Source: a virus (Duplodnaviria > Heunggongvirae > Uroviricota > Caudoviricetes). Taken from it: a stretch of 64,000 nucleotides of DNA. The notes beneath the pieces are model-generated. The model searched no databases. It saw only the letters and a program-made list of their open reading frames with translations, and was not told the DNA's origin. Made by a program: the position numbers and the translations under genes. The stretch is taken from IMG/VR virus record IMGVR_UViG_3300045004_000084; one strand, 5' to 3'. Below are positions 1 to 64,000 of the stretch, piece after piece. Numbering within the stretch: position 1 is the stretch's first letter; each line of letters starts with the position of its first letter.

Positions 1-1025
1 CTTTCGATCTTCTCGATCGACATTATCATTCTGTACGTCATCAGATTCCGCCAGTAGAACGGCGTGTCGTTCACCAGGCGGTTCTTGAGATCCGACTGCG
101 CGTCCACCACGATCTGGCGGAACGCCATGTCCACTTCTCGGGAGGTGAGAGAGCGGAACACGAGTTTGAGCTGGCCGCCGAACAGGAGCCGTTCTTGACG
201 AAACCGTTGGCCGCCGAGAACGGACTGGACGAAGTTCAACTTGTCCAAGTCGGTGATCGGAGTGTCGTCCTGTTTCTTCAGATCGAAGCCGCAGTGAGGA
301 CACTCGACCGGATGGAGCAGCCCGCCGGCGCCCTCTGGGGGAGAGGCGACGCGCGGGGGTAACGCCGAACCGGCCGCCGTGGGGGACGGCGTGTATGCCG
401 GTTGCGCCGGGGGCTGCGGGGGAGCTGTCGTCCGTCCACCAGGCGAGAGATCGTCGACGAACTCGACGACGCCCTGTTGGGGACGTGGTTGGGGGGAAGG
501 AGCGGACGCAGCACGGGGGGACGGGTCGACCGGGTTGGCGCCCGGCCTCATGATCTTGGCGAACGCGTCGATGGCCTCTGCCGCCGATCGGACTTTGTCT
601 GGCGGAGCCTTCGAGATATCGACCGGCAGCGGCGCTTTCAGGACGTGGTCCATCTTCACGTCCGGATGATACGGAACCGGACCTTCGAGCGCCCTCTGGT
701 GCGCGGCGATCTGTTGGGCGATGTCGGTCGGGACCGGTTTCTTCGGATCGACGTTGAGTTTCTTCAATCCCTCGAGCTCAAAATCCGTGTACACGGTGCC
801 GGCAGGAATGAATTCAGGACCCTGCGGCGCGGGACCAACGACGCCGCCAAGAGATGCCGGGTCGACACCGGACTGTCCGAGAAAGTTAATCACGCCCTCC
901 GGCAGCTCGGCCGGAAATCCCGCCGGCAGACTGGTCGGCGGAGGAGGCGGTACGGGAGCGGCCGGAGCAGCGGGCGGAGACGGCTTCTTCGCCGACCCGA
1001 CGCGACGGATGGGTTTGTCTGCCAT
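1..1025 (-). CDS. Partial CDS whose 3' end lies beyond the window start. Pro/Ala-rich N-terminus (MADKPIRRVGSAKKPSPPAAPAAP...) and later a CPHCG zinc-ribbon-like motif. Probable virion (tail/baseplate-class) protein, function unknown
   Basis: Hand translation of the minus strand. ATG at 1025-1023 with AAGGA about 7 nt upstream. The codon register (plus triplets starting at multiples of 3) has no stop down to position 3. It starts 15 nt after the stop of the 1040-3664 gene. It is absent from the ORF track because there is no in-window stop. Confidence 0.6.
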   Translation of the reverse strand, partial: MADKPIRRVGSAKKPSPPAAPAAPVPPPPPTSLPAGFPAELPEGVINFLGQSGVDPASLGGVVGPAPQGPEFIPAGTVYTDFELEGLKKLNVDPKKPVPTDIAQQIAAHQRALEGPVPYHPDVKMDHVLKAPLPVDISKAPPDKVRSAAEAIDAFAKIMRPGANPVDPSPRAASAPSPQPRPQQGVVEFVDDLSPGGRTTAPPQPPAQPAYTPSPTAAGSALPPRVASPPEGAGGLLHPVECPHCGFDLKKQDDTPITDLDKLNFVQSVLGGQRFRQERLLFGGQLKLVFRSLTSREVDMAFRQIVVDAQSDLKNRLVNDTPFYWRNLMTYRMIMSIEKIE

Positions 1026-1039
1026 GTGAGCATCCTTTC

Positions 1040-3664
1040 TCACCCGATGATCGGGTAGTTGCCGTCCAGCGCCGCCGCCTTGGCGGTCGCGGGCTTGGGT
1101 TCTTCGTGTTCTTCCCTGGCCTTCGGTTTACCCTGTGGCACATCGTACAGCATCAGATCGACCGTGCGGAAGTTCGATCCCGTCCAGCAGTCTTTGCCGG
1201 GCCACGGATAAGTCGTCTCGGACCCGGCCATGACCGGTTTCTCGGTCCACTTCTGCGTCGTCTGACCTGCCAATCGACTGCGCTGCTGCCAGCGGCTCTC
1301 GTACAGCTTGTAGTTTTCCGTCTTGCACTGTGTTGTCGAGCGGAACGAGAACTCGATGTACTCCTGGGTCTGATCGTTTCCGACCCGGTTGATAGGGTAG
1401 TGCGGTGTGTCGAGCTTCTTGTTGTACGTCTCCCCGCAGGACTCGCACCCCTCGTTGATGATCGACCGGATCCGTTCGAGGTTGGACTGCACCTGCCCCA
1501 GACCCGGATCCGACAGCGACGGGACCAGGTTACTATAGGCATCGGCGTCGGAAGTGAAGACGTGACCCTGAGCCACAAACACGGAATTCTGGAACTGGGC
1601 GTAACCCTTCGCCAGCAAGTCGCGGTCGGCCATCAGGTACCCGCACACCACCGTGGCGGTCTTCGAGTACCAGTTGCAGTCCGAGTACGAACCCTCCTTA
1701 CCGAACGCGTCGAACACGTTCTGGTCGACCAAGTTGAAGTTCGACTGGCCCTGTAGGACGATGTCGCCTTTGCTCTTGGCCGAATCGAGGACGATGTTGC
1801 CGACCTTTCCTTCTGCCCCCGAGCGAACGTATACGTCGTTGACCGCCAGAATGCCGATGATGCCCTCGCTCTTGAGAAGCACGCCGTTCGACTTTACGTC
1901 GGTGCCGACTTTGCCGACGAACTCCTGGTCGAAGCCCTTCGCCCGACTCTCGAGAAGCAACGCCCCTTTCCCCGAGTTGCCGGCAGTGATCTGCGTGTTG
2001 AACTCCGACTTGACGCGGACGTCCTCCGTCGTCGCCGACAATTCGACGTTCTTGTAACCCCGGACGACGGCGTCGCGACCGGCCAGGGTGACGGCGTTGC
2101 GCCCGGCCCGGTTTAACACGTCGCCGGGAGCGGACACCTCGGCCGTGCCGTCGATGAACCGCAGCTCCTCACCGTGGCCGCCGGCCAGAACCATGTTGCC
2201 GCCGGGCAGGAGCTTGATCATCGACATCAGCTTGTAGAACTTCGCCTTGTACCGGTGGTCGACCTTGAATTCGACGGGCTCCGAGTCGTCGAAGAACTGC
2301 TGGTCGGCGAGTACGCCGAACGGCACCTGCTCCTCGGTACCTTGAACCTCGTCCGGCTCGCGAAGCTCGAAGTCTTTTTCGTGGTAGTGGAACGGGTGGT
2401 CGCCCCGCCACTGCATCGAGTACGAAGTGTCGTCGTCGGACGCCAGGGCGCGGATAACCCCCTCGTTCTCCCCGTTCACGTCCAGCGGGGCTTTCATCTT
2501 GTGCGAGCTGTTGTCGTACCCCGACTCGACGGAATCGCCGGTCTTGTCCTCCGGCCGCTTGACGCGGGTCGGCGGCGCCCACGGCGGAGTCATGGCGATC
2601 GTGATGCCCTGAGCCGACCGTAGGAAGTAGTACCCGTCCATCGCCAGGGCTTCTTCCCACGCCGCTTTCGTGTCGGCCGGATCCTTCAGCCGGTTGAGTT
2701 CGCCCTCCTCTGGAGGCAGAACCATGACGCGGCGGAATCCCTGACCCAAATAACCCTGGTACTCACGGAACCGATAGAACGCGGCCTGGTCGTCGTGCTT
2801 GGTGTCGAGATTGGCCCGGTACGGCTCGTCCTGCTGCGTCTGCTCGGCGGTGTACGACTTGGTCGGATCGGTGCCCTTCTCGAACGCCCCGAGCGCTTCG
2901 TGCGGGTACGGAGTTGTGCCCACCTCCCGACTGAATTCGCCCTCGTCGTTGAGCTGCTCGTCTTCGCGGCCGCCGGATCGAATCTGCACGTTTTCGCCGG
3001 CCATGCGAGCGAGCTGGTCGTGATAGAACGCCCAGAACCCGGTGTTCTCGTCCGCCCGCAGAAACGCCATGAACGAGTCGACGAACACCGCGACGCCGGT
3101 CTCGGCTATGTATCCCCACTCGCCGAGAGCCGTCTCGTCGAGCGGACGGCCGTTGGAGAAGTCGACGATACCGTGCTTCTGGATCTGCAGCAGGGCCGTG
3201 ATGACCTGCTGACTGGCAGGGGCGTGCCCGCTGGCCTGGGAGATGTAGTCCGAGATCACCTGCCGCTTATCGGAGACGTACGGCGGCTCGACGCCGATGA
3301 TGCATCCGTATCCGGACCGTGGGTGCTTCACATAGAAGACGCGGCTGTTGGGCTGGAGTGCCCCGATACGACACACGCCCACAGGAGTCAGGGCAGCGTC
3401 GGACAGGAGACAGCAGGAGATGATGATATTGCCCTGGTCCGGGGTCACCCGGTACCAGCCGAAGAACGGCATGACCTCGGTCACCCGCCCCGAGCGTACC
3501 TGGAGCTGATTACCGAGGTCGAGATGAGCCTGGCCCGACGACCCGACGGCGTCGGACTTCGGCTGCGACTTGTCGATCTGGGCCTCGAGGCGCTGAACCT
3601 GCGCCTCGAGCCCGACCACCATGTTCTGCAGCGAACTGATGATCTCCGCGATGTTGACCGGCAT
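1040..3664 (-). CDS. Large virion structural protein (874 aa) with an N-terminal coiled-coil segment and a beta-rich body. Candidate baseplate/tail-spike-class protein, function unresolved
   Basis: Long ORF with protein-like composition. It lies directly downstream of the sheath/tube-like pair in the same orientation. No recognisable catalytic motif. Confidence 0.5.
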   Translation of the reverse strand: MPVNIAEIISSLQNMVVGLEAQVQRLEAQIDKSQPKSDAVGSSGQAHLDLGNQLQVRSGRVTEVMPFFGWYRVTPDQGNIIISCCLLSDAALTPVGVCRIGALQPNSRVFYVKHPRSGYGCIIGVEPPYVSDKRQVISDYISQASGHAPASQQVITALLQIQKHGIVDFSNGRPLDETALGEWGYIAETGVAVFVDSFMAFLRADENTGFWAFYHDQLARMAGENVQIRSGGREDEQLNDEGEFSREVGTTPYPHEALGAFEKGTDPTKSYTAEQTQQDEPYRANLDTKHDDQAAFYRFREYQGYLGQGFRRVMVLPPEEGELNRLKDPADTKAAWEEALAMDGYYFLRSAQGITIAMTPPWAPPTRVKRPEDKTGDSVESGYDNSSHKMKAPLDVNGENEGVIRALASDDDTSYSMQWRGDHPFHYHEKDFELREPDEVQGTEEQVPFGVLADQQFFDDSEPVEFKVDHRYKAKFYKLMSMIKLLPGGNMVLAGGHGEELRFIDGTAEVSAPGDVLNRAGRNAVTLAGRDAVVRGYKNVELSATTEDVRVKSEFNTQITAGNSGKGALLLESRAKGFDQEFVGKVGTDVKSNGVLLKSEGIIGILAVNDVYVRSGAEGKVGNIVLDSAKSKGDIVLQGQSNFNLVDQNVFDAFGKEGSYSDCNWYSKTATVVCGYLMADRDLLAKGYAQFQNSVFVAQGHVFTSDADAYSNLVPSLSDPGLGQVQSNLERIRSIINEGCESCGETYNKKLDTPHYPINRVGNDQTQEYIEFSFRSTTQCKTENYKLYESRWQQRSRLAGQTTQKWTEKPVMAGSETTYPWPGKDCWTGSNFRTVDLMLYDVPQGKPKAREEHEEPKPATAKAAALDGNYPIIG

Positions 3665-3711
3665 TGAGTCTCCCGATCTACCGAATCGCCACGCCGGTCG
3701 TCACCGTGCGA

Positions 3712-4176
3712 TTACGGGATCCGGTTGAGTTGCCCGAACATTCCCTGGACCTGCTCGTTGATGAGCATGTCCTGGGCCTGCATCGAGTACGCGACGGACA
3801 TCAACACGACCGCCTTCGCGATCAGGATGATGAAGCCGCCCACCCCGGCGCCGGAACAGGCCGAATTCCCGAGTAGCAGGAAGACGTCCTTGTCGCCCTT
3901 GGAACACGGATTCCCCAGAAGGGCGAGGAACGCCGACCCGACGATCGACGGGCCGATGATCTTGCCGAGCTGGATCTGGCCGGTGGTACGACCAACGACG
4001 TAGTAGCGGTTGTTCGAGCCGATCTCGAACAGAGTGTTCACGGTCTGACTGTAGTTGATGCTGAGCTGCTGGATCAAGTGGGTAGCCATCGCTTGACCAC
4101 CGATGATCAGCACGCTCGCATCGGCAGCGAAGGCCCCGGCGAAGGGGCTGTCGTTGCGACCGAAAATGTCAGCCAT
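3712..4176 (-). CDS. Small virion protein (154 aa), candidate tail tube protein by size and by position immediately after the sheath candidate
   Basis: A 154-aa ORF 80 nt downstream of the 922-aa sheath candidate. Beta-rich composition. No motif proof. Confidence 0.3.
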   Translation of the reverse strand: MADIFGRNDSPFAGAFAADASVLIIGGQAMATHLIQQLSINYSQTVNTLFEIGSNNRYYVVGRTTGQIQLGKIIGPSIVGSAFLALLGNPCSKGDKDVFLLLGNSACSGAGVGGFIILIAKAVVLMSVAYSMQAQDMLINEQVQGMFGQLNRIP

Positions 4177-4256
4177 TGCTCAGGACCTCCGTGTCCGTTA
4201 AGGAGGGGCGTCGTGCCCCTCCCGTTAATTGTGGATGCGCCTCGACTTTCTCCGGG

Positions 4257-7025
4257 TCAGACCACGAGCCGCAACTCGATGTTGTTGATCGGGTACGGCA
4301 CAGTCAGGTCGATCGTAATGACCACGCGGTCCTTGAGCAGGGCGTGTTGTCGCAGCTCCCTGATGTTGTAGCCGACCAGTTGCGGGCCGATACGGGGGGT
4401 CCGGTCGACCGACATCTCGTCGAGGGCCGAGGTGATGGTGTTACGCATCATCAGCAGCACGCCGTCGACCACGTTGCTCTTGCCGATGTACGGCTCGAGA
4501 GCGGCGAGCAGAGTGTAGCTGATCGAGTCCACGTTGACCCGGATCATTTCCTCGCGACGGTTCAGGTCGGTGTTGTCGGTCGTCAACGCGTGACGCGTGA
4601 TGATCGACCCGTCCTTCGCCTTCACCACGATCCACCCGCCGGCGGCCGCGATGGTGTTCAGGTGGACGCTGTTAAGGCTCTTCACCAGCTCCCCGACGTC
4701 GTCGATCCCCGCGATCTCGACGTTCGTCAGACCCTGGTGCGGGTTGACGGCCGACCGAAGGCCGGCGGCAGAACAGGCCAGGAAGTAACCCGGGAAGCTG
4801 ACACCGGCGTTGCCGACCGTCTCGTTGACGATCGCGCAAACCCGACGGCTGGACAACCGACCGACTTCATCGACCACCGCCGTCGCCAGCCCGGCGCCCT
4901 TCAAGCTCCGCCAGACCTCCACTTTCTGCGCGACCGAGATGGGAACGTCGTGCCCGTCGGTCAGGCGGAGGGTGTTCTCCGACAGAACTTCGTCGACCGT
5001 GAACTCGGTCCAGGTGTCGTTGTCGAACCCGTCCGTCGAGTACAGGAACCGGACCTTGTCCCCCGGCTCCACGTCGTTGGTCAAAAACTTCGCGTTGCCG
5101 GCCGGGACCGACAGCCGGGTGTACTGCGTTCCGCTGGTCAGCGGATCGTCGGACAGCGTCGCCAGCGCGACCTCGCCGTCCGAAGTGGTGGCTTCCGAGA
5201 CGATGGCCTTCTCGTCCGGCACGCTGATCCCGCAGAACATGCCCCGCCACCGCCCGTTCTCCGGGCTCGACTGCCCTTCGACGTGGGCCTTCCACGCGTC
5301 GATGACGGTCTTGTTGGTGGTCAGCGGGACCAAGTTGTACAGGTCGTCGCGGCCGACCAGGATCTCGAGCGCGTCGAACCAGGTGTCGGTGTCGTTCGGA
5401 TCCTCGACCGCCGTGAAGCGGACCGGCTGGCCGTTGCTGTTCTGCAGCGCCATGAAGACGCCCCAGAACAGCGGGTTGTCCGGACTCGCCTGGCCGAGCA
5501 GGTCGGGCAGATTCGCCACATCGTCGGCCGACTCGAACTCGGCGATGTAGGTCGGCAGCCACGCGCGGTAATGGAGGAACAGCTCGCCGCCCTTGAGCGG
5601 CAGCGGAAGCTGCTCGCCGTCGTCGGTCCACGTCGAGTCGTAGAGGGTGATCCCGCTCTCGACAGTGAACTCGGTGTCCGCCTGCGAGTAGTTCGTCAGC
5701 GGCGGGCTCGTCACGCGGTTCTTCTCGATGACGATGTCCTTCTTGATGAACAGCTTCAGGTCGAGGTCGGTCGCGTCCTGAATCTCTTCCGGCAGGTCGT
5801 CGGCCAGGATCAGGGTCTGCATCGACCCTTCCTTCTCCGCCTCGACCTCGATGTAGTACTTGTCGCCCTTGCACAGGCCGGAGGCGCCGGCAAAGGAGAC
5901 GGTCACGTCCTTCGTTCCGGCCGCGAACGCGGTGGACGCGGCGGTGACCTTCGTCGGGCCGCTCTTGTCCACGCCGGTCGTGGTGGTGACGGTGATCTCC
6001 GGCTTGTTGGCGAAAGCGCCGCCCTTCGTGACCTCGATGATGTAGGTGGTGTTCTTGGTGCCGCTGTAGGTGCCGCCGCTGGTCGCGACGGGCGCGGTGA
6101 ACGCCTGCTTGACGCGCACCTTCCACTTCTGGCCGACAACCAGGTCGTCCGGGCTGATGTCTTCGAGCTCGGCCGCCGAAGACGCCGAGTTCGTCTCGAC
6201 GCGGTCGAACTCGATCTTCAGGCCCCGTTTGCCGATGAGCGTGAACCCGCCTACCGGCGAAGGCTCGACGTCCGAATCCTGGTCGTGGCCGCTGGCCGTG
6301 GTGACGCGCAGGCGGGCCGTGGTCAGGTCGCCGCTGATCGAGCTGCGGGTGACCTCGATTGTGTAGCTCTCGTCGAGATCGCCCAGCTCGCGACCGTCGT
6401 AGCTGGACCCGTCGGCCGTCAGGGTGATGGTGTTCTTGAGCCCGCTGAGCTCGTCGACCGTCACTTCGTAGCTCTGGTCGTCTTGGTTGGTGTCGGCGTC
6501 GGTCGCCGACCCGGTGACCGGGGCCACCAGATCGCCGGCGAACCCGTTGACGGTGGTCCACAGCTCGAAGCTGTCGCCGCTTCCCGACTCGACGCCACGG
6601 ACGTACGCCGTGTCGCCGACCTTCACGTCGCGGTCGTACAGGCTGTCAGAACGCGGGTAGTCGTCGGTGTTCTTCTTGAACGCGTGGCTCGCCGAGCGAA
6701 TCCGGTTCTTGTAAGTGGCGACGGGCACGACGAGGCCGCCCACGGCGATCAGGTCGGCGAAGTACTGCAGCAGAGCGCCGTCGCAGTAGAGCTTGGTGTA
6801 GTCGAAGTCGACTTGGGCGCCGTCGGGGCGTTCGGGCCAGGCGTACGCCTGGTCGGAAATCGGGTCGTACTGGCCGAGGCCGATGACGGCTTTCTCGTCC
6901 TCGTCGTCGTAGCGGAACAAGCGGGCGTGACCGCCTGTGATGTGGGCCTGACGCGGCGCCTCCGTCGCGGTCGGAGCAACGCGGAACTCCTGGTACACCA
7001 GGACGCGGGGCAGAACGTACGCCAT
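4257..7025 (-). CDS. Candidate contractile tail sheath protein (922 aa) with a central Thr/Ser/Gly-rich beta-sandwich (Ig-like) insertion region. Alternative reading: large capsid/decoration-bearing structural protein
   Basis: Size, conserved-looking N- and C-terminal regions flanking a low-complexity T/S/G-rich middle, followed by a tube-sized gene. Assigned by synteny only. Confidence 0.35.
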   Translation of the reverse strand: MAYVLPRVLVYQEFRVAPTATEAPRQAHITGGHARLFRYDDEDEKAVIGLGQYDPISDQAYAWPERPDGAQVDFDYTKLYCDGALLQYFADLIAVGGLVVPVATYKNRIRSASHAFKKNTDDYPRSDSLYDRDVKVGDTAYVRGVESGSGDSFELWTTVNGFAGDLVAPVTGSATDADTNQDDQSYEVTVDELSGLKNTITLTADGSSYDGRELGDLDESYTIEVTRSSISGDLTTARLRVTTASGHDQDSDVEPSPVGGFTLIGKRGLKIEFDRVETNSASSAAELEDISPDDLVVGQKWKVRVKQAFTAPVATSGGTYSGTKNTTYIIEVTKGGAFANKPEITVTTTTGVDKSGPTKVTAASTAFAAGTKDVTVSFAGASGLCKGDKYYIEVEAEKEGSMQTLILADDLPEEIQDATDLDLKLFIKKDIVIEKNRVTSPPLTNYSQADTEFTVESGITLYDSTWTDDGEQLPLPLKGGELFLHYRAWLPTYIAEFESADDVANLPDLLGQASPDNPLFWGVFMALQNSNGQPVRFTAVEDPNDTDTWFDALEILVGRDDLYNLVPLTTNKTVIDAWKAHVEGQSSPENGRWRGMFCGISVPDEKAIVSEATTSDGEVALATLSDDPLTSGTQYTRLSVPAGNAKFLTNDVEPGDKVRFLYSTDGFDNDTWTEFTVDEVLSENTLRLTDGHDVPISVAQKVEVWRSLKGAGLATAVVDEVGRLSSRRVCAIVNETVGNAGVSFPGYFLACSAAGLRSAVNPHQGLTNVEIAGIDDVGELVKSLNSVHLNTIAAAGGWIVVKAKDGSIITRHALTTDNTDLNRREEMIRVNVDSISYTLLAALEPYIGKSNVVDGVLLMMRNTITSALDEMSVDRTPRIGPQLVGYNIRELRQHALLKDRVVITIDLTVPYPINNIELRLVV

Positions 7026-7078
7026 TTGTTTGGCCTCCGTGCCAAAAGTTCGGGTGACTTCCTGTCAGCCGCCCTCGT

Positions 7079-7699
7079 TCACGGCAAGAACGAGGACAAA
7101 ACCACGCGCTTCAGAGTCGGGGCATAGGGTTGCAGCAGCCACTTCTCTTCGGCTGCGTAGCTCACGGTCACCGGGACCGCGTAGTTCTCCCTCGCCTCCT
7201 CCAGCTCGAACAGAGCGCCGACGCCCACCAGAACGAACCGCATCATGTCGAGTTCTTGCCGGATGATCGGCCCGAACTGTAGCAGTTCTCGGTAGACTTC
7301 GCCACCCAGAATCTCCGCTTCTGTACCGTGTCCTGCGATACAGAACAAGGTGTGCGAGCCGGTGAGGAAGGTCGAGTAGTACCGCTCACCGGTCAATGAT
7401 ACTCCACCCTGCAGTCTGTCGTCTATACCGGCCCGCTGCACCTGCCATTCATTCCGTTTGATGATAACCGCCGGTCGTTTCTCGACGAGAGTCGGTTTGT
7501 ACTTCGTGATCGACTCGATCAGGATGTTCGACGAATCGACCTCCTTCCACAGCTTGCCCCGCAACTCCTTGTTCTCAACGAAATCCGGGTTCGAGAAGTG
7601 GTACTTGAACCATTCTCGTAGGAATCCCGTCATCAGGTGCGGTCGGGGCGCGATCGCGCACCAGTTACTTACCAGCCCTGTTCTGATTTCCGGCGGCAT
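7079..7699 (-). CDS. Virion protein upstream of the sheath candidate (tail terminator/neck class by position), about 206 aa
   Basis: The track ORF 7079..7777 was trimmed to the internal ATG (MPPEIRTGLV...), which has an AGGGGG RBS about 6 nt upstream. The residues upstream of this Met are Arg/Ser/Thr-rich and look like junk. Confidence 0.4.
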   Translation of the reverse strand: MPPEIRTGLVSNWCAIAPRPHLMTGFLREWFKYHFSNPDFVENKELRGKLWKEVDSSNILIESITKYKPTLVEKRPAVIIKRNEWQVQRAGIDDRLQGGVSLTGERYYSTFLTGSHTLFCIAGHGTEAEILGGEVYRELLQFGPIIRQELDMMRFVLVGVGALFELEEARENYAVPVTVSYAAEEKWLLQPYAPTLKRVVLSSFLP

Positions 7700-7858
7700 C
7701 CTTGCCCCCTGTCTGGTACGGCGGGACGTACTTATCTGCCGCCGCAAGCTGTATGCGCCCGTCTGACGACAGACCAAGGGCTGCGTGACACTGCTGGGTC
7801 AGCTTTTCGTCGGGCTCCCACTCGGTGAGCCGGATCCGCTTCGGACTGATCGACTTGA

Positions 7859-8680
7859 TCATGTTCCCTCCAGCGGGATCTTGTACGCCCGGTCGGTGAA
7901 CGGCAGCTCTCGCATGGTCAGCGTACTCGCGATCGTGTATCCCCGGTGGACGGCCAAGTCGTTCACGTCGCGGACGATGTACCTCATGTCGCTCCCCTTC
8001 ACCACGAAAACGTCGTACACGTCGATATTCGGGTCGCCGAGAGCCCGGCATCCCTGAACAACGGCCGACTCGGTCGTACCGGCCGCCTGGAGCTGATCCA
8101 TCTGCTCCTCAGTGTCGACGGGCGGAATCTCGATGTACACGTCAGGAATGGCCGCGTAGTACCCCTCGACAATACCGGTGCCGTTGCATTCCGGACAGTC
8201 CGAGTTGGTCACTTCATCGGTCAGACGCTCGACGCAGGTCGTGCATTTGCGGCCGTACCGTTTCCGTTTGAGCAGGTACCCCTGGACGCCGACGAAATCG
8301 TCGAGACGGAGCCGCTCCTTGCGGATCATTTCGGTGGCGAGTCGCCAGTCGCGGAAATTCAGGTTCTCCTTCGGCGAGACGGCCGACGAGATGTACGTCC
8401 TGACCGGGGTCGTAAGAACCACCCGGTAGTTCCAGTCCTGATTCTTGCCGTATACCCGCTGCTCGTCGTCGACCGCGTAGTACCCGTTGGACACCGACAG
8501 ACCGATGTCCTCCCAGTCCGACCCGTCCACGCCGCCGTACGACCCCTGGAGCTGGAAAACATGGGGCAGCGGATCGGTAAACAGCCGGTGGAGCTGCCAC
8601 TCGACCTTCGCGCCGCCGGTCGTCGCGTACCGCACCGTGACGCGCTCGAACGGAGTGTTCAGTTTGTCACGCGGCGGCAT
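7859..8680 (-). CDS. Structural-module protein with a C4 zinc ribbon (CTTC...CPEC), 273 aa
   Basis: ORF with normal composition. Cys-x2-Cys ... Cys-x2-Cys motif. Its stop overlaps the start of the upstream gene (8680). Confidence 0.45.
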   Translation of the reverse strand: MPPRDKLNTPFERVTVRYATTGGAKVEWQLHRLFTDPLPHVFQLQGSYGGVDGSDWEDIGLSVSNGYYAVDDEQRVYGKNQDWNYRVVLTTPVRTYISSAVSPKENLNFRDWRLATEMIRKERLRLDDFVGVQGYLLKRKRYGRKCTTCVERLTDEVTNSDCPECNGTGIVEGYYAAIPDVYIEIPPVDTEEQMDQLQAAGTTESAVVQGCRALGDPNIDVYDVFVVKGSDMRYIVRDVNDLAVHRGYTIASTLTMRELPFTDRAYKIPLEGT

Positions 8681-9597
8681 CAGCGGCGTCCTCCGTACGG
8701 GGAGCCGTGGGTGCCAGTCCAGCCCATACGGTTGATGCGGGCCTTCTCCATCTTGACCCAGGTCAGGTAGCTCTGCTCGAGCTCCTGGGCGACGGCCAGA
8801 TACTCCTGGGCCTTGTTCTTGTCGTCAAGCTGCACGCCGCCGGCCGAATACGGCAGGTGGTCGCGGCTGTAGTGCTTGGCGGCCAACGAGTACAATTCGG
8901 CCATGATCCCGTCGATGAGCGCGTACGGGTCGTAGAAGTTGGCCGAGTTGTACATCCTCGTCAGGCGGGGCGGGGTCTTGTTCCAGGTGTGGATCGCGGC
9001 GGTCATCGCTTCCACGATCTCGGCCAGGTCCCACTCGTAATCCTTGAGCAGGAAGTTGCCGTCCTTGTGGTCGCGGAGGTAGGTGCGGATCTCGCTTACC
9101 GACGGCACGCCGCCGGACTGCTCTGCCTGCGCGAACTGGTTGGCCTCGACCAGGACGTACATGCCGTTGGTGAACAACAAATCGCCGTCCGGGGCGAACA
9201 CCCCCCAGTCGCCGTTCATGATTCCGGCCAGTTCGGTGGCCTTCTTGGGGATCCGAACCCGGACCGTGCCGCTCGGCGCGTCCATAACCACCGCGTCGGT
9301 CTCGACCATCCCCTCGTCGGTATGGGCGAACGTCTCGTTGAGGCGTAGCTTGATCGACCCCTCGGCAGCGGCCGACGAGGACGTGGAACTCGAGCTGGAG
9401 GTCGAACCGAATCCGCAGGAGGTGAGGTTGACCGGACGACCCTCGGAGTCGCGGATGACGAACTCAACTACCGGGCTGGCGGTCTGAGGGACAGCGACGG
9501 CAACGAACTTCGTGAGAACGGGCTTACCCTCGACTCGCGTGTATCGCGGCTTGACGAGAGCGGCCTCGGGGCAGGTGATGATCGAGGGGTCGGGCAT
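8680..9597 (-). CDS. Structural-module protein of unknown function (305 aa) containing a poly-Ser tract
   Basis: ORF with protein-like composition in the morphogenesis block. Confidence 0.45.
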   Translation of the reverse strand: MPDPSIITCPEAALVKPRYTRVEGKPVLTKFVAVAVPQTASPVVEFVIRDSEGRPVNLTSCGFGSTSSSSSTSSSAAAEGSIKLRLNETFAHTDEGMVETDAVVMDAPSGTVRVRIPKKATELAGIMNGDWGVFAPDGDLLFTNGMYVLVEANQFAQAEQSGGVPSVSEIRTYLRDHKDGNFLLKDYEWDLAEIVEAMTAAIHTWNKTPPRLTRMYNSANFYDPYALIDGIMAELYSLAAKHYSRDHLPYSAGGVQLDDKNKAQEYLAVAQELEQSYLTWVKMEKARINRMGWTGTHGSPYGGRR

Positions 9598-9607
9598 GGC
9601 TAGGTCC

Positions 9608-10864
9608 TCAGATCAAGCACGGCCCGGGAGCCCGCTGCCCCTTGAGAGCAACGAGATCCGCGAAGACGTACGGAATGTTGTGTGCCTTGTGGAATTCAGA
9701 GGGGGACGCGGTCCAGACTCTGACTCCCTGAAAACGGCACTGAATCTCCGGGACGTACTTCGCGTACTCCCGATTCGTGTAGTACCAGAACGAGTTCTCG
9801 TTCATGAAGTTAACGTGCGTGGGATCTTGGAAGGCCCCGCGCCCGTCGCTCGACGGCGTTCCCGACAGAATCCATCCGCCGGGGGCGAGCACGCGGTAGA
9901 AGTCGTTCATCGCGAATACGAACTTCTCCCTCGGAACGTGCTCGAAAAAATCGAAGGCCCGGATAACCCCCACCGAATTATCGGCGAATGGCAGCGGCCC
10001 GTCTCCGATCCGGTGGATCACGTCCGCGTCGACCAGGTCGACCGTCGTGAATCCGGGCGGGGCGTTGTGGGCTCCCCCCAAATCGAGCTTCGCCAGGCCG
10101 CTGCGCTCGGCCCACCGCGTAGCAAGCGGATGGACGTAGCGATTCAGGTTGGCGAGTTGCTGCTTGGCGATCGCGGTTCCCTGGTCGACCGACGTGTTGT
10201 TATTTTTCTTGTCAAGAACCCGCCGGTACATGTACAGACAGTCGGGAACGTACACGAAGGCTACGTCGGCCAGATACGTCCGGCACACCAGGTCGTGGTC
10301 GTCACCTACGGCGAGAGTCGGATCGTGCCCGCCGCTCTTGTAGTACGCGTCGCGGTGCCAGGCCCGGACGTGGTTGGGACAGTAATAGACCTCGCTCAGC
10401 GAACGGGCGCAGGGCTCAAACGCTTTCTGGGCCTGATACTTCTTGCCCTCGTACTCGAAGTCGTAACCCCGCCACCCGTGGAAGTTCGAGTACTCCTCGC
10501 TCGTCCCGTTCGGATAGTAGCTGACGAAGTCCGAGTAGTAGAACCCGACGCCGGACTTTTCGACCTCGTTCTTGAGTACCATCAGGGCGTTGGGCGTCAG
10601 CATGTCGTCGTGGTCGAGTTCGACGTACACTTCGCCCGAACAACGCGTACAGGCGTATCGCTTGAGCGCCCCAATCCCCTTGCCGTTCGATGGCGCAATC
10701 ACGACCCGGCGGTCTTCGCGTATGACTGCCGGAATGTCGAACCGCTTCGGGCCGTTGGGCACAATCACCCACTCCCACTGGGTGTACGTCTGCGCGGTCA
10801 GCGACCGGTAGCAATCGAGCAGCCACCGGGGGTCGTTCGTCGGAGTGAACACGCTGAACTTCAC
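9608..10864 (-). CDS. Bifunctional glycosyltransferase family 2 (N-terminal) / class I SAM-dependent methyltransferase (C-terminal) fusion protein
   Basis: N-terminus 'FSVFTPTNDPRWLLDCYRSLTAQTYTQWEWVIV' is a typical GT2 start and the protein has a DHDD-like 'LDHDDML' motif. C-terminus 'IRAFDFFEHVPREKFVFAMNDFYRVLAPGGWILSGTP' matches the MTase type-11/12 motif (post-I region 'RVLKPGG'). Confidence 0.65.
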   Translation of the reverse strand: MKFSVFTPTNDPRWLLDCYRSLTAQTYTQWEWVIVPNGPKRFDIPAVIREDRRVVIAPSNGKGIGALKRYACTRCSGEVYVELDHDDMLTPNALMVLKNEVEKSGVGFYYSDFVSYYPNGTSEEYSNFHGWRGYDFEYEGKKYQAQKAFEPCARSLSEVYYCPNHVRAWHRDAYYKSGGHDPTLAVGDDHDLVCRTYLADVAFVYVPDCLYMYRRVLDKKNNNTSVDQGTAIAKQQLANLNRYVHPLATRWAERSGLAKLDLGGAHNAPPGFTTVDLVDADVIHRIGDGPLPFADNSVGVIRAFDFFEHVPREKFVFAMNDFYRVLAPGGWILSGTPSSDGRGAFQDPTHVNFMNENSFWYYTNREYAKYVPEIQCRFQGVRVWTASPSEFHKAHNIPYVFADLVALKGQRAPGPCLI

Positions 10865-10944
10865 AGTCCGCCCCCTCTCCCCACTGAAAAACGAAGCCGG
10901 CGGTAATTGCCGCCGGCCCCTTCCGGTTACATCGGACGGCCGAC

Positions 10945-11283
10945 TCAGCTCCCGATGGAGCTCGAGTACGCGCCCCAGCTCGGGTCGGTGGCGCTGACCG
11001 TGTTGTTGTTGACCTTGATGGTCTTCGTGACGTCGAGCGTCTCGTCGTAGAACAGCGGCGGCGGGGTGCGGACGATCACCAGATCGCCGTTGTCCAGGGC
11101 GTTCAGCAGCGCCCGACGCTTACGGCCCTGGGTCACGCCCGCGAAAGACTGGCGGGGGTCGCCGTCCAGTTCGTACTCTTCGCCGGCGGCGAGACGCTTG
11201 CCGCGAGGGCCGAGGAAGCCGAAGAACGCTTCCCGCCCGGTCATGTTCCGGACGAGCGTCTTCAGGTTGTCTTTGGCGGCCAT
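10945..11283 (-). CDS. Small structural-module protein (112 aa), unknown
   Basis: ORF with protein-like composition. Confidence 0.4.
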   Translation of the reverse strand: MAAKDNLKTLVRNMTGREAFFGFLGPRGKRLAAGEEYELDGDPRQSFAGVTQGRKRRALLNALDNGDLVIVRTPPPLFYDETLDVTKTIKVNNNTVSATDPSWGAYSSSIGS

Positions 11284-11373
11284 GTTCGAGTCCTCCTGAC
11301 TCGGGGGTGTAAACCGGGTCGGCGTTCCTGAACGGTGGAGTTACCGCAGGCCGGCCGCCCCGGTAGTGTAGCT

Positions 11374-11757
11374 TCAGCCGGCGAGTTCGCCAGCGAGAGC
11401 AGCCTGGAACGTCTTCACCGCCTGCGCGACCACGGGATCGGCGGCGAGGTTGGCGCTTGCATTCTTGATCAGGCTCTCTTCGTTGGTAGAGCCCTTGTAC
11501 CCGAGGGCGGCCATCTGCCCGTCGAGGTTGTGCGCGGCTTGCGCGATGAAGGAGGTCTGGGCCTGCGCCTGCTTGACCTGCTCCTGTTCGCGGACCTGGC
11601 TGAGTCGGCTGCCGATGCCGAGGAGGTACTCGACCTCCTGTTCGTTTTGGGGAACGATCCCGAAGTCGCTCGCCAACTTCTCGAGGAACACCGGGACGTA
11701 AATTTCTCGCGTCAGGAACGCGTGGGCATCCTGCGGAGTCATGGCTTCTTGCGACAT
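11374..11757 (-). CDS. Small structural-module protein (about 127 aa), Gln/Ala-rich, unknown
   Basis: Track ORF 11374..11826 trimmed to MSQEAMTPQDAH..., which has a GGGAGGG RBS 5 nt upstream. Confidence 0.4.
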   Translation of the reverse strand: MSQEAMTPQDAHAFLTREIYVPVFLEKLASDFGIVPQNEQEVEYLLGIGSRLSQVREQEQVKQAQAQTSFIAQAAHNLDGQMAALGYKGSTNEESLIKNASANLAADPVVAQAVKTFQAALAGELAG

Positions 11758-11865
11758 GCGAGCCCTCCCTGGCTGCATTGGGATGTTCGTGTGGAGAAGT
11801 GGTGACGCCTGTCTTGGCGCCACCACTTTTGTTACTTCAGGGCGCCCGGTTCACCCGGGCGATCA

Positions 11866-12798
11866 TCACGCGAAGTCGGCTCGCGCGACGGCATTCGTGT
11901 TGCCGATGGCCCCGCCGAGGGTCTCGTAGGCGAAGAACTCGAGCATGAACGCCTTGCGTTCGATGTACATCGTGGTGTCTTCCAAAACATACGATTTGCC
12001 CAGGAACTTCGGGTCCGCGAACATGAACATGCTGTCCGTCGGGACCAGGTCGTGCTTGATCGTGATGATCCAGCGCGCCCCCATGAAGTTCTGCTCGGAC
12101 CAGCCGTTGAAGAGGATGTCCTGCGACTTGTCGCCGCCGGTCTCCTCGCGGCCGAACTTCATGATCTCGCGGATCGTCAGGTTGTTGATCAAGCAGGTCG
12201 CCGTCTCCAGCCGGGAGATCGTGCGCGGCAGGATCTTGAAGCTGTCCTGCAGCGTTTCACGGGTGATCCCACCGTAGATGGTCTCCCACTGGACCTGACC
12301 CGACTGCTCGACGACCGAGTCGGCCGCCGACCCCAGCGCCGCGTTGACTGCGTCGATGAACTTTTTATCTTCTTCCGCCAGCATATCTTTGATGCTGTTG
12401 TCCGACAGCACCTGGCGGATGTCGATGTAGTAGGTCCGCAGTTCGTCCACGTCTTTCGTGAAGCGCGGCGTGACGATGCGGTCGAAGCTCACCCGGTAGC
12501 GCTGGCCCCGGATGTACAACGACATCGGGAGCGTGGCGAACGGGATGCTCATCGCAGCCGGCGAATCGGGCTCGCGATCGACGATCTTGACGGGCTTGTC
12601 AGTGTCGTACTGACGATCCAGGTCGTCGTTGCTGATTTGGACCGGCGGCAGGACGCGCCGGAAGAAGCCTTCTTCACGCATCCGATACCGCGTGAAGTCG
12701 TTGACCGAATCGAGAGCCCGCTTCTCCATGCCCGGAGTGGACAGGTAGTTCAGGAACGTCTCGTTCGCCAGTTGGATCTCGCTCGTGGCGGCAGGCAT
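11866..12798 (-). CDS. Candidate major capsid protein (310 aa, HK97-fold size class). Weak assignment
   Basis: Size and position downstream of the scaffold-like gene. No diagnostic motif. Confidence 0.3.
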   Translation of the reverse strand: MPAATSEIQLANETFLNYLSTPGMEKRALDSVNDFTRYRMREEGFFRRVLPPVQISNDDLDRQYDTDKPVKIVDREPDSPAAMSIPFATLPMSLYIRGQRYRVSFDRIVTPRFTKDVDELRTYYIDIRQVLSDNSIKDMLAEEDKKFIDAVNAALGSAADSVVEQSGQVQWETIYGGITRETLQDSFKILPRTISRLETATCLINNLTIREIMKFGREETGGDKSQDILFNGWSEQNFMGARWIITIKHDLVPTDSMFMFADPKFLGKSYVLEDTTMYIERKAFMLEFFAYETLGGAIGNTNAVARADFA

Positions 12799-12866
12799 TT
12801 TCAGACCTCCTTGTCTGTCGATCGGACGTCATGTCCGGGTTAGTGCTCCAGAGGAACGGGGGTTGG

Positions 12867-13424
12867 TTACAGGCCGCTGGCGCCTGGGTAGTGGCCCGGC
12901 CAGAATGCGAGCACCTTGTGACGGTCGGACTGGCGCTTGCGGGGCGCGCGGCTGACGTGGCCGACGATCGCCGTGGCTAGTTGCGGGGTGGCGGATTGCG
13001 TCTTCACGACGCTCTGGTTTGTCAGACGCCCGCCGGTGGTCTGATTGCTGTTGCTCGCGACAGCGCGGAGCGGCTGGTTCGGCAAGTACGTCTGGTCGTC
13101 GTCGTACTCGGTCGTCTCCAGCTCGTAGGCCCCCTTCGCGACGAGACCGTTGAGTGTGCCCGACGGCCCGATCGGGTACCACAGCGTCCCGCCGGAGTTG
13201 GTCACATCGGAATCGTAGCTGTTTTGCAGCAGGAAGATCGGCATGTGGTCGCCCGTGCAACCCATCTCGAACTCGCCTTCGTCGTTCAGGTGGACACACC
13301 GACCCTGGTAGGCGTCGATGGTCACGTTGCTCGACAGCTTGGCGGAGAAGTCGAGTGCCGCCATGTGGAACCACCCCTTCGGGGCGTCCAGCGTGTGGTC
13401 GAACATCTGGCGCGGATTAGCCAT
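12867..13424 (-). CDS. Head-module protein (185 aa), beta-rich. Possible decoration/auxiliary capsid protein
   Basis: ORF with protein-like composition between the scaffold-like gene and the capsid candidate. Confidence 0.4.
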   Translation of the reverse strand: MANPRQMFDHTLDAPKGWFHMAALDFSAKLSSNVTIDAYQGRCVHLNDEGEFEMGCTGDHMPIFLLQNSYDSDVTNSGGTLWYPIGPSGTLNGLVAKGAYELETTEYDDDQTYLPNQPLRAVASNSNQTTGGRLTNQSVVKTQSATPQLATAIVGHVSRAPRKRQSDRHKVLAFWPGHYPGASGL

Positions 13425-13491
13425 CTCAGTGGACCTCCATGTCCAGTGGGGTTGAGAATCGTTCTCGGTTTGGCCTCACGGCCGTTGGTGG

Positions 13492-13896
13492 TTAGCCGCC
13501 GATACCGAGGCCGGCGAGGAACACCTTGTCACTTTCCCGGACCTCCGAGGTCCGCCGCCCGACATACGGGCTGTCGAGCGAGCTGACGCCAGCGGCGCCC
13601 GCCTTCTTTTCCTGCACGGCCGTCCCGAGGGTACGGGGCCGGATCGTGTTGTTGACGTCGGCGGTCTTGATCAGGATCTCCAGCACCCGGGCCGGGTCCT
13701 TCAGCGCGGCGGCCGCCTTCTCGCGGTCCGCCGGGTCGATGCGCTCGTTCGCGATGAGTGCCTCGATCGCGGCCGGAATCAGGGCGGCAACCTTCTGGTC
13801 GGCCGCCCGCTTCACGGTCAACTCCTTCTCCGCGACCTCCAGCGCAGTCGCGCTGCACTGGACATAGTCGAGGAGTTTTTCGTTCAGGTCCGGCAT
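13492..13896 (-). CDS. Small alpha-helical head-module protein (134 aa), unknown
   Basis: ORF with protein-like composition. Confidence 0.4.
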   Translation of the reverse strand: MPDLNEKLLDYVQCSATALEVAEKELTVKRAADQKVAALIPAAIEALIANERIDPADREKAAAALKDPARVLEILIKTADVNNTIRPRTLGTAVQEKKAGAAGVSSLDSPYVGRRTSEVRESDKVFLAGLGIGG

Positions 13897-13954
13897 TTTA
13901 CGCCCTCCTTGGCGCTGTTCAGTTGGTGGAACTCGACCGGCGAGTTAACGCCAG

Positions 13955-15319
13955 TCAGTTGACGATCTCGGCGATGCACTTCTTCAGCTCGTCCCGCAGC
14001 CGTCGCTCGGCGGCCGTCTTGGCTTCGGAGAAGCGGAACCGCCCCTGCTTCTGGTACGTCTTCGCTGTCTTCACGAGCTGAATCAGGTTCCGACGAACCT
14101 GTTGAGCTTGTTTGACGCGGGCCATCTTCGTCGGGTCACCGCCAGCGCCGGCAAGGGGATCGCCGCCACCCGCGCCCGCAAGAGGATCACCGCCCGCACC
14201 AGCGAGTGGATCGCCGCCACCGCCTGCGCCGGCGAGCGGATCACCGCCGCCACCGCCGCCACTGCCCTGCAGTGCCGCCATGATCTCGTCAGGCGTCACG
14301 CCCATTTCCATCAGGGCCATGAGGAGCTGGTTGACCGCTTCCTCCTGACCGCCGCCACCGCCGCCACCGGCCATCGGGTCTCCGCCACCGCCGCCACCGG
14401 CCATCGCGCCGAGAGCCGACGGGTCCAGCCCGAGACCGCCGCCTTCGTCACCGCCGCCGCCACCGCCGCCGCCACCGCCTTCGTCACCGCCACCGCCGCT
14501 GTCGGACTTGCTCTCGCTCTTCGAGCCACTGTCCGAATCGCTGGACGAAGAACCGCTGTCCTCTTCGTCGGCGGCGCGCTTGTTGACAGCCTGCTTCTGG
14601 AACTCGACCAGGTAGTTCCCGGTCATGACGGCGGCGGCGAGCGCGTCGCGAATCGTCCCTTCGACCGCCGCCTGGACGGCCTGCTTCTCCTGCTCGTCGC
14701 CGTTAACGCCGGCAGCGGTAGCCGCCTGATACCCGGCCGCAGCGGCCTGGGCCACGGCAGCTTTCTGAACCTGCGGGGCCGGCGTGGTCTTCGCGGGGGT
14801 AGTCGGCGTCTTGACCGGAGTCGCAGGACTGGCGCCGGCGACCTTCTGACCTGCCGCCGCAATCGTGGCGAGAATGTCGTTGGCCTTCTTTTCGCTGAGC
14901 TTCTTCAGCTCCTCGAACTTCATCGACCCGTACTTCTCGTTGTCGTCGACGCTGGCCGGGTGGTCGGTGCCGGGATCGTCCTTCTTGTCCTTGTAGTTCT
15001 GCTCGTTGGCTTCGTCGTTACCGGTCTCGGTCGACGTCACGCCGATGTTGAATTGCTGGCTTTCCTGGTCGGGGCCTTTTTCCGACGCGGAGTCGACGTT
15101 GAGCGGAATCTGCTTCTTGACGTCGGACGAGTTCTCGCTCGAACGGGCGCCTTCCGCAGCGTTCTGGAGTTGGTCGTCGATGTTCTTGACGGGGTGGCTC
15201 GTTTCGCCGCCCACGGAGCCGGGCTCAGAGAGGGTGTCGGCCTTCTTCTGGGCCGCCGCCTTCTTTTCGCCTTGGACCTCCGCGAGGAAGCCGCGCAGTT
15301 GATCGAAGAGCTGAGGCAT
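13955..15319 (-). CDS. Acidic, low-complexity scaffold-like protein (454 aa) with Gly/Asp/Ser tracts and tandem 'GGGDPLAGAGG' peptide repeats
   Basis: Highly acidic, coiled-coil ends, internal Gly/Asp repeats (DNA 14120-14470). Its position upstream of the capsid candidate is typical of scaffolding proteins. Confidence 0.45.
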   Translation of the reverse strand: MPQLFDQLRGFLAEVQGEKKAAAQKKADTLSEPGSVGGETSHPVKNIDDQLQNAAEGARSSENSSDVKKQIPLNVDSASEKGPDQESQQFNIGVTSTETGNDEANEQNYKDKKDDPGTDHPASVDDNEKYGSMKFEELKKLSEKKANDILATIAAAGQKVAGASPATPVKTPTTPAKTTPAPQVQKAAVAQAAAAGYQAATAAGVNGDEQEKQAVQAAVEGTIRDALAAAVMTGNYLVEFQKQAVNKRAADEEDSGSSSSDSDSGSKSESKSDSGGGGDEGGGGGGGGGGDEGGGLGLDPSALGAMAGGGGGGDPMAGGGGGGGQEEAVNQLLMALMEMGVTPDEIMAALQGSGGGGGGDPLAGAGGGGDPLAGAGGDPLAGAGGGDPLAGAGGDPTKMARVKQAQQVRRNLIQLVKTAKTYQKQGRFRFSEAKTAAERRLRDELKKCIAEIVN

Positions 15320-15438
15320 TCCTTGTCACTCCTTGACTTTTGGGTCCGGCTTCCTGCCGTGCAGTCGGTCAACCGGCGTTAGACAGACCCGATTTTGCAA
15401 AACCGAAGAAATACCCGCAAGACCGACTTGCGGTTTTT

Positions 15439-16914
15439 TTACCCCAAACCGTTCTGTTTTACGATCAACTCCCGATAGAGAGGTTGATCGGGGTCGTTCC
15501 TCAACTCGTCGAGGAAGTAGAGTTGGTACACAGCATATTGCCGTGCAAGGGTTTCGGCTCCGCCGGCCGCCGACTTTGTCAGCCGACGTAGGCTCGGTCG
15601 GGGGGTGTCCTGAATGACCTCCCGGACTCCGCGATCGCCGATATGTTTGCGAGAAATCGAAATCTCGGACGCGATTTTCGCGGCCCAGTTTCGTTCCCGC
15701 TCGCTCGCCACAGCCCGGCCTGGGTCGCAGCTCCGATCGGCGAGCATCCGTTCGAGGTTGTCGCCGTCACCCACCAGGCGACCAAACACGCCGGGCAGGC
15801 AATCGGTGGCGTCCGGAGCGGAGGCGGTCTTCGTCAGCACGCCGACGGTGGGCATTGCCGGACGGAAGTTGGCCCAGCTCCGGTAAGAAAGAGCGATCTT
15901 CTCGGCGGTCATCGCCTGCCACACGCCGTCCTTGAGGACCGGCGACACCTCGATCACCTTGTACCCGTTAGTGCGGATCGGACGATCGAGAATGCTTTCC
16001 GTCATCTTGCCGTGAGCCAGATCCTGCTCCAGATCGGCCATGTCGTACGACAATTTGATAAGTCGGGCCGTTCGCTCGTCGACTTCGGCGTACCGCATGT
16101 ACGGCGGTACGGTCAGACCGTACAGCTCGGCTGCTTCGGCTCCGCCGATCACCCGACCGCTGGCTGCCTTCTGCATCTCACCCATGACGTACGCGATCCG
16201 GTCCGCTGGGCGGTACACGTCGCTGATGTCGAACCACGTCGGACTCGGGTTGTCGACGTGTAGAATGTGTCCGTCGTCGGCGACTTTCGTGAGGTTGTTA
16301 GTACACCCGCCGTACTTGCAGGTGTCTTCACGGCAGTATTCGGCACGGGTACGAGCCTGGTTGCCGCAGCCGCTGCACACGTCAAACGGGACGCGGCACG
16401 CCATGCTGACGCCCCAATCGCTCTCGCCCCGGGCCAGCTTTTCCATCTCCTTGTCGGCCACCAGTCCGCCGTTGCGGTCGGCGGCCTCTTTGGTGGAGTT
16501 CAGGGCGACGAGCAACTCGATCCGCTTCATCGCCTCGTTGAACGCGGCCAGCTTCACAACGCCGTAGGACTTCTGAGGGTCCTTGTTCTGGTGGTTGCGG
16601 TACCAGTAAGCCCCCTCTTTGGTGAGCGGCTTGGTCTCGAACGTCTTGTAGAACTTACGGCACGTCGCGCACTTGAACCCGTCGCCGTTGCGGTTCGGGC
16701 CGTAGAACTCGGTCGCGCCGATAGCGAGCAAGTGGATCGGCACCTCGCCCGGCCCCAGGCGTACGTTTCGCATGGCGTCGACGAACTGGTGACCGGCGCG
16801 CTTGATGAGCTGCTGCAGGTCGTGCCCTCTCAATCCGGCGCTGGCCGTCTTGATTTGCTCGACTGCGGCGCAACCGAAATCGTACGCTCCGGGCGTCGTC
16901 CTCTTGATCAGCAT
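15439..16914 (-). CDS. Head-module protein with a Cys cluster (CSGCGN...CREDTCKYGGC), 491 aa. Position is compatible with the portal/prohead-protease class. Unknown
   Basis: Long ORF with protein-like composition and a Cys-rich zinc-finger-like segment. Confidence 0.45.
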   Translation of the reverse strand: MLIKRTTPGAYDFGCAAVEQIKTASAGLRGHDLQQLIKRAGHQFVDAMRNVRLGPGEVPIHLLAIGATEFYGPNRNGDGFKCATCRKFYKTFETKPLTKEGAYWYRNHQNKDPQKSYGVVKLAAFNEAMKRIELLVALNSTKEAADRNGGLVADKEMEKLARGESDWGVSMACRVPFDVCSGCGNQARTRAEYCREDTCKYGGCTNNLTKVADDGHILHVDNPSPTWFDISDVYRPADRIAYVMGEMQKAASGRVIGGAEAAELYGLTVPPYMRYAEVDERTARLIKLSYDMADLEQDLAHGKMTESILDRPIRTNGYKVIEVSPVLKDGVWQAMTAEKIALSYRSWANFRPAMPTVGVLTKTASAPDATDCLPGVFGRLVGDGDNLERMLADRSCDPGRAVASERERNWAAKIASEISISRKHIGDRGVREVIQDTPRPSLRRLTKSAAGGAETLARQYAVYQLYFLDELRNDPDQPLYRELIVKQNGLG

Positions 16915-16925
16915 GTGAGTGCTCC

Positions 16926-18215
16926 TTACTTGTCAGGGCCTCTCGAGGCTTCTCTGCCGGACTGGATACCGCCGCCCATCAAGGCGCCGAGAATCGGGTT
17001 GCGGAGTTTTCCAATCCACAGATTCGTCCGCCCGGCGAATCCGGCCCGAGTCGCGGCACGCGCCGACGGAGTTCGGGCCGCCGCTGCCTGCGCCTTCGCC
17101 CGAGCAGCGGCCTCTTCGGCTTGCGCCTTAGCCACCTGTGCCTTGTACGAATTCAACGTCGCTTCGAGTGGCGCACGCCTGGCCGCCATGTCCTTCTGTA
17201 CTTGACCGTACAGAGTCTGCAGAAACGAATCGCTCGATCTGCGGCTCATGTCAATGAACCCGCCATGGGCGGCCAAGCGCCGGTTCAATTCGGCTAATTG
17301 CGTCGGCCCAAGATTGCGAGCTGCTCTCAAATAAGCATCGTTGGCTCCGGGTCCGCGAATGACCTTCGCGGCTGTCAGGGCTCTGATCCGATTCTGCAGA
17401 TCGGCCTGAGGAGCAGTGAAATTCTTAGCCGTCGATGCGGCCGTACTGGCGTTGAAGTTATGGTACCTCCGGCTGATATCCGGGCCGGCCTTGTCCGCCA
17501 TCGCCATCACAGTCGGGAACGCGATGGCTCCGGCCCCGGCTCCCTGGGCCACCCGCAATCCGCTGCGAGCGAGTTGCTTACCGCCCTCAGCCAGGTTGTT
17601 CAAGCTGAAGACGCTCTCGCCGCTGTCGACACCGACAAAATTCTGACTGGTGACAGGAGGCTTCGGGCCTGTCGTCACTGGACCCGTTCCTGCGGCAGTT
17701 CCTACGACATTTCCTCCACCAGCTACTGTGCCGGTTCCTGTGCCTGTCTCTTTGCTCATGCCCGGCTTCTCGTCCGGTTTCGGCTTCTTGGCGTTGAGCA
17801 ATTGGGATCCGCCGTATCCGGCCGCCGCCCCACCCAGGCCGCCCATGGCGAGTCCGGACAGGAAGTTCTTGAATCGGTTCCGCTTGCCGTCGCGGAGCAT
17901 ATTCAAGGCACCGAACGTGCTGCCGCCGATGAGGCTGCCGGCCAGCGCATACTGCTTATCCTTACTCAGACCTTTCCACCAGCCTTCGATACCGCCGGGC
18001 TTGGCGCTGCCAGCAGCGCCCTCACCACTGGCGGTTGCCGGCATAGTCGTCGGCGTTGTTGCCGGCGTTGTCAGATTTTTCCACCAGCGCTCGATACCGC
18101 TTGGCTTGGTGCTGCCAGCAGCACTGGCGGTTGCCGGCGTTGTCGTCGGCGCAGTCGTCGGCGTTGTCGTCGGCGTTGTCGTCGGCGTTGTCGTCGGTGA
18201 TGCCGGATCTCGCAT
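16926..18215 (-). CDS. Low-complexity virion protein: N-terminal Thr/Pro repeat (TTTPTTTPTTTP), glycine-zipper segments, Ala/Gln-rich C-terminus. Probable internal/ejected protein
   Basis: 12-bp DNA tandem repeats (about 18139-18198) encode the TTTP units. GxxxG runs (GGLGGAAAGYGG). Confidence 0.5.
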   Translation of the reverse strand: MRDPASPTTTPTTTPTTTPTTAPTTTPATASAAGSTKPSGIERWWKNLTTPATTPTTMPATASGEGAAGSAKPGGIEGWWKGLSKDKQYALAGSLIGGSTFGALNMLRDGKRNRFKNFLSGLAMGGLGGAAAGYGGSQLLNAKKPKPDEKPGMSKETGTGTGTVAGGGNVVGTAAGTGPVTTGPKPPVTSQNFVGVDSGESVFSLNNLAEGGKQLARSGLRVAQGAGAGAIAFPTVMAMADKAGPDISRRYHNFNASTAASTAKNFTAPQADLQNRIRALTAAKVIRGPGANDAYLRAARNLGPTQLAELNRRLAAHGGFIDMSRRSSDSFLQTLYGQVQKDMAARRAPLEATLNSYKAQVAKAQAEEAAARAKAQAAAARTPSARAATRAGFAGRTNLWIGKLRNPILGALMGGGIQSGREASRGPDK

Positions 18216-18218
18216 AGC

Positions 18219-19754
18219 TTACCTCCGTGCTTTCCGAGCTGCTTCCTCAGCGGCTGCCTGCTGCTTCATCTCAGCAAGCTGCATGCGGTCCCTGATACCC
18301 TCGAGCTCGCCAGAAAGATCTGCGACTTCCTTCGGAGTCAACTTGCCCTTTGTCGGGCTAGTCAACCGCTCCCTGATCTGATCCAGTCGAGTCTGCACAG
18401 TCAGGTCGCTCGGGCCTACGGTCGCCCCCAGATCGGCATTCGGATTCCCGCCGGGAGTGTACTTCAAGGGCGGCAGCGCTCCATAGCGAGTCCCGAGCCC
18501 GTTGGTCATCGTCTTGAAGTAATCGGACGTGACCCTCTCGTTCTCCATGTCGATGCCCTTCGAGGCACCGCCGATAAGCGTACCGACCAGGCCAGCCCTA
18601 CCGGTCCGGAAGATACTGCCGGGCGTCATCAGCTTCATGCGACCTTCCACCGGCACTTTGGCGCTGTACCCGTCGCTTACGAGCGCCCTGGCGATCGTAC
18701 GCGGGTCTTTGACGTCGGCCAAAGCCTTTGCGGCGATATTGTCAGACCCACGCAGAGCCGCCCTGATCTTCGCCTCCTGAGCCTGGAAGTCCGTGATGGC
18801 CCGGGGCATCACTGTCGGTGGTGCGGCTCCAGGCGCAACCGGACCGGGAACCGGCACCTTCCGCCACTTACCGAGCAGGTCGTCTAGATCGTCGGGGCTC
18901 AGATTGTCAACAGTGGCGAGGGCAGATGGACTCTTCGATAGGAACGACCGCAGAGTAGCGGCGTTCGGACTCGCGCTTGTGTAGTTGCCCAGGCCCGACC
19001 CGTACCGTCCAATCAGCCGGACGCCGGTCTCGCCGGCTCCGTAGATTCCGGCTCCGCGCCCGAAGCTGCCCAGTACCTCATCATTGCTCATGTTGTTGAG
19101 ACCACGGAGAGTCTTCTCACCCGTGACTTCGTCTTTGCCTTTGAATTCCTTCCCGACTCGCCGAATGTCTTTGTCCAAATTGGCCGACTGGGCGACACTG
19201 GGTCGCTGCTTCCCTAGTAAGCCGCTGGCCCCACCCAGGCTGCCGACTGCGGCACCACCGACACCGCCGAGCATGCCGCCAAACAGGATGTTCGAGAACG
19301 GACGCTTCCGCTTGTTCTTCGAGAACACGGTCGCGCCGAGACCGCCAAGGGCGCCGAGGCCGGCTCCGGCAATGCCGCCGGTGATTGCGTTCTGCAGCTC
19401 CGGACTCTGCTTGAAACTTTCGCGGATGCCAGCCCCAGCTTGATCGCCGACCCACTTCTTGAGGCCGCCCAGATTACGGTCGAAGAAGTCGGGCTCCGGT
19501 GTTGGCTCCGGTGTTGGCGTCGGTGTTGGCGTCGGTGTTGGCGTCGGTGCCGGCGCAGGCACAGCCGGCGGCGTCGTAGCGTTCGGATTGGCCTCTTTGA
19601 GCATCGCGGCCTGCTTGATGAGGTCGTCCGCCCACGCCGGTCGCTCGCCGGCCTTCACCACGCCACCCAAAGCGCGGCTCGCCACGGCCCGATCGGCGAG
19701 CATGGTAGCTGCGTCGGCAACACTCCCATCAAGCCAGGACAGATCGGCCGGCAT
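18219..19754 (-). CDS. Low-complexity virion protein with a (TP)n/(EP)n linker and glycine zippers (GGIAGAGLGALGGLGA). Paralog-like to the 16926-18215 protein
   Basis: TPTPTPTPTPTPEPTPEP repeat (DNA about 19495-19552). Gly-zipper motifs. Confidence 0.5.
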   Translation of the reverse strand: MPADLSWLDGSVADAATMLADRAVASRALGGVVKAGERPAWADDLIKQAAMLKEANPNATTPPAVPAPAPTPTPTPTPTPTPEPTPEPDFFDRNLGGLKKWVGDQAGAGIRESFKQSPELQNAITGGIAGAGLGALGGLGATVFSKNKRKRPFSNILFGGMLGGVGGAAVGSLGGASGLLGKQRPSVAQSANLDKDIRRVGKEFKGKDEVTGEKTLRGLNNMSNDEVLGSFGRGAGIYGAGETGVRLIGRYGSGLGNYTSASPNAATLRSFLSKSPSALATVDNLSPDDLDDLLGKWRKVPVPGPVAPGAAPPTVMPRAITDFQAQEAKIRAALRGSDNIAAKALADVKDPRTIARALVSDGYSAKVPVEGRMKLMTPGSIFRTGRAGLVGTLIGGASKGIDMENERVTSDYFKTMTNGLGTRYGALPPLKYTPGGNPNADLGATVGPSDLTVQTRLDQIRERLTSPTKGKLTPKEVADLSGELEGIRDRMQLAEMKQQAAAEEAARKARR

Positions 19755-21129
19755 TGAGCACCCCCTTTTCTTCCTCTGCGGTCTTGATCTTGCCGTAGCT
19801 CGGGTCGTCGCGCTGCTTGATCTTGTTCTCGATGTTCAGCAGAAGATCCACGTCGTAAGGGTCGATTGCATTCTTGCCGCCCTCGAGTCGCTTCCGCAAG
19901 ATCGCGCGGACAAGACCCTCCTGGCTCGCCGCTCGAGGGGCGAGCTGGGAGATCTCGTTGTAGTGTTGAAGGACGTCGTCCGGATGGAACCCGGAGATTA
20001 CGTCGTCGTTCGCCATCAAGTCCGTGAGCATGCCGCTCGTCTGCATGCTCTTGATCTTCATGTCTTGCTGGGGATCGTCCATCTGGTCCGACAGCTTGCT
20101 GGCAACCGAGTCCGGCGTAGGAGCCGCCAGTCGCATTGCCGAGATGCCGCCGAGCATGCCGCCGACGAAGTTAGCGACCTTTTTGCCTCCGGCCGGCTCA
20201 GAGCACACCAGCACCCCACGAGGCGCCGGACCGGAGGCGGGGACGAAAGGGTCGAGGAGTTCCTCCACCTTCGCGTCGTGGGTCTTGTCGATGGCCTCGA
20301 ACTCGGCCTGCTTGGCGAGGTACGTCTCGGCCTGAGACAGACACACCTTGATGAGCGAGTACGGCGGAACGTCGAACCGAACCGGATCAGCGAGTCGGCC
20401 GCGACTCAGTGCCTGCTTCTCCAGATGGCGATTGCGATCGCCGATCATGCCCATGAGCAGCTCGGCCTTCTTGCCGAACAGGCGGACGGCGTTGTCCCGG
20501 ACCAGCGGGAACGGCTGGCACCCCAGACTCCGGAAGTATTCGCCGAGTTTGGCGATGCCGCGAGTCAGTTCGTCGTGGGCGAACGATGCGGCCGCTCGAG
20601 CGTCGGTAACAGCCCGCTGCAGATCCAGAGCCTGACAGTAGGCGTGCTTGAGACGAATCGCCGGTTCGGTCGGCAACGGTGGCGGCGCCGAGACAATCTC
20701 CTTACCGTCTCGGGTCTTCATCGGCGCCAGCACAGCCGACGCGGTCTTAACCGTCTGCTGTTTCTTCTGAGCCCAATCCGGCCGGCGGGCGTACTCCTCG
20801 TCAACGACCGTTTCGGCGTGGATAGCAGCAGCCGTCTTGACGCTGGACGGGAACATCCGCTCGAGCACCCGCGAGGCGTCGGCCAGCGTGAACTCGGCGG
20901 ACTTCTCGAACAGGTCGGTACCGGCCCGCCGCTGTGATTCCTGGCGGCCAATGTTGTACGTCTGGACCATCAGATTGACGTGACCAGCCGGCAGCCCCAA
21001 GTCGGTAGCGACTTTGACAATGGCGTCGTTCGGGTCCGCGCCGGTGCTGACCAACTGGGCCACTTCACCTAGAGCGTCGGTGAGCCGCTGCTCGGCTTGC
21101 TTGTTAAGCCTGTTAACGGTTCGCGACAT
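19729..21129 (-). CDS. Virion-block protein of unknown function (466 aa)
   Basis: ORF with protein-like composition. Confidence 0.45.
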   Translation of the reverse strand: MSRTVNRLNKQAEQRLTDALGEVAQLVSTGADPNDAIVKVATDLGLPAGHVNLMVQTYNIGRQESQRRAGTDLFEKSAEFTLADASRVLERMFPSSVKTAAAIHAETVVDEEYARRPDWAQKKQQTVKTASAVLAPMKTRDGKEIVSAPPPLPTEPAIRLKHAYCQALDLQRAVTDARAAASFAHDELTRGIAKLGEYFRSLGCQPFPLVRDNAVRLFGKKAELLMGMIGDRNRHLEKQALSRGRLADPVRFDVPPYSLIKVCLSQAETYLAKQAEFEAIDKTHDAKVEELLDPFVPASGPAPRGVLVCSEPAGGKKVANFVGGMLGGISAMRLAAPTPDSVASKLSDQMDDPQQDMKIKSMQTSGMLTDLMANDDVISGFHPDDVLQHYNEISQLAPRAASQEGLVRAILRKRLEGGKNAIDPYDVDLLLNIENKIKQRDDPSYGKIKTAEEEKGVLNAGRSVLA

Positions 21130-22045
21130 TGGTCGCCTCCGGGAAAGTGAGCGTCTCCAGTTCTGCGGCGCGGGCGCCGCCGCTCGTAATTGCCATGAGT
21201 TCTCCGACCCGGGGCTCCGCTGCGAACCCGTCGACCTGAACGGTCATCGGGTTAAGCGGCCGGTCTGCATCGCCACGTCCGACCGACCAGGCCAGACCCT
21301 TCATCACCTCGCCGACCATCTCGACCAGCATGCCCTGCGATTCGCCGGCATTGGCGATCTTGGCGATCTCCTGGTACTTCTGCTCGATCTCGACGATGAT
21401 CTGCTGCGTATACCCGTTGACGGGCATCGTACGCATCGCAATCGCCGACTTCCGTCGAGCCACGGAGCGAGTGTCGTCCGAGAAGAAGTCGTTGACTCGG
21501 TCTGCACTCGTGGCCTTCGTCGGATTCGAGAACGTCGTGACCAACGCGTCGAGAACGAACGGTCCGCCGAAGTACCCGTACATCTTCCACAGCAGGTCGA
21601 ATTGCCGCTCGGTCAGGTTGGCGTAGATCGACCGCCCCATCACCGTGTGGACGATCCAGCTCTGGGCGTGGAGTCGGTCCTGCACGTTGAAGAACAACGC
21701 CTCGTACGCCAGGATAGCCCGAGGATCGAGGGCCAGCCGGGCGGCGATGCTTTCGGGTTTGTCCTCGGCAAGCAGTCGGGCCTCCACTTCCCAGCGTGGG
21801 CACTCGGCGCCGTTATCCTCGCGCATGTGCCTGGCGTCAGCTACGCCCGGATACTTCTCGGCCAGATCGAGTAGCTGCCAGTCGTCGCGGCACGCGGCCA
21901 AGTCGGTCTGGAACTGCTTGGCGAGTGACACCCACTCGTCGTCACGTCGGCGAGAAACGCGCCGGCTCTGCTCGCGCAGGAGCCGGGCCATCTGCCAGCG
22001 CCAGTCGACCGGGCGGAACGGGGCTTCGCGTCGCAACTGCAGCAC
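21113..22045 (-). CDS. Virion-block protein of unknown function (310 aa)
   Basis: ORF with protein-like composition. Confidence 0.45.
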   Translation of the reverse strand: MLQLRREAPFRPVDWRWQMARLLREQSRRVSRRRDDEWVSLAKQFQTDLAACRDDWQLLDLAEKYPGVADARHMREDNGAECPRWEVEARLLAEDKPESIAARLALDPRAILAYEALFFNVQDRLHAQSWIVHTVMGRSIYANLTERQFDLLWKMYGYFGGPFVLDALVTTFSNPTKATSADRVNDFFSDDTRSVARRKSAIAMRTMPVNGYTQQIIVEIEQKYQEIAKIANAGESQGMLVEMVGEVMKGLAWSVGRGDADRPLNPMTVQVDGFAAEPRVGELMAITSGGARAAELETLTFPEATNVANR

Positions 22046-22054
22046 GGACTAACC

Positions 22055-22489
22055 TCATCGAGGAAGCAGGCAGGCCAGAGCCAGGTCGAGAGTCAGGTTG
22101 CCGCTCCCAGCCGCTACCTCGATCTCCAGGTAGATGCGGTGGAGCTTCGACGCCGGACCGCCGTCCTGATTCTCGTACACCGGGCCGTCGTTGTTCCAGA
22201 ACTTCAGCAACTTCCCGGCCGAATCGGACGAGATCGTCGGGCACACCCGGTAGGCGTCCGGGTCGAGCGAGTACTCCCCTTCCGGGTTGTCGCCGCCGCT
22301 CGACGCGGACACGGAAGCACCCTTGCGGGAGTTGAAGATGTCGACCGTGAAGTTCGACATCGCCCCGCCGGTCTGCTTGATCACGAGCTTCGAGAGCCGG
22401 CACCGGGCAGGGAACCCCAGCGTCAGCACAGTCCGCTGCCCAGCCACGATCTCAAGGTCGCGGTACTGCTTCTCGTACGGCTTGAGCAT
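22055..22489 (-). CDS. Small beta-rich protein (144 aa), unknown
   Basis: ORF with protein-like composition. Confidence 0.4.
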   Translation of the reverse strand: MLKPYEKQYRDLEIVAGQRTVLTLGFPARCRLSKLVIKQTGGAMSNFTVDIFNSRKGASVSASSGGDNPEGEYSLDPDAYRVCPTISSDSAGKLLKFWNNDGPVYENQDGGPASKLHRIYLEIEVAAGSGNLTLDLALACLLPR

Positions 22490-22498
22490 GGGTTCTCC

Positions 22499-25400
22499 TT
22501 ACACCTGGGCCGTCGAACTGAGGTCGGCGCCGGCCGCCTCCTCGGGGAACGGCTCGACAGTTTTCTGCTTGAGGAACAGCACCACGTCGCCCAACTGCTC
22601 GAAGGCGTTACGCAGCGAGTCCTCGAGCTCAGGCATATCCTTCTTCCCGTATCGTTCCTGAAACTCTTCCCCGTGCCAGTAGAAGGAGAACAAGATGCGA
22701 CCGATACGGTCGAGTCCCTTCATCAGGTCGCCGAGGTGTCGGTCGACCATCGTGTCGTCGCGGACCGCCTTGAGAAGCGATCCGACCATCGCCGTGTCGA
22801 ACACCTCTTTCTGCCCAGTCTGGGCCGCCTGCATGCCCGTCTGCATGGTCTGCGGGTCGGGCGGGGTGCGCGGGTCGTAAGCGGCAGTGTTGTTCGTCGC
22901 CGGGTTGGCCGGCATGGCCGGAACCGTCTCCGACTGCGGGTACTGCGCCGGCACCGACCCGTTCAGCGTCGGCTCGCTGCCGGTCGGCGGCGAGGGAAAC
23001 GGCGGGGCACTCGTCATCCCCTGCATCATCGGATCCATCGGATCGCCCGGAATGGCCTGCTTGATCATGTCGTCGACGTCCCGCAGCCAGCCGACGTGGT
23101 AGGCTGTGGGGTCGTCGGGCAGACCGGCCGCCAGTTTCACACGACAGGTGAACCTGCGAGCGTCGAGGGCGTTCTTGACCAGATCGCGGGCCTGCTTCTC
23201 CTTGAGCGCCCAGTCGCGGACCAGGTGACCGACGACGTACTCGCGGTCCATCGGGTACCCGTTGACCTCGACCACGGTCCCGGAGTGGACGATACGCAGC
23301 TCGGCGGTCTTCTCGTAAATCGCCTTCGTCACGTCGAGCATCGTGCCCGGATTGAGCGGCTGCGGATCCGAGGAGTCGCTCCGATAAGATCGCGGACGCT
23401 CGTCCTCCTTGTCGTCGTCGGCCAGAAGGGTGACGAGCTTGTAGTCGCCGGGAACGTAGACTCCGCTCCCCGTCGTCCGGATCCGCCCGCCCTCCTTGTT
23501 CGTGATGTGGAGGTTGTGGTACCAGTTCGAGCAGCAGTAGCTCAACGAGTCGTCGTAGCCGGACCGACTGGCGACGGCCGGCAAGTTGCCCGGCCGCGAC
23601 CGGCTGGCCCAGTCGCGGAAGCTGACCTCGTAGCTGTCCACGGCGTCGTCGCCGCCGATCGCCTTGCGAACCTCGAACGGTAGCGTGCAGTCGCCGTTCG
23701 GGCCGACGAGCATGTACACGGCCGAGTAGCTCGGCTTGAGCGAACCCGGCTTCGACAGACCGTCGAGCCATTTCCGGTACGCCTCAGGGCTGACCTCGTC
23801 CGACTTGCACCACAGGTGAGCCGGGTGGATGTTCAGCCACTTTTTCTTGCCGCTGGTCGCAAACACGGTGGCGAAGTCAGCAGCCCCCTTCGGCCCCTGG
23901 GGGCCGATGACAACCAGGCACTCCTCGAACGTGCCTGGCTGGGTCAGCATGTGGTAGATACCGGTCTCGTGCGGCGTGCTCAGCTTGAGCGGCCCGGTGA
24001 CCTCGTAGGCGATGGAGTTCTCCGGCCGTTCGTCACGGAACGCCACTCCCTCGAGCTTGACCTTGGCCTTCTCTTCGTCGGAGATGTCTTCCATCACGCC
24101 GCTGACGGCAAACGTCTCGTGCGTGATGATCGCCAAGGCACCCTTCTTCTCGACGACCGAGCTGCCGGTTGATTCGACGTCGAGAACGGACCGAGGAGCG
24201 CCCTTCTTCTTGCTCGTGTTAGCGGGGCCAATGAACTGCTCGAACGGCCCCTCCGGGCCTCGCCGTTTGTACTGGCGCGATCCGGATTCCTTCGCCATCA
24301 TCGCCGCCAACTGCTCGTCGCGGTTTTTCTTGCGACGGCGGGCGGCCATCATCGACATCATCGCAGCGATGCCGCCGACCCCCAGAAGGGCGGACGTGGC
24401 ACGGCCGCCCGGCAGTTTGCTGGGCAGCCAACTCGCATGACCGTCGAGCCAGTTGTTGGCTCGATCCAAGTTGCGACCGATGAACCCGCGTGGCGGCGGA
24501 GGCGGCACGGCTCCACCGGGGGCTTCTTCAATCGACGGAGCACCAGTGCCAGCGCCGCCGGTCATGCCGGACTCGCCAGTGCCGTACGGATTCTCGGCCC
24601 CGGTCGGACCCGGCCGGATCGGCGACCCGCCGGGTGGAACCTGCGGCGCTGACGTCAGCACGCCGCCGCCCATACTGCCGGGGTTCGTAGCGGATGGAAG
24701 CGACCCGCCAGCCGGACGCGGCGCCGGCGCAATCTCAGGCGGCTCAGGCGGCTGAGCAAGCGGCACGCCAGACGGACGTGGCGCCGGCGCAATAGCCGGC
24801 GGCTCCATCGTCAGCGGGCTCGTCGGATCCTTGAACGCCGTCTTGTAGAACTGCTGTCGGCTCCGGTCCCAAGCCGGCCGCTGGATGTAACCGTCCAGCG
24901 AGCTGAATGCGTCGTGACCGGTAGACAGAACACCACCGTTGGCCTGGCTCGGGGCCTGTCCGCGCTGGTCGGGAGACATCTGACCGAACTCGAGCCGAGC
25001 AAGGCCCTCCTTCGACAAGATGTCGCTCAGACGAGCTTCACGGGCCTTCGCCTCCTTGATTGCGTCTTGGATGCAGCCCAGGCCGCCGTAGAACTTCTCG
25101 AACGCCGAGGCGAGCTTCGGGAACGCCATCAGGTCTCGGATCAACGACACGATGACCGCCTGGCCTTCCTTCTTGAGGAAGGTCGGAACGTCGATCACGT
25201 CCTTGTACTTCGGGTCGGTGAGCGGGTTGGTCCGGCCGAAGTGGGCGAAGGCCGCCATGCCCGGGACCATCTCGGTCGGGACCGACACGCCGCCCACCTT
25301 GACGTGGCTGGCGTACTTCGACGGCGGACGGCTGAACGCCGACAGCTCGGGGCTCATCACCCCGAGACGGGTCAAGTTCGGCTCGACCTCCTTCCCGAGG

Positions 25401-25879
25401 ATGTTCGGCCGCTTCTGCAGAAGGTGGTTGAGCCAGTTCTCCTTCAGCGGAAGAAACTGGTCTTGGTTCTTGATGTAGAGGAGCTCGTGGCCCTTCAAGT
25501 CGCCGGACAGGAAGAAGCACGGGGCGTAGAGCCACTGACTGCCGACCTTGAATCCGAAAATCCCGACGGCTTTGGTGTTGTCCTCGTTCCGCTCCATCAA
25601 CTGGAACCCGACTTCGTAGTCGAGCAGCGACGGCGCCTTGTCTTTCAAAAAAGCATGAGCGAGGTTGCTGAAAGCCTGCTCGAACTGCGTGTCCTTGCCG
25701 TCTCCGCCCAATTCGGCGACTTTCGTACGGCCGGACGGGCGCACCAGCCGACGGATTGCCGCCAGCAAATGCGACGACTGCTTGCTCATCATGTGGGGCA
25801 TGAGAGTCTTCCTTGACTTTAAGACGAGGCCGTCCTGGCCCATGTGGAACATTATCACCGCAAACAGCCCGGAGAGCAA
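22499..25879 (-). CDS. Very large virion protein (1126 aa) with a central Pro-rich linker, a predicted transmembrane/Gly-zipper helix (ALLGVGGIAAMMSMMAARRRKK) and globular N- and C-terminal regions. Internal/ejected or portal-class protein, unresolved
   Basis: Long ORF with protein-like composition. Hydrophobic helix followed by a basic patch. Confidence 0.5.
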   Translation of the reverse strand: MLSGLFAVIMFHMGQDGLVLKSRKTLMPHMMSKQSSHLLAAIRRLVRPSGRTKVAELGGDGKDTQFEQAFSNLAHAFLKDKAPSLLDYEVGFQLMERNEDNTKAVGIFGFKVGSQWLYAPCFFLSGDLKGHELLYIKNQDQFLPLKENWLNHLLQKRPNILGKEVEPNLTRLGVMSPELSAFSRPPSKYASHVKVGGVSVPTEMVPGMAAFAHFGRTNPLTDPKYKDVIDVPTFLKKEGQAVIVSLIRDLMAFPKLASAFEKFYGGLGCIQDAIKEAKAREARLSDILSKEGLARLEFGQMSPDQRGQAPSQANGGVLSTGHDAFSSLDGYIQRPAWDRSRQQFYKTAFKDPTSPLTMEPPAIAPAPRPSGVPLAQPPEPPEIAPAPRPAGGSLPSATNPGSMGGGVLTSAPQVPPGGSPIRPGPTGAENPYGTGESGMTGGAGTGAPSIEEAPGGAVPPPPPRGFIGRNLDRANNWLDGHASWLPSKLPGGRATSALLGVGGIAAMMSMMAARRRKKNRDEQLAAMMAKESGSRQYKRRGPEGPFEQFIGPANTSKKKGAPRSVLDVESTGSSVVEKKGALAIITHETFAVSGVMEDISDEEKAKVKLEGVAFRDERPENSIAYEVTGPLKLSTPHETGIYHMLTQPGTFEECLVVIGPQGPKGAADFATVFATSGKKKWLNIHPAHLWCKSDEVSPEAYRKWLDGLSKPGSLKPSYSAVYMLVGPNGDCTLPFEVRKAIGGDDAVDSYEVSFRDWASRSRPGNLPAVASRSGYDDSLSYCCSNWYHNLHITNKEGGRIRTTGSGVYVPGDYKLVTLLADDDKEDERPRSYRSDSSDPQPLNPGTMLDVTKAIYEKTAELRIVHSGTVVEVNGYPMDREYVVGHLVRDWALKEKQARDLVKNALDARRFTCRVKLAAGLPDDPTAYHVGWLRDVDDMIKQAIPGDPMDPMMQGMTSAPPFPSPPTGSEPTLNGSVPAQYPQSETVPAMPANPATNNTAAYDPRTPPDPQTMQTGMQAAQTGQKEVFDTAMVGSLLKAVRDDTMVDRHLGDLMKGLDRIGRILFSFYWHGEEFQERYGKKDMPELEDSLRNAFEQLGDVVLFLKQKTVEPFPEEAAGADLSSTAQV

Positions 25880-25885
25880 CGGCGG

Positions 25886-26398
25886 CTATACACGGGGTTT
25901 GTTCGGATCCCCGGCTAACAAAGTCCTCATGTTTTGCCCGCCCCGTGCCAAATCGGCTACCGCTGCCAGACCAGGCAGTCCGGCGTACCCGGCGATCCCC
26001 TTCGTTACCGGCTGCATCGCTCCCATGAACTGCCCGATCTGCTCGGGCTTGATGTTCTGGAGAAAACCGAGCATCCCGCCGGTCGGATCAGCGTCCGGGG
26101 CGGGTGGCGCCGGTGGCGGCTGGGGTACAGGCGCAGGGGGCGGAACCGGGGGCGGAACCGGGGGCGGAACAGCCGCCCGAGCCGGTGAAGGCGTCGGCAC
26201 CGGCGGTGGAACCGGCGGTGGAACCGGCGGCTTAGGCGGCGCCGGACGGGGCGCCGGAGCCGGCATCGGCGGCGGCTTAGGCATCGTTGGAGCCGTCGGT
26301 CCGGCGGGTCCGCCAGTCACCTTCGGCGGAACAGGATTAGGCCCCTTCGGATTGACGCCTTCGGCCGCCAACTTCGCCAGCATAATCTCGAGTTTCAC
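25886..26398 (-). CDS. Proline-rich protein (170 aa; PPVPPPVPPP tracts)
   Basis: ORF whose start overlaps the beta'C gene end by 4 nt. Confidence 0.4.
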   Translation of the reverse strand: MKLEIMLAKLAAEGVNPKGPNPVPPKVTGGPAGPTAPTMPKPPPMPAPAPRPAPPKPPVPPPVPPPVPTPSPARAAVPPPVPPPVPPPAPVPQPPPAPPAPDADPTGGMLGFLQNIKPEQIGQFMGAMQPVTKGIAGYAGLPGLAAVADLARGGQNMRTLLAGDPNKPRV

Positions 26399-28314
26399 AG
26401 CACCCCTCCCCCCATTGACGGCTCGATAAACGGTTTGACTTCCTTGACATCGAAGCCCTTCACCTTGCCCTTCTGCCCGAAGTTCGTCGGATTAGCGAGA
26501 GCGGGTACGAACGACGTACCCTCAGGGTCGGACACGGCGCCACGGTGTACACTCTTCGTCAAAGACTTCTCCAAGTTCGAGCCGAGCATACGGGTCATCC
26601 AGTCCGGGTCGTACTGCAGACTGTCGAGTCCGCGTACGAAGTGCGGCTCGAACGGTGGTTTTTCATCGTGGACGACCAGATCCTTGATGCCGAACGCCTC
26701 CATGTCCTTGAGCATCGAAGGCGTCACACGAGTGCCGACAGTGTGATGCAGAACGGGCTTCTCGAGGTACTTGCCCACGGCCGTCTTGTAGGACATCGTT
26801 CGAGCTCCGTCCCGAGGTCGGTATGTGCGCTCGAACACGTCGTACGGAATCACGTCGTCGGGCAAGTATTCGCCCACCTCGTCGTTGAGACGGACGTGGT
26901 TGATGAGGCCACGGGCCAGGATCTCGATGTTCCGCCGGTGGCCGCCCATGCCGGCGTTCCGCATCCCGACGCGAAACGCGTCCATGAACAGTCGACGAGC
27001 CTCGCCGATGCCCTTGTGGCGGGTCACCTGGTCGGGGTTCACCAGACCGTCGGTCAGAGGGTCGCCGGCCTCGACCGAGTCGCCGACCTTGTACTTCACC
27101 TCGGCGTCCGGGCCGGCGTAGTGCTTCACCCCGTTGACGAAGACGAAGTTACCGCCGGCCGGCGCCTTCTCGATGGCCGAGACGATCCCGTCTTTCTGCG
27201 CGTGGGTCGCCCAGTACGGACTGGTCTTCGGGCTCTGCACGAGCTGGTTCAGGTACTTGAACCCGCTCACCGACTTCGACGCCCCGGCCACGCCGCCGGA
27301 GTGCTTGCTGGACAAGCCGCCCTGGCTGATCGGTTCGGACAGCGCCTGCACGGCGGCGATGCCGACCACGTCGCCCTTCGGCGGCAGCCCGCCCCGCTCG
27401 CGGACCCCGACGTCGCGGGCGTACAGGCCGCCGTCCGGGGCTCCGGTCGCGACGGGGGAGCGGACCAGGATGCGGCCGATGCCCTTCGCCTTCAGGTCCC
27501 TCAACACCCGTGGGGTGAGAACGGTGTTCCGCTTGTACGGCCCGAAGTCACGAGCCAGAAGAGCTCCCTCGTTGTCCGCGTCGTCGGTGTCCACCGGCAG
27601 GCCCCGCCCGACGAGTCGCTGATCGTCATCGTCGTCCTTCGCGGTGATCAGCAGCCGGTGACCGATCTGGTTCAACTGCTTGGAGAAGAACCCGGCGTCC
27701 TGGGTGGCGAACTTGGTGTCGGCCACGCCCTTGCGGGCGCCGAACGCCCCCGCGAAGTACTCGGCCGGGGACAGGCCCTTCGAGTACGAGTTGAGGATCG
27801 GGATGGGAATCGGGTTGTCGTGGTGGTCGGTGTACAGGAGGTCGCCGCCACGCAGCGACTTCAGGTTCATAGGCTTCCCACGGGAGCCGGACATGACCTG
27901 CATGGCGAGCGGGTTCTTCTCGGCCTTCGACTCCTCGAAGATCTCGCCCTCCAGACGCTGTTGGTGCTGCATGAGCATGTGGACGATGGCCTTCTGCTTG
28001 GCCGCGTCGTCCAGAGTCGGCGAGGCGAGGATCTGGTCGAGGTTGGTTTGCAGTTCGGTGCGGGCGTTCGCCATCGCCTTCGAGCCCCGCAGGGCCTTCA
28101 GGCCGAAGCTGTACCCGCCGGTGTAATACGCCACGTCGCGGCCGATGTCGGACAGCCGCTTCGCCACGTCCCGGTACTTGTCCGGGTGCTTCTCGGCGAC
28201 CTGCTGCATGAGCGCGGCCAGGCCCTTCCCGTCGAGGGGCCGCTCGTAGTCGCGGAGCTCTTCGGGAAGGGCCTCGTTCACCAAGATTTGACCAGCAGTA
28301 GCACGCAGCGGCAT
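26395..28314 (-). CDS. DNA-directed RNA polymerase beta' subunit, C-terminal module (bridge helix + trigger loop), as a separate 639-aa polypeptide
   Basis: 'GAFGARKGVADTKFATQDAGFFSKQLNQIGHRLLITAKDDDD' aligns to the beta' bridge helix ('[29 protein letters not shown]'). 'GIAAVQALSEPISQGGLSSKHSGGVAG' aligns to the trigger loop ('[27 protein letters not shown]'). Confidence 0.85.
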   Translation of the reverse strand: MPLRATAGQILVNEALPEELRDYERPLDGKGLAALMQQVAEKHPDKYRDVAKRLSDIGRDVAYYTGGYSFGLKALRGSKAMANARTELQTNLDQILASPTLDDAAKQKAIVHMLMQHQQRLEGEIFEESKAEKNPLAMQVMSGSRGKPMNLKSLRGGDLLYTDHHDNPIPIPILNSYSKGLSPAEYFAGAFGARKGVADTKFATQDAGFFSKQLNQIGHRLLITAKDDDDDQRLVGRGLPVDTDDADNEGALLARDFGPYKRNTVLTPRVLRDLKAKGIGRILVRSPVATGAPDGGLYARDVGVRERGGLPPKGDVVGIAAVQALSEPISQGGLSSKHSGGVAGASKSVSGFKYLNQLVQSPKTSPYWATHAQKDGIVSAIEKAPAGGNFVFVNGVKHYAGPDAEVKYKVGDSVEAGDPLTDGLVNPDQVTRHKGIGEARRLFMDAFRVGMRNAGMGGHRRNIEILARGLINHVRLNDEVGEYLPDDVIPYDVFERTYRPRDGARTMSYKTAVGKYLEKPVLHHTVGTRVTPSMLKDMEAFGIKDLVVHDEKPPFEPHFVRGLDSLQYDPDWMTRMLGSNLEKSLTKSVHRGAVSDPEGTSFVPALANPTNFGQKGKVKGFDVKEVKPFIEPSMGGGVL

Positions 28315-28327
28315 TTACTCCGACTCC

Positions 28328-28960
28328 TCAGCTACAGGTCAGAACCCGAGTGTTGACGTCGTACGTCCAGAACTCGATTCGCTCCCGATGGCAGATGTCG
28401 CGACACCGATCGACGCCGGGCTTGCTCACCTCGCCAGTGACAAGAATCAGACACACCGGCTTCTTCGATGTCATGTGAGCGTAGTGCAAGACCTGCCCGA
28501 CGCACTCGGCCCACTTGTGAGCAAAGTCGATCTCGATCACGAATTCGTCGGTGACGATATCAACCCGGCAGCCGTCCTTGAGGACGTATTCGTCGGTAGC
28601 CGTGATTCCCTCGCGGTTCAGCAGGGCGACGATGTCGGCCTGGTATCCGCGCTCGGTCTTGTTGTCTGACGCGGCAGCGACAGCCTGCGGCGTCTCGCGG
28701 CGCTTCCTCAGCCGATCGAATAAGTCCTGCAACGGTCCCTTCCTTGGAGCCGGCTGATCGGGATCAATGGTGCCAGGCGGATCGGGGTCTTTCTTCGGCG
28801 GATCGAATGGAATCGTGGCCGGCGGCTCCTCCGACTCGACCGGCGGAGGAAGCGGGTCAGGCGCAGGCGGAGCCGGCAACGCATTGCCCTTTCGGCCCCT
28901 CCACCACTTCAACGCCAGAACCACAGCGACGGCGATTCCGGCCCAAATCAGTTCTTCCAT
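28328..28960 (-). CDS. Membrane-anchored protein: N-terminal TM helix, Pro-rich linker, C-terminal alpha/beta domain with a D...E.D pattern (possible nuclease-like fold)
   Basis: Track ORF 28328..29110 trimmed to MEELIWAGIAVAVVLAL..., because the upstream part overlaps the 79-aa gene and is Arg-rich junk. TM segment and PPAPDPLPPP linker present. Confidence 0.4.
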   Translation of the reverse strand: MEELIWAGIAVAVVLALKWWRGRKGNALPAPPAPDPLPPPVESEEPPATIPFDPPKKDPDPPGTIDPDQPAPRKGPLQDLFDRLRKRRETPQAVAAASDNKTERGYQADIVALLNREGITATDEYVLKDGCRVDIVTDEFVIEIDFAHKWAECVGQVLHYAHMTSKKPVCLILVTGEVSKPGVDRCRDICHRERIEFWTYDVNTRVLTCS

Positions 28961-28964
28961 GACT

Positions 28965-29204
28965 TCACTCAATTTGGAAATCACCGGCCTTGAGATCCAG
29001 TTTGGAGACCTTCGCCGGCTGGTAGTGACCCATCGACGCCAGAAGACGATTGAACTCCTTATCGGTCGCCTTGTAGACGACCAGCCGGTTCGGCGCTTCT
29101 TCAAGAACAATCATCAGCGGCTGTCCGAAGTTGTCCCGGACGATCAGCCGCGTGGCCTGTTCGAGCTTCGCGCCCGTCAGGCCGTTGTGGAAGTCAAGTT
29201 GCAT
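28965..29204 (-). CDS. Small protein (79 aa), unknown
   Basis: ORF with protein-like composition. Its start overlaps the upstream gene's stop. Confidence 0.35.
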   Translation of the reverse strand: MQLDFHNGLTGAKLEQATRLIVRDNFGQPLMIVLEEAPNRLVVYKATDKEFNRLLASMGHYQPAKVSKLDLKAGDFQIE

Positions 29205-30010
29205 CAGAGGTTCAGCTTTCGGTGGATCGCCAGCATCGCCGCTGCCTTCTCCGCAACCGACGCGGTCTTGGCTCCGCCGAGCGGCTGGATCGGAAGGATG
29301 GGCTTGATGCCGGTCGGGTTATTCGCCTTCTTGTCAGTGCCAGAGCTGCCGCCACCGGACCCCGACGAGGACGAGCCGCCGTCCTTCGAGTCCCCGCCCT
29401 CATCGCCTTCGGGCTTGGGCTCGTCGAGGATGTCGTACGGCAGCGGAACGCCGATCGCACTGTAGAGGTGCGTCATCAGCTTCTGGTTACGCTGCATGTA
29501 CTGCTGAAGTTGCTCGGGGTCGATCTTCCCCTTGCCCTTCGGCTTGGCGCCGGCCGAGCCGGCGCCGTTGCCCATTGCCTGTTGAATCTCCTCGCGGATA
29601 ATCGAGCGGATGTCACCGCCAGCGCCGGCCGCAGCCGGATCGGACGGAGGAGGCGGCGGCGCCCCGCCCATCGCAGCGGGGTCCATCGGAGGAGCGCCGC
29701 CACCTGCAGCGGCCATCATGGCCGGGTCCATCGGAGGAGCGCCGCCACCTGCAGCGGCCATCGGATCGCCGCCCGGCGGAGCCCCACCCATCGCAGCCGG
29801 GTCCATCGGAGGAGCGCCGCCTGCAGCAGCCATCGGGTCGCCGCCCGGCGGAGCCCCCGGAGGAGCGCCGCCGCCCGGCGGAGCACCGGGCGGGACAAAC
29901 GCGATTTTGACGTGCTTGACGGCCGCCTTCGCCGCCTTGAAAAGCTCTCGGTTCAGTGGCATGTGAACGTCCTTGTCGTGTATGACCGCTCCGCGCGGCC
30001 GTGGGTTCAA
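29204..30010 (-). CDS. Low-complexity repeat protein with 'GGAPPMDPAAMGGAPPGGDPMAAAGG' units, a Lys-rich segment and a Gly/Ser-rich segment
   Basis: Approximately 60-bp imperfect DNA tandem repeats (about 29600-29900). ATGA overlap with the upstream gene. Confidence 0.4.
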   Translation of the reverse strand: MNPRPRGAVIHDKDVHMPLNRELFKAAKAAVKHVKIAFVPPGAPPGGGAPPGAPPGGDPMAAAGGAPPMDPAAMGGAPPGGDPMAAAGGGAPPMDPAMMAAAGGGAPPMDPAAMGGAPPPPPSDPAAAGAGGDIRSIIREEIQQAMGNGAGSAGAKPKGKGKIDPEQLQQYMQRNQKLMTHLYSAIGVPLPYDILDEPKPEGDEGGDSKDGGSSSSGSGGGSSGTDKKANNPTGIKPILPIQPLGGAKTASVAEKAAAMLAIHRKLNL

Positions 30011-31533
30011 GAGGACAGCAGCCGAGCCAGTTTGTTCACGGAGGCCATCTTCGAGCGGGCCTTTTCTTCGGCCTTCATCCGCTGCCTGATCTCGGTCGCC
30101 TCGCGGTCCTTCTGGCGGGGGTGAGTACCCATTATCAGGCGAGCGCCGCCCAGACCAAGGCCGCCGCCCAGAACGGCACCAAGCAGCGCGCCCTTGCCGC
30201 CGCCAACTTCGTTGCCGATCAGGCCGCCGACCCCAGCGCCAAGGCCCAGGCCGCCGCCATACAGGGCGCCGCGACCGGCACCCTGCGTGCCGTACACCGA
30301 CGGACTGCGGGCGGCACCGAGAGCCGCCCCGCCGAGAGTCAGAATCGGTACGAGACTGCCGGCCCGGGCCGGAGCGATTGCGCGGATTTTGCCCGCCATT
30401 GCCGCACCAGGGTCGTAGCCGAGCGGACGTTCGGTGGCAATTTTTACCAAGTCGATCACGGCGGCCTCCTTGTCGGTTTCCTTTTTGTCTTTCTTGTCCT
30501 TCTTGTAGTCATTGTTACCGGTCGAAGGAGTCGACTTCTCGTTCGCCTTTTGGGCGGCGTACTCCCGCTCACGAACACCGGCCCGGGCGATCCCCATCGC
30601 TTTACCCGCCACCAGGCCGGTAAGCGCCATAGGGTTGGCTCCGAGAAGAGGGGGGACCAATCCTCCGACGTAGCTGCCGTAGCCGGCCGGAAGGACGCGG
30701 TCGCGGCGGACGAGGATGTTGTGCAGATCGTCCGGCTTGTCCTTCAAGCCCTGGTCGAGCGCTGATCGGCTTTTGAGATTGGCCTGACCTTCGTGGAACA
30801 GCCTGAGCGGGGGAACGAAGGTGTAGAGCGCGTCGTACCCGTCGCGGGTCAGTTTGCCCACCAGACCGGGGTTCTTGCCGCTCTGATCGTTGAAGTCGAT
30901 CGCGTGACCCAGCTCGTGGGTCGTCACCGCCGGCTCGTCGCCGTATATCGAGGCCGCATCCGCCGCCGGATTGTAGTGGCTCGACCGAGTCAGGTTCGTC
31001 AGCAAAGACGAAGGGATCGCCCCCACCATGCCGAATCCCTTGCCCAACAGCGACGTTCGGGGGTTCTGCATGATCCGGCCGCCGATCCGGTTGTACCACC
31101 GGCCGGGGTCTTGATCGCCGTGACGCTTCTTCCACAGCATGTCGTCGATAAGGTCGGTGCCCTCAAGACGCACGACAGTATCGTTGAGTTGATCGGGAGC
31201 CGCCGCCTCCATTGCCTTCGCGATCGCCTGGTGCTTCTCCGGTCGATCTTTAGCAGAAGCGTTGTGGTAAGCCCGTCCCGTCAAAATCAGATTCAACAAA
31301 TTTCTCGGGTACAACCTGCCCAGAGTCAGCGATGTGAGGCGGCTCGGCAGCCCGCCCGGCACGACCTCGACCGCGAGCTTTTCCTGATCGTTGAGTCCCA
31401 CGGCGACCTCCTTGCTCTTCTTCTTGGCTTTCTCCGGCAGCTTCGAGAAGTCCGTCTCGGCCGCCCACTCCTTCGCCATCTCGGGTTTGTTGGCGAACAT
31501 CCACCGCTGTTGGGATCGTGACTTGAATGGCAT
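30007..31533 (-). CDS. Putative zinc metallopeptidase (HExxH: 'THELGHAIDF') with a Lys-rich linker and a C-terminal glycine-zipper/amphipathic tail. Probable virion-associated enzyme
   Basis: HELGH motif. C-terminal GGGLGLGAGVGGLIGNEVGGGKGALLGAVLGGGLGLGG. Confidence 0.5.
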   Translation of the reverse strand: MPFKSRSQQRWMFANKPEMAKEWAAETDFSKLPEKAKKKSKEVAVGLNDQEKLAVEVVPGGLPSRLTSLTLGRLYPRNLLNLILTGRAYHNASAKDRPEKHQAIAKAMEAAAPDQLNDTVVRLEGTDLIDDMLWKKRHGDQDPGRWYNRIGGRIMQNPRTSLLGKGFGMVGAIPSSLLTNLTRSSHYNPAADAASIYGDEPAVTTHELGHAIDFNDQSGKNPGLVGKLTRDGYDALYTFVPPLRLFHEGQANLKSRSALDQGLKDKPDDLHNILVRRDRVLPAGYGSYVGGLVPPLLGANPMALTGLVAGKAMGIARAGVREREYAAQKANEKSTPSTGNNDYKKDKKDKKETDKEAAVIDLVKIATERPLGYDPGAAMAGKIRAIAPARAGSLVPILTLGGAALGAARSPSVYGTQGAGRGALYGGGLGLGAGVGGLIGNEVGGGKGALLGAVLGGGLGLGGARLIMGTHPRQKDREATEIRQRMKAEEKARSKMASVNKLARLLSS

Positions 31534-31575
31534 GGATGTACTCCAACAGTGTAACCGATCCCTAATTGAGGGTCA

Positions 31576-32181
31576 CTACCTTCTGGTCTGGTGTGGACAC
31601 ACGCCGTACCGGCTTTTGGCGATGTTGCAGTTGGCGCACAACACTTGGAAGCCTTCCGGGTACCCTCTGGCTCGGAGCCACTTGTACAGGTAGTTGGACC
31701 CCGCCATCCGACGGCGCAGTCCGCCCGACCCGTCGATGTGGTCGATCTGAAGGAACTCGGGTGTCGATTCACCACAGCACGCACATGCGTATCCGCCGTA
31801 CGCCGCGAAAACCTCGTCGCGCAACTTGCGGTAGTTCCGGCGACCGGCTTCGAGGCACTTCGCGCAGCTCTTTTTGCCGAGTTCCGGTCGGTCGCCGCAC
31901 CGTACGCAAAGGCCGTCACTTCTCGTACGATTCGCTCGTTTGCGGTTGTAGTTGCGGTGGTATAGGTAACAGCCCTCACAGGTGGTGGCTCCGGCCCGTG
32001 GCGGCTTGCCGCAGGCGCAGACCGTATCGTTCCTCTTCGACTTCCGGTTGGCCTGCTGCCACGCCAGGTACTTCTCGTGGCACGGTTGGCAGCGGACTCG
32101 ATCCGGAGCAGCCGGCTGGCGGCCGCACACCACGCACAGACCTTTTTCTTTTCGGCTCCTGTACTGCTCCTGTACGCCCAT
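31576..32181 (-). CDS. HNH endonuclease (homing-endonuclease type) with N-terminal multi-CxxC zinc ribbons
   Basis: 'LQIDHIDGSGG...LCANCNIAKS' is a His-Asn-His core. Six or more CxxC pairs lie upstream. The gene begins 4 nt after the stop of the RNAP beta-beta'N gene. Confidence 0.85.
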   Translation of the reverse strand: MGVQEQYRSRKEKGLCVVCGRQPAAPDRVRCQPCHEKYLAWQQANRKSKRNDTVCACGKPPRAGATTCEGCYLYHRNYNRKRANRTRSDGLCVRCGDRPELGKKSCAKCLEAGRRNYRKLRDEVFAAYGGYACACCGESTPEFLQIDHIDGSGGLRRRMAGSNYLYKWLRARGYPEGFQVLCANCNIAKSRYGVCPHQTRR

Positions 32182-32185
32182 GACG

Positions 32186-35100
32186 TCACCCCAGAATAAC
32201 GACGTTGCTAGACGGCTTGATTCGCCCCTGACGCAGAGCCCGAATCATGTCGGCCTTCGTCTGGAAGTAGTGCGGCGAGCCGTTGTCTTTGGACGCAGTC
32301 GACTCGTATAGACCTCCAAGATACTCATTTTGTGGCATCATGTGTACACGAAAATTCTTGACCGCCAGCAGGTTGCGCGACGGCAGCATCTTCTCCATCG
32401 CGTCGCGGACGGCGGCGTCGCTGGCCGGGACGTGGTAGTTCATGGCGTCGCCGTCGAAGTCGGCGGCGAACCCCTTCACGATCAGCGGCGGCACCTGCAG
32501 CGTCTCGCCCTTCACCAGCCGGGGTTTGAACGCCATCGTCCCGTACCGGTGGAGCACCGGCGCCCGCGTCAGAATCACCGGCCGTTCGTCCATCTCGTCC
32601 TGCAGGGCGGTCAGCGCCATCTTCTCGTTGTTCTTGACCATCTCGGCGGCCCGCAGCGGGGGGACGCCCCGGCGGGCCAGGCGGCGGATGACGAACGGCT
32701 TGTAGATCTCCCACGCCTTCGACTCCGGCAGCCCGACCTGGTCCATGTCGAGCTCCGGGTTGGGCGTGATGACGGCCCGGCCGACCGTGTCGACGGTCGA
32801 CCCCAGGAGCTTGCGCTGGACGACGCCGAACTTCGGGTTGTCGCCGAAGACGTACTTCAGCACGCCCTTGACCTTCCGCTCGACGTGCTTCGGATTCGTC
32901 GGATCGCCAAGGCCGGTAACTGCCTTGAACGACTTGTACAGATTGAGCCGCTCCTGACCGACGTCGTCGACCATCTGGCTCATGTCCTTCAGGGCCTGGT
33001 TCGACTCGAACAGATCCTTGTACAGGTAGTTCGGGTCGGACACCATCGGTCGTCCCGACGAGCCCATGACCGACACCGGCCGGAACGCCGGCGGCAGCAC
33101 CGGAACTTTGTTCATGACCCAGTCGCCTGGGTGTATGCCAAGGCGCTGGGCGTGCCGGAGTAGAGCCAGCTTGCGGATCGCCTGGTCTCTGCTAGACCGC
33201 TTGCCGCTCCGAAACTCCGCCTCAGCCGCGTCGATTCCCTTCTGCACGTCGATCCGCTTCAAGGCTGACGCGATCGCAGGCGGCCCCTTCATGCCGTTGA
33301 GCTCGGCCTTGCCGATCATCACCTCCTCGAACTTCTTCTCCGTCAGACCGAGGACGCGCCGAATCGGTTCCTCCATGATCGGATTGGGCATGGGCTCGTG
33401 GAGACGTATGAAAGACCAACGGTTGCCGCCGTGGCCGCCCGTCAGCGTGTTGTCGAACAGCCCGCCGGCAACAGGCTTGAGGCCATCCTTCCAGTCCACC
33501 GTCTCGGCGTTCGTGACCTCGCGACCGGCCGCCATCTGGTCGATGTCGCGGTCGGTCAGAGCCATGACCTGGGTCTTCGACCCGCGAGCCACCGGGTTGA
33601 TTCCGGCCGATTGTAGTTGCGCCAAGAATTTTCGGTAAACGAGGGGAACCTTCGGTTCCGGCGGCGTCTTGCCGGCCATGAACGCGGCCCAGAAATCCTG
33701 GTTCTTCTGCCCCCGAATGGACCCGGCGTCGTGCAGAACGCCGTGAGCGCCGTGGCTCAGCAAAGCGTTGATGTCCATGAGCGAGATCCGCTTGGAGCCG
33801 GTTTCGCCGCCCTTCGCCGGGGTCTCTTCGTTCGTGTATCCGCCGAGGCCACGCCCTTGCCCCTTCGACTCGGACGTGTGGTGCAACTTCATGAAGAAGC
33901 GGTTCCCGGTGAACACCTGGGAAATCTTCCGCTGGGTAGTCGGATCCTCCACGTCCTCGGTGTCCGGGATGCCATGGCGACCGAGTTCGGCGATAGCCAT
34001 CTCGACCATGTCGTCGATGTTGTCGAAGTCCTTGATGGCGTACCGCCGCCCCGTCCGCTCGGCGATCTTGCCGAGGGCGGCCTCAACCATCTGACCGGGG
34101 TTGGTACGGGTGATAATGCCGAGCGGATTCGCCAGAACCTCGTACGGCTTGCCGTCACCGTCCCTGGGCATCTCCTCGTCGGGAATGATGTGAGCGATGA
34201 CGCCCTTATCGCCGTAGCGGCCGGACAATTTGTCGCCGACCTTCATCTCGGACAACGACTTCACGGTGACGACTACACCCTTGTCCGTCTTCTCGACGTC
34301 TGTTACGACGCCCGGATCGTGGTGGTCCCAGGTCAGGGTCGAATCACTGAACATGGCCTCCTTGCCACGGACGATCTGGTTGTGAGCGCGGTCCTTGGCC
34401 TTGGCCTGGAGAACGAGTGGATGACCCTCTTCGACGCGAGTCCCGGGAGCGACGATTCCGTCACTGTCCAAAGTGTCGAGCATCTTGCGGTCGAACTTGG
34501 TCGGGAACAGAGACAGGAACGTCTTCTTACCTCTCTTGGTGTTATCCTCCCACTCCGTATCGTGCTGGTACATGTGCTCGCTGGAAAGCCGCTTGGCGGC
34601 CGCCTGCGAGATCACGATTGCGTCCTCGAAGTTCAGGCCCTTATACGGCAGGTAAGCCACCCGCATGTTCAGGCCCAGAGCGGTCGCCCCCTTGTCGTCG
34701 GTGTAGTTCGACTTGGCGAGTAAGTCGCCCTTCTTCACCATGTCACCGACGCCCACAACCGGAGTGTTGTGCAAAAACGTCTTGCGATTGAACGGCAAGT
34801 TGTTGTGCAGCTCGTGGACCTGAACCTTACCGTCTGGACCCTTGACGTGAACCTCGTCCGGCGAGACGTGAACCACCTGCCCCTCGACGTCCGAGTGGGC
34901 GGCGCCCATGTACTTGCCGTACTCCTCCTCAAACGAGCGGTCGTCGTGGTCGGGTATGCCGGCCTGGACGAACGGCGCCTGCGGATTCGCCAGCGGCAGC
35001 GCCTGAGTGAGCATCCGCGCACCCATCATCACCCGCTGGCCCTTGATGGTGCTCTTCAACGGGATCATGTTGGCGAGCGGGTTGAAGGCCGACTCCATGT

Positions 35101-36649
35101 TCGGCATCGTCAGGTCGACCTTGTCGCGCGGAACATACTTCAGCTTCCCGCCCTGTAGGGCCGCGACCATCGTCTTCTTCTGGTCGCGGAGTTCGCCGGG
35201 AAAGGCGATGGTCATGTCGGCCACGTCCTGAGGAGTCTTCCACACCTTGTCGCCGGACTTCGGGTCGAGGAACTGGCTGTACACCTTTCCGTCGGTACCC
35301 TTGCGGGCGTTGAACGCCAGCCTGGAGTCGACGCCGACCTTGAAGCTCTCGGGGGTTAAGAGCGGGTCGACGTACCCGAAGTGAGAAGGCTGGACGTTGC
35401 GCGCCTCTTCCGGCACCGAGTCGATGCTGGGGATGCCGCCCTCACCGAGTCGAGATACGCGGGTGATCTGACTGAGCAAGTCCGCCGGGTTCACCTCCTC
35501 GAGCGGTTGACCCAGGCCCGACGCAGTAATCGCCGCCTTGACGTGCTTGTCGAGGAAGTTGGCCCCGAGCGGACTCAGATTCTGCTTGAACGTGGCCTTC
35601 CACAACAGCGGCCGTAGAGCCTTATGGGCGTTGCGCAGCCTCTCCGCAAACAGGTCCTCCGGTCCGAGCAAGTTCTGATACGCAAGTGCGTCGCGGTCGT
35701 CGGGCTCCTGCTCGCCCTTGTGAACAGCCAGAATACGTTTCGTCGAAGACAGTATCGAGTCCACGGACAATCGGTCGAACCCCGTGCCGAGGGTGCGCTT
35801 CGTAACCTCCGGGTCGAGGTGCATATCGCCGAGCACTTTCGCCAGGGCAGCCCGACGGTTGTCAGGAGTGTCAGGTCCGTCGGTGTTCTTGATGAGACGC
35901 TTAACCAACTTGTCGACCACTCGAGGGTCGTCGCTCTTGAGGTTGGCCCCGAGCACGTCGTCGCCCCACGCCTCGCGGAGCTGCATCTCGGTGGCGCCCA
36001 TCGCACGCAGCACCGGCAACAACGGAAGCTGCGCCTGACCGAAACCGATCTTGAACGTGCTCTTCTCGGGGTCGAGCGTGTACCGGTGGCTGACCCCCTT
36101 GCCCGGAAGGATATTAACGTGACTCTCGACCTCGCCGTTGTGCTTGTGGCGAGTGAAAATGCCCGGCCTCAGCCGCATCTGGTTGGCGAGCGTGTATTCG
36201 GTGCCGTTGAGTACGAACGTGCCGCCGTCGGTCATCACCGGGACAGTGGCAAGAGTCGTCTTTCGCTCGTCGATGGTCGCCCCGGTGGCGTTGTCCACGA
36301 GCCGCCAGGTGCCACGCAGTCGTCGGCCCAAGGTTTCGCCGCGAAGAATGGCCCGCTTGCGGTCCTTCTTCTTGACGTCCTCGGGATCGGCCCAATCGAC
36401 GTCGGATAGCTGAAGAGTGTGACGTGTGTTCTGGACAGGTTGTATACCACGAGCAGCGTTGAGCACGCCGTCGTAAATCGACCGACGCATGGCAGGAACG
36501 TCGGCGAAGTCGCGCATAGCAGGGCCGGCGGTGGCGGGTTGAATCGCCACCGCCGGCGTGGGCGCCGGTGCCTGAGTGGAATTTATTGTAACCGGCGTGG
36601 GTGGCTTCGGCAACACCCCGGCCGGTGAGTCGTCGAGGACTCCGGCCAT
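32186..36649 (-). CDS. Fused multisubunit RNA polymerase beta - beta' N-terminal polypeptide (1487 aa): a complete-looking beta subunit followed directly by the beta' region up to and about 90 aa past the catalytic NADFDGD loop
   Basis: Beta motifs: 'GRYGDKGVIAHIIPDEEMPRDGDGKPYEVLANPLGIITRTNPGQ' aligns to 'RHGNKGVISKI..DMP...[21 protein letters not shown]', and 'RISLMDINALLSHGAHGVLHD' aligns to 'GEMEVWALEAYGAA'. Beta' motifs: 'RAPVLHRYGTMAFKPRLV' and 'GFAADFDGDAMNYHVP' align to 'NADFDGDQMAVHVP'. Confidence 0.9.
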   Translation of the reverse strand: MAGVLDDSPAGVLPKPPTPVTINSTQAPAPTPAVAIQPATAGPAMRDFADVPAMRRSIYDGVLNAARGIQPVQNTRHTLQLSDVDWADPEDVKKKDRKRAILRGETLGRRLRGTWRLVDNATGATIDERKTTLATVPVMTDGGTFVLNGTEYTLANQMRLRPGIFTRHKHNGEVESHVNILPGKGVSHRYTLDPEKSTFKIGFGQAQLPLLPVLRAMGATEMQLREAWGDDVLGANLKSDDPRVVDKLVKRLIKNTDGPDTPDNRRAALAKVLGDMHLDPEVTKRTLGTGFDRLSVDSILSSTKRILAVHKGEQEPDDRDALAYQNLLGPEDLFAERLRNAHKALRPLLWKATFKQNLSPLGANFLDKHVKAAITASGLGQPLEEVNPADLLSQITRVSRLGEGGIPSIDSVPEEARNVQPSHFGYVDPLLTPESFKVGVDSRLAFNARKGTDGKVYSQFLDPKSGDKVWKTPQDVADMTIAFPGELRDQKKTMVAALQGGKLKYVPRDKVDLTMPNMESAFNPLANMIPLKSTIKGQRVMMGARMLTQALPLANPQAPFVQAGIPDHDDRSFEEEYGKYMGAAHSDVEGQVVHVSPDEVHVKGPDGKVQVHELHNNLPFNRKTFLHNTPVVGVGDMVKKGDLLAKSNYTDDKGATALGLNMRVAYLPYKGLNFEDAIVISQAAAKRLSSEHMYQHDTEWEDNTKRGKKTFLSLFPTKFDRKMLDTLDSDGIVAPGTRVEEGHPLVLQAKAKDRAHNQIVRGKEAMFSDSTLTWDHHDPGVVTDVEKTDKGVVVTVKSLSEMKVGDKLSGRYGDKGVIAHIIPDEEMPRDGDGKPYEVLANPLGIITRTNPGQMVEAALGKIAERTGRRYAIKDFDNIDDMVEMAIAELGRHGIPDTEDVEDPTTQRKISQVFTGNRFFMKLHHTSESKGQGRGLGGYTNEETPAKGGETGSKRISLMDINALLSHGAHGVLHDAGSIRGQKNQDFWAAFMAGKTPPEPKVPLVYRKFLAQLQSAGINPVARGSKTQVMALTDRDIDQMAAGREVTNAETVDWKDGLKPVAGGLFDNTLTGGHGGNRWSFIRLHEPMPNPIMEEPIRRVLGLTEKKFEEVMIGKAELNGMKGPPAIASALKRIDVQKGIDAAEAEFRSGKRSSRDQAIRKLALLRHAQRLGIHPGDWVMNKVPVLPPAFRPVSVMGSSGRPMVSDPNYLYKDLFESNQALKDMSQMVDDVGQERLNLYKSFKAVTGLGDPTNPKHVERKVKGVLKYVFGDNPKFGVVQRKLLGSTVDTVGRAVITPNPELDMDQVGLPESKAWEIYKPFVIRRLARRGVPPLRAAEMVKNNEKMALTALQDEMDERPVILTRAPVLHRYGTMAFKPRLVKGETLQVPPLIVKGFAADFDGDAMNYHVPASDAAVRDAMEKMLPSRNLLAVKNFRVHMMPQNEYLGGLYESTASKDNGSPHYFQTKADMIRALRQGRIKPSSNVVILG

Positions 36650-36653
36650 GTGC

Positions 36654-37682
36654 TCACCCCTTGATGTCTACCTCGTCGCCGCGTCGAACCACCGGTGTCG
36701 GCACCGCGAAGATCTCCGGCGTACGAGTCGCCCATCGCTCCCGCGACCGCTTCTTCACCAGGTCGGCGAGGACTTTGTTCGGATCCGTCTTGGAGAAGTA
36801 CTGATTAGCCAGGTATCCGCTGCCAAGTGCCAGGCCGCCGGCCAGGGCGGCGTACAGACCCAGGGCACTGCCGCCGACCGAACTGGCGGTCTGCTGTGCT
36901 TTGAAAGTCGGAAACAGGCCATCGACCCTTTTCCCGATGGTGTCGGTCCAGGTTTCCTCGCCGAGCTTGGTCATGAGCGTCGCCAGCTCATGCAGATCGC
37001 GGGCCAAGAGGCTGGCTGCCGAGCCGCGCTTGACCAGCGAAATCTGCTTCGGGTCGTACATATCGACCAGGGCCTCCTGGTACTCCCGCTTGGCGTCGTC
37101 CAGTTCCCCCTTGAGATCGGCCTTTCGCTTCTTGTTCAAAATCCAGTCCATGATCTTGTATCCGCCGATGCTTCCGCCGACTGTCGCCGCTCCGACTGCC
37201 GGGATGTACCACGGCATCTGCGTCTTGCCGAGTTCCGACGTCGGGCTGGCACCGTGACCTGCAAGCCATCCGCCGTCTTCCGGGTTGAACGGGTTCTTGT
37301 ACATGCCCAACATCGAGCCGATCGGGTGCAGCTTCTGGGCCGACTTGATCTGCGTCCCTGCCGCCCCCCGTATTGTCTGGTCCTTTTTCTTCTTCCGAAT
37401 GCCGGCGTCGGAGTCAGTGTCAAACACCGGGCGCGGCACCTCTAGCAGCGCCGGACTTTGATCGGCCAGCAGGGCCGGCTTGCCCCGTCCGAACATGGTG
37501 CCGGCACCTTGCAAACCGCGCACGCCGATACCCAACGCCCCGGCCAAAAGCAGCGCACGACTGACGTCACCTATCCCTTGCGAGATCATCTCGTTGCGGG
37601 CATTGACGGTGATCGGGTCGTTGTCAAGTTCCGACCGCTTCACGAACTGGTCTTGGATGGCTTTGGTAATCGGGCTTCGCAT
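36654..37682 (-). CDS. Glycine-zipper virion protein (342 aa), unknown
   Basis: GAATVGGSIGG and ALGLYAALAGGLALGSG motifs. Follows the RNAP gene with a 4-nt gap. Confidence 0.45.
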   Translation of the reverse strand: MRSPITKAIQDQFVKRSELDNDPITVNARNEMISQGIGDVSRALLLAGALGIGVRGLQGAGTMFGRGKPALLADQSPALLEVPRPVFDTDSDAGIRKKKKDQTIRGAAGTQIKSAQKLHPIGSMLGMYKNPFNPEDGGWLAGHGASPTSELGKTQMPWYIPAVGAATVGGSIGGYKIMDWILNKKRKADLKGELDDAKREYQEALVDMYDPKQISLVKRGSAASLLARDLHELATLMTKLGEETWTDTIGKRVDGLFPTFKAQQTASSVGGSALGLYAALAGGLALGSGYLANQYFSKTDPNKVLADLVKKRSRERWATRTPEIFAVPTPVVRRGDEVDIKG

Positions 37683-37685
37683 GAA

Positions 37686-38048
37686 TTATCTCCCCACCTC
37701 TGAGGTACCCGGCCGCGTCGGAATGCGACCTTTCGGTTCCGCCCATTCCATAAGCACCTTCACAATAGTGCCGTCCGTCGAGATGATTTCCCGTCGGACG
37801 AGCTGGATGCACGCACGGTTGGCGATCCGATCGCGTATATCCTGGTAAGCCTCCATGTCCGTCGGCTCGAGCAGGTCGAATATCCGTACCTGGACATCCA
37901 CCTCGACAGGGATGTTGCGGTACTCCTCGTCCCGCATGTTGGGCATCATGCCCGGGTTCTTGATGGGGAACCCATGGTGGGTCGCCGCCCGCTGATCGCG
38001 GTACTTGGGACTCACGCCCCGCCCACCGAAATGACTCAAGATGTCCAT
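37686..38048 (-). CDS. Small protein (about 120 aa), unknown
   Basis: Track ORF 37686..38102 trimmed to MDILSHF... so that it abuts the upstream gene's end at 38050. Confidence 0.4.
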   Translation of the reverse strand: MDILSHFGGRGVSPKYRDQRAATHHGFPIKNPGMMPNMRDEEYRNIPVEVDVQVRIFDLLEPTDMEAYQDIRDRIANRACIQLVRREIISTDGTIVKVLMEWAEPKGRIPTRPGTSEVGR

Positions 38049-38049
38049 C

Positions 38050-38508
38050 TCAACCCCCAATGGAACTCTGAGCTGCCCGGAGCTGCTTGATCCGCCGGGC
38101 ACGATCGGTCAGTCGCTGGATCTCGGACAGCTCCTCGTCCGTCTTGGCCTCCTCGACGGTGAGGGGGTCCTTCTTGGCGTCGGCCAGAATCTTGCCGCCG
38201 AGGATACCGGCGGCGGCCGGCACAGCCAAGCCGGTGATCGTGAGGAACTTGCCCATGCCGACCGGGTCCCTGTCGAAAACATGGCCGAGCATGGAGCCGC
38301 CACCGGCACCGAGCGGGCCGCCAACCGCGCCGCCAGCGACACCGCCGACGGTTGCACCGGGTCCGATATTGAAGCCGAACAGCGCACGTTTCTCGCGGCG
38401 GACCTTCGCCAGCGCCGTCTTCACCCGCTGGTGGGTCTGCTCGACGTCGAGTCCCTCGTCGGCACACCTCATAAGGAAGGCGACTTTGAACGCTTCGATC
38501 GGGCTCAC
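38050..38508 (-). CDS. Small glycine-zipper protein (152 aa) with an amphipathic N-terminus
   Basis: GPGATVGGVAGGAVGGPLGAGGGS and AVPAAAGILGG motifs. Confidence 0.4.
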   Translation of the reverse strand: MSPIEAFKVAFLMRCADEGLDVEQTHQRVKTALAKVRREKRALFGFNIGPGATVGGVAGGAVGGPLGAGGGSMLGHVFDRDPVGMGKFLTITGLAVPAAAGILGGKILADAKKDPLTVEEAKTDEELSEIQRLTDRARRIKQLRAAQSSIGG

Positions 38509-38518
38509 GGCGTCCTCC

Positions 38519-38926
38519 TCAGTCGATCCCGCCGGGGACGTAGACGCCGCCCGGGGTGTAGTGGTTGGGGTCTTTGTGGTGGTTGTAGGCCCCGCTCATC
38601 GAGACCTTGACCTTCTTGCGGAGCTGGGCCTGCTGGCGGGCCACTTCGGGGTCCAGAGGGCAGCCCTGTTTCTCTGCCTCCTGCGCGCAGAGCACGCAGT
38701 GGACGGCGCCCTGGAACATCTCCCGGATCTCGTCCTTGTACTTCCAGCCCTCGTTCTTCATCTTCTGGGCGTCGGCGGCGAATGCGCGGCCTCGGAGACG
38801 AAGCTCCATCGGGGAGACGTCCTTCTCCTCGCCGGTCTCCTCGTTGATCATCCGGCACATGCCGTTGACCGCGAAGAAAACGAGCTTCCTGAACCGGTAG
38901 CGGGTGCCTTCTTTGTTGTCGGACAT
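38519..38926 (-). CDS. Small Cys-containing protein (about 135 aa), unknown
   Basis: Track ORF trimmed to MSDNKEG..., which has an AAGGA RBS about 8 nt upstream. Confidence 0.4.
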   Translation of the reverse strand: MSDNKEGTRYRFRKLVFFAVNGMCRMINEETGEEKDVSPMELRLRGRAFAADAQKMKNEGWKYKDEIREMFQGAVHCVLCAQEAEKQGCPLDPEVARQQAQLRKKVKVSMSGAYNHHKDPNHYTPGGVYVPGGID

Positions 38927-39011
38927 GCCGGCATCCTTGCTCAAAAGGGAGCGGGCATTCCGTGCCCGCAGTTCACAGCTTACCGAAGTCAACCCCGTCT
39001 GTCACGGCCGG

Positions 39012-40091
39012 TCAGTTCCCGAACAGACCAGGCACCACGGCCTTCAAAGCGCCGGCGAACGCGCCGGTCTGCTGAAGCCGCTTCTGGGCCTGCGGAGTCA
39101 GCCCAGCCAGAGCCCCCAACACCTTGCCGCCGAGATACGCCTGAGACAGCCCGGCGCCCATACCAATGCCGATGCGGGCCAGGTCGTACGGCGAGATGAT
39201 GCCCAAACCGCCTCGGGCCTGGTTGGCCGCCTCGGTCATACCGACCGTCGCAGCCTGGAGCTGCGGAGTGGCGAACGGGTCAACGAGCACGGCCCGATTG
39301 AACAGGTCGACGGGGATCGACGGCATGAACAGCCCCCCGCCCTCACCGATCGCCGCCTTGACGAATTCGGACTCCGGGTTGCATTCCGGTGCTGCCTTTT
39401 CCAGACCCTCGGCCGCCGCTCGGAGGAACTGGCCCTGCTTGAAATTGCCGGGGTCGAGATCGGCGGCCATGCCGGCCGGCGGTTGGTCTGGCTCCTTGCT
39501 GAACAGACCGTTGGGCTTGAGCCATGCGCCGAATGCCGACGTTCCCGGTTCGCGATTCCGCATGGCCTCGGTCCCGAGCCACAGCCCGGGAACCGAGCCG
39601 AGAGCCCCGCCGAGCAGGGCTGTCACCTTACGCAGGCGGCCGCGCCGGATCACGTCTTCGGGCAGCAGATTCTCGGCGACGCGGCCTCCGAGGTAGCCCA
39701 GACCGGCACCGAGAAGGCCGCCGCCGATTGTGCCGGCCAACGGAGTGGCTCCACCAAACGGGGCATTGAGCTTAGACGGAGCGAGATTCGTCGCCTGCAG
39801 TATCGGCTTGAAGATCGACTTAGTGCTCCACGCCGCCGACTTGATTGGCACCCATGGTTCGTCCGGGTCGAGTGGTCGAGACTGAACGATGCACTCGATC
39901 CCGGCCTCGGCGAGCTTTGTAGCTGCGCCAACACTTTTGGTGACGAGCCGTCCAGACTCAGGCTGGAGATAAACCCACGAAGGGTCTTCGCCGAGTGCAG
40001 CGGCCACCTTGATGTACGTCGGAGCGGCCATATCTGCGAGACGGATCGCCTCGGTCGGGACGAACCGCCAGAGCATCAATTCCGTGTTCAC
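39012..40091 (-). CDS. Glycine-zipper virion protein (359 aa), unknown
   Basis: Multiple GxxxG runs (TIGGGLLGAGLGYLGG; IGIGMGAGLSQAYLGG). Confidence 0.45.
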   Translation of the reverse strand: MNTELMLWRFVPTEAIRLADMAAPTYIKVAAALGEDPSWVYLQPESGRLVTKSVGAATKLAEAGIECIVQSRPLDPDEPWVPIKSAAWSTKSIFKPILQATNLAPSKLNAPFGGATPLAGTIGGGLLGAGLGYLGGRVAENLLPEDVIRRGRLRKVTALLGGALGSVPGLWLGTEAMRNREPGTSAFGAWLKPNGLFSKEPDQPPAGMAADLDPGNFKQGQFLRAAAEGLEKAAPECNPESEFVKAAIGEGGGLFMPSIPVDLFNRAVLVDPFATPQLQAATVGMTEAANQARGGLGIISPYDLARIGIGMGAGLSQAYLGGKVLGALAGLTPQAQKRLQQTGAFAGALKAVVPGLFGN

Positions 40092-42043
40092 GGCCCCTCC
40101 GGCGGTTTCTCGAAAGCCTTGTGGTAGAGCTGGCGACCGGCCTCGTCGGCCTTCAATGTCGCCAAGTCGGTGACGCCAACGCGGTCGGTTACCTTGCGGA
40201 CCGCGTCGGCCGACGACAGGGTTTTTTCGGCAGCCGAACCAGCTAATTCTCGGGTCGGCGGCCGATGTTCACGAGCCTTATTGATCGCCGGCATAGCATA
40301 CGGGCCAGCCCTCATGAGATAGTCGGCGCCCTGCGGGCCGACAACCGAGGTAAGCAGAGCCCGGCGGCTGTCCGGGTTATTCCACAACGCCGGCTCGGCA
40401 GTCTCGGCCAGAGTCTTGAGAATCGGACTGTCGAACACCGCTTCGGGGTTATGCAGCACGTCGACACCAACCTGCTTGGCGGTCTCGTAGGCCACGTCCG
40501 GAGCACCCTCACCGAGGTTGTGCATGACGTTGCCGATGACCGTCTGCTTAGCCAAGTTGGCCGGAGTGGGAACGAACTTGCTCGGCGACCGGGTGAACAA
40601 GTCGGTCGCCTTATCGATCTTCGGCCTCTTGATTTCGACGCCGACCATCTTGGGCTTCGGCAGCATCATGACTGTGTTCTTGACGAACCGGAAAGGAGCC
40701 CTGCCGATCGGCGTGTCGTCGCCGCCCATAGACGCCGGCGCAAGCGTCTGATGCAGCAGCTTCGGCTGGGCCTTCATGACTCTCCACCACTGGCGGTTGA
40801 TAGCGTCCTCGTCTGTGACGCCGGCCGAGCGCAAATCCGCCTCGACTCGGTCTGGCGCAACCCGCGCACCGCGATAGCCGCTGTACGCCCCTAGTCCTCC
40901 GTAAGTGAGCTTGTTGGCATGACGACCGAGACGAGGGCTGAACGTCTGCAGCAGCGGACGCACCGGATTGCTGGTGAGAATGTTCTTTCCGGCGCGCAGA
41001 GCCACGGCCGTGACGTGGCCGGCCCTGCCCATGTCGTCGAGCGAGCGCATCGCCCGTGTGCCCACTCTATTAAGAGGGTTGAGGCGACCGAGCGTGCCCG
41101 GGATGGAGACCGGACTGCCGGTGCGGTTCAACAGGCCAACACCCTGTAGGTTGCCGCCCTGGCCGAACCCGGCCCAGTTCTTCATGAAGTTGACGGGGGC
41201 CTTGACGACTGCCTTACCGGCGCCCAACGTCGCGTCACGAGCCCGAGCCGACAGTGTCCTCGAGACGGCGGGTGCCGGCGGCACGGGAATAGGGGGCTTC
41301 GGAACGATCGGCAGCTTCTGGGCCGCTCCAGACCTGCCAAAAAGAGCCCCTATCAGGCGGTTAGCCGCCTTCTCGATCGGATCCGTCTTGAGGCGAGGTA
41401 CGACCACATCCGTAGGCAGCATCCGCCCCGGCATGTGGATCCGGAATTGCGTGGGTGAGTGTGTCAGCCCGACGATCCCGTCGGGCTGTTCGCTGTCGAT
41501 CACGAAATCGTTGGGGCTCTTCGAGATCAGTTGGCGCAGAATTGCGTGCTTACGCAGGTAGTGTTTCCGATCGCTGTACATCTTCGCCAGCAGCAACTGG
41601 GGAAGTGCGGAAGAAGCGGCGCGTTTTTCCTCTAATACGCCGCCGTACTTCTCGTTTTCGGAATTTTCCCGATTTTCTTCCTTCTTGTTTTTCCCCACCC
41701 CGACGTAGTCGAGCAGCTTGCCGCTGCCGACCCAACCGAGACCAGCACCGCCGAGGGCCGCGAGGATTGTCGGCCAGTCGGGTTCGCCGTCTTTCGGCAT
41801 CATGGCCTTGCCGGCGAACAGACCGCCGGCCCCGGCCGACAAACCCTGCAACAAGCCACGGAGTTTATGCTGCGCCGACGCCGCTCGAGCGACGCCGATG
41901 GCGGACACGCCCGGAATGTTGGTCGGATTCTCCTCGCCGCTGGCGAGTCCGTAGTCCGGGTCGTTGACGCCGTAAACCGGCAGACCGGCTGTCCGGTCCG
42001 TCAGCGGACGGGCCACAAAAGCTGGAGCGGACGTCTTGTCCAT
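40088..42043 (-). CDS. Large virion-block protein (651 aa) with Gly-zipper and Pro-rich segments. First gene of the minus-strand block
   Basis: Long ORF. ATGA overlap with the downstream gene. Promoter-like element upstream (see next feature). Confidence 0.5.
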   Translation of the reverse strand: MDKTSAPAFVARPLTDRTAGLPVYGVNDPDYGLASGEENPTNIPGVSAIGVARAASAQHKLRGLLQGLSAGAGGLFAGKAMMPKDGEPDWPTILAALGGAGLGWVGSGKLLDYVGVGKNKKEENRENSENEKYGGVLEEKRAASSALPQLLLAKMYSDRKHYLRKHAILRQLISKSPNDFVIDSEQPDGIVGLTHSPTQFRIHMPGRMLPTDVVVPRLKTDPIEKAANRLIGALFGRSGAAQKLPIVPKPPIPVPPAPAVSRTLSARARDATLGAGKAVVKAPVNFMKNWAGFGQGGNLQGVGLLNRTGSPVSIPGTLGRLNPLNRVGTRAMRSLDDMGRAGHVTAVALRAGKNILTSNPVRPLLQTFSPRLGRHANKLTYGGLGAYSGYRGARVAPDRVEADLRSAGVTDEDAINRQWWRVMKAQPKLLHQTLAPASMGGDDTPIGRAPFRFVKNTVMMLPKPKMVGVEIKRPKIDKATDLFTRSPSKFVPTPANLAKQTVIGNVMHNLGEGAPDVAYETAKQVGVDVLHNPEAVFDSPILKTLAETAEPALWNNPDSRRALLTSVVGPQGADYLMRAGPYAMPAINKAREHRPPTRELAGSAAEKTLSSADAVRKVTDRVGVTDLATLKADEAGRQLYHKAFEKPPEGP

Positions 42044-42084
42044 TTTCGGCCTTCTCCTGGCCCAGATCGAAGTACGCGATTAAC

Positions 42085-42113
42085 ATCATACCCCGACACC
42101 GCCAGGGTGTTAA
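42085..42113 (-). promoter_or_regulatory. Sigma70-like promoter for the minus-strand block: TTAACA - 17 bp - TATGAT
   Basis: Minus-strand sequence cgtcTTAACAccctggcggtgtcggggTATGATgttaatcg. It is about 40 nt upstream of the ATG at 42043, and an AGGAGAAGG RBS lies in between. Confidence 0.35.
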
Positions 42114-42134
42114 GACGGGATCACCTTCCGTGAT

Positions 42135-42162
42135 TGCCGGCACGCCGTTGAGTTGGTAGAAT
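42135..42162 (+). promoter_or_regulatory. Sigma70-like promoter for the RNR gene: TTGCCG - 16 bp - TGgTAGAAT (extended -10)
   Basis: Plus-strand sequence aTTGCCGgcacgccgttgagtTGgTAGAATgacc, about 75 nt upstream of the ATG at 42237. It is divergent from the minus-strand promoter, back to back. Confidence 0.4.
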
Positions 42163-42236
42163 GACCACTTGCCGAGACCGGTTAGGTTGGCCGGTCAACA
42201 CTTCTGTCGGGACATGACGATCAGTCAGAGGGAGTT

Positions 42237-44522
42237 TTGCCCATGAGTGCTACTACGCGCTCCGTGGGTGGTGACGCTGTTGTCGCCACCCGTACCCTGG
42301 TGGTCAAGAGGGACGGCCGCAAAGTGCCGTTCGACTCCACCAAGATCAGAAGCGCCGTGGCGCGCTGTCTGATGAACGGAGTTAAGTTCTCAGAGGCCGA
42401 CGCATTCGGCGTCGGCAAGGACATCGCGGACGCGGTCGCCAAGATCGTGGCCCGCCGCGCCGAACGGGAGATGGGCGTCGAGGACGTCCAGCAGCTCGTG
42501 ATCCAGCAGCTCTGGGCGGCCGACTTCTTCAAGGCCGCCGAGCACTACACGATCTACCGGGAAAATCGGCGGGTGGCACGCGAGTCGCGACCCATCAACC
42601 CCGAACTCGAACGTCGAGTCCAAGAAGACGCGAAGCACTTCCCGAACCCGATCCAGTACTACCAGTTCATCTCCAAGTTCGCGCGGTGGCGCGAAGAAGA
42701 AGGCCGCCGAGAGACGTGGCGGGAAGCCTGCACCCGCGTGATGGACTTCTTCAAACGGCAGCCGCAACTGTCGGCCGTAGTTACCGATGACGAGTGGTAC
42801 GAGCTCGACACCTACCTGTACGAACAGAAGGCGAGCTGCGCCATGCGCGTCCTGCAGATGGCCGGGCCGGCGCTCGACCGCTGCAACGTCGGCGTCTACA
42901 ACTGCTCGTACCTGCCGATCGTGGACTGGTTCTCGTTCGCCGAGTTGCTCTACATCCTCATGCAAGGCACCGGGGCCGGATTCTCGGTCGAGGTCGATTA
43001 CGTCGAACAGCTCCCTCGCATCCGCCGCCAGCGGAAGGGCGCCCCCAAACACCACTTCCAGATCGAAGACAGCACCGAGGGTTGGTGCGACGCGCTGTTC
43101 TTCGGCCTGCAGAAGTGGTCGATGGGCGAGGACGTGGAGTTCGACTACTCGCTCGTCCGTCCCGAAGGCGCGCGGCTGAAAACCAAAGGCGGGCGAGCCA
43201 GTGGCCCCGAACCGCTCAAGACGCTGCTCGAGTTCGCCCGCAAGCTCGTCCTGAGCCGCCAGGGCACTTACATGACCGACCTCGATTGCCACGACCTGGC
43301 CTGCATGACCGGCAAGATCGTGCAAGTGGGCGGCGTACGTCGGGCCAGCCTGATCTCGCTGTCGGACCTCGACAGCAAGAACATGCGGGACTGCAAGAGC
43401 GGCAACTGGTGGCAGAACGACCTGCACCGCATGATGGCAAACAACTCGGCGGTGTACAACGAGAAGCCGAGCGCTATCCAGTTCATGGAAGAGTGGTTGG
43501 CCCTCGCGAAGTCGGGGACCGGCGAGCGCGGCATCTTCAACCGCAGCGGCGTCGAACGTATGCTGCCCAAGCGGCGGAAGAAGCACCGGTTCGGGTGCAA
43601 CCCGTGCGCGGAAATCATCCTCCGCGCCTACCAGTTCTGCAACCTGACGATCGCCGTGGCCCGCCACGACGACACACCGGAGACGCTCAAGAAGAAGGTC
43701 CGCATCGCCGCCATCTTCGGCACGCTACAAGCCAGCCTCACCAACTTCAAGTACATCCGCGAGGACTGGAAGAAGAACTGCGAAGAAGAGGCGCTGCTCG
43801 GCGTCGACATCACCGGGCACATGGACTGTCCGCTCCTGCGACCGGGAGCCCCCGGTCGAGAGGCACTGATGCAAGAGTTCAAGGCAATCGTGGCCGAGGT
43901 CAACTCGGTTTGGGCCGACCGCATCGGCATCAACCGCTCGGCCAGCGACACCTGCATCAAGCCGTCGGGCGACAGCTCGGCGTTCTTCTGGTGCGGCAGC
44001 GGGATCCACGCCTGGTTCAACGACTTCTTCATCCGTCGCACCCGAGAGAAGGGCGACAGCCCGGTGGCGAAGATGCTGAAGGACGCCGGTGTGCCGTGGA
44101 TCCCGGCGCCGGAGGACGCCTCACTGGTCGCGTTCGAATGGCCCTGCAAGCCGGCCGGTGAAGGAGCCCCGACCCGGAAGGACATGTCCGCGATCGAGCA
44201 GTTGGAGAACTGGCTGTCGTGGAAGAAGAACTTCGCCGAGCACTCGGTGAGCTGCACCGTCTACATCGAGCCGCACGAGTGGTTCGCCGCCGGGCAGTGG
44301 GTGTACGAGCACTTCGACGACATCTCGGGCATCAGCTTCCTGCCCCGGGACAACGGGAAGTACACCGGAACTCCGTACGAGGACATGACGAAGGCCGAGT
44401 ACGAAAAGCGACTGGAGGAGTTCCCGGAGATCAACTGGGCCAAGCTGATGCGCTACGAAACCGAGGACGGCACCGAGAGCGGCCGGACGTTCGCCTGCGG
44501 GGCCAACGGCTGCGAGCTGTGA
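42237..44522 (+). CDS. Ribonucleotide reductase catalytic subunit with an N-terminal ATP-cone. Probably class II (adenosylcobalamin-dependent, NrdJ-like), because no small-subunit gene is adjacent
   Basis: ATP-cone signature 'VVKRDGRKVPFDSTKIRSAVARC'. Active-site region 'GCNPCAEIIL' (the N-P-C-x-E motif of RNRs). C-terminal redox Cys pair 'CGANGCEL'. Confidence 0.85.
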   Translation: MPMSATTRSVGGDAVVATRTLVVKRDGRKVPFDSTKIRSAVARCLMNGVKFSEADAFGVGKDIADAVAKIVARRAEREMGVEDVQQLVIQQLWAADFFKAAEHYTIYRENRRVARESRPINPELERRVQEDAKHFPNPIQYYQFISKFARWREEEGRRETWREACTRVMDFFKRQPQLSAVVTDDEWYELDTYLYEQKASCAMRVLQMAGPALDRCNVGVYNCSYLPIVDWFSFAELLYILMQGTGAGFSVEVDYVEQLPRIRRQRKGAPKHHFQIEDSTEGWCDALFFGLQKWSMGEDVEFDYSLVRPEGARLKTKGGRASGPEPLKTLLEFARKLVLSRQGTYMTDLDCHDLACMTGKIVQVGGVRRASLISLSDLDSKNMRDCKSGNWWQNDLHRMMANNSAVYNEKPSAIQFMEEWLALAKSGTGERGIFNRSGVERMLPKRRKKHRFGCNPCAEIILRAYQFCNLTIAVARHDDTPETLKKKVRIAAIFGTLQASLTNFKYIREDWKKNCEEEALLGVDITGHMDCPLLRPGAPGREALMQEFKAIVAEVNSVWADRIGINRSASDTCIKPSGDSSAFFWCGSGIHAWFNDFFIRRTREKGDSPVAKMLKDAGVPWIPAPEDASLVAFEWPCKPAGEGAPTRKDMSAIEQLENWLSWKKNFAEHSVSCTVYIEPHEWFAAGQWVYEHFDDISGISFLPRDNGKYTGTPYEDMTKAEYEKRLEEFPEINWAKLMRYETEDGTESGRTFACGANGCEL

Positions 44523-44551
44523 TCGTCTGATGGCTAAAGAAAAGCCGGGCG

Positions 44552-44575
44552 GCCCGGGGAGCGATCCCCGGGCCG
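44552..44575. terminator. Bidirectional intrinsic terminator hairpin between convergent genes (RNR and the 44614-45018 gene)
   Basis: ggcccgggg-agcgat-ccccgggcc forms a 9-bp GC stem. On the minus strand it is followed by GCTTTTCTTTAG, and on the plus strand by GTTCGCTTTG. Confidence 0.5.
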
Positions 44576-44613
44576 TTCGCTTTGCCAGTCACCAGTACCT
44601 TCCTCCAGCATGA

Positions 44614-45018
44614 TTAAGCAGTTTCGGGCGGATTGTTGACGGCGGCCATGTGCATCTCGAACAGTTCCTGGTGGCTGTAGTACCGGCCGTCGATCTCGAA
44701 CCCCATCCGATTGTCGCCGGGAATCTCCGGGATCTCGTAGTCTTCGCACCCGGACAGGCACGAGTCGTCGGACTCGTGGAAATGGGCGAACACCGTGGCG
44801 CGATCGTGACACTCGTGGAACTTCTTGCCGAAGTCCTGGCCGTCCACGTCGCCCCATTCGATCAGCTTGGCCTTCGGCACCAGGAACCGGACGGGCACCA
44901 GGCAGTTCATGCCCTTGATGGTGCGCCACCGCTGTTGCAGCGCCTCCCACTCGTTGTCGGTCAGATCGGCGATCCAGTGACGGTAACCGTACTCTTCTTC
45001 GATGAACAGGACCGGCAT
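44614..45018 (-). CDS. Small His/Cys-containing protein (134 aa), unknown
   Basis: ORF with protein-like composition (HECHDRATVFAHFHESDDSC). Confidence 0.45.
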   Translation of the reverse strand: MPVLFIEEEYGYRHWIADLTDNEWEALQQRWRTIKGMNCLVPVRFLVPKAKLIEWGDVDGQDFGKKFHECHDRATVFAHFHESDDSCLSGCEDYEIPEIPGDNRMGFEIDGRYYSHQELFEMHMAAVNNPPETA

Positions 45019-45042
45019 AGCCGTCTCCTTCGGATTGGAGTC

Positions 45043-45088
45043 CGAGTTAAGAAAAGAGAAAAGACCCGGGCACTCAGTGCCCGGGTCT
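45043..45088 (-). terminator. Intrinsic terminator (minus strand) between 45142-45612 and 44614-45018
   Basis: agacccgggcac-tca-gtgcccgggtct forms a 12-bp stem. The minus-strand tail is TTTCTCTTTTCTT. Confidence 0.55.
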
Positions 45089-45141
45089 TAGGAGTCAGAC
45101 CGGCGTAGAGCATCGTTGACTGCCCCGTTGCCGGCTTCTGG

Positions 45142-45612
45142 TCAGAACCAGGTACGGTGTGCCTCAGCCACCCGTTCCCGACCGTCGTAGTCCTCGATGT
45201 AGAACTCGACGTCGTCGGGGATCTCGACGACCTTCAGCTCCCCGTTGTAGCAGCCGTGGGCCGCCTTGCCCCCCAAACTCTCGACCGCAAAGACCAAATC
45301 CGGGTCGTCCCGGTCGGCCGCCCATTCATCCACTTCGCGCGGCAGGCAGCCCTTGAGAGCCGCGATCAACTCAACCGCCTTACGGCTCAGGCAGAACCCG
45401 CCGTAGTAGCGGTTGATCACCACCTTCCGGACCCCGTTGTGCGGGTTGCTCGGGGACAGGATCGGCGGCGGCCAGTAGAAGTCGTCGTAGTAGTCCGCCA
45501 TGTTCTGGCGGACGTTCCGGCGGATCCGCCGGTTGAGCTCCGCCTTCACCCGGACATCCCACAGCATCTGCATCTTGTAGCTGGGGCGGGCGGCTTGGCT
45601 GTGCTTGGGCAT
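45142..45612 (-). CDS. Protein of unknown function (156 aa)
   Basis: ORF with protein-like composition (Tyr/Asp/Trp-rich) and a weak GAGG RBS. Confidence 0.45.
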   Translation of the reverse strand: MPKHSQAARPSYKMQMLWDVRVKAELNRRIRRNVRQNMADYYDDFYWPPPILSPSNPHNGVRKVVINRYYGGFCLSRKAVELIAALKGCLPREVDEWAADRDDPDLVFAVESLGGKAAHGCYNGELKVVEIPDDVEFYIEDYDGRERVAEAHRTWF

Positions 45613-45639
45613 TTCTAACCTCGTGAGTTAGGTAAATGA

Positions 45640-45681
45640 TCAGACATTAACCGTGTGGATTCAGACATTAACCGTGTGGAT
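45640..45681. repeat. Perfect 21-bp tandem duplication (tcagacattaaccgtgtggat x2) that duplicates the last 6 codons plus stop of the TIGR02996-like gene
   Basis: Units at 45640-45660 and 45661-45681 are identical. The stop codon of the gene (45661-45663) lies at the junction. Confidence 0.9.
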
Positions 45682-46263
45682 GTTGACCGCGTGGTTGTAC
45701 ACGATCAACGGCAACTCGTTGTCGTTCTCCCTCTTCGGTACTCCGGCCACGACGAACGGGGCCAGAACAATTTCGCACCCGAGGGAGCGCAGGCGTACGC
45801 CCAGGGCGTTGGCCTCATCGCACAACATGGGGCGCTGAATCGACTCGTCCGGCCCCGAGTTCTTGCGCGGCATCAGCACCCGAAACGTGAACGGATGACC
45901 GTCTAATTTCAGAGCGGTCAAGGCAATTCGGCGGGGCAAGTTCTCGACCGCGTACACGCTCTCGCCCAGCCCCCATCCAGTGGCGTCGCGTATCGCCCTG
46001 ATGACGGGAACCTTGGCGTGTGAGGGCCATCTCACCAGCGTAACGGCGTAGCTGCCCATGACTGCACCGAGCCAGCCGGGCGGGAGTGTCGTCAGCCCGG
46101 CCGACACGAGAGCCATGTCGTTTCGGATCCGGACCGCTGCCCGCACGAACGCGGCCTTTTCAGGCTGTGCGTGCTCGTCCAGCCAGTCGGCGTACACGAG
46201 CCGGCAGGCGTCGTCGCCAGGCTCTTCCGCAATCGACGCCAGGAAAATGTCTTCTTCGTTCAC
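45661..46263 (-). CDS. Protein with an N-terminal TIGR02996-type 'repeat-companion' domain (…IFLASIAEEPGDDACRLVYADWLDEHAQP…), about 200 aa
   Basis: Start set at a GTG (VVNEEDIFLAS...) that has an AGGAGGGG RBS 6 nt upstream. The longer track ORF upstream of that is Arg-rich junk. The 'LVYADWLEE' signature is characteristic of Gemmata/Myxococcus family proteins. Confidence 0.55.
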   Translation of the reverse strand: MNEEDIFLASIAEEPGDDACRLVYADWLDEHAQPEKAAFVRAAVRIRNDMALVSAGLTTLPPGWLGAVMGSYAVTLVRWPSHAKVPVIRAIRDATGWGLGESVYAVENLPRRIALTALKLDGHPFTFRVLMPRKNSGPDESIQRPMLCDEANALGVRLRSLGCEIVLAPFVVAGVPKRENDNELPLIVYNHAVNIHTVNV

Positions 46264-46283
46264 CACGGCAGTCCCCTCCTGTC

Positions 46284-46325
46284 GGGTAAACAAAAGGGCC
46301 GATCCCACCCGACGGGGATCGGCCC
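46284..46325 (-). terminator. Intrinsic terminator (minus strand) after the 46353-47138 gene
   Basis: gggccgatccc-acccgacg-gggatcggccc forms an 11-bp stem. The minus-strand tail is TTTTGTTTAC. Confidence 0.5.
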
Positions 46326-46352
46326 TGTTATGATCATCCCCGAGCGCCGGTC

Positions 46353-47138
46353 TCACTCGTCGTCGATTTCCTCGTCGTCCTCGGTCTGGTCCAGGTCGAG
46401 CAACTTCGAGATGTCGATGCCTTCGACATCGACACCATCGCTCCGTCTCTTCTCCCACATCGCGTCGATGTCCTCTTGCTTGCGGGGGTCGTACCTGAAC
46501 GCGAGCAGTTTCTCCTCGGCATTGTTGAACCGAAGAGGGTCCTCCTTGAACTCGGTCTGGATCGCCGCGACCTTATCGCGGAGTTTCTCCAACAACATGT
46601 CCCGCTCGAAGAGCAGGTTGTCCGGAAAGTCGGCGGTGAGGCGCTGCAACTCCCGGAGAACCAGGCCGTGAACGAACTGCTCCCAAAAGAGCAGGAGGCA
46701 CATGGCATCTTCGCCGAGAGCGTGTTTGAACGCTCTCGCCTTCGTGCGGTCCCTGATGGCCTCCAGTCTCTCCCGCGTGCGGCAGCCGTCCTTGTCGTGG
46801 AACCACTTCGTAATGTCCTTCAGGAGGTCGAGCCGACCTCCAGGGTGAAGGAGGTCCAGTAAGCCTACCTCCTTGCCCAGCAGGTAGCGGACCTGGGCGA
46901 CGGCCTCCACCGCAGAGTACGCGCTCTCCTCGCACATGGGGATGTCTTTCGACAACGCCTTCGGCAGGATGTTGCTGAGGATATCGCCGAGGCCGCTCGA
47001 CCGAAGCTGGTTCCAGCTCGCCAGCCTCGCAGCGCACTGAATCGAAAACTTCTGGCCGACGTTGCGCCGGCAGTTCGGGCAAAGGGGTTCGCCCTTCATG
47101 CCGTGCCCGAGGAGCTGCCCGAGAACTGGGTCGATCAT
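46353..47138 (-). CDS. Protein of unknown function (261 aa) with an N-terminal CPNC motif and a strongly acidic C-terminal tail (DLDQTEDDEEIDDE)
   Basis: ORF with protein-like composition. Confidence 0.45.
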   Translation of the reverse strand: MIDPVLGQLLGHGMKGEPLCPNCRRNVGQKFSIQCAARLASWNQLRSSGLGDILSNILPKALSKDIPMCEESAYSAVEAVAQVRYLLGKEVGLLDLLHPGGRLDLLKDITKWFHDKDGCRTRERLEAIRDRTKARAFKHALGEDAMCLLLFWEQFVHGLVLRELQRLTADFPDNLLFERDMLLEKLRDKVAAIQTEFKEDPLRFNNAEEKLLAFRYDPRKQEDIDAMWEKRRSDGVDVEGIDISKLLDLDQTEDDEEIDDE

Positions 47139-47283
47139 TTCATTCTCCTGAGTAGGTGAAACCCGTGCAGAACTACCGCACAGGACAAAGGATTATGACA
47201 GGGTTGACTACCTTTCTACAGGAACGACGGCTAAAGAGAAAGGACACCCCGAGCCCCTCGCGGGGCTCGGGACGTGGCCGTCG

Positions 47284-47910
47284 TCACACCGGGTTCAGCC
47301 CAGACTTCGCCTTCGACACCGCCAGCAAGGCGTCGACCGCCTCGTGGGCCTCGGCGTACAGCCTGTCGACCTGCTCGAGCAACTGGTCGCTCGCCAGCGC
47401 CCCGCTGTTCGTCTCGAGCCACTGCCGCACGATTCCGAGCGTCCGGTACGCCGACTTGTGGCACCACGCGATGGCTCGCCGCCCGTCGGCAGCCGGGGTC
47501 TGCGCGTTGTGCCACACGTCAGCGAGCTTGACAAGTATCTCGATCCAGCTCGCGTGGGCGAGCTGGACATCATAGTAGTACACGGACATCTCCTCCCCCA
47601 TATCCCCAGCTCTGGGTCGAGTGAGAATCAGCACGCTCTTCGAGATCGGCTGGCCGAAGGTCCGCGAAATAAACGCCGGCGTGATCGGTGTGTCCTCGAC
47701 CACGTCGTGCAGCAGGCCGACGATCTTGACCGCCAAGCACATGCTGTCCGGGACGCAGGAGTCGACGGCCGCTCGGAACGCTCGCTGGGCCACCGCCCTC
47801 GGGTGCTCGATGTACGGCGTGCCGTCCCACCGCTTCTGTGGGACGTGAGCTACCTCGGCCAGCTTGTCGGCCAGATCGACCTGCTTGAGCATGAAAGCCA
47901 GATCGGACAT
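47284..47910 (-). CDS. HD-domain (p)ppGpp hydrolase of the RelA/SpoT (small alarmone hydrolase, Mesh1-like) family
   Basis: 'YIEHPRAVAQ...IVGLLHDVVEDT' matches the SpoT hydrolase HD signature (H...HD with the LLHDVVEDT box). Size 208 aa. Confidence 0.7.
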   Translation of the reverse strand: MSDLAFMLKQVDLADKLAEVAHVPQKRWDGTPYIEHPRAVAQRAFRAAVDSCVPDSMCLAVKIVGLLHDVVEDTPITPAFISRTFGQPISKSVLILTRPRAGDMGEEMSVYYYDVQLAHASWIEILVKLADVWHNAQTPAADGRRAIAWCHKSAYRTLGIVRQWLETNSGALASDQLLEQVDRLYAEAHEAVDALLAVSKAKSGLNPV

Positions 47911-48016
47911 GAGAAGTCTCCAGATTGGAAAAGGGCCGCCCGAAGTGGGCGACCCCGCAAACGGGCCGGTCTCAGGCGCAGAGCTCGGCCGTTTCCTTCG
48001 AGATGAACTTGACGGC

Positions 48017-48529
48017 TTACGGCAAGCTCAGGTCGATCTCCTCGATCTGCTCCGTCGCCGGCGGAATCGGAGCAGCGATCCGCCCAGGGAAGGCGGTCCA
48101 GGGAACGAAGGTCGAATCGGTCTTCGACGTCGGCCCCATGACGAGCCACGCCTCGGTCGCCGGCTTCTTCTCGAGTGGCTCGGTCGTGGCGAGATACGGG
48201 CCGACGTAGCCGTTCTTCACCAGGAAGATCTTGCTCCGGTCCATCTCGCTGCTGATACCGATCTGTTCGACAGCATCGCTGAGCAGGAACGCCAGGGTCG
48301 AGCGTAAGTAGCGGCATCCGTGGACTGTCGTTCCGGCCGGTAGGTCCGCCGCCGGAACCTCGACCCACTCGAGGACCGCCCACGCATTGGCCGACGGAGG
48401 GATCACACCCCACTGGGACCCGTCCGGTCGCTGCCGAAAAAACTTCGCGAAATGGGGCGGATTCACCTTCTCCAGATGATTGAAGGCGTCGCGGATCTGG
48501 CCGATCAGAACGTAGTTGGTTCTGGGCAT
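48017..48529 (-). CDS. Protein of unknown function (170 aa)
   Basis: ORF with protein-like composition. Confidence 0.4.
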   Translation of the reverse strand: MPRTNYVLIGQIRDAFNHLEKVNPPHFAKFFRQRPDGSQWGVIPPSANAWAVLEWVEVPAADLPAGTTVHGCRYLRSTLAFLLSDAVEQIGISSEMDRSKIFLVKNGYVGPYLATTEPLEKKPATEAWLVMGPTSKTDSTFVPWTAFPGRIAAPIPPATEQIEEIDLSLP

Positions 48530-48615
48530 AGCACCGGTCTCCGGTAAGGACGCCCTCGCGTGACGTACGCGGAGGGCACCGGATTATGACAGGCCGTTCC
48601 GGCCAGTGAAGTGTA

Positions 48616-48651
48616 CCAACAAAATAGGCCGGCGGGATATACCCGCCGGCC
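48616..48651 (-). terminator. Intrinsic terminator (minus strand) after the PhoH gene
   Basis: ggccggcggg-atata-cccgccggcc forms a 10-bp stem. The minus-strand tail is TATTTTGTTGG. Confidence 0.55.
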
Positions 48652-48720
48652 CGTGCGCCAGAGCGTCGCCCATTCACTCGTGGCCGCACATCGACAATGC
48701 TATACTCAGTACGCGGCCAA

Positions 48721-49425
48721 TCAACCGTTTTTTGCGTTTTTTTCCAGAATCCACTTTTCCTTGCCGTTCTTGATCGCCGCGAGCGCTTCGGCCATACGGG
48801 GATTGCGTAGGATCTGGGTCGGATCGAACTCGATGACGCCGCACGAAGACACCTCGCGAACGCTGTCCACGAAAGGCCCCAGGGCCTGGTAACGCCTGGG
48901 CAAATCGCTCTGGTCGACGGAGCCGCAGAAGATCATCCGGCCCCGCTCGCCGAGGCGGGTGAACGCCAGCTCGAGCAACTCCCACGGACAGTTCTGAGCC
49001 TCGTCGATCACCACCACGCAGTCGTCGAACGTGCGGCCCCGCATGTGGCTGAAGGCGACGATCTCGAAGAAATCGGCCATCACCTCGGCCGGCTTGGTCC
49101 AAGTCATCTTGGAGAGCACGTCCTCGACCGGCTTGAGCCACGGACCCATCTTGTCCTCGAGCGAACCGGGCATGAACCCGAGCGGCGGCCCGGCTTCTAC
49201 CGCCGGCCGGGTGAGCACGACCCGGCGCGGCCTGAACGGCAACTTGATGTCCCCCATGATGGCGCTCATAGCCATCTTGATCGCCTGGTGCGTCTTGCCG
49301 GTGCCCGCCGGCCCGATCAGAAACAGCCAGTCCTTGTCAGGAAAAAGCTCCTCGGATCTCTTCTGTCCGTCGTTGCGGGGGTGGGGTATCAGATCGCGGT
49401 TCCAGTGTTGCGTGTGTTGCCCCAT
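48721..49425 (-). CDS. phoH: PhoH-like ATPase
   Basis: Walker A 'LIGPAGTGKTHQAIKMA' and the PhoH-family core. Start trimmed to MGQHTQHW..., which has a GGAGGG RBS 6 nt upstream. Confidence 0.8.
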   Translation of the reverse strand: MGQHTQHWNRDLIPHPRNDGQKRSEELFPDKDWLFLIGPAGTGKTHQAIKMAMSAIMGDIKLPFRPRRVVLTRPAVEAGPPLGFMPGSLEDKMGPWLKPVEDVLSKMTWTKPAEVMADFFEIVAFSHMRGRTFDDCVVVIDEAQNCPWELLELAFTRLGERGRMIFCGSVDQSDLPRRYQALGPFVDSVREVSSCGVIEFDPTQILRNPRMAEALAAIKNGKEKWILEKNAKNG

Positions 49426-49474
49426 ATCGGTTCCCTCCGTGGGGGTCGTCCGTTTCACTCTCCCCTCTGATTCT

Positions 49475-51076
49475 CTACCCCGACAGGTAGAGCAGGTCGT
49501 GCAGGCGGGCCTCGGCCGTCTTGGCCCGCAGCGATGCCAGATCACGAGCCAGTTCCGACTCGTCGGCGAACTGGACCTCGTCGCGGAGCAGGTCGGGAGA
49601 CTGGCTGGTGAACATCTCCTTCACCGCCACGAGCTGCTCCGGCGTCAGGTTCAGGAACCACTTCCGCTCGTCTGGTTCCCACTTACCGGACAGGTTCTTG
49701 CCCTTCATGAACCGGCCGTGCAACGTGCCGTCGCCGACGAACACGTCGGCCCCCTCGTTGTCGTCGGGGTTGATGATCCCGTCGAAGTACCCGTAGTCGA
49801 CCGGGTAGCTCTTCGTGACAGGACCCGCAGGCGTGGGGAACACTTTCTGGAACCCCTTCGGGCGGTCGATCTTGATGGCCGGCAAGCCGGCGATCTTGAC
49901 CATCTTGCCGTCCGCGTTCGGTCGCTTGAACGACGACAGCAGGTCGGCCAGCTCGGTCTCCGCCACCTCCCGGTGGGAGTTGACCACTGGGCCGAACGCC
50001 TTCAGGACGGCCGACATCTCCTCCGGCGTCATCCCGTAGAGCAGCTTGGTCTCCGCGCCGCCTCTGGCGTCGGGCCTGTTGACCCGCATGACGCCGTGCG
50101 TACCGCCCGACCCCTTGAACACGTCCAGATCGTCATCGTCCTCGCCGACGTAACCCGGCAGGTACCCGTAGTCGGTCGGATACGTCACGCCCTCGATGGG
50201 ATAGTCTTTCAGCGCCGCGTCGGACGGGTCACGGAACTGACGGTACGACCCCCGTGGCTGATCGACCGTGAACCCGGACATCATCTCGGCCAACTTGGTG
50301 ATCACAGACATGCGATCCTCCGGTGAGTTTTGCCCGACGTGGGATACGCCGGGCCACCGGATTGTGACAGCATCATGGAGTCGATAAAGAGCGGCCTTCT
50401 TGATATGCTTCTTGCGGATACGGGCCAGACGCCCGAGGCGGCCGACCATGCCGTCGCCTCCGCCCATCTGACCCTTGAGGTAGTAGTACGCCCCGGGAAC
50501 ACCCTCCGTGAGGACGTGAGACATCCCGCTCGTAACCGCCTTAGCGGCCTGCAAAGGCCCCTCCGCCTTCTGCAGGGCCATAGTCATCGACGGATGCGCG
50601 TCGAGATGCAGCGTCCAGTAGTCGGGGTGGCTGTGCAGGTGGTGGTTGTCGTCCACGCGGCGAAACGACTTGAACCTGTCCTGGCCGGTTTCGGGAATGC
50701 CGGCCAGGACGCTCTGGAACCCGAGTCTGCGGAGTTCGTCCTCGCTGATGTTTGTTTTGGGAATGGCGATGCGCTTGTGCCCGGTGCCGACGAAGTCGCC
50801 ACGGCTGTCCAGCTTCTTGGTGTAGCTGACCCACTTCTTGAGCAGGTCGAGAGGCGGCGGGGGAGTGGGATCGGTGACCAAACGGACCAGGGCGTTCTCG
50901 TCACCCAACACGCCGGCTTCCTCGACGGACTGCTCGTCGAAAGCCCGCTTCGATTGTGTTGGCGCCAAGACCCGACCGGCCTTCTCTAGAACATCCAGAA
51001 ACGACACGGCCGGCCGGAACGCCACGGCCCCGGTGCCGAGCGCCTCCAGACCGGCCACGACAAGATCCCATCCCAT
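49475..51076 (-). CDS. 533-aa protein with two tandem family-I inorganic-pyrophosphatase-like modules and an about 270-aa N-terminal extension
   Basis: 'YPTDYGYLPGYVGEDDDDLDVFKGSG' and 'YPVDYGYFDGIINPDDNEGADVFVGDG' both resemble the PPase active-site block 'YP.NYG.I..T...DGDP.DVLV'. Confidence 0.5.
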   Translation of the reverse strand: MGWDLVVAGLEALGTGAVAFRPAVSFLDVLEKAGRVLAPTQSKRAFDEQSVEEAGVLGDENALVRLVTDPTPPPPLDLLKKWVSYTKKLDSRGDFVGTGHKRIAIPKTNISEDELRRLGFQSVLAGIPETGQDRFKSFRRVDDNHHLHSHPDYWTLHLDAHPSMTMALQKAEGPLQAAKAVTSGMSHVLTEGVPGAYYYLKGQMGGGDGMVGRLGRLARIRKKHIKKAALYRLHDAVTIRWPGVSHVGQNSPEDRMSVITKLAEMMSGFTVDQPRGSYRQFRDPSDAALKDYPIEGVTYPTDYGYLPGYVGEDDDDLDVFKGSGGTHGVMRVNRPDARGGAETKLLYGMTPEEMSAVLKAFGPVVNSHREVAETELADLLSSFKRPNADGKMVKIAGLPAIKIDRPKGFQKVFPTPAGPVTKSYPVDYGYFDGIINPDDNEGADVFVGDGTLHGRFMKGKNLSGKWEPDERKWFLNLTPEQLVAVKEMFTSQSPDLLRDEVQFADESELARDLASLRAKTAEARLHDLLYLSG

Positions 51077-51092
51077 AAACCGTCCTCCGTCA

Positions 51093-51494
51093 TCACCGAC
51101 GCCAGAACCGATTAGCCGGTTGTTCTGGCGGCGGAGTCTGCGGAAGGCCGAGCTTGGCCTCCTGCTCGTTGCCGAATCGCTGCAGACTCTTCACGCGCCA
51201 CCGGTCGCCCAGAAGGCCGAGCCCGATACCGGTCCCCGACAGTCCAGCGCCGCCGGCGGAGCCGAGTAGGATGTTCTTCAAGTTGCTGTTGCCGGCTGGC
51301 TCGGGAGCAACAGGGGCAGGCCGTATCGGCCGTACCGAAGGTCGCGAAGCAGGTCTCGGCGCCGGAACCGGCGTCGGAGGCGGCGGCACCGGCGTCGGAG
51401 GCGGCGGTTTGGGCGGCATTACAGTCCCGAAACCAGGAGGCGGACCACCTGGTTTTGCGGGAAGCGGAAGGCTGCCGTATGGGGTTCTAATCAC
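51093..51494 (-). CDS. Pro-rich ORF (133 aa). It is probably the 3' half of a gene split by the 65-bp duplication
   Basis: GTG start inside duplication copy 1. The protein begins (M)IRTPYGS, the same peptide that ends the upstream ORF. Confidence 0.4.
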   Translation of the reverse strand: MIRTPYGSLPLPAKPGGPPPGFGTVMPPKPPPPTPVPPPPTPVPAPRPASRPSVRPIRPAPVAPEPAGNSNLKNILLGSAGGAGLSGTGIGLGLLGDRWRVKSLQRFGNEQEAKLGLPQTPPPEQPANRFWRR

Positions 51495-51601
51495 TGGCGG
51501 TTTGGGCGCAGGAGCCGGAACGGGGACCGGCTTTGGCTGCCGTATGGGGTTCTAATCACTGGCGGTTTGGGCGCAGGAGCCGGAACGGGGACCGGCTTTG
51601 G
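51472..51601. repeat. Perfect 65-bp direct tandem duplication (2 x 65 bp)
   Basis: 51472-51536 equals 51537-51601 (ctgccgtatggggttctaatcactggcggtttgggcgcaggagccggaacggggaccggctttgg). 65 is not a multiple of 3, so it causes a frameshift. Confidence 0.9.
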
Positions 51602-51847
51602 AGCCGGCTTGGGAGCGGCGGCCGGAACCGGGGCCGGCTTTGGAGCGGCAGGTACGGGCCTTGGAACAACAGGTGCCGGTTTTACGGCCGCCCCCGCCCT
51701 CGCCTTCGACCACGCCTTCATGGCGTCCATCACGTCCTTCGGACTGGCCGCCAGCTTGATCAGCTCGAACAAACGAGATTCCACTTCGGCCCGCTGGGGA
51801 CGAAACACCAGAGACGCCATCTTCATCATCGCGTTCGTCTTGCTCAT
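51491..51847 (-). CDS. Pro-rich ORF (118 aa; N-terminus MSKTNAMMKM). It is probably the 5' half of a gene split by the 65-bp duplication
   Basis: Ends ...KPPVIRTPYGS then 14 out-of-frame residues and a stop inside duplication copy 1. Confidence 0.4.
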   Translation of the reverse strand: MSKTNAMMKMASLVFRPQRAEVESRLFELIKLAASPKDVMDAMKAWSKARAGAAVKPAPVVPRPVPAAPKPAPVPAAAPKPAPKPVPVPAPAPKPPVIRTPYGSQSRSPFRLLRPNRQ

Positions 51848-52857
51848 TTTTTGTCCCCGCCATTGTCCTCCTTCTTGTTCTCCTTCGACCCGTCCTTCGG
51901 ATCGGGCTTGTTAACGCCCACCCCGGCCCGATTGGCGATCTGACGGGCGTCGTGGCGACGCTTCGCCCCGCCCAGAGCCGTCGCGGTCGCATTCGTCACG
52001 TCGTCGACGTACAGTCCGGGCTCAAGCCCGTCAGCCAGGTCGACACCGAGACCGCCCTCGTCGGCTCTGATAGCAAGGCCGAGCGGAGTATTCGACAGGA
52101 CCGCCATCGTCGGGCTCGTGGCCTTGCTGGCGGCGTTACGCTGAAGGATCCGCAGGTCCAGGGCCGACAGCGGTCCACCGACGAGGGGATTGAGCAGCCA
52201 CTGGACCTTGTGACGCTGCTCGTTGTACCGGTTGCCGGCCAGCAGCTTGTCTATCGCCAGCACCCGAGCGGACTGGTCGACGGCGTACGGCCCGTCGGCC
52301 TTGAAGATGCCGGCCTTCTTCTCCTTCTTGCCGCCCTTCTCGTCGTCCTGCTTGGCAAGCTGTTCGTACAGAGCGGCCTCGGCCTTGTCCGACTCGGGCT
52401 CGAACTCGTAGGGGGCAATGCGATCCTGGTACAGGCCCCGGGCCTTGTCCTGCCGCTTCGATCCGCCGGCAATCGCCGCCGCAGGAGCGCCGACCAGTGA
52501 CAACGGATTGAGAGGGAACGCGCCGCTGAGGATCCGGAAAGTCGGACTGGTAGCCCTACTGGCGTTCACCCGGCGGTCGAACCGGTAACCGACCTCCGAC
52601 AGCGGCCCGCTAACGAACGGGTTGAGCCAGTAGTGGAACGGATGCTTCTTGCGATTGCGGGCCAGAGCCTGGATGATTTGGTCGTCGGCTGCCACGTCGG
52701 CTGCCGAGTCGGCGGTGTACGCCCCCAGGGAAGCCGCCATCTTCATCACGGCCTTGTCCGAACACGGCTTTTTCTGCCGGGCTTTCTGCCCGTCCGTCCG
52801 GACCTCTTTCGCCGAGATCAGGAACGACAGCTTCATCATCGCATTCGTCTTGCTCAT
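51844..52857 (-). CDS. Protein (337 aa) with N-terminus MSKTNAMMKL (shared with the next gene) and two internal about 55-aa repeats (…WLNPFVSGPLSE… / …WLLNPLVGGPLSA…). Unknown
   Basis: ORF with protein-like composition. ATGA overlap with the downstream gene. Confidence 0.45.
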   Translation of the reverse strand: MSKTNAMMKLSFLISAKEVRTDGQKARQKKPCSDKAVMKMAASLGAYTADSAADVAADDQIIQALARNRKKHPFHYWLNPFVSGPLSEVGYRFDRRVNASRATSPTFRILSGAFPLNPLSLVGAPAAAIAGGSKRQDKARGLYQDRIAPYEFEPESDKAEAALYEQLAKQDDEKGGKKEKKAGIFKADGPYAVDQSARVLAIDKLLAGNRYNEQRHKVQWLLNPLVGGPLSALDLRILQRNAASKATSPTMAVLSNTPLGLAIRADEGGLGVDLADGLEPGLYVDDVTNATATALGGAKRRHDARQIANRAGVGVNKPDPKDGSKENKKEDNGGDKK

Positions 52858-53016
52858 ACGATCTCCTGCTTCTTCTTATTCTTCTGGTTCCGCCACGGGG
52901 CAGGGCCGAGCACCTTGTCGGCAATGGGATCCTTCGTTCGCATCAGCAACTGCGACAACCCGTACGCGCCGGTTGCCGTTCCCACTGCAGGCATGATCGA
53001 CGACTCGGTGTCCGGA

Positions 53017-53097
53017 CCTTGTACCCGGCGACGATCGCCTCGTGGTGCTCGAGGTCGATGCGGCGCTCCAGTACTCTGGTATTGCAGGATCAGGTCC
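53017..53097. repeat. 81-bp copy (order B-A) of a segment of the 53902-54405 gene. It is the circularly permuted partner of 54159-54237 (order A-B)
   Basis: A = tctggtattgcaggatcaggtcc. B = (cc)ttgtacccggcgacgatcgcctcgtggtgctcgaggtcgatgcggcgctccagtac. The copies are identical base for base. Confidence 0.85.
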
Positions 53098-53368
53098 AGT
53101 AGCAGTTCCCCGGCTCGTACCCAAGCTCGTTTCTGCGCCTCTCCAGGGCGTGCCCCGGCGGCCTCAGCCCCATGTCCTCCAAGAAGGCCGTGAAACTGTT
53201 CCGCCACCTCGGACAGACGCGTATCCCGCGACCGCCGTAGTCCTTGTACTGCTTGTGCTTCTTTCTCTCGCAGCGCTCCACCATCGCCCGCCAGGAGTTG
53301 TACTCCGGCGTCCCGACCTTGCGGTGCTGCTCCCGACTTTTCTTCGGTCTTGGTCGTTGAGTTTTCAT
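53090..53368 (-). CDS. Small HNH-family homing-endonuclease-like protein (92 aa) of the phage 'GGRGI-VC-RW ... YEPGNC-W' family
   Basis: 'EYNSWRAMVERC...YKDYGGRGIRVCPRWRNSFTAFLEDMGLRPPGHALERRRNELGYEPGNCYWT' is the conserved block of small phage proteins usually annotated as HNH endonuclease. Real-protein composition, unlike the overlapping frame. Confidence 0.6.
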   Translation of the reverse strand: MKTQRPRPKKSREQHRKVGTPEYNSWRAMVERCERKKHKQYKDYGGRGIRVCPRWRNSFTAFLEDMGLRPPGHALERRRNELGYEPGNCYWT

Positions 53369-53888
53369 ACAGCACTCCTTTCTTTCGTACCGCGATGGTA
53401 GCGTGAAAAGGGTGCTTGGGGAAGGGCGTCAGGCCGTAGCTCTTCCGGAGCATAGCCAGATCGGGGCTGGCGATCTCGATGAACCACACCTTCGACATCT
53501 CCGGCCAGCCGGCCGGCTCGACCTCCTTGATAGGCCCCAGCGTGTAACGGAAGTGGTGACCCCACTCGTGGACCTTGTCGGCCCCGCCGATCTGGTCGAG
53601 CTCTTCGGGTCGGAACACAGAAACATGGCCGTTGAGACGGCCGTCTCTGAGAGGAAGCTGCGCCCCGTGCTCGTCGAGGGCGTCGAACGCGCCGCGAATC
53701 AGCGCGTTGGGGACCTTGAGAAGGCCCCAACCAGAACTGGATAGCTGAAGCTCGCCGCTGAGTGCGTGTACTTTGACGGCGTCGCCGCCGGCCTTGTACA
53801 TGAGGCCCACGGCCTCGCCCGTCTCGTAGCGGCTACGGGCGATCTCGGCGACGGTCTTGTAGAACGGGCGGGTCAGACTGGGGAACAT
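53367..53888 (-). CDS. 2H phosphoesterase (LigT / cyclic-nucleotide phosphodiesterase-like) domain. The annotated ORF continues without a stop to 52854, but that extension looks spurious
   Basis: Two H-x-T/S-x motifs ('NGHVSVF' at about residue 88 and 'FHATIAV' at about residue 162) at the spacing typical of LigT. The domain ends exactly where the HNH-like ORF begins. Confidence 0.5.
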
Positions 53889-53901
53889 CCGTGTCCTCCG
53901 G

Positions 53902-54405
53902 TCACGCGGCAGTGGTCGACTCCGGTGGGCTCGCTTGCCCGACGCTGCCCTTGAGCTCGGCCAGCTCCGCCTTCAGCTCGTGCAGCTCGGCCTGCTGGGC
54001 GTCGTACCGCCCCTGCATGGCGTCGTACCGCTCCTGCATGGCCCTGCCATCTGCTTCGCACTTCTCGTGGTTCTTCGCCAGAATGTCGAACTTGATCGAC
54101 AGGGCGTCGAACTTATCCCGCAGGTCGATGACCTCTTTGCGAGCCAGATCGCGGGCACTCTGGTATTGCAGGATCAGGTCCTTGTACCCGGCGACGATCG
54201 CCTCGTGGTGCTCGAGGTCGATGCGGCGCTCCAGTACCTCGATCCTCTTCTCTTCGACCTCGACCCTGTCGGCTTCAACGTCCACCTTCTTCTCGCGGAC
54301 CACGTTGCGACTGCGACCGATCAGATAGGCGGAGACGGCCGTCGCCAGGGCGCCGAAGCCGCCGATGAGGAGGCCACCGATCGAAAGCAGAGTCGAGGTG
54401 TCCAT
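53902..54405 (-). CDS. Membrane-anchored coiled-coil protein (167 aa): N-terminal TM helix then a long heptad-repeat region. Spanin-like or SPFH-partner-like architecture
   Basis: 'LLSIGGLLIGGFGALATAVSAYLIG' is a TM segment. The rest is E/R/K/L-rich coiled coil. A GGAGG RBS lies 8 nt upstream. It contains the A-B copy of the permuted repeat (54159-54237). Confidence 0.5.
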   Translation of the reverse strand: MDTSTLLSIGGLLIGGFGALATAVSAYLIGRSRNVVREKKVDVEADRVEVEEKRIEVLERRIDLEHHEAIVAGYKDLILQYQSARDLARKEVIDLRDKFDALSIKFDILAKNHEKCEADGRAMQERYDAMQGRYDAQQAELHELKAELAELKGSVGQASPPESTTAA

Positions 54406-54435
54406 GGCAGCCTCCGTGCCGCTGAGACAGGTTAA

Positions 54436-54468
54436 GGAAAAAGAGCCCCGGGCAAAGAGCCGGGGCTC
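54436..54468 (-). terminator. Intrinsic terminator (minus strand) located only about 30 nt upstream of the 53902-54405 start codon
   Basis: gagccccgg-gcaaagag-ccggggctc forms a 9-bp stem. The minus-strand tail is TTTTTCC. Confidence 0.55.
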
Positions 54469-54811
54469 ATTGTGGGCCGCCGAGGGGTCGGCGCTCTCCG
54501 GATCCCCTACCCGGAGTCCGTCTCCCGCCTTGCGGGCAAGAGAGTCGGGGCGGAAACGAGTGCGTCCGCCGCCTCCACCTGCTGCGTCGGACGGCTTTCG
54601 CCAGGACGCAGGTTCCCGTCACAGCCGCAGTCGTCCTAACCGTAGCCATGACTCCTAACCGGTCGGCACTCACGACCAGCGCCGGGTTCTCACCTCGGCG
54701 ACCCACGAGGTTTAGTATCGCCGAACGAGGCCGAAGAGTCCAGCCCGTGATCAGAGTGCCCGCGTTCTAGAAGAAAGTGAATTCGTGCTGATGTGAGAAC
54801 GGAGCTTGGCA

Positions 54812-54839
54812 TTGACAGCGCTGGACGCTAGAATAATCA
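54812..54839 (+). promoter_or_regulatory. Sigma70-like element TTGACA - 16 bp - TAATCA on the plus strand (TAGAAT overlaps at a shorter spacing) in an AT-richer intergenic stretch
   Basis: attgacagcgctggacgctagaataatcag. Perfect -35 but a weak -10. No plus-strand gene follows. Confidence 0.3.
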
Positions 54840-54858
54840 GCGTCCACCACTCCTCCGC

Positions 54859-54912
54859 CCCACCAGGGTGCGTTCCCGGCGCACAACCTACCCTGGTGGG
54901 GCTTCTCTTTTT
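54859..54912 (+). terminator. Plus-strand intrinsic terminator-like structure (long imperfect hairpin plus a U tract)
   Basis: cccaccagggt-[gtgcgttcccggcgcac aaccta]-accctggtggg followed by GCTTCTCTTTTT. It overlaps the stop of the minus-strand SPFH gene. Confidence 0.45.
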
Positions 54913-55492
54913 ACACAGGCGCCGGACGCTGGATCGACGACCCGATCGCCGCCGGATCGGTCAACAGTCGGACGGTCGGACCCCGGAAGAAGTTGTTGAG
55001 CCTGAGCGAGACCACGTTGAGGCCGAACTGCCCGATCTCGTTGTTGACGGCAATCCGGATCCGATCCCGCACGGCTGCCCACTCGGCGCGGTCTTCGGGC
55101 ATGATCTGGTCCCAGCTCAGCCGGGCCATCTCCTCGGCGATCACCGATGCGGCGATCTCCTGAACGGTTTCGGTGTAGTGGCCCAACTTGAGGTACGCAG
55201 CCGACGCGTCGGTCACGACCACGCTGACGCTGGCACTGAACGTAAGAGCGGATCCGTCGCTGAGCATCACGTTCTGCAGGCTCAGCGTGTAGACATCAGG
55301 AACGGTCGATACCGTGCGGACGTCGCACAGCCAGGGGACGACGAGCTTTAGCCCCGGGCGAACCTGAAACCGGTACTTGCCGGCCACGAAGTACAGGCCG
55401 ACCTCCCACGCCCACACGACCCTGAAGGGTATCATGTGCCCGGCGATCTCGATCAGTTTCAGAATGAGATCGCTCACGGCAGTTACCCCCAT
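54911..55492 (-). CDS. SPFH/band-7 (stomatin/prohibitin/HflKC-like) domain protein (193 aa)
   Basis: 'LKLVVPWLCDVRTVSTVPDVYTLSLQNVMLSDGSALTFSASVSVVVTDASAAYLKLGHYTETVQEIAASVIAEEMARLSWDQI' follows the SPFH core pattern. Confidence 0.55.
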   Translation of the reverse strand: MGVTAVSDLILKLIEIAGHMIPFRVVWAWEVGLYFVAGKYRFQVRPGLKLVVPWLCDVRTVSTVPDVYTLSLQNVMLSDGSALTFSASVSVVVTDASAAYLKLGHYTETVQEIAASVIAEEMARLSWDQIMPEDRAEWAAVRDRIRIAVNNEIGQFGLNVVSLRLNNFFRGPTVRLLTDPAAIGSSIQRPAPV

Positions 55493-55495
55493 AGG

Positions 55496-56125
55496 CTAAC
55501 CGACCATCGAGGCTATCTCCGCCAGCAGTGAAGGCACGTCGAACGCACCCTCGGGGCTGATCTCTTTCTTCCGCTTGTTCCACGAGCGCGGCACCAGAAC
55601 GGCCAGCCCGCCCTCGGCCACGAACCGTTCGCAGTTGGTGTCGTTGTCGTCGACCAAGATCTTCGACGGAGACGCCAGCAAATGCTTGTCGACTCCAGTG
55701 AAGAAACGCCTGCTATAGTCGGGCAGGTGGGCCTCGACCCACCGCCGCTTGCCGTCGAAAATCCCGTCGTACGGCATCGGCGCAGTCAGCAGCCCGATCC
55801 TCTTGCTGGTGATCAGCCTCTCGACGCCTGCGAGTAGCTCGAACCCGTCGCGGCAGCGCTCGAGACTGGCCCAGAACCGGGTGTCCAGCGGCCTCCAGAA
55901 CTCAGGGTCGTTTACGCCGTCGAAGCTCATGGCGGTGACGAAATCCCAAGGCACCTCAGTCACCGGCATCGAAAACCCGTAATGGACAAAAGCCCCTTTG
56001 ACGAAGTTTGCCAGAACCCCGTCCATGTCGAACAGAACCGACCTCTTCACGACGGCCTCCGTAAGTTGTCGATGAGCATCAGCACCGAGCCCGCCACGAA
56101 CAGTAGCGAGCCGGCGATGTAACAC
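55496..56125 (-). CDS. HAD-superfamily 5'(3')-deoxyribonucleotidase-like phosphatase
   Basis: Motif I 'VLFDMDGVLANF' (DxDG). Motif IV region 'ILVDDND'. Size about 200 aa. Confidence 0.65.
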   Translation of the reverse strand: MLHRRLATVRGGLGADAHRQLTEAVVKRSVLFDMDGVLANFVKGAFVHYGFSMPVTEVPWDFVTAMSFDGVNDPEFWRPLDTRFWASLERCRDGFELLAGVERLITSKRIGLLTAPMPYDGIFDGKRRWVEAHLPDYSRRFFTGVDKHLLASPSKILVDDNDTNCERFVAEGGLAVLVPRSWNKRKKEISPEGAFDVPSLLAEIASMVG

Positions 56126-56144
56126 AGCAGAGCCGCGCGGACCA

Positions 56145-56504
56145 TCACTTCCTCCGGTACCGCACCACCGTGATCACCTCGCCAGGAGAGAAGCCGGGGT
56201 AGGCGGCTTCCATCTTCGACAGCAAGGCGTAGTAGCTGCGAGCTTCCGTGCAGGCGTTGGTAGCCACGTCTTTGGCGGTCACCTGGTCGAACGCCAGGAC
56301 TTCCACCGAAACGACCTCACCCTCGAACTCGAACTTCTGATCTGCGGGACACGTTCCCGAGTGGACCCGAATGGTATCCCCCGGACGCAGGTCCGCCCAC
56401 TTGGTGCCGCATCGAGCGGTCGTTACGACCGTATTCGGCGGCACATCGGGAACAAAGTGGTTGAACAGGTCCCGCTTCACCGGTCGTGGCTGTCGCCACC
56501 CCAC
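56145..56504 (-). CDS. Small protein (119 aa), possibly a PUA/ASCH-like beta-barrel. Unknown
   Basis: ORF with protein-like composition. Confidence 0.4.
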   Translation of the reverse strand: MGWRQPRPVKRDLFNHFVPDVPPNTVVTTARCGTKWADLRPGDTIRVHSGTCPADQKFEFEGEVVSVEVLAFDQVTAKDVATNACTEARSYYALLSKMEAAYPGFSPGEVITVVRYRRK

Positions 56505-56585
56505 TTCTTGTCCTGGTAGTCCCGTTCCTGCGACACCTCGGCCAGAACCTTCTCGCGACCAGTCATGACAACCTCGTGTTAGAGT

Positions 56586-57860
56586 TCAAACCCTTGCCCG
56601 GATCTTCATCGTCTTGAGGCCCTTTCCGTCCGGAGGCCACACGTCTTCCGCTGACAGGCGCCAGCGATGCGTGATGCCGTGCTTCGGATGGACGCCGAAC
56701 AGGAGCTGTCCGGGTGCGACGGCGTCACCGAACGAGTGAACGCCGAACTCCTGCGGGCCGATCAGCGGCGGATTGATAATGTACTCGCCGCCGGCGTTTT
56801 CGATAGAGCCGTGGACATGGAAATGCCCGAACAGCCAGTAATCGACGGGCCGGAAGTGTTTGGCAAGGACCGCCCCGAGCCGTGAAGTCATGCGGTTGAT
56901 TCCGTAGAACGGGATCGAGTTCCACGATTTGATGAAGTGCCCGTGGCCCTGGTAGAACAGCTTGCCCTCGAGCTCGTACATCACAGCCCAGGCGTCGGGA
57001 ACCTCTACCTGGACGTTCGGGCAGTCGGCCAGGAGGGCGGCGGCGTACTCGTACACCAGATAGTCCCAGCTACGAGTCGGATCTTTCGTCTGGACCTTTC
57101 GGGCGTCGCCCAGACGCCCGTGGTTGCCCGGAGTGCCGAACACATAGATCCGCTCGAAGTGGGCTGACAGGTCGCGTACCACAGACGCGAACACCTGACC
57201 GCACCGAAGGGCCGTCTGCATCACGTTGGGGCCGTCGGTGTGACGCTCGACTTCGTGAATCGTGCCGGAGACCATGTCGCCGTTGGCCGCGATCACCAGG
57301 TTCGGGAACCGGTAGCCGCCCGACTCCAGGCGGGTCTTGATGTCCACCGTGGCGTGAACGATTCGGGCCGACCGTCGGTCCATCACCTCGCGGTCGTACT
57401 CGTTGAGCCCGAAGACGTTCTCGGACCGAACGATTTCGTCGGCATGCCAGTCGGACAGATTGAGGACCATCGACTCGGTGACGGCGTTCTTGCCGGCGAC
57501 GATCGGTCTGTACTGGGGCGGCGGCTCGAGCCTGTTGACGGCTTCTGTTATGGCCCCCCGGACAACGTCACGAAAAGCCAGTTCCCGGACTGCGTCGATG
57601 TGTTCTCTGCGCTCGCGCTGGCGAGCGGCGCGCTCGCGTTCGGCGTCCACCGGGTCAGAAAGTTGTGAAGTTTCAGTTGATGCTGGGCTTGGAGTTGAAG
57701 TGGATTTGCTTTTCTGTCCGACCAGACCTAGTTCTCGGCGGCACTCAGTGATGAGCCAGTCCGAGACCTGCATTTTTGCTTTGATGCGGCCGTAGGTCCA
57801 ACCGGCCCGCAGGAGCTCCAGAACGCGCTCTCTCTTACCATCGCCGACAGACGTCGACAT
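56586..57860 (-). CDS. Calcineurin-like metallophosphoesterase (Mre11/SbcD-type nuclease family) with an N-terminal helix-turn-helix domain
   Basis: N-terminus 'RERVLELLRAGWTYGRIKAKMQVSDWLITECRRELGL' is HTH-like. Phosphoesterase motifs 'LSDWHADE', 'GNHG' and 'GHFHVHG'. An AAAGGAGGT RBS is present. Confidence 0.6.
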   Translation of the reverse strand: MSTSVGDGKRERVLELLRAGWTYGRIKAKMQVSDWLITECRRELGLVGQKSKSTSTPSPASTETSQLSDPVDAERERAARQRERREHIDAVRELAFRDVVRGAITEAVNRLEPPPQYRPIVAGKNAVTESMVLNLSDWHADEIVRSENVFGLNEYDREVMDRRSARIVHATVDIKTRLESGGYRFPNLVIAANGDMVSGTIHEVERHTDGPNVMQTALRCGQVFASVVRDLSAHFERIYVFGTPGNHGRLGDARKVQTKDPTRSWDYLVYEYAAALLADCPNVQVEVPDAWAVMYELEGKLFYQGHGHFIKSWNSIPFYGINRMTSRLGAVLAKHFRPVDYWLFGHFHVHGSIENAGGEYIINPPLIGPQEFGVHSFGDAVAPGQLLFGVHPKHGITHRWRLSAEDVWPPDGKGLKTMKIRARV

Positions 57861-57917
57861 TGGTTGACCTCCTTTCTTGGAGTTGAGCCGGGCATCCTGC
57901 CCCTAGCCGTTTCTACC

Positions 57918-58673
57918 CTAAAAGCGTTTCCACGACAACGCGAGTTCACGAACGACCGTGCCGGTTCTAGAATGTCGTCCGTGAACTCTTCTTGGGGGAT
58001 AGGTCAATGAAGACGAAGATTCAGAATCTGGGAGCCTTCGCCGTGTTCCGCTTCGAGGGACGTCGACCAGTTTTCCGCCGAACCACAGGATCGAGCTCGG
58101 CTTCACGCCCGGAAGCAAGTACGGACCGCCCTCCGGCTTCGCCATCACCAGTTCGATGAGCTCGTGCATCGGTCGCAGTAGGCGGTTGCTGACGAAACAC
58201 ACCGGATTGTCCTTGCGGTCGCTCGTGGTCTGCCACTTGCCCTTCTGCTTGGCCTCGTAGAACGGCAGCCAGCCGTGGAGTATGACCGTCTTACTGCTGG
58301 GCACCCAGACGGCGTGGACGCCGATGTCGGTGTCCTTGTCGTCCGCCCGGGCCATGTACTGGTAGAACCTTTCGGTCCGGGTGCGGACGACAATCCCGCC
58401 GCCGCTGATCTGCGGGGTCTTCCGGAAGTCGAGGCACACCACGTTGTAGTGTCGGCCGAGCAGCTTCGCCGTCTGCTGCGGCCCGAACACGCCGGCTTCG
58501 TGGTAGAGCAGCCCGGTCGTGTCGTTCTTGTCGTTCGGGTTGGGCACGAGCCCGTACGCGTCAAGGAGGTTGAGTTCTTTGGCCTGCTCCTGGCGCAGCT
58601 TGGCGAGCGCGCCGTAGACCACCATCTCGGCCTCGCTGACAGTCATGACGACGGGTTCGGGTTGCTGGTTCAC
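57918..58673 (-). CDS. Protein of unknown function (251 aa). The C-terminal about 45 residues (R/S-rich) may be read-through junk
   Basis: ORF with protein-like composition for about 200 aa. Confidence 0.4.
   Translation of the reverse strand: MNQQPEPVVMTVSEAEMVVYGALAKLRQEQAKELNLLDAYGLVPNPNDKNDTTGLLYHEAGVFGPQQTAKLLGRHYNVVCLDFRKTPQISGGGIVVRTRTERFYQYMARADDKDTDIGVHAVWVPSSKTVILHGWLPFYEAKQKGKWQTTSDRKDNPVCFVSNRLLRPMHELIELVMAKPEGGPYLLPGVKPSSILWFGGKLVDVPRSGTRRRLPDSESSSSLTYPPRRVHGRHSRTGTVVRELALSWKRF
57945..57990. promoter_or_regulatory. Operator-like 13-bp inverted repeat flanking a TTCTAGAA palindrome, about 85-130 nt upstream of the HTH-phosphoesterase gene
   Basis: GTTCACGAACGAC-cgtgccgg-TTCTAGAA-t-GTCGTCCGTGAAC. 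The arms are complementary with 1 mismatch. TTCACG-17-TAGAAT also reads as a promoter on the plus strand. Confidence 0.4.
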
Positions 58674-58687
58674 GGTTCGGACCTCAG

Positions 58688-58963
58688 TTAGGTGTCCGCG
58701 TCCTTGCGTTGTCGGTATCCGTCCACTTCGGGGAAGTGCTCGTCGAGGTACTTCACCAGGTCGTCCTTGAGACCGGCGTCCTCGATGAAGTGCAACAGCA
58801 CGTCGCGCTGGTACTCTGCGCTGTCCTTGTTGATCGACATCAAGTCGTACACGAACGGCTCGTTCGGGTGGTCGTCGAACTTGTCCATCTCGGCGGTCAT
58901 CGACAGGCTCCGAGCAGGAAACACAGGATCAGCAGGACGATAAACACGAACCACCAGTCCCAC
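58688..58963 (-). CDS. Small acidic protein (up to 91 aa; true start probably the internal MTAEMDKF...)
   Basis: ORF with protein-like composition. Confidence 0.35.
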   Translation of the reverse strand: MGLVVRVYRPADPVFPARSLSMTAEMDKFDDHPNEPFVYDLMSINKDSAEYQRDVLLHFIEDAGLKDDLVKYLDEHFPEVDGYRQRKDADT

Positions 58964-59006
58964 GGGTCGTAGGAGGGTGGCGTGCGCTAGGTCTCGTAGG
59001 AACGGG

Positions 59007-59285
59007 TCACGCGCCCTTGGAAGGATCTTCCATCTCGACGATACGAGGCCCCTTGACCTTGGCGTTGAAGGCGATCGGTGCGGTCAGTGGGTCGAAGGGA
59101 GGGACGGGAGTCGTGATAATCGACCACAGGTGCATCGCGTCCTGACGGCACTTCTCGAAGATGGATATCCTCTCGGTCACCGAGATGCTTTCGGGGCGCC
59201 CCATCTTCTGCATCAGGGCGTCGTACATCGAGACAGCGGCGAGGTTAATTTCCTCGACCGCTTTGAGCAGATCCGTCTCGGCCAT
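59007..59285 (-). CDS. Small protein (92 aa), unknown
   Basis: ORF with protein-like composition. Confidence 0.35.
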   Translation of the reverse strand: MAETDLLKAVEEINLAAVSMYDALMQKMGRPESISVTERISIFEKCRQDAMHLWSIITTPVPPFDPLTAPIAFNAKVKGPRIVEMEDPSKGA

Positions 59286-60171
59286 CGCAGGTCTCCTCGC
59301 ATGGGTCTTTCTCGTATGGCTGCCCCGAAGCCATCGAGTCGTAGAATCGACCGCAGTTCTTGAGAAAGCGGTCCCGGGACAGTAGTTTGGGTTCGTACTC
59401 GACGCCGAATATCTTGGCGATCTTCAGGTAGAAGTCAAGCCAGCAGATGTCGTCGAACTTCTGGGACAGCGTGTAGAGACACGCTTCGCGAAGTTCGTCG
59501 TCCTTCGTCACCTGCTTCGGCGGCAGTGGCTGCGTAAGAGACGCCCACGCCAGTCGCAACCGAAGCCAGATCCGTCGCCAGCACGACATCGCCTGGTACT
59601 GTTTCGTGTACGACGGCGGTTCCGTGACAGATTTTTCCTTGCGCTTCTTCTCACGGACCGCCGAGGCATCATCCCTACCCCGGACTATCATTCGGTCGAT
59701 GATGACGTCTCGGTACTTCTTCAGTAAGTCGAACGGCTCGAACAGTACGGTCACACTGTCGAGCACCAGGCCGTACCGCCGCACATACTCATCGGCCGTC
59801 GCCGCACTCGCTTCGTCGAGCGACAGAAAGAAGTCGCAGAACATCTTTGCCCCGGCCTCGACAACGTCGTCGGGCACGGACTTGAACTTGGCCTCCTCCC
59901 GATCTTCGTCGCTCATGCTGCTCATCGTGTCGACGCGGGCCTTCACCATCTTCAGTGTCGACGGGTCCCGAGTAATCTTGGGCGGCGGTTCTGGACTCGG
60001 CCCGTCCATGAGCCAGACGAACTCCATCCCCGGCTCCAGGTGCTCGTTGCGAAGGACATCGGCCGGCATCGAGACGCGGGGAAAGTGCATCTCGCCGGTC
60101 CGCACTTCCACAGTGGCGGTGTCTCCGGTGTACTCGAGCAACCTGCAGACGGCCGGTTGCGATTGGGCCAT
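59245..60171 (-). CDS. Protein of unknown function (308 aa)
   Basis: ORF with protein-like composition. Confidence 0.4.
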   Translation of the reverse strand: MAQSQPAVCRLLEYTGDTATVEVRTGEMHFPRVSMPADVLRNEHLEPGMEFVWLMDGPSPEPPPKITRDPSTLKMVKARVDTMSSMSDEDREEAKFKSVPDDVVEAGAKMFCDFFLSLDEASAATADEYVRRYGLVLDSVTVLFEPFDLLKKYRDVIIDRMIVRGRDDASAVREKKRKEKSVTEPPSYTKQYQAMSCWRRIWLRLRLAWASLTQPLPPKQVTKDDELREACLYTLSQKFDDICWLDFYLKIAKIFGVEYEPKLLSRDRFLKNCGRFYDSMASGQPYEKDPCEETCDGRDGSAQSGRGN

Positions 60172-60173
60172 GA

Positions 60174-60632
60174 CTACCTCTTCGGTAACACCGCGATCTG
60201 GATCGCGGTGGACTGTTCGGGGTGGCGGGTCAGGTACAGTTCGAGCGGGAGGTTGGGGCTGTGCTCACGGAGCACCTCCTCGCAGACGTGGCGCATCTCT
60301 AACAGCGTCTCGTCGGTCATGTTCGACGAGCCGATGTACTCCTGCAGGCGCTGCACGCACTTCGACTCGGCTTCGCGACACAGATTGTTTACGTCGACCA
60401 CAACAATGTCCTCCCATACCGATCCCGGGAACACCGCAAGAGGAAGCTCGACGCCGGCCGTCTCGCACAGCTCTCGCACCTCCGCCTTGAACGACGGGGG
60501 GAGCGAGTTGAACTGCTTGAGTCGCTCCTCAGGGAGCATCAGCCGGAGCATGGACGCCATAACAAGGGCGTTGTTCAGGTTCAGAGGAACCATGACGAAC
60601 AGTTCGGCGCGAGTGTAGAGTCCGTTAATCAT
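60174..60632 (-). CDS. Protein of unknown function (152 aa)
   Basis: ORF with protein-like composition. Tightly packed with its neighbours. Confidence 0.4.
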   Translation of the reverse strand: MINGLYTRAELFVMVPLNLNNALVMASMLRLMLPEERLKQFNSLPPSFKAEVRELCETAGVELPLAVFPGSVWEDIVVVDVNNLCREAESKCVQRLQEYIGSSNMTDETLLEMRHVCEEVLREHSPNLPLELYLTRHPEQSTAIQIAVLPKR

Positions 60633-60650
60633 CGTCGAAGTACTCCTCTT

Positions 60651-61169
60651 TCACTGGAAATCCACCCTTTCGATGCCGTTCATGTTGCCGATGACGCCGC
60701 CCATAGGCCGAGCTGGCTGGCCCGTCTTGGCCTCGCGCAGAAGCTGGTCCATGTCGTACCCGCAGCCGTACGCCACGACGACCTCCTGCGAGATGCCCGT
60801 GATGATGTCGTTCTCGTCCACGGTGATCGACACCCGCCACGGGCGCCAGTCGGCGTTGAAATCGCCGCGAGTGATGCGAATAGCGCTGGGCCGAACAGCG
60901 GCCAGCCAGCCCAACACCAGATCGGACAGCTTGAGACCCTTGAGCTCCGGAAGAACCTCGATGGAGGAGTACCCGCCGGACTGTATCTCTTTGAGAAGGT
61001 TGCGGGCCAGTTCACGGTTCTGGTCCGAGGTCTGGCCCCGGAAAGTTTTGATCCGGTCTTCCCCGGACAGATTCGCGCGCAGCTCGTTGAGCTCCGCCGC
61101 CTGACTGTCGACGGAAGGTAGACGCTCGTAGGCGTAGAACTCGAGCTTAGACGGCTGTTGGTCGCTCAT
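60651..61169 (-). CDS. Protein of unknown function (172 aa)
   Basis: ORF with protein-like composition. Confidence 0.4.
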   Translation of the reverse strand: MSDQQPSKLEFYAYERLPSVDSQAAELNELRANLSGEDRIKTFRGQTSDQNRELARNLLKEIQSGGYSSIEVLPELKGLKLSDLVLGWLAAVRPSAIRITRGDFNADWRPWRVSITVDENDIITGISQEVVVAYGCGYDMDQLLREAKTGQPARPMGGVIGNMNGIERVDFQ

Positions 61170-61399
61170 TCCCAGTTCTCGTTCGAGTAGCAGTCGACGA
61201 AGGTCTTGGCGACCTCCTCGCTGACGGTGAGGTTAACAGGCCGGTCACTGTCATCAAAGGTAATCGTCAATTCCCGGATCGTGGGCTTGCCGGGTACTTT
61301 CTTGCAGAACAAGAATCGGATGAAGGCGAACCGCACAACCATCGTTATGCCGTCCGCCGTGATCGTCGCCACTCTCGGCTTGCTCATTTCTGAACGCAC
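61166..61399 (-). CDS. Small protein (77 aa; possibly starts at the internal MSKPRV...)
   Basis: ORF overlapping its neighbours by 4 nt. Confidence 0.35.
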   Translation of the reverse strand: MRSEMSKPRVATITADGITMVVRFAFIRFLFCKKVPGKPTIRELTITFDDSDRPVNLTVSEEVAKTFVDCYSNENWE

Positions 61400-61590
61400 T
61401 CCCGGGCCGTTGTGAGAGCCTGGATGGCGAGGTCGAAGTCGGCTTTGTGCTTGAGGTCGACGAAAACCGCCGACACCTTCTCGGCGGTGATGCCACGGAT
61501 GGCCTCGGTGTCGTCTTGCCTTTCGATCTTCACCTTGCGAGACGTATCGACGTTGTTGCGCGACGTTTCCAGTGTGATAGTACCGCTCAT
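61384..61590 (-). CDS. Small protein (about 69 aa; MSGTITLETSRNN...)
   Basis: Track ORF 61384..61818 trimmed to the Met that abuts the stop of the PRTase gene (61593). The upstream part is Arg/Gly-rich junk. Confidence 0.35.
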   Translation of the reverse strand: MSGTITLETSRNNVDTSRKVKIERQDDTEAIRGITAEKVSAVFVDLKHKADFDLAIQALTTARECVQK

Positions 61591-61592
61591 GA

Positions 61593-62198
61593 TCAACCTT
61601 CCGGTGCGGGTTGGGGTTCTGGCTTCGGCTCTTCGAGGCCGAAGTCTTTGAGGGTGAACACGCTCGAGAAGCCGTACTTCAAGAGCTTCGGGGAGAGCTC
61701 GGTCGAGCGGTCGATCAGGGTGCAGACGTGGACGACGGTGTGGCCCTCGGCCTCCAGTGCCTCGACGGCCTTGAGTGCCGAGCCACCCGTAGTCGTCACG
61801 TCCTCGATCACCACGCACTTCGAGAACGGCTTGAGGTTGCCCTCGATCAACTTGCAGGTGCCGTGCGGCTTCGGCTGCTGGCGGACGTAGAACCCTTCGA
61901 TCTTCTTGGCGCGCTCGCGGTCGATCTGGTGGGCGTAGGCCAGAAACGCAGCGGTTAGCGGGACGGCGCCCACCTCCATCCCGCCGATCGCGTCGAACTC
62001 TTTGACGGGGTAGAACAGAGTCCGCCAGAAAGCGTGGCCGATGCCGAACATGGCACTGCCGGTAAACAGCTTGCGGACGTCGATGTAGAAGTTCGACATC
62101 GCTCCGCTCGCCAGAATGAAATTGCCCCGCTGAATGCAGCGCTCGTCGATCAGGTCCCGCAGGATAGCCATGTGACCGGTCATCATGGTGTCAGTCAT
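61593..62198 (-). CDS. Type I phosphoribosyltransferase, orotate phosphoribosyltransferase-like
   Basis: PRPP-binding motif 'CVVIEDVTTTGGSALKAV'. N-terminal 'GNFILASGAMSNFYIDVRKL' is typical of OPRTases. Size 201 aa. Confidence 0.6.
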   Translation of the reverse strand: MTDTMMTGHMAILRDLIDERCIQRGNFILASGAMSNFYIDVRKLFTGSAMFGIGHAFWRTLFYPVKEFDAIGGMEVGAVPLTAAFLAYAHQIDRERAKKIEGFYVRQQPKPHGTCKLIEGNLKPFSKCVVIEDVTTTGGSALKAVEALEAEGHTVVHVCTLIDRSTELSPKLLKYGFSSVFTLKDFGLEEPKPEPQPAPEG

Positions 62199-62315
62199 TG
62201 CGGTGTGTCGCTTTCGTTGGAGGGTTTGGTCTCGTGCGTCCTCTCGGTCAGTCGATCTGCGGCGTCTTTAGCATGGTTATCCCGGCGCGGGGACTTGTCC
62301 AGCCGGTTTTCGTAC

Positions 62316-64000
62316 TTACTTGGCATTCTCGAGCAGGCGCATGAGTTCCACAGCCTTCTTGGCCGCCCGCAATTTGTCTGCCTTCTCTTGAGGCGTCCCT
62401 TCCAAGTACGCCGGAGGGCTCTCCTCCCTAGCCAGAGCTTTCACCTGGTCCCAGGTTGCATTGTTATTCTTGGCCTGCTGGTAGAGCATTGCCACAGCCT
62501 GCCTACGCAGATCAGGGCTCATACGAGATACCATCTGCCCCAGCTCGGGTAGTGTTTTGCCGGACAAGTCCGGCACGCCTTTCACCATCGGAATTTTGTA
62601 CTCGGCCGCAAAGTCGTTGATGTTGGTGGCCTTCGACACAGTGACAGGAGTCCTAGGCGCCGGGCCGGGTTTCGGCGTAGCCACCGGCGTCGCAGCGGGC
62701 CTAGGACCAACGCCCGGCGCCCCCGGAACCGGGTCAGGAGTCGGTCCCGGAACTGGCCCTGGAACTGGCCCTGGAGTTGGATTCGGTCCCGGAGTCGGTC
62801 CCGGAACTGGCCCAGGGGTTGGCCCGGGAGTCGGATCCGGATCATTCATCTCCTTGATGGCATGCAACTCGTCCTGCCGATTCGCATGGAACTGATCGAC
62901 CTGCTTGATCATAGGCAGAAGCGGGCTGCCGGGCTGCGTGGCCTGCAGTTCTGCCGCGAACCGAGCCCGATCCTGAGGCTGCAAGGCGGCCAGGTACTGC
63001 ACCGCCTGACGCGACGGTAGCTTGCCGGCCACCAGGTCGTTGTACTGCGGAAGCTGCTTCAGGCTGTCGAGGCCGACGGCACCCACCGCACTCACGCCGG
63101 TGAACGAGTCGACCCTGTCTCCCATCGACGTCAGGACTTCCTTGTTGCGGGCCTCCGGCGACTTCATGGCATTCGACCAGAAGTCCTTCTGGAACAACTT
63201 GGAGAAGTCGCCGCCGGTCATCTTGTGGCCGCCGAACGCCGCCCCCAGTAGCCCCAGGATGGGGAGCCACGCCCCGCCGAACCCGAACATCGCGCCCATA
63301 ATGCCGACGACGCCCAGGCCCAGGCCGCCGAACGTGAGCATCTTCTCCATCGAAGTCATGTTGCCGAAGATCCCGGCGCCGATTTCGGGCGGGACCTGGT
63401 GCTCCATGATCGGCCGGCCCTGCGCGTCGATGCCCGTCTGCTGACCCTGGATGCGCTGCAGGATGTCGGAGTCGATACGGGCCTTGATCTCCTTGCCGAT
63501 CCGCGTGGCCGGCTCGGTCACCGGCTGCTGCACCACGGTCCCGTCGGGCTGACGGACGAACTGCATGAGCGGCTTACCGTAGGCACCGAGGACGGGCTGG
63601 GTGCGATTGGCCTCGCCGAGGAAGTCCTGCACGCTCTTGATCGGCGTGCCGTCCTCCTTGAACCCGCCGTCGGCAATGGCCTTGCGCATCGCGAAGTCGG
63701 TGTACTTCTGCGTGATGGCCTGGCCCCGCTCCCGCATGCCGACCAGCCGGGCCTGCGTGTCCGGATCGAGCGGGGATCCAGGCGGCCGGTCAGCCATCAG
63801 CTTCTTGATCTCGTCGTACTCCTTCTGGAACGCGGGAATGTGGTTCTCCCGCAGATCCTTCATGACCGTGCTCTCGTAGTGGGCCAGGGCCTGACCCTGA
63901 ACCTTCTTCCGCATCTCCATGTACGGCGCGAGCTTCTGGTCGTACTGCGCTTGCAACTCGGGCGGAATCGGCTGACCGGCCGCCTGGAGCTGGTTGATCT
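62316..64000 (-). CDS. Partial CDS (5' end beyond window end): glycine-zipper membrane protein with a (PGPT/PGPV)n linker
   Basis: The reading frame stays open from 63956 to 64000, and the track 'start' is merely the first in-window TTG. GIFGNMTSMEKMLTFGGLGLGVVGIMGAMFGFGGAWLPILGLLGAAFGG is a Gly zipper. The PGP repeat DNA is at about 62650-62840. Confidence 0.5.
   Translation of the reverse strand, partial: INQLQAAGQPIPPELQAQYDQKLAPYMEMRKKVQGQALAHYESTVMKDLRENHIPAFQKEYDEIKKLMADRPPGSPLDPDTQARLVGMRERGQAITQKYTDFAMRKAIADGGFKEDGTPIKSVQDFLGEANRTQPVLGAYGKPLMQFVRQPDGTVVQQPVTEPATRIGKEIKARIDSDILQRIQGQQTGIDAQGRPIMEHQVPPEIGAGIFGNMTSMEKMLTFGGLGLGVVGIMGAMFGFGGAWLPILGLLGAAFGGHKMTGGDFSKLFQKDFWSNAMKSPEARNKEVLTSMGDRVDSFTGVSAVGAVGLDSLKQLPQYNDLVAGKLPSRQAVQYLAALQPQDRARFAAELQATQPGSPLLPMIKQVDQFHANRQDELHAIKEMNDPDPTPGPTPGPVPGPTPGPNPTPGPVPGPVPGPTPDPVPGAPGVGPRPAATPVATPKPGPAPRTPVTVSKATNINDFAAEYKIPMVKGVPDLSGKTLPELGQMVSRMSPDLRRQAVAMLYQQAKNNNATWDQVKALAREESPPAYLEGTPQEKADKLRAAKKAVELMRLLENAK

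Follow-up and report, generated by a model that had tools for sequence, protein, structure and literature searches.

The 64,000-nucleotide stretch of DNA analysed here (the window) comes from a large, uncultured myovirus whose relatives' contigs span 210-235 kb. This phage encodes its own bacterial-type RNA polymerase (RNAP) in three parts: a fusion of beta with the N-terminal half of beta' (beta'-N), a separate C-terminal half of beta' (beta'C), and a sigma70-family factor. We lean towards the view, already put forward in a preliminary description of this DNA, that the enzyme is packaged in the virion; the support is indirect throughout and comes from gene order, the virion proteome of Salmonella phage Arash (its nearest relative in culture), the co-encoded sigma factor, cysteine exclusion and shared terminal peptides. 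The core enzyme is encoded by two genes:

32186-36649, minus strand: RNAP large subunit, 1487 aa, no cysteine, full-length beta plus the N-terminal half of beta'
26395-28314, minus strand: beta'C, the C-terminal half of beta', 639 aa, no cysteine

That these are real RNAP pieces, as first described, is supported for both by Pfam domains and for the large subunit by catalytic motifs as well. In the large subunit, Rpb2_3, Rpb2_6 and Rpb1_2 exceed the cut-off and Rpb1_1 stays under it, which identifies the protein as a beta/beta'-N fusion, while beta'C matches Rpb1_5; PHROGs, PDB and NCBIfam comparisons back both assignments, and the motifs AADFDGD (aa 1397) and GDKLSGRYGDKG (aa 805) were found. 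The fusion itself had been missed in the preliminary description. Beta' is broken at the boundary between rpoC1 and rpoC2, with the NCBIfam rpoC1 model matched to about position 550 of 619 and beta'C aligning from rpoC position 548. No alpha or omega homologues were seen among the scanned proteins. Bacterial beta' has zinc sites, which are impossible here since the RNAP is devoid of cysteine. An HNH homing endonuclease with 18 cysteines is inserted 3' of the large-subunit gene (31576-32181, minus strand) and is missing from this position in the relatives L004 and L006.

The third part, a 277-aa sigma70-family protein, is encoded on the same contig, about 10 kb past the left end of the window, within the run of co-oriented genes that extends past the tail sheath gene on its downstream side. 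Its Sigma70_r3 match is above cut-off (31.9 bits), and Arash gp10 is a homologue (pairwise E 5e-15).

The enzyme scores 434 bits against bacterial enzymes and about 100-126 bits against those of phiKZ-like phages, and the best NCBIfam matches of the RNAP are the fused beta/beta' models PRK09603 and PRK14844. Because its top solved-structure and NCBIfam matches are bacterial beta/beta', the region might be taken for cellular DNA from a bacterial rpoBC locus, or for an assembly chimera. This is very improbable: the NCBIfam scores lie far under the equivalog cut-offs (349 vs 5372 bits), the surrounding genes encode capsid, sheath, protease-like and HNH proteins, an identical large-subunit protein is present on at least nine independent contigs, and the family, with more than 700 metagenomic homologues of the large subunit, resides on contigs that look like phage and reach 235 kb; IMG/VR also holds a relative of this phage.

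The two core genes lie in a long array whose borders are as follows:

42237-44522, plus strand: ribonucleotide reductase gene
42134-42162, plus strand: divergent sigma70-type promoter for this gene, TTGCCG-17-TG-TAGAAT, with extended TG
42085-42113, minus strand: sigma70-type promoter of the RNAP/head operon, TTAACA-17-TATGAT, preceding the operon's first gene
15415-15433, strand not applicable: terminator-like hairpin, 7-bp GC-rich stem, T-runs on both strands

From 42043 down to 15439, intergenic gaps are at most 93 nt, most are below 20 nt and several genes overlap; the array forms one unit of about 26.6 kb between the promoter (42113-42085) and the hairpin (15433-15415). It includes a prohead-protease-like gene, with the capsid and sheath genes coming after it. 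The minus-strand promoter is one of just two matches of at least 10/12 to consensus in the whole 64 kb, and the relative L003 keeps the hexamers of both promoters, although spacers and 5' UTR have diverged. The RNAP genes had been described as co-oriented with morphogenesis rather than with nucleotide metabolism. They do lie with the head genes, but most metabolic genes are also on the minus strand (PhoH, pyrophosphatase, 2H phosphoesterase, NT5C and HD, at 44.6-64 kb), ribonucleotide reductase being the only nucleotide-metabolism gene on the plus strand; it is thus operon structure, not strand, that sets the RNAP apart. Similarly, the sigma70-like promoters at 42.1 kb, cited earlier as an argument for transcription by host RNAP, are real consensus matches, but the minus-strand site drives the RNAP/head operon itself. 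Since the phage encodes a sigma70-family factor of its own, the presence of a -35/-10 promoter does not in itself point to host RNAP, and as the operon and ribonucleotide reductase promoters belong to the same -35/-10 class, nothing labels the operon as late.

These promoters are nonetheless relevant to an unlikely alternative, namely that the enzyme acts outside the virion: host RNAP would read the operon from the 42.1-kb promoter, the phage RNAP would then handle middle and late genes, and its placement among head genes would reflect co-regulation or history. The near-consensus operon promoter with its conserved hexamers fits this scheme, as does the same promoter type at the gene for ribonucleotide reductase, a non-virion protein. 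However, host RNAP would then turn on head genes and polymerase together, defeating the purpose of a phage polymerase, and the placement has been kept over very deep divergence. The RNAP block is colinear in L006 and L013 (60% RNAP identity) and in L004 (54%), and the order of large subunit, beta'C, gp218-like, gp220-like, protease-like and capsid genes is kept as far as Arash and Vibrio phage D69 (30% identity). The genes from the gp218-like one to the tail sheath include:

22499-25879, minus strand: 1126-aa protein (1097 aa by gene call), from a highly conserved family whose members have about 800 aa
22055-22489, minus strand: 144-aa conserved protein
21113-22045, minus strand: 310-aa conserved protein, weak match to D69_0267 and Arash gp219
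19729-21129, minus strand: 466-aa protein, C-terminus 'KGVLNAGRSVLA', weak match to Arash virion protein gp220
15439-16914, minus strand: 491-aa prohead-protease-like protein, last gene of the operon
13955-15319, minus strand: 454-aa Gly/Ala-rich protein, eight GxxxGxxxG positions, between the protease-like and capsid genes
11866-12798, minus strand: major capsid protein, HK97 fold, 310 aa (phrog_2522)
4257-7025, minus strand: tail sheath (phrog_2839, phrog_279), homologue D69_0281

The tail sheath gene implies a contractile tail. The 491-aa protein matches phrog_18299, a head maturation protease (E 0.0017), as well as phrog_2774, has no match in Pfam or NCBIfam, and is 36.6% identical to Arash virion protein gp222. 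The capsid protein, which lacks a Pfam match and hits NCBIfam capsid_Caudo_2 below cut-off, shares 31% identity with Arash gp226. The 1126-aa protein, a weak homologue of Arash virion protein gp218, contains an inserted low-complexity stretch of about 280 aa in which [GS]VL occurs three times; this representative of the 800-aa family sits at the expected portal position and gave no fold match, portal-like or other. As no portal gene was identified, the head module is assigned from the protease-like and capsid genes and from homologies with virion proteins of Arash.

The remaining genes of the operon surround and separate the RNAP genes:

40088-42043, minus strand: 651-aa protein, first gene of the operon, no cysteine, Gly/Ala-rich hydrophobic segments
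39012-40091, minus strand: 359-aa Gly-zipper protein, C-terminus '...PGLFGN', 41% identical to its L006 homologue
38519-38992, minus strand: small conserved protein, 157 aa (135 aa by gene call)
38050-38508, minus strand: 152-aa Gly-zipper protein
37686-38102, minus strand: small conserved protein, 138 aa (120 aa by gene call)
36654-37682, minus strand: 342-aa protein, no cysteine, two Gly/Ala-rich hydrophobic segments, directly upstream of the RNAP gene
30007-31533, minus strand: 508-aa protein, no cysteine, HELGH (HExxH) at aa 206, long C-terminal Gly zipper
29204-30010, minus strand: 268-aa Gly/Ala/Pro low-complexity protein, no cysteine, contains 'PYDILDEPK'
28328-29110, minus strand: 260-aa protein (210 aa by gene call), directly upstream of beta'C
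25886-26398, minus strand: 170-aa protein, 30.6% Pro, no cysteine, start overlapping the beta'C stop
18219-19754, minus strand: 511-aa protein, no cysteine, (PT)n linker, Gly zippers
16926-18215, minus strand: 429-aa protein, no cysteine, (PTTT)n linker, Gly zippers

Their composition is as first reported: GxxxGxxxG runs and low-complexity fractions of 0.15-0.58 characterize the proteins at 13955-15319, 16926-18215, 18219-19754, 25886-26398, 29204-30010, 30007-31533, 38050-38508 and 39012-40091, Pro/Thr linkers are seen in the translations of flanking proteins, and glycine zippers and low complexity are nearly absent from tail and metabolic proteins. Residues 141-221 of the 651-aa protein form a conserved domain (about 80 aa) with 'GGVL' just before it; the same domain recurs in an L006 protein of 894 aa (2H-SAK/NUDIX) and, in three relatives, in the C-terminal extension of beta'C. 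The 342-aa protein is conserved in L003, L004 and L006. L003 keeps the HELGH of the 508-aa protein, for which Pfam and NCBIfam gave no family match, and the homologues of the 268-aa protein in L006 and L014 retain 'NILD'. In the 28328-29110 protein, a transmembrane-like segment and a Pro-rich linker are joined to a conserved domain at the C-terminus (phrog_5928). The 170-aa Pro-rich protein may correspond to the beginning of the long C-terminal extension seen in most beta'C homologues, here detached.

Their composition and exclusion of cysteine, together with weak homologies to virion proteins of Arash, suggest that these flanking proteins are internal or ejected virion proteins. It is rather unlikely, to our mind, that they are instead scaffold-like or core proteins removed at head maturation, or membrane proteins of the infection stage, with the RNAP alone packaged, if anything. 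Such roles would suit the 454-aa Gly-rich protein, which occupies the usual scaffold position between the protease-like and capsid genes; none of the low-complexity neighbours has a family match, several are variable or missing among relatives, and low-complexity composition alone can account for the absence of cysteine. Yet the lack of cysteine is shared with the RNAP and sigma, some neighbours share a G-V-L type motif, and the 1126-, 466- and 491-aa proteins, which are not of low complexity, are weakly homologous to gp218, gp220 and gp222, all detected in Arash virions.

The exclusion of cysteine extends beyond this phage. There is none in the 2126 RNAP residues or in sigma, as against 1.34% in the phage's metabolic proteins, and most of the window's other cysteine-free proteins belong to the low-complexity and Gly-zipper neighbours. 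Homologues are likewise free of cysteine in 83 of 96 cases for the fusion subunit and in all 120 for sigma. The same pattern is seen in Arash: the 1525 aa of gp206 include one cysteine, gp10 and gp217 are free of it, and a further sigma, gp196, which was undetected in virions, has three. For phiKZ, used as a control, the effect is merely two-fold (0.61% in the virion RNAP, vRNAP, vs 1.16% in the non-virion RNAP, nvRNAP).

In mass spectrometry of Arash virions, the predicted large RNAP subunit gp206 tops all proteins, with 128 unique peptides and 3516 spectra, and its beta'C partner gp216, sigma gp10 and the major capsid protein yielded 40, 24 and 30 unique peptides, respectively (PMC10585845). 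This preparation was not clean, which leaves room for a non-virion enzyme: it contained 116 proteins, metabolic enzymes included, and its authors themselves considered that abundant proteins might have been carried over instead (PMC10585845). However, the Arash subunits and sigma far exceed the carry-over level in unique peptides, with ribonucleotide reductase, ligase, primase and helicases at 2-11 each (PMC10585845). The case for packaging leans on Arash, a relative at 30% identity.

A G-V-L terminal peptide is common to all three parts of the holoenzyme, with the pattern [GSN][VIL][LFIM]. In the core subunits, it is located as follows:

36608-36649, minus strand: large-subunit N-terminal peptide 'MAGVLDDSPAGVLP', followed by a variable Pro-rich linker
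26398-26412, minus strand: beta'C C-terminus '...SMGGGVL'

The large-subunit peptide is present in strict form in 65 of 120 homologues and in relaxed form in 96, the sigma C-terminal peptide in 66 of 120, and the beta'C peptide in three of the four lineages read. Most beta'C homologues have a long C-terminal extension without terminal G-V-L, and the motif occurs after the beta'C core barely more often than in shuffles (26 vs 14 of 142). Peptides of this type are also found in the linker of the 800-aa family (24/35) and at the C-terminus of the 466-aa protein; across the window and its extension, only 4 of 63 proteins have the C-terminal form, all four being head-block proteins or sigma. Together with the family-wide cysteine exclusion, these shared peptides have no obvious reason in a purely cytoplasmic enzyme. 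A possible parallel is offered by the T4 capsid-targeting sequence and the cargo-loading peptides of encapsulins: they too are short conserved terminal peptides on a flexible linker, and each is found on several cargo proteins of an HK97-fold shell that are otherwise unrelated. In sequence they have no relationship to the G-V-L peptides, whose likeness to them lies in conservation and distribution.

We infer from these observations packaging, injection, a role on early genes and cargo targeting by the G-V-L peptides. With the two core genes transcribed together with head-assembly genes, the holoenzyme would be made alongside virion proteins, targeted through its terminal peptides, loaded into the prohead, possibly with the cysteine-free Gly-zipper neighbours as co-packaged cargo, and then delivered with the DNA, where it would read phage promoters prior to any phage protein synthesis. 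Because no second polymerase was found in the cultured relative, the same core may keep working throughout infection, using other sigma factors.

Among known systems, the phiKZ-like phages (Chimalliviridae) had been invoked first. Their RNAP is packaged, injected and used on early genes, according to reviews, which also describe these phages as being without sigma factors. The analogy of placement is fair, since the phiKZ vRNAP genes gp178 and gp180 adjoin the head protease gp175 and head proteins (gp176 and gp177 in the same stretch), and the proposed working logic is the same. However, a phiKZ-type virion RNAP is ruled out: the present enzyme is sigma-associated, nearer bacterial enzymes and has beta and beta'-N fused, whereas that of phiKZ is split into 4-5 or more polypeptides, is accompanied by a second, non-virion set and has no sigma-family factor; the capsid protein here is small and HK97-type. 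N4 also delivers from its virion an RNAP that reads early genes, with a T7-like single-subunit fold. crAss-like phages package an RNAP that reads early genes as well, in this case a highly divergent single-chain two-barrel protein without detectable COG0085/COG0086 similarity. Virion delivery, proposed for the present enzyme, would be the likeness to both.

The fused rpoBC of Helicobacter and Wolbachia resembles the present enzyme through its top NCBIfam matches, and the split beta' of cyanobacteria (rpoC1/rpoC2) through the position of the break, but fusion plus split in one enzyme matches neither. RNAP-encoding Caudovirales (mReC) are tailed phages known from metagenomes, some of them exceeding 200 kb, with nearly full-length beta/beta' that branch away from cellular enzymes and with T4 gp23-type capsid proteins (PF07068), unlike the capsid here, which has no Pfam match and a sub-threshold HK97-type NCBIfam match (Weinheimer and Aylward 2020, PMC7481178). 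The mReC paper does not discuss fusion, sigma or packaging, and the IMG metagenome ids of the two IMG/VR relatives are absent from its supplementary files (PMC7481178). The likeness to Arash and Vibrio phages D69, D148 and D181 lies in a fused beta + beta'-N with a separate beta'C. The Arash large subunit (1525 aa vs 1487 aa here) is 30% identical over 98% of the query and almost without cysteine; gp218-like, protease-like, capsid and sheath genes keep the same order relative to RNAP in Arash and D69, and a homologous sigma70-family factor is encoded among structural-annotated genes. Identity to this group is just 25-30%, however; the proteins upstream of RNAP and between the two RNAP genes are unrelated to those here, and an SNF2-family ATPase, gp217, of which no homologue was found in the window, adjoins beta'C in Arash. 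The terminal peptides of Arash are 'PIFSSP' and 'PYILGG', where the present phage has G-V-L.

The two RNAP genes encode a multisubunit (two-barrel), DNA-dependent RNA polymerase of bacterial type, as seen from both the domain set and the catalytic motifs. In the 1487-aa large subunit (32186-36649, minus strand), Pfam domains follow one another in the order Rpb2_3 and Rpb2_6 (beta), then Rpb1_1 and Rpb1_2 (beta' N-terminal), and the 639-aa product of 26395-28314 (minus strand) carries Rpb1_5; four of these domains score above cut-off (Rpb2_6, 173.8 bits; Rpb1_2, 84.1; Rpb2_3, 28.7; Rpb1_5, 53.9) and Rpb1_1 below it. Since the beta and beta' N-terminal domains share one ORF and Rpb1_5 lies in the other, the RNAP pieces are a beta + beta'-N fusion and the beta' C-terminal half (beta'C). 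In the NCBIfam alignment, the break point in beta' is the position of the cyanobacterial rpoC1/rpoC2 split, and fused rpoBC models are the top NCBIfam matches, with scores far below their cut-offs. Among solved structures, the top matches are bacterial beta (aligned from approximately aa 60 to 1040) and bacterial beta'. The catalytic AADFDGD is found in the beta' part of the large subunit at aa 1397, DFDGD being kept in 115 of 120 large-subunit homologues, and the lysine-containing loop of beta (GDK...GDKG) is present as GDKLSGRYGDKG at aa 805. Among the window proteins scanned, which include part of the small ORFs, no family match to alpha or omega subunits was obtained. The fusion is not an assembly artefact, since the identical large-subunit protein occurs on at least nine independent contigs. 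Neither the 64 kb of the window nor the 10-kb extension contains a second RNAP set; the Salmonella phage Arash, the closest cultured relative, and the Vibrio phage D69 have one matching RNAP place each, and the ~145 kb of the Arash genome covered contain no further RNAP annotation.

At the nucleotide level, the RNAP region has no match among 50,697 phage records. By protein, the closest annotated phages are Arash and the Vibrio phages D69, D148, and D181 (30% identity across 96-98% of the large-subunit length). The fusion protein belongs to a metagenomic family of 1470-1495 aa, with 724 matches at E < 1e-10 among the scored candidates, contigs of up to ~235 kb, and inteins in some members. On a 213-kb contig with 60% RNAP identity (L006/L013), nearly every gene of the block is kept in the same order; on the 234.9-kb IMG/VR contig L004 (54% identity), a 637-aa ORF stands between one ORF for beta and another for beta'-N. 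The order large subunit, beta'C, gp218-like, gp219/gp220-like, protease-like, capsid, and sheath is kept out to Arash and D69, and tblastn colinearity puts the gp218-like, protease-like (gp222), and capsid (gp226) genes downstream of the RNAP genes, as in Arash.

RNAP genes in this family attract mobile elements: an HNH endonuclease gene is found at 31576-32181 in the window, the ORF that parts beta from beta'-N in L004 (L004:13028-14941) is another such element, and LAGLIDADG/Hint inteins are present in many homologues of both subunits (the proteins P0003, P0005, and P0013, among others). Most beta'C homologues reach 950-1700 aa (P0361-P0510). Inteins explain part of this size, and C-terminal extensions, which are long (roughly 300-1100 aa), variable, and often rich in proline, explain most of it. 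The window beta'C ends after 639 aa; a Pro-rich ORF of 170 aa (25886-26398) overlaps its stop codon, as if it were the extension in detached form.

The G+C content of the window is 63%, and nearly all of its genes are carried by the minus strand. Between 42043 and 15439, an interval that includes both RNAP genes, gaps between genes do not exceed 93 nt, most are shorter than 20 nt, and several genes overlap. This operon and the region downstream include the following head and tail genes:

15439-16914, minus strand, last gene of the operon, prohead-protease-like (phrog_18299, E 0.0017; 36.6% identity to the Arash virion protein gp222)
11866-12798, downstream of the operon, HK97-type major capsid protein
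4257-7025, downstream of the operon, tail sheath

A phmmer comparison of the protease-like protein with solved structures gave nothing meaningful, and no portal candidate was identified, the model of the 800-aa family (22499-25879) being devoid of any portal-like match. The preliminary description had noted glycine zippers, Pro/Thr linkers, and low-complexity tracts around the RNAP genes, and the composition of the translations confirms that these are concentrated in proteins of the RNAP block. Its argument that the RNAP genes are co-oriented with morphogenesis rather than with nucleotide metabolism carries little weight, as most nucleotide-metabolism genes share the strand of the RNAP genes, the ribonucleotide reductase gene being the sole divergent one.

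A near-consensus -35/-10 promoter (TTAACA-17-TATGAT, 42113-42085) stands upstream of the RNAP/head operon and is one of only two sigma70-like matches of at least 10/12 in the 64 kb. The hexamers of this promoter and of that of the divergent ribonucleotide reductase gene are kept in the related contig L003, with diverged spacers and 5' UTR. The sigma70-like promoters at 42.1 kb had been taken as a sign of transcription by host RNAP, an argument that fails because the phage encodes its own sigma70-family factor and because the stronger of these promoters is that of the RNAP operon itself. Downstream of the operon lies a 7-bp GC hairpin with T-runs (15433-15415), and a weaker hairpin at 38969-38951 could allow transcription attenuation. 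A candidate phage-specific promoter motif following terminators, TYTCTTWARCC, was not enriched (three found for 2.0 expected) and was discarded; AT-rich islands gave nothing useful, and the window contains no tRNA genes or Rfam families. The second sigma70-like match of at least 10/12 (TTGGCA-17-TAGAAT, 54806-54834, plus strand) lies within a 505-nt gene-free stretch (54406-54910) without Rfam or tRNA match and is opposite to the surrounding minus-strand genes.

Several other proteins of the window have features of their own. The 508-aa protein encoded between the RNAP genes (30007-31533) has no family match; it contains a HELGH motif (HExxH, metalloprotease-like) that is kept in L003, an N-terminal segment, MPFKSRSQQRWMF, that matches phrog_1375, and eleven GxxxGxxxG positions in a C-terminal run. 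The 800-aa family is very conserved and has neither annotation anywhere nor a fold match; within it, the ~280-aa Pro/Gly-rich insertion with a hydrophobic segment is restricted to the lineage of the window. A domain of ~80 aa in the first operon protein (40088-42043, aa 141-221) recurs in two other places, namely fused to the beta'C C-terminus in three relatives (P0372, P0376, and P0486) and fused to a 2H-phosphoesterase/NUDIX protein in L006 (L006:5228-5581), and may be an adaptor or targeting module. The 265-aa product of 45661-46458 resembles the ribosomal L7/L12 C-terminal domain (24.9 bits for a cut-off of 25.9), and the same faint match appears in the collection's precomputed gene annotation. 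Lastly, 58674-59244 (571 nt) and 61170-61592 (423 nt) have no gene in the model used and probably hold short ORFs.

The sigma70-family factor, a protein of 277 aa, is encoded on the same contig ~10 kb beyond window position 1 (L011:21588-22421, L011 being the extended contig), at the end of a co-oriented array that follows the sheath gene. Its neighbours have no PHROGs or Pfam annotation and are assigned as tail or baseplate genes from their position only. Queries with the Arash sigma, terminase, and SNF2 proteins had no match inside the window, the sigma factor being found on the extension only. Sigma70_r3 is recognized in this protein at 31.9 bits (cut-off 25.3), and region 4 at 19.2 and 17.0 bits, below cut-off; region 2 has no Pfam match, and the protein aligns from position 41 to the SigB/F/G and FliA models, as well as to the region-2 part of Arash gp10. 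Group-3 sigma models align to this factor. It has a homologue in Arash gp10 (pairwise E 5e-15), a gene that in its own genome also sits among genes annotated as structural. Arash encodes two sigma factors and, like D69, has a single RNAP locus, which makes the use of one core with successive sigma factors plausible.

Cysteine is absent from both RNAP subunits (2126 aa) and from the 277-aa sigma factor, and it is likewise missing from 83 of 96 fusion homologues and from every one of 120 homologues of the sigma factor; metabolic proteins of the window contain 1.34% cysteine. Low-complexity or Gly-zipper neighbours (651, 342, 508, 268, 170, 511, and 429 aa) make up most of the remaining cysteine-free proteins of the window. 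Bacterial beta' carries zinc-binding cysteine clusters; these are missing from the window RNAP, where, with no cysteine at all, the corresponding zinc sites cannot exist. In Arash, gp206 (1525 aa) has a single cysteine; there is none in gp10 or gp217, and there are three in gp196, a sigma factor undetected in virions. With phiKZ as a control, the virion enzyme (vRNAP) contains 0.61% cysteine versus 1.16% for nvRNAP, i.e., the direction is the same and the effect modest. We infer that cysteine exclusion may adapt these proteins to a period outside the cell and, perhaps, to passage through the tail channel.

All three parts of the holoenzyme bear a terminal peptide of G-V-L type beside a variable linker, conserved across families:

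36608-36649, minus strand, N-terminus of the large subunit, MAGVLD..AGVLP
26398-26412, minus strand, C-terminus of beta'C, GGGVL
L011:21588-22421, C-terminus of the sigma factor, NLGVL

The large subunit begins with MAGVLDDSPAGVLP, and a Pro-rich linker of hypervariable sequence separates this peptide from the conserved core. Among 120 homologues, 65 have the strict motif in their first 8 residues, and 96 have a relaxed form. Elsewhere, beta'C ends in NNGVL (L014, a related locus) or GSILDNQTGSVLDGL (L013), and LGVL, LGIL, LNIL, or TGLF-type tails are present in 66 of 120 sigma homologues. In the 800-aa family, the motif lies inside a disordered linker in 24 of 35 members, and the C-terminus of the 466-aa protein (19729-21129) is KGVLNAGRSVLA. 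The C-terminal form is restricted to 4 of the 63 proteins of the window and extension, all four being head-block proteins or sigma. The peptide type is also shared by some other head-block proteins. G-V-L was tried as a general end of the beta'C core and rejected (of 142 long-extension homologues, 26 versus 14 in shuffles), and the terminal peptide takes another form in Arash and D69; G-V-L is therefore regarded here as characteristic of the sub-clade of the window and of the large-subunit and sigma families. Judged from these alignments, a conserved terminal motif that follows a variable linker and is common to several putative cargo proteins has the appearance of a capsid-targeting or cargo-loading signal.

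RNAP subunits are known to be physically present in virions only for Arash. In mass spectrometry of its particles, gp206 was the most detected protein (128 unique peptides, 3516 spectra), and gp216, the SNF2-family ATPase gp217, and the sigma factor gp10 gave 40, 38, and 24 unique peptides, respectively, next to 32 for the annotated portal and 30 for the capsid protein. Ribonucleotide reductase, ligase, primase, and helicases were represented by 2-11 unique peptides. This preparation listed 116 proteins and hence was not clean, and its authors offer both early transcription and carry-over as explanations (PMC10585845). A non-virion RNAP in the window phage is in our opinion rather unlikely; we lean towards the RNAP of the window phage being packaged in its virion, with some probability assigned to neither reading. 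Architecture, operon, synteny, sigma factor, composition, and motifs are direct observations; packaging, injection, timing, and the function of the peptides are inferred. Arash gp217 (L001:31166-32584, in the Arash sequence), labelled 'DNA helicase' beside beta'C, is the cysteine-free SNF2-family ATPase; it equals the RNAP subunits in virion abundance, and no counterpart was found in the window.

If the RNAP is packaged, the holoenzyme would be made together with the head proteins, incorporated into proheads, and released with the DNA into the next cell, where it would read phage promoters of the -35/-10 type via the phage sigma factor; the terminal peptides might mediate its loading, with cysteine-free cargo taken up alongside. 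A bolder proposal, which we regard as unlikely, is that big phages of a large clade with hardly any cultured member deliver in this manner a complete sigma-dependent holoenzyme of bacterial type (fused beta/beta'-N, beta'C, and sigma70-family factor), whose parts and other head cargo would be cysteine-free for survival outside the cell and for tail passage, and would be sorted into an HK97-type capsid by the short terminal G-V-L peptides, a phage counterpart of encapsulin cargo-loading peptides or of the T4 capsid-targeting sequence.

N4-like, crAss-like, and phiKZ-like phages are known to deliver a polymerase with the virion. The clade described here, with hundreds of members in metagenomes and contigs that reach ~235 kb, combines an almost bacterial core with a sigma70-family factor of its own; in its single cultured relative, Arash, both core and sigma are seen in particles. 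Should packaging hold, this would be a third, independent way to transcriptional autonomy of a phage from the first second of infection, and would provide a simple model for how a ~240 kDa core assembles without alpha subunits, and for how it is loaded and ejected. Cysteine-free composition and terminal peptides are also cheap, testable sequence markers to predict packaged cargo in uncultured phages.

With regard to known systems, the genes for gp178 and gp180 of the phiKZ vRNAP adjoin the head protease gene, and gene order, operon layout, and the phiKZ map bear out the proposal of the preliminary description that the window RNAP genes are likewise embedded among head genes. The window enzyme would work like the phiKZ vRNAP. 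Enzymes of the phiKZ type are injected, with infection insensitive to rifampicin, and the phage also has a second, paralogous set of RNAP subunits outside the virion (nvRNAP). However, beta and beta' are each split in phiKZ-type enzymes, with at least five polypeptides in all, whereas the window has one 1487-aa fusion and one beta'C. In addition, phiKZ-type enzymes have no sigma-family factor, and reviews state that phiKZ-like phages lack them, whereas the window phage has a sigma70-family gene on the same contig. Being fused rather than split, sigma-associated, and bacterial-like, the window RNAP thus fails the defining features of the phiKZ family. Current reviews describe phage multisubunit RNAPs as lacking sigma factors and phage sigma factors as serving the host enzyme. 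The RNAP-encoding Caudovirales termed mReC have a T4 gp23-type capsid (PF07068), whereas the window capsid has no Pfam match and a sub-threshold similarity to the HK97-type capsid_Caudo_2; moreover, the mReC supplementary files do not contain the IMG metagenome identifiers that belong to contigs of the relatives (PMC7481178). On both counts, the window phage does not fit mReC as described. The window enzyme belongs to the Arash-type RNAPs, a little-studied group with which it shares the fused beta + beta'-N, a beta'C encoded by its own gene a few kb further downstream, and a phage-encoded sigma70-family factor homologous to Arash gp10.

Follow-up and report, generated by a model that had tools for sequence, protein, structure and literature searches.

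The 64,000-nucleotide stretch of viral DNA analyzed here (IMGVR_UViG_3300045004_000084, referred to as the window) encodes two large proteins that resemble the catalytic subunits of bacterial RNA polymerase (RNAP) in a permuted arrangement, and the locus raises the question of whether they form the core of a phage-encoded enzyme and how such an enzyme might be assembled, delivered and directed to promoters. An inspection of the nucleotide sequence alone (the sequence-only reading) had described a beta subunit fused to the N-terminal part of beta-prime and a free C-terminal part of beta-prime. The two ORFs, their positions and their motifs were confirmed by ORF calls, Pfam searches and alignments to the E. 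coli subunits RpoB and RpoC, and the proposed fusion and split were borne out by domain content and PDB matches. All window features given with coordinates below are located on the minus strand.

The fused gene (32186..36649, including the stop codon) encodes a protein of 1487 aa that consists of a nearly complete bacterial-type beta subunit joined head-to-tail with the N-terminal half of beta-prime. The Pfam domains Rpb2_3 (aa 383-449) and Rpb2_6 (aa 589-939, E=7.5e-51) are followed by Rpb1_1 (aa 1170-1225) and Rpb1_2 (aa 1347-1419, E=1.7e-23), and the PDB matches included bacterial beta (E=1e-79) as well as beta-prime (E=1.5e-48). A phmmer comparison aligned aa 64-1018 as one continuous segment to residues 51-1336 of the 1342 residues of E. 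coli beta, with the E. coli stretches ~229-416 and ~892-1055 missing from the phage protein, and aa 1102-1453 aligned to residues 160-516 of E. coli beta-prime. The beta-homologous part, delimited by this comparison and the alignment of the junction, comprises aa 1-1024 (33578..36649) and contains the active-site motif GRYGDKGV of the beta double-psi beta-barrel (aa 810-817, 34199..34222), which aligns to GRHGNKGV of E. coli, the NPLG motif at aa 841 and the flap-tip region. The beta-prime half, aa 1025-1487 (32189..33577), ends at approximately residue 565 of E. coli beta-prime and includes the clamp helices RDQAIRKLALLRHAQRLG (33137..33190), the docking coiled-coil for sigma region 2, which align to E. 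coli residues ~270-300. The catalytic Mg-binding motif AADFDGD (aa 1395-1401, 32447..32467) was located by motif search and alignment to E. coli; it sits 86 aa before the C-terminus, in good agreement with the distance of about 90 aa given initially. The catalytic motifs DFDGD and that of the GRYGDKGV site were invariant across 46 aligned homologs.

The fusion junction (33560..33610) was deduced from a MAFFT alignment of E. coli beta and beta-prime with the proteins of the phages Arash and D69 and of three metagenomic homologs. The C-terminus of beta, ending in SAGINP (aa 1014-1019), is followed by the short connector VARGSKTQV and the N-terminus of beta-prime, with approximately six terminal residues of beta and 15 initial residues of beta-prime missing. 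An AlphaFold model of aa 288-1487 (pLDDT 75, pTM 0.62) had bacterial beta as best Foldseek match. In this model the clamp region forms a pair of helices (residues 848-860 and 864-883 of the model, pLDDT 82-90), the flap tip being of low confidence. A fold search of the PDB with this model returned separate beta chains only and no fused chain matching its full length.

The second gene (26395..28314) encodes a protein of 639 aa that starts at approximately residue 566 of E. coli beta-prime and represents the rest of this subunit, including the bridge helix and the trigger loop, with matches to Pfam Rpb1_5 (E=2.3e-14) and to PDB entries. Its aa 121-354 correspond to E. coli residues 707-952 and its aa 410-492 to residues 1200-1283, and its first 157 aa gave three weak actinobacterial matches only in the PDB. 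The bridge helix GARKGVADTKFATQDAGFFSKQL (GARKGVADT..., aa 192-214, 27673..27741), identified by PDB and motif matches, and the trigger loop AAVQALSEPISQGGLSSKHSGG (aa 320-341, 27292..27357), identified by alignment and retaining the catalytic His, can be aligned to beta-prime of both Thermus and E. coli. The AlphaFold model of this protein (pLDDT 80, pTM 0.69) displays long helices at aa 183-218 in the bridge helix region and at aa 317-339 in the trigger loop region, and Thermus beta-prime was the best Foldseek match (TM 0.66 over the query). Taken together, the two chains comprise 2126 aa. Chain 1 provides nearly full-length beta and the front half of beta-prime, which carries the clamp and its helices as well as the Mg-binding double-psi barrel, so that both catalytic barrels reside on one chain because beta is joined directly to this half, and chain 2 provides the bridge helix, the trigger loop, the jaw and the C-terminus of the clamp. 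The two-chain enzyme is almost certainly a phage-encoded RNAP core of the bacterial type.

The identical 1487-aa protein was present on nine independent contigs of JGI and Logan assemblies, and hundreds of homologs of the fused ORF share its length and domain order; the fusion is therefore not an assembly artefact. With a query that spans the junction, 450 protein clusters (50% identity) were detected at E<=1e-30 and 996 at the looser cut-off of E<=1e-10, and these clusters along with the nine contigs speak against the mis-assembled conventional rpoB-rpoC pair that the sequence-only reading had named as the alternative. Among the best 120 homologs of the fused ORF, 92 have a length of 1440-1530 aa, a few are shorter and 24 are longer because of one to three insertions of ~150-400 aa, most of them with intein Pfam domains. 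Inteins are frequent in the family, with insertion hot spots at the GRYGDKGV motif and in the trigger loop of homologs. Trans-splicing of both chains by a split intein was considered and rejected, since the two chains align to E. coli beta-prime without interruption over the cut and intein halves (~100 and 35 aa) were not found. The number of homologs of the C-terminal beta-prime protein amounts to at least 1174, mostly of 623-660 aa; 101 of the best 120 fall within 615-670 aa, and the remaining ones are mostly longer by inserts or C-terminal extensions.

The cultured members carrying both genes in synteny with structural genes are Salmonella phage Arash and the Vibrio phages D69, D148 and D181, each with the RNAP set at one place in the genome. 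Arash (gp206/gp216) and D69 (VPHD69_0261/0264) share with the window the two-gene layout, the deletion of the zinc ribbon, the flanking structural synteny, a lineage-specific sigma factor and an identical split point at E. coli beta-prime 564-568, and the fusion point, proposed for checking in related phages, is kept in both and in the metagenomic homologs. Their proteins are ~30% and 24-27% identical to those of the window and contain one to four cysteines, whereas the window proteins contain none, and the intervening genes differ. The members of the family, whose hosts include Salmonella and Vibrio and one of which has a G+C content of ~63%, are ~30% identical to one another and show ~25-30% identity to bacterial beta and beta-prime. 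Near-identical DNA was absent from the phage records, and a peptide-pattern scan for the fused protein in 185,579 species genomes, which reaches close relatives only, revealed no prophage or cellular copies. The initial impression of an unusual permutation not recognised from characterised systems holds with respect to the accessible literature, where the two-chain layout was found nowhere, including reviews up to 2026; it does not hold in the sense of a one-off. Judged by the database matches, this uncharacterised layout is widespread and common to approximately 1000 uncultured phage lineages and the four cultured phages.

The RNAP genes are 3.9 kb apart and separated by four ORFs (201, 508, 268 and 260 aa), as originally described for an interval of about 4 kb; for a contig that is nearly identical, JGI annotation lists five. 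The ORF starting 4 nt past the stop codon of the fused gene (31576..32181) encodes an HNH homing endonuclease (phrog_2255, E=1.7e-11) with 18 Cys that is absent from relatives; it is a mobile insertion and does not belong to the enzyme. The other three ORFs (28328..31533) have no assigned function, and a relative carries a weak counterpart of the 268-aa protein only. The corresponding interval contains two tiny ORFs in D69 and four small ORFs over 1.4-1.7 kb in relatives with 56-60% identity; by this comparison, the four intervening genes of the window are a lineage-specific expansion. Upstream, a conserved cysteine-free protein of 342 aa (36654..37682) abuts the start of the fused gene with a gap of 4 nt, is a candidate partner of the enzyme and has homologs directly upstream of the fused gene in two relatives (L018 and L019), with no match to a protein family. 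Downstream, the RNAP genes are co-oriented and syntenic with a portal-to-sheath virion structural module (4257..25879), recognised by tblastn synteny with Arash and D69 and by PHROG matches to sheath and head proteins, that includes homologs of Arash gp218 (22499-25879) and gp222 (15439-16914), the major capsid protein of 310 aa (11866-12798) and the tail sheath (4257-7025). Scans of the window for tRNAs and Rfam families were empty, and a 546-aa protein at its right end had no database record.

The absence of a zinc-finger N-terminus from beta-prime, which had been read from the sequence, is explained by a deletion at 33416..33445, where LTGGHGGNRW with the loop GGHGG replaces the zinc ribbon of E. 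coli residues ~59-100 (CxC...CxxC); the same deletion occurs in Arash, D69 and the metagenomic homologs. A second zinc site of beta-prime lies near the E. coli cysteines 814/888-898. The fused protein and the C-terminal beta-prime protein contain no cysteine in 2126 aa against a background of 1.1% (P about 6e-11), and 82 of 95 homologs of the former and 100 of 102 of the latter are likewise cysteine-free. Both structural zinc sites of beta-prime are lost, and the loss of these sites and of nearly all cysteines may, speculatively, have adapted the proteins to being packaged, ejected and refolded. Genes for alpha or omega, reported as missing from the vicinity, were not detected by Pfam in the window. 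Searches by phmmer --max with the E. coli proteins RpoA and RpoZ as queries were likewise negative for the six-frame ORFs of the complete Arash genome, the flanking contig L009, the D69 region and the window, whereas beta is recovered at 1e-71 by this procedure. This result refers to single-sequence and Pfam searches, which could miss an assembly subunit that is highly diverged or not homologous, such as the 342-aa upstream protein.

A comparison with known systems delimits the layout. The RpoBC fusions of Helicobacter and Wolbachia contain a complete beta-prime, keep the zinc sites and occur along with alpha and omega. The in-frame head-to-tail joining of the C-terminus of beta with the N-terminus of beta-prime is the same as in the window, where beta-prime stops at approximately E. 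coli residue 565 with the remainder encoded 3.9 kb away. In cyanobacteria and plastids, beta-prime is likewise cut between the catalytic barrel and the bridge helix (gamma/RpoC1 and beta-prime/RpoC2), but the cyanobacterial gamma subunit (624 aa) extends ~65 residues past the phage cut according to one PDB comparison, beta is separate, and the enzyme retains alpha, omega and the zinc ribbon. The phiKZ/AR9-type enzymes consist of beta and beta-prime homologs without alpha or omega, with beta-prime cut past the catalytic double-psi barrel, and one of the enzymes travels in the virion and is injected (PMC7598289). Their beta comes in two to three pieces, none of them fused to beta-prime, and there are two paralogous sets per genome. 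In the window, by contrast, beta is one continuous segment fused to the N-terminal half of beta-prime, the sequences are much closer to bacterial RNAP, and Arash, D69, D148 and D181 yielded one match per genome; the phage of the window, represented by part of its genome, may carry a second set elsewhere. The cut at ~565 is located in the same inter-domain stretch as that of the split-beta-prime isolates RP13 and IME392, possibly of the phiKZ type, but 45-50 residues downstream. The enzymes of mReC (multisubunit RNAP-encoding Caudovirales), which are uncultured tailed phages, are bacterial-like as are the window proteins, and they branch deeply, but they are encoded by separate genes for beta (~900-1520 aa) and beta-prime (~900-1390 aa), with no pair of ~1480 and 640 aa among the Supplementary Data 2 entries considered here, and their capsid protein matches T4 gp23 (PF07068), whereas neither the capsid protein nor any other protein of the window does (PMC7481178). 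Membership in mReC was rejected on the grounds of architecture and capsid type. In the same paper, Weinheimer and Aylward (2020; PMC7481178) mention a beta/beta-prime fusion only for crAssphage.

With respect to promoter recognition, a Pfam search of the window detected no sigma factor. A protein of 277 aa belonging to the sigma-70 family is encoded approximately 9 kb beyond its left end in the same structural module (L009:21588-22421), with a Sigma70_r3 match of 31.9 bits (cut-off 25.3) and a region-4-like HTH. All 36 PDB matches of this protein were members of the sigma-70 family, the best one being SigA over regions 2-4 (E=3.8e-4), and it is homologous to the Arash virion protein gp10 (E=5e-15). 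Among 50,697 phage records, homologs occurred only in Arash, D69, D148 and D181, the isolates with this RNAP. The sigma gene in the same module, its strict co-occurrence with the polymerase among isolates and the retained clamp helices suggest that promoter recognition by the two-chain enzyme is probably sigma-like, and the earlier claim that it must differ from that of cellular RNAP is probably wrong. Between the genes of the window's non-structural half, sigma-70-like extended -10 motifs were observed. The phiKZ- and AR9-type phages encode no recognisable sigma-70 homolog, gp68 and gp226 resembling sigma in structure or function only (PMC13282480), in contrast to the lineage of the window. 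Since many sigma factors of phages act by redirecting the host RNAP, the 277-aa protein might serve that enzyme instead.

Indirect evidence for packaging is provided by the virion proteome of Arash, the one member for which it is known, and by the location of the genes in the structural module. In the Arash proteome, both chains belonged to the most abundant proteins: the fusion protein gp206 had the most spectra (3516), and gp216 and the sigma factor gp10 were represented by 1210 and 467 (PMC10585845). Per residue, the spectra of gp206 reached approximately half of those of the capsid protein, a value too high to be plausible for an enzyme carried in the particle and one that points to co-purification.

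These observations lead us to regard the two chains, with reasonable though not strong confidence, as the core of a phage RNAP that is carried in the virion, depends on sigma and lacks alpha and omega; delivery in the virion and dependence on sigma, taken by themselves, are slightly favoured. The covalent tether between beta and the N-terminal half of beta-prime would take the place of the alpha2 assembly platform. The two RNAP genes lie inside the late structural module, and their products would be packaged in the virion, as in Arash, and would enter the cell with the DNA, where the injected enzyme could start phage transcription independently of the host RNAP, with the 277-aa sigma factor, the ortholog of Arash gp10, docking on the retained clamp helices and the flap to recognise promoters. 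A further step, that of a self-sufficient and wholly phage-encoded sigma-70-dependent holoenzyme packaged with its own sigma factor, which would be the first example, is put forward tentatively. Equally tentative is the holoenzyme as a description of the whole family, namely of two chains without alpha, omega, zinc and cysteine in approximately 1000 clusters and on contigs of up to ~235 kb.

The same enzyme might instead be made during infection for middle or late transcription, with the host RNAP reading the early genes and the detection in Arash virions being a contamination. This is consistent with the extended -10 motifs, which the host could use, and with the Arash preparation itself, in which 116 of the 252 phage proteins were detected, ribonucleotide reductases and RNA ligases among them, and for which the authors allow carry-over of abundant proteins of the infected cell (PMC10585845). 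We consider it unlikely, as the genes belong to a co-oriented late module with gaps of 4 nt to their neighbours, which is the wrong timing for starting middle or late transcription, as the module location matches that of the N4 and phiKZ virion polymerases (PMC7598289), and as gp206 ranks first by spectra in Arash.

Assembly of host alpha2, and possibly omega, on the phage chains, with a host or phage sigma factor directing the hybrid enzyme, appears improbable to a still higher degree. The phage chains are indeed far nearer to bacterial beta and beta-prime than those of the phiKZ type are reported to be (PMC7598289), and in the absence of phage genes for alpha and omega the host would be the only homologous source. 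A hybrid packaged without alpha would, however, be inactive on entry, and phages with ~30% identity to one another, hosts as far apart as Salmonella and Vibrio and a G+C content of ~63% in one member would have many different alpha subunits to fit. The enzymes of phiKZ and AR9 work without alpha (PMC7598289). Tethering of beta to beta-prime in fused E. coli rpoB-rpoC constructs reportedly relieves assembly dependence. An artefact or decay, that is, a mis-assembly, a frameshifted rpoB-rpoC pair, a pseudogene or a split-intein pair spliced to one chain, has nothing in its favour beyond the frequent inteins that called for the check described above and is of negligible probability, given the identical ORF in different assemblies, the junction shared by the clusters, the invariant catalytic residues and the detection of both Arash proteins as separate products.

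The virion-packaged, sigma-dependent core would be relevant to RNAP biology in several respects. To our knowledge, all cellular multisubunit RNAPs need an alpha-like assembly platform; phiKZ and AR9 demonstrate that alpha is dispensable, but their enzymes are too divergent to show how. The 25-30% identity to the bacterial subunits, the location of both barrels on one chain and the cultured hosts make the replacement of alpha and omega and the role of the zinc sites accessible to biochemistry and cryo-EM, and a compact, cysteine-free, two-gene RNAP of the bacterial type could be an orthogonal transcription module. The family is large in metagenomes, with its 996 clusters at E<=1e-10, and reviews up to 2026 are silent on it. 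These reviews describe phage RNAPs without sigma or phage sigma factors that redirect the host RNAP; if the lineage-specific sigma factor acts with this core, the phages would possess a phage-borne sigma-dependent holoenzyme.

Two genes on the minus strand of the window encode a complete and conserved catalytic core of a bacterial-type RNA polymerase (RNAP) in two chains. The open reading frames picked out by the sequence-only reading are those of a 1487-aa fused protein (32186-36649(-)) and a 639-aa beta-prime-C protein (26395-28314(-)). According to Pfam, the fused protein carries Rpb2 domains 3 and 6 followed by Rpb1 domains 1 and 2, and the 639-aa protein carries Rpb1 domain 5. In a comparison of the fused protein with solved structures, bacterial beta was matched over nearly the whole length (best E=1e-79), for example by query residues 60-1040 with residues 31-1074 of a 1100-aa cyanobacterial beta; residues 1095-1478 aligned with Francisella beta-prime 151-541 (E=1.5e-48), and the 639-aa protein matched the C-terminal half of beta-prime. 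The correspondence to RpoB and RpoC proposed from the motifs was also obtained with the E. coli subunits: residues 64-1018 and 1102-1453 of the fused protein align with beta 51-1336 of 1342 and beta-prime 160-516, and residues 121-354 and 410-492 of beta-prime-C with beta-prime 707-952 and 1200-1283, respectively. The E. coli beta stretches ~229-416 and ~892-1055 are without counterpart in the fused protein, which accounts for its compact size. The catalytic signatures GRYGDKGV, NPLG and AADFDGD, the bridge helix and the trigger loop with its histidine are all intact and show no variation across 46 aligned homologs.

A multiple alignment with concatenated E. coli beta and beta-prime showed that beta is joined directly head-to-tail to beta-prime. 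After the C-terminal beta sequence ...SAGINP, equivalent to ...SLGINI of E. coli, about 8 residues lead into the N-terminal strand of beta-prime, with the loss of about 6 last residues of beta and about 15 first residues of beta-prime. The zinc ribbon of beta-prime (E. coli residues ~59-100) has given way to the five-residue loop GGHGG, a deletion common to the phages Arash and D69 and to the metagenomic homologs. The beta-prime cut lies at about E. coli residue 565 in the window protein and at 564-568 in Arash and D69. In Ralstonia phage RP13 and Escherichia phage IME392, whose beta-prime genes are split as well, the cut comes 45-50 residues earlier, and cyanobacterial gamma runs on for ~65 residues beyond the window's cut; the three cuts share one inter-domain stretch after the catalytic barrel; in Rhizobium phage RHph_TM30, unlike the window, beta-prime is unsplit. 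The alignment runs through the cut without a break, which rules out a split-intein arrangement. AlphaFold2 models of fused residues 288-1487 (pLDDT 74.9, pTM 0.62) and of beta-prime-C (pLDDT 80.0, pTM 0.69) are confident predictions of bacterial-like beta, beta-prime-N and beta-prime-C folds. The best Foldseek matches were cyanobacterial, Thermus and mycobacterial beta and Thermus beta-prime (TM 0.66 over the query), and the structure comparison of the model found no solved chain covering the whole fusion.

Among 50,697 phage records, only the cultured Salmonella phage Arash (gp206, 1525 aa; gp216, 606 aa) and the Vibrio phages D69, D148 and D181 (1527 aa and 609 aa) gave a full-length match to the fused protein with the same layout, at ~30% identity for the fusion and 24-27% for beta-prime-C. 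A fifth record with more than 80% coverage, labelled Staphylococcus phage, was matched by three separate segments and seems to represent neighbouring cellular rpoB and rpoC genes, not a fusion. Arash and the three Vibrio phages have a single copy of each RNAP gene. The window is colinear with Arash over the fusion, beta-prime-C, gp218, gp222, the major capsid protein gp226, gp233/234, the sheath protein gp236 and gp237, and the PHROG matches of sheath and head proteins agree with this order; therefore, the RNAP genes lie inside, and are co-oriented with, the virion structural module. In purified Arash particles, for which 116 of 252 Arash proteins were detected and carry-over of abundant proteins was allowed for by the authors, gp206 yielded the most spectra (3516), along with gp216 (1210), the helicase gp217 (1148) and the sigma factor gp10 (467) (PMC10585845). 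The enzyme would be made late, packaged and carried in with the DNA, where it would begin transcription as in phiKZ-like and N4-like phages. A purely intracellular, non-virion RNAP, with which such carry-over would be compatible, is unlikely.

Homologs of alpha and omega were found neither by Pfam in the window nor by phmmer in six frames of the complete Arash genome, the window, a 10-kb flank and the D69 region, which bears out the absence claimed by the sequence-only reading within these sequences. The phage chains might in principle assemble with host alpha2, a hybrid that would fit this absence; we consider it improbable and favour an enzyme in which the tether between beta and beta-prime-N would replace the missing alpha2 platform. 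The same reading had argued that the enzyme would have to recognise promoters differently from cellular RNAP. This part of an otherwise largely correct interpretation, which stands with respect to the observation and the two-chain RNAP, is probably wrong, because a sigma factor of the lineage exists and the main docking site for sigma, formed by the clamp helices of beta-prime, is retained in sequence and predicted with confidence as a coiled-coil. A 277-aa sigma-70-family protein is encoded in the structural module of contig Ga0438296_000084, ~9 kb outside the window on its left side (L009, the flank of the same contig, 21588-22421). It contains Sigma70_r3 (31.9 bits, cut-off 25.3) and a region-4-like helix-turn-helix, and all of its 36 PDB matches are sigma-70-family proteins, the best being SigA over regions 2-4 (E=3.8e-4). 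It is an ortholog of the Arash virion protein gp10 (E=5e-15) and matches in the phage collection only Arash, D69, D148 and D181, i.e. the phages with the fused RNAP, where its position is syntenic at 11-12 kb from the genome start. This lineage-specific sigma would supply promoter specificity. A further sigma-like gene of Arash is gp196 (Sigma70_r2, E=6e-10). A Cys-free 342-aa protein (36654-37682(-)), separated by 4 nt from the start codon of the fused gene and with homologs in the same position in two relatives of 56-60% identity (L018, L019), could be a candidate polymerase partner.

The identical 1487-aa protein was called on nine contigs from JGI metagenome 3300044294 and several Logan assemblies, and this occurrence in separate assemblies, along with the recurrence of the junction in homologs, refutes the reading of the fusion and split as an artefact. 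At least 724 homologs of the fused protein were detected by a word-indexed search, on contigs of up to 235 kb; the best 120 are 54-100% identical, and 92 of them measure 1440-1530 aa. Beta-prime-C has at least 1174 homologs, and among the best 120 the protein is free-standing and 615-670 aa long in 101 cases. A 181-aa query across the junction was scored against 1.84 billion cluster representatives and gave 1053 matches at E<=1e-3, 996 at E<=1e-10 and 450 at E<=1e-30. Among the matches listed, the alignment covers essentially the whole query, and these matches therefore span the junction. In L018 and L019, four small ORFs (1.4-1.7 kb) separate the fused gene from the beta-prime-C gene that follows, and the neighbours on either side of the RNAP genes are conserved. 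An HNH homing endonuclease gene with 18 Cys codons (31576-32181(-)) begins 4 nt past the stop codon of the fused gene in the window; since it is not present in the relatives, it is a recent mobile insertion that explains in part the 3.9-kb gap between the RNAP genes.

Several homologs are interrupted or extended. Among the 120 closest fusion homologs, 24 are longer by one to three insertions of ~150-400 aa, most with intein Pfam domains, located at the conserved motifs around aa ~384, 435, 625-632, 809 (inside GRYGDKG), 849 (NPLG), 928 and 950; beta-prime-C homologs show insertions at aa ~326-335 in the trigger loop, and cluster representatives reach 3350 aa. Additional C-terminal extensions of 330-490 aa occur in some beta-prime-C homologs with a total of 961-1108 aa (P0181, P0211, P0213, P0215, P0220, P0225, P0231 and P0234). 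A group I intron (Rfam RF00028, 100.7 bits, E=1.3e-26) with a homing endonuclease splits the fused gene of D181 (4964-5244 and 5258-5875 of L020, the D181 sequence) and of D148; when joined, the two exons give a 1527-aa ORF that is 99-100% identical to the gene of D69, which has no such interruption.

Further features were observed in the window. In the rifampicin pocket (~35450-35500(-), fused aa ~385-400) the E. coli residues H526, D516 and F514 are replaced by Q, E and P, and these substitutions suggest that the phage enzyme would be insensitive to rifampicin. Six proteins of 639, 268, 508, 1487, 342 and 651 aa encoded at the RNAP genes (26395-42043(-)) contain no Cys in 3895 aa, compared with a background of 1.1% and a normal content in the sheath and other structural proteins; Cys is likewise absent from 82 of 95 fusion and 100 of 102 beta-prime-C homologs, and the cluster may mark ejected or refolded proteins. 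Two intergenic sites (47190-47202(-) and 48581-48593(-)) share the exact 13-mer CCTGTCATAATCC, which resembles an extended -10 element (TGnCATAAT); in both cases a GC-rich hairpin and a T-run lie upstream of it within that intergenic region. The similar TGGTAGAAT (~42150(+)) precedes the ribonucleotide reductase gene, and these elements are candidate promoters. A seeming 1.3-kb non-coding gap in the structural module is filled by an ORF (16926-18214(-)) that has Pro-Thr-Thr repeats and segments rich in Gly. Genes of nucleotide metabolism are clustered in the window (9608-10864, 47284-47910, 49475-51076, 55496-56125, 61593-62198 and 42237-44522) and comprise a glycosyltransferase-methyltransferase fusion, an HD phosphohydrolase, a pyrophosphatase, a 5'-deoxynucleotidase, a phosphoribosyltransferase and a B12-type ribonucleotide reductase; this set is suggestive of modified DNA, and such modification could explain the need of the phage for a polymerase of its own.

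The phage enzyme shares with the phiKZ/AR9 RNAPs the absence of alpha and omega, a beta-prime cut and, if it is packaged as proposed, the virion form, whereas theirs have a split instead of a fused beta, two sets per genome and no sigma-70 homolog. The fusion of beta to beta-prime resembles Helicobacter and Wolbachia RpoBC, in which beta-prime is whole, unlike in the phage fusion. Cyanobacterial gamma and beta-prime are cut in the same stretch but at another position, with beta free. The mReC phages, i.e. multisubunit RNAP-encoding Caudovirales, likewise possess a bacterial-like RNAP, but their capsid is of the gp23 type, and beta and beta-prime are separate in the rows compared of their published table. 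The two-chain fused layout is absent from phage RNAP reviews up to 2026 (PMC7598289, PMC7824862, PMC13282480), and literature searches found no published description of it. Phage multisubunit RNAPs as a class are already known, and the sequences of the cultured members and the virion proteomics are already public. The two-chain phage RNAP is widespread, uncharacterised and experimentally tractable, and a two-chain core that lacks alpha and zinc and has a sigma of its own would be of importance to specialists in RNAP.

Follow-up and report, generated by a model that had tools for sequence, protein, structure and literature searches.

Tandem duplications and frameshifts that result from slipped misalignment are Streisinger-type mutations, exemplified by the rII duplications of phage T4, and duplications of this type are unstable and revert precisely. 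The 65-bp duplication described here, which lies in a Pro-rich gene of an uncultured tailed phage, resembles them in its identical copies placed head-to-tail, in the short microhomology at its end points and in causing a frameshift, as expected of a unit length not divisible by 3; unlike those laboratory mutants, it comes from a natural metagenomic population in which the mutant allele is predominant across samples. Hypermutable simple-sequence tracts, such as the polyG tracts of Campylobacter phages, likewise turn phage genes on and off by frameshifts among the members of a population, but such tracts are homopolymers or short units present in many copies and undergoing symmetric high-rate slippage, whereas here one 65-bp unit is present once or twice. 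Simple-sequence-repeat contingency loci, which are defined by many copies of a 1-7 nt unit, are also of a different build, the unit of the present locus being 65 nt long and occurring in two copies.

Duplication-based phase variation has been described for cap3A, a type 3 capsule gene of pneumococci (Waite et al. 2001, in the summary given by PMC11163986). As in cap3A, a tandem duplication within an ORF would constitute the OFF form of our locus and its loss the ON form, with both states found in one lineage. In contrast with cap3A, one type of duplication is seen here, and it is carried by a phage genome in a gene without known relatives; the locus is therefore at most a candidate member of the cap3A-type switches. 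The duplication is a known kind of mutation and represents no new mechanism.

The 65-bp duplication and the interrupted gene

The window, meaning the whole stretch of 64,000 nt that was analysed, is part of contig Ga0438296_000084 (103,911 bp) from JGI metagenome 3300044294. It represents a largely novel tailed-phage genome, in which matches were obtained to a tail sheath protein, an HNH endonuclease, an exonuclease, a 5'-3' deoxyribonucleotidase, PhoH and phosphohydrolases. Neither tRNA genes nor Rfam families at the gathering threshold were detected in these 64 kb (of a phage contig of about 104 kb). The genes near the duplication are all encoded on the minus strand and are tightly packed, and a search of 50800-53000 for promoter-like and terminator-like sites returned none. 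The features relevant to the locus are the following:

51844..52857, minus strand: upstream neighbour, a 337-aa protein of unknown function, co-oriented with the Pro-rich gene and overlapping its start
51809..51847, minus strand: start of the Pro-rich gene, MSKTNAMMKMASL, 87% identical to the 337-aa gene's start (52819-52857), of which it is a copy
51847..51491, minus strand: truncated ORF of the two-copy allele, 118 aa, comprising 104 native and 14 out-of-frame residues
51537..51601, minus strand: 65-bp copy nearer the gene start, in the native frame as codons 83-104, PKPVPVPAPAPKPPVIRTPYGS
51470..51536, minus strand: 65-bp copy that comes second in gene orientation (51472-51536) together with the 2-bp microhomology (51470-51471)
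51506..51500, minus strand: heptamer C_CCA_AAC, the sole in-phase X_XXY_YYZ in the truncated ORF, 3 codons before its stop
51494..51491, minus strand: GTGA overlap, the stop of the truncated ORF over the GTG of the remnant ORF
51494..51093, minus strand: 3' remnant ORF, 133 aa counted from the GTG, equivalent to residues 97-229 of the intact protein
51358..51407, minus strand: older in-frame 21-bp repeat in the same Pro-rich linker, 2.4 copies, 93% matches, PPPPTPV units
49475..51076, minus strand: next gene downstream, 16 nt past the Pro-rich gene, encoding 533 aa with an InPase-like domain
14139-14497, 18135-18197, 19497-19556, 26136-26170, 29683-29857 and 62737-62840: other Gly/Pro-rich repeats

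The preliminary description of this DNA had reported that 51472-51536 and 51537-51601 are identical over 65 bp, and both direct comparison and Tandem Repeats Finder (51470-51601, period 65, 2.0 copies, 100% matches, no indels, score 264) bear this out: the two copies are 100% identical and follow each other head-to-tail with no spacer, the copy-to-copy junction on the plus strand reading ...GGCTTTGG followed directly by CTGCCGTATGG... Because the self-match at period 65 covers 67 nt (51470-51536 against 51535-51601) and the unit only 65, the end points share a microhomology of 2 bp (GG on the plus strand), which is weak and near chance expectation. A perfect adjacent match of 67 nt, on the other hand, cannot be a chance occurrence in 64 kb. 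Of the 16 tandem-repeat rows obtained for the window, all the others have periods divisible by 3.

Since the unit of 65 nt is not a multiple of 3, the reading frame is shifted past codon 104. The truncated ORF, whose start codon shares an ATGA with the stop codon of the 337-aa gene upstream, runs through the first copy in gene orientation as ...KPPVIRTPYGS; the second copy is then read one base out of frame as QSRSPFRLLRPNRQ, until a premature TGA is reached at 51493-51491, 14 codons beyond the junction. In the JGI annotation this 118-aa ORF appears as a hypothetical protein on 6 contigs. A 112-aa alternative gene call is not on record. The 133-aa remnant ORF was left uncalled in the gene tables of the two-copy contigs that were inspected, and no Shine-Dalgarno sequence was found when one was looked for upstream of the remnant's GTG. 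The GTGA overlap is a possible termination-reinitiation site, and it may be speculated that a -1 slip on C_CCA_AAC would bring the ribosome back into the native frame. At the heptamer we found no stimulatory structure, the fold of 51630..51440 being no better than that of shuffled sequences (z = -0.28), no stem within 5-9 nt of C_CCA_AAC and no Shine-Dalgarno-like element.

In-silico removal of one copy yields a single ORF of 229 aa. The earlier view that the duplication frameshifts and splits one Pro-rich gene was thus upheld, together with the ORF and stop positions given for it; a single ORF upon removal of one copy had also been correctly predicted, although at a size of about 240 aa instead of 229, and the exact 229-aa allele has been assembled from other samples. 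The coding signals of the N- and C-terminal parts (GC3 and best codon log-likelihood) share one frame only in the single-copy form, GC3 amounting to 0.84 in the N-terminal 55 codons and 0.75 in the C-terminal 64, and the composition of the Pro-rich middle (43% Pro) gives no information on the coding frame.

No family in Pfam or PHROGs corresponds to the 229-aa protein. When the linker was left out of the query, a word-indexed search of 5.8 billion clusters returned no homologue outside the protein's own cluster, and exhaustive phmmer over 1.84 billion representatives returned that cluster, three low-complexity matches and nothing else; with the full 229-aa query there was no match and the own cluster, too, was missed among 8000 candidates, Pro-rich words being thought to swamp the search. 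AlphaFold2, run on the single sequence, predicts three short N-terminal helices, a disordered stretch at residues 53-167 and C-terminal helices, with a confidence (pLDDT 59) too low to support a fold search. A transmembrane segment or membrane anchor in the Gly-rich residues 171-189 is unsupported, since the highest Kyte-Doolittle mean over 19 residues is 1.17 and the segment is only weakly hydrophobic, and the C-terminal module of the 419-aa protein of IMGVR_UViG_3300005683_000176, in which a Gly-rich stretch looks alike, has no significant similarity to the 229-aa protein.

The Pro-rich gene and the adjacent 337-aa gene open with the same nine residues, MSKTNAMMK (39 nt, 87% identical). The first 27 nt of the Pro-rich gene, encoding these residues, copy the start of the 337-aa gene, but ahead of the two start codons the sequences show no relationship. 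A related peptide, AVMKMAAS (52732-52755), occurs inside the 337-aa protein, and similar ones are found at the C-terminus or in the interior of the 2H-phosphoesterases of related phages (AVEKMAALLGG in Ga0172367_10000882, 2999-3040, and AVEKLAGML in IMGVR_UViG_3300005683_000176). Peptides of this type may be the trace of a boundary at which gene modules recombined, or a shared peptide signal.

Repeats of other kinds are present in the window as well. The 21-bp repeat at 51358..51407 indicates that the Pro-rich tract had already been expanded by duplication at an earlier time. Another perfect tandem duplication, of 21 bp in two copies, is located at 45640-45681. There gene 45661..46458 ends in six codons and a TGA (IHTVNV and stop) that recur directly past the stop, leaving the protein unchanged; the duplication is also present in Ga0438293_001146 (JGI 3300044293), the contig that carries the single-copy allele of the Pro-rich gene. 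Several other genes contain Gly/Pro-rich tandem repeats that keep the frame, their periods of 12-72 nt being divisible by 3 throughout, and low-complexity linkers are a general trait of the proteins of this phage.

Gene content between the 2H-phosphoesterase and InPase-like genes

Alleles and relatives were sought with the 337-aa neighbour as the query. In Ga0172367_10000882, which encodes an 84% identical homologue of the 337-aa protein, the very next gene is the homologue of the 533-aa gene, which in the window has its own GGAGGA ribosome-binding site. In IMGVR_UViG_3300005683_000176, where the 533-aa homologue is 65% identical, this homologue directly follows the 2H-phosphoesterase gene, and both the 337-aa gene and the Pro-rich gene are missing. 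A two-gene organisation kept in relatives, which according to the preliminary description would, together with reads uniformly showing two copies, argue for a fixed and functional split, was not found: two of two relatives are without the gene, and the only other allele of the Pro-rich locus is the fused 229-aa ORF. As it is missing from the locus of two relatives, the Pro-rich gene is regarded as accessory, and the comparison of gene orders suggests that it is lineage-specific and dispensable.

The slot that extends from the 2H-phosphoesterase gene to the InPase-like gene holds the 337-aa and Pro-rich genes in the window (49475-53888) and the 337-aa gene only in Ga0172367_10000882 (2093-4676), and it is empty in IMGVR_UViG_3300005683_000176 (2745-5467). 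On the evidence of these three arrangements, the slot is a hotspot of accessory-gene insertion. Other searches were negative: megablast of 49000-54000 against 50,697 phage records revealed no close relative, an exact 47-nt unit search of IMG/VR found nothing, the 337-aa neighbour had no match in IMG/VR and the 533-aa neighbour none in GTDB genomes, and two weak relatives of the 337-aa protein (L009 and L010) have no comparable gene downstream.

The 344-aa "2H-SAK" ORF at the upstream end of the slot (52854-53888, minus strand) is a composite. Its residues 1-180 and its last 55 or so are homologous to the 419-aa 2H-phosphoesterase of IMGVR_UViG_3300005683_000176, and between these parts a 92-aa HNH endonuclease ORF in a different frame takes the place of the middle (53090-53368, minus strand; phrog_3377, E = 4.9e-31); the corresponding middle in Ga0172367_10000882 and IMGVR_UViG_3300005683_000176 is a Zn-ribbon-like Cys-rich region. 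GC3 changes frame at about 53360, and the outer ORF is nevertheless open across the insert. The HNH ORF may be a homing-endonuclease insertion or a domain replacement, and Rfam revealed no group I intron at this site. A direct repeat of 64 nt with 97% identity, its copies 1163 bp apart (53011-53074 and 54174-54237), places a copy of part of a 167-aa coiled-coil gene (VLERRIDLEHHEAIVAGYK) just past the HNH ORF, and Logan contigs break at the 30-mer shared by its copies.

Two alleles of the Pro-rich gene and their possible origin

Eight JGI contigs, assembled from several samples of one project series, share the two-copy allele with 100% identity, and 6 of these contigs carry the 118-aa gene call. 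Among the eight are Ga0438297_000094 (121 kb, sample 3300044451) and Ga0438292_023247 (sample 3300045417). A contig of a different project, Ga0233420_10049889, has the allele as well, with 3 mismatches in 1343 nt, all of them outside the repeat. These differences (positions 415, 601 and 1289) are all C>A in gene orientation and all non-synonymous, and may be sequencing or oxidative-damage errors and not true divergence, which makes them unfit for dating the duplication. One unit and one junction are common to all nine two-copy contigs (9/9), and different end points were not seen. In the Logan assemblies, which are based on a k=31 de Bruijn graph, one contig (L005, the same contig in 7 runs) stops exactly 30 nt into the unit and another (L012, in 2 runs and 4 similar places) has its first base precisely where the final 30 nt of the 67-nt repeat begin. 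At these boundaries the 30-mers occur twice in the window and the 31-mers once, which makes the break points the de Bruijn graph signature of a tandem duplication.

The single-copy allele is represented by JGI contig Ga0438293_001146 (17,615 bp, sample 3300044293) and Logan contig SRR35359043_27997 (4,483 bp), both of which encode exactly the 229-aa protein obtained by in-silico repair and align without a single mismatch to the window with one copy collapsed, the former over 17,457 nt and the latter over 4,483 nt. It is thus known from one JGI sample and one Logan run, which are perhaps the same sample. At k below 65 the single-copy path is contained in the two-copy graph, and collapse at low coverage could therefore mimic this allele; in favour of a real single copy, two assemblers agree on it in those samples and both show the duplication elsewhere. 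The two alleles, isogenic otherwise over 17,457 nt, come from different samples, and the majority allele differs among sister samples (3300044293 versus 3300044294, 3300044451 and 3300045417). The intact allele is either an ancestral form that is still segregating or a product of precise excision between the repeats: a perfect direct repeat of 65 bp is inherently prone to such excision, and given this instability, reversion may be the source of the intact allele no less than ancestry. The duplication had been called very recent in view of its perfect identity, an opinion to which the identity of the alleles over the remaining 17.5 kb lends weight, but with which the wide distribution of the two-copy form, its predominance and its presence in a second project agree less well.

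Our reading is that the genuine 65-bp duplication is probably of the slippage type, that through it a dispensable accessory gene has probably become a frameshift null or strong hypomorph, and that the locus is polymorphic, with the two-copy form predominant. Replication slippage or illegitimate recombination at the 2-bp microhomology would have produced it in the low-complexity Pro-rich linker, which is slippage-prone, given its older in-frame 21-bp repeat (51358-51407) and, elsewhere in the window, the second perfect duplication of 21 bp x 2 (45640-45681). Promotion of slippage by a hairpin was considered and rejected, as the strand fold of 51630..51440 is no better than that of shuffled sequences. 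With the frame lost past codon 104, the main product would be the 118-aa N-terminal fragment, deprived of the C-terminal 125 residues and with them of the second half of the linker and the Gly-rich helical segment, so the two-copy allele would be expected to behave as a null or strong hypomorph. As the gene appears to be dispensable, its loss would be tolerated and the two-copy allele could spread to its present predominance, the single-copy allele being an ancestral remnant or having been regenerated by precise excision. The mutational mechanism, like the direction and frequency of the interconversion, is what we infer from the two alleles as assembled.

An artefact of assembly or amplification, with a real genome that is single-copy, had been suggested at the outset and would account for the perfect identity of the copies and for the single copy in one JGI and one Logan contig, but it is very unlikely to be the origin of the duplication. 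Assemblers of the de Bruijn type collapse tandem repeats and do not invent them, nor do they create new junctions, and the copy-to-copy junction must occur in the reads before assembly; its presence in 8 contigs from several JGI samples, in a different project and, through the break points, in at least 7 Logan runs assembled with different software means that it was contained in the reads of many libraries and was recovered by two assemblers. Rather unlikely, in our estimation, is a reversible phase-variable switch, in which the duplication forms and excises often, so that ON (one copy) and OFF (two copies) are always present and selection shifts their ratio between samples. The cap3A duplications reportedly have different end points, and recurrent duplication should vary them here as well, yet nine of nine two-copy contigs share one junction; nor does a 2-bp microhomology give grounds for a high forward rate, and no hairpin or other structure was found (z = -0.28). 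The two states do share a background with no other difference over 17.5 kb, the majority allele varies between sister samples, a perfect 65-bp direct repeat is prone to precise excision, and cap3A offers a precedent (PMC11163986). Against this it has to be considered that the single-copy allele might be a collapse artefact and that, with the gene missing from relatives, no conserved switch architecture is demonstrable.

It is also improbable, to a slightly higher degree, that the two-copy form is a functional split or leaky allele that still yields the C-terminal half, expression being modulated and not abolished. Termination-reinitiation at GTGA would give two polypeptides, the stop and the GTG overlapping at 51494-51491, but upstream of this GTG there is no Shine-Dalgarno-like sequence and the downstream ORF was missed by gene callers. 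Alternatively, a -1 frameshift at C_CCA_AAC, the sole in-phase heptamer, lying 3 codons before the stop, would restore the native frame and give a 251-aa protein with an insertion of 22 residues, which would sit within the predicted disorder of the linker (residues 53-167); past the heptamer, however, there is no stimulatory stem-loop, the fold being that of shuffled sequences. The wide occurrence of the broken allele would suit a product that still functions, but GTGA and the heptamer both follow trivially from the native codons CCC AAA CCG CCA GTG, and coincidence is the simplest explanation for them.

Under the preferred reading, that of a genuine frameshifting duplication in a dispensable gene, the C-terminal part could still be partly expressed via the GTGA overlap or C_CCA_AAC. 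Selection, and not neutrality, could also be the reason why the broken allele predominates and is found in a second project. The first 200 nt or so of the untranslated stretch are C-rich (C 0.36-0.47 versus G 0.24-0.31), and Rho-dependent polarity on the downstream genes may be a matter of speculation.

In conclusion, the locus offers a natural case, from an uncultured phage population, of a frameshift by tandem duplication that is still polymorphic, its mutant and intact alleles being otherwise identical over 17.5 kb. For the use of public data this means that the 118-aa protein found in catalogues is a truncated form of a 229-aa protein, and that assemblies made with short k break or collapse at the 65-bp repeat. 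Were the locus a switch after all, it would be a phage counterpart of the duplication-based phase variation of cap3A, toggling an accessory gene ON and OFF. For the phage group as a whole, the arrangements compared here show the slot between the 2H-phosphoesterase and InPase-like genes to be a variable site for accessory genes.
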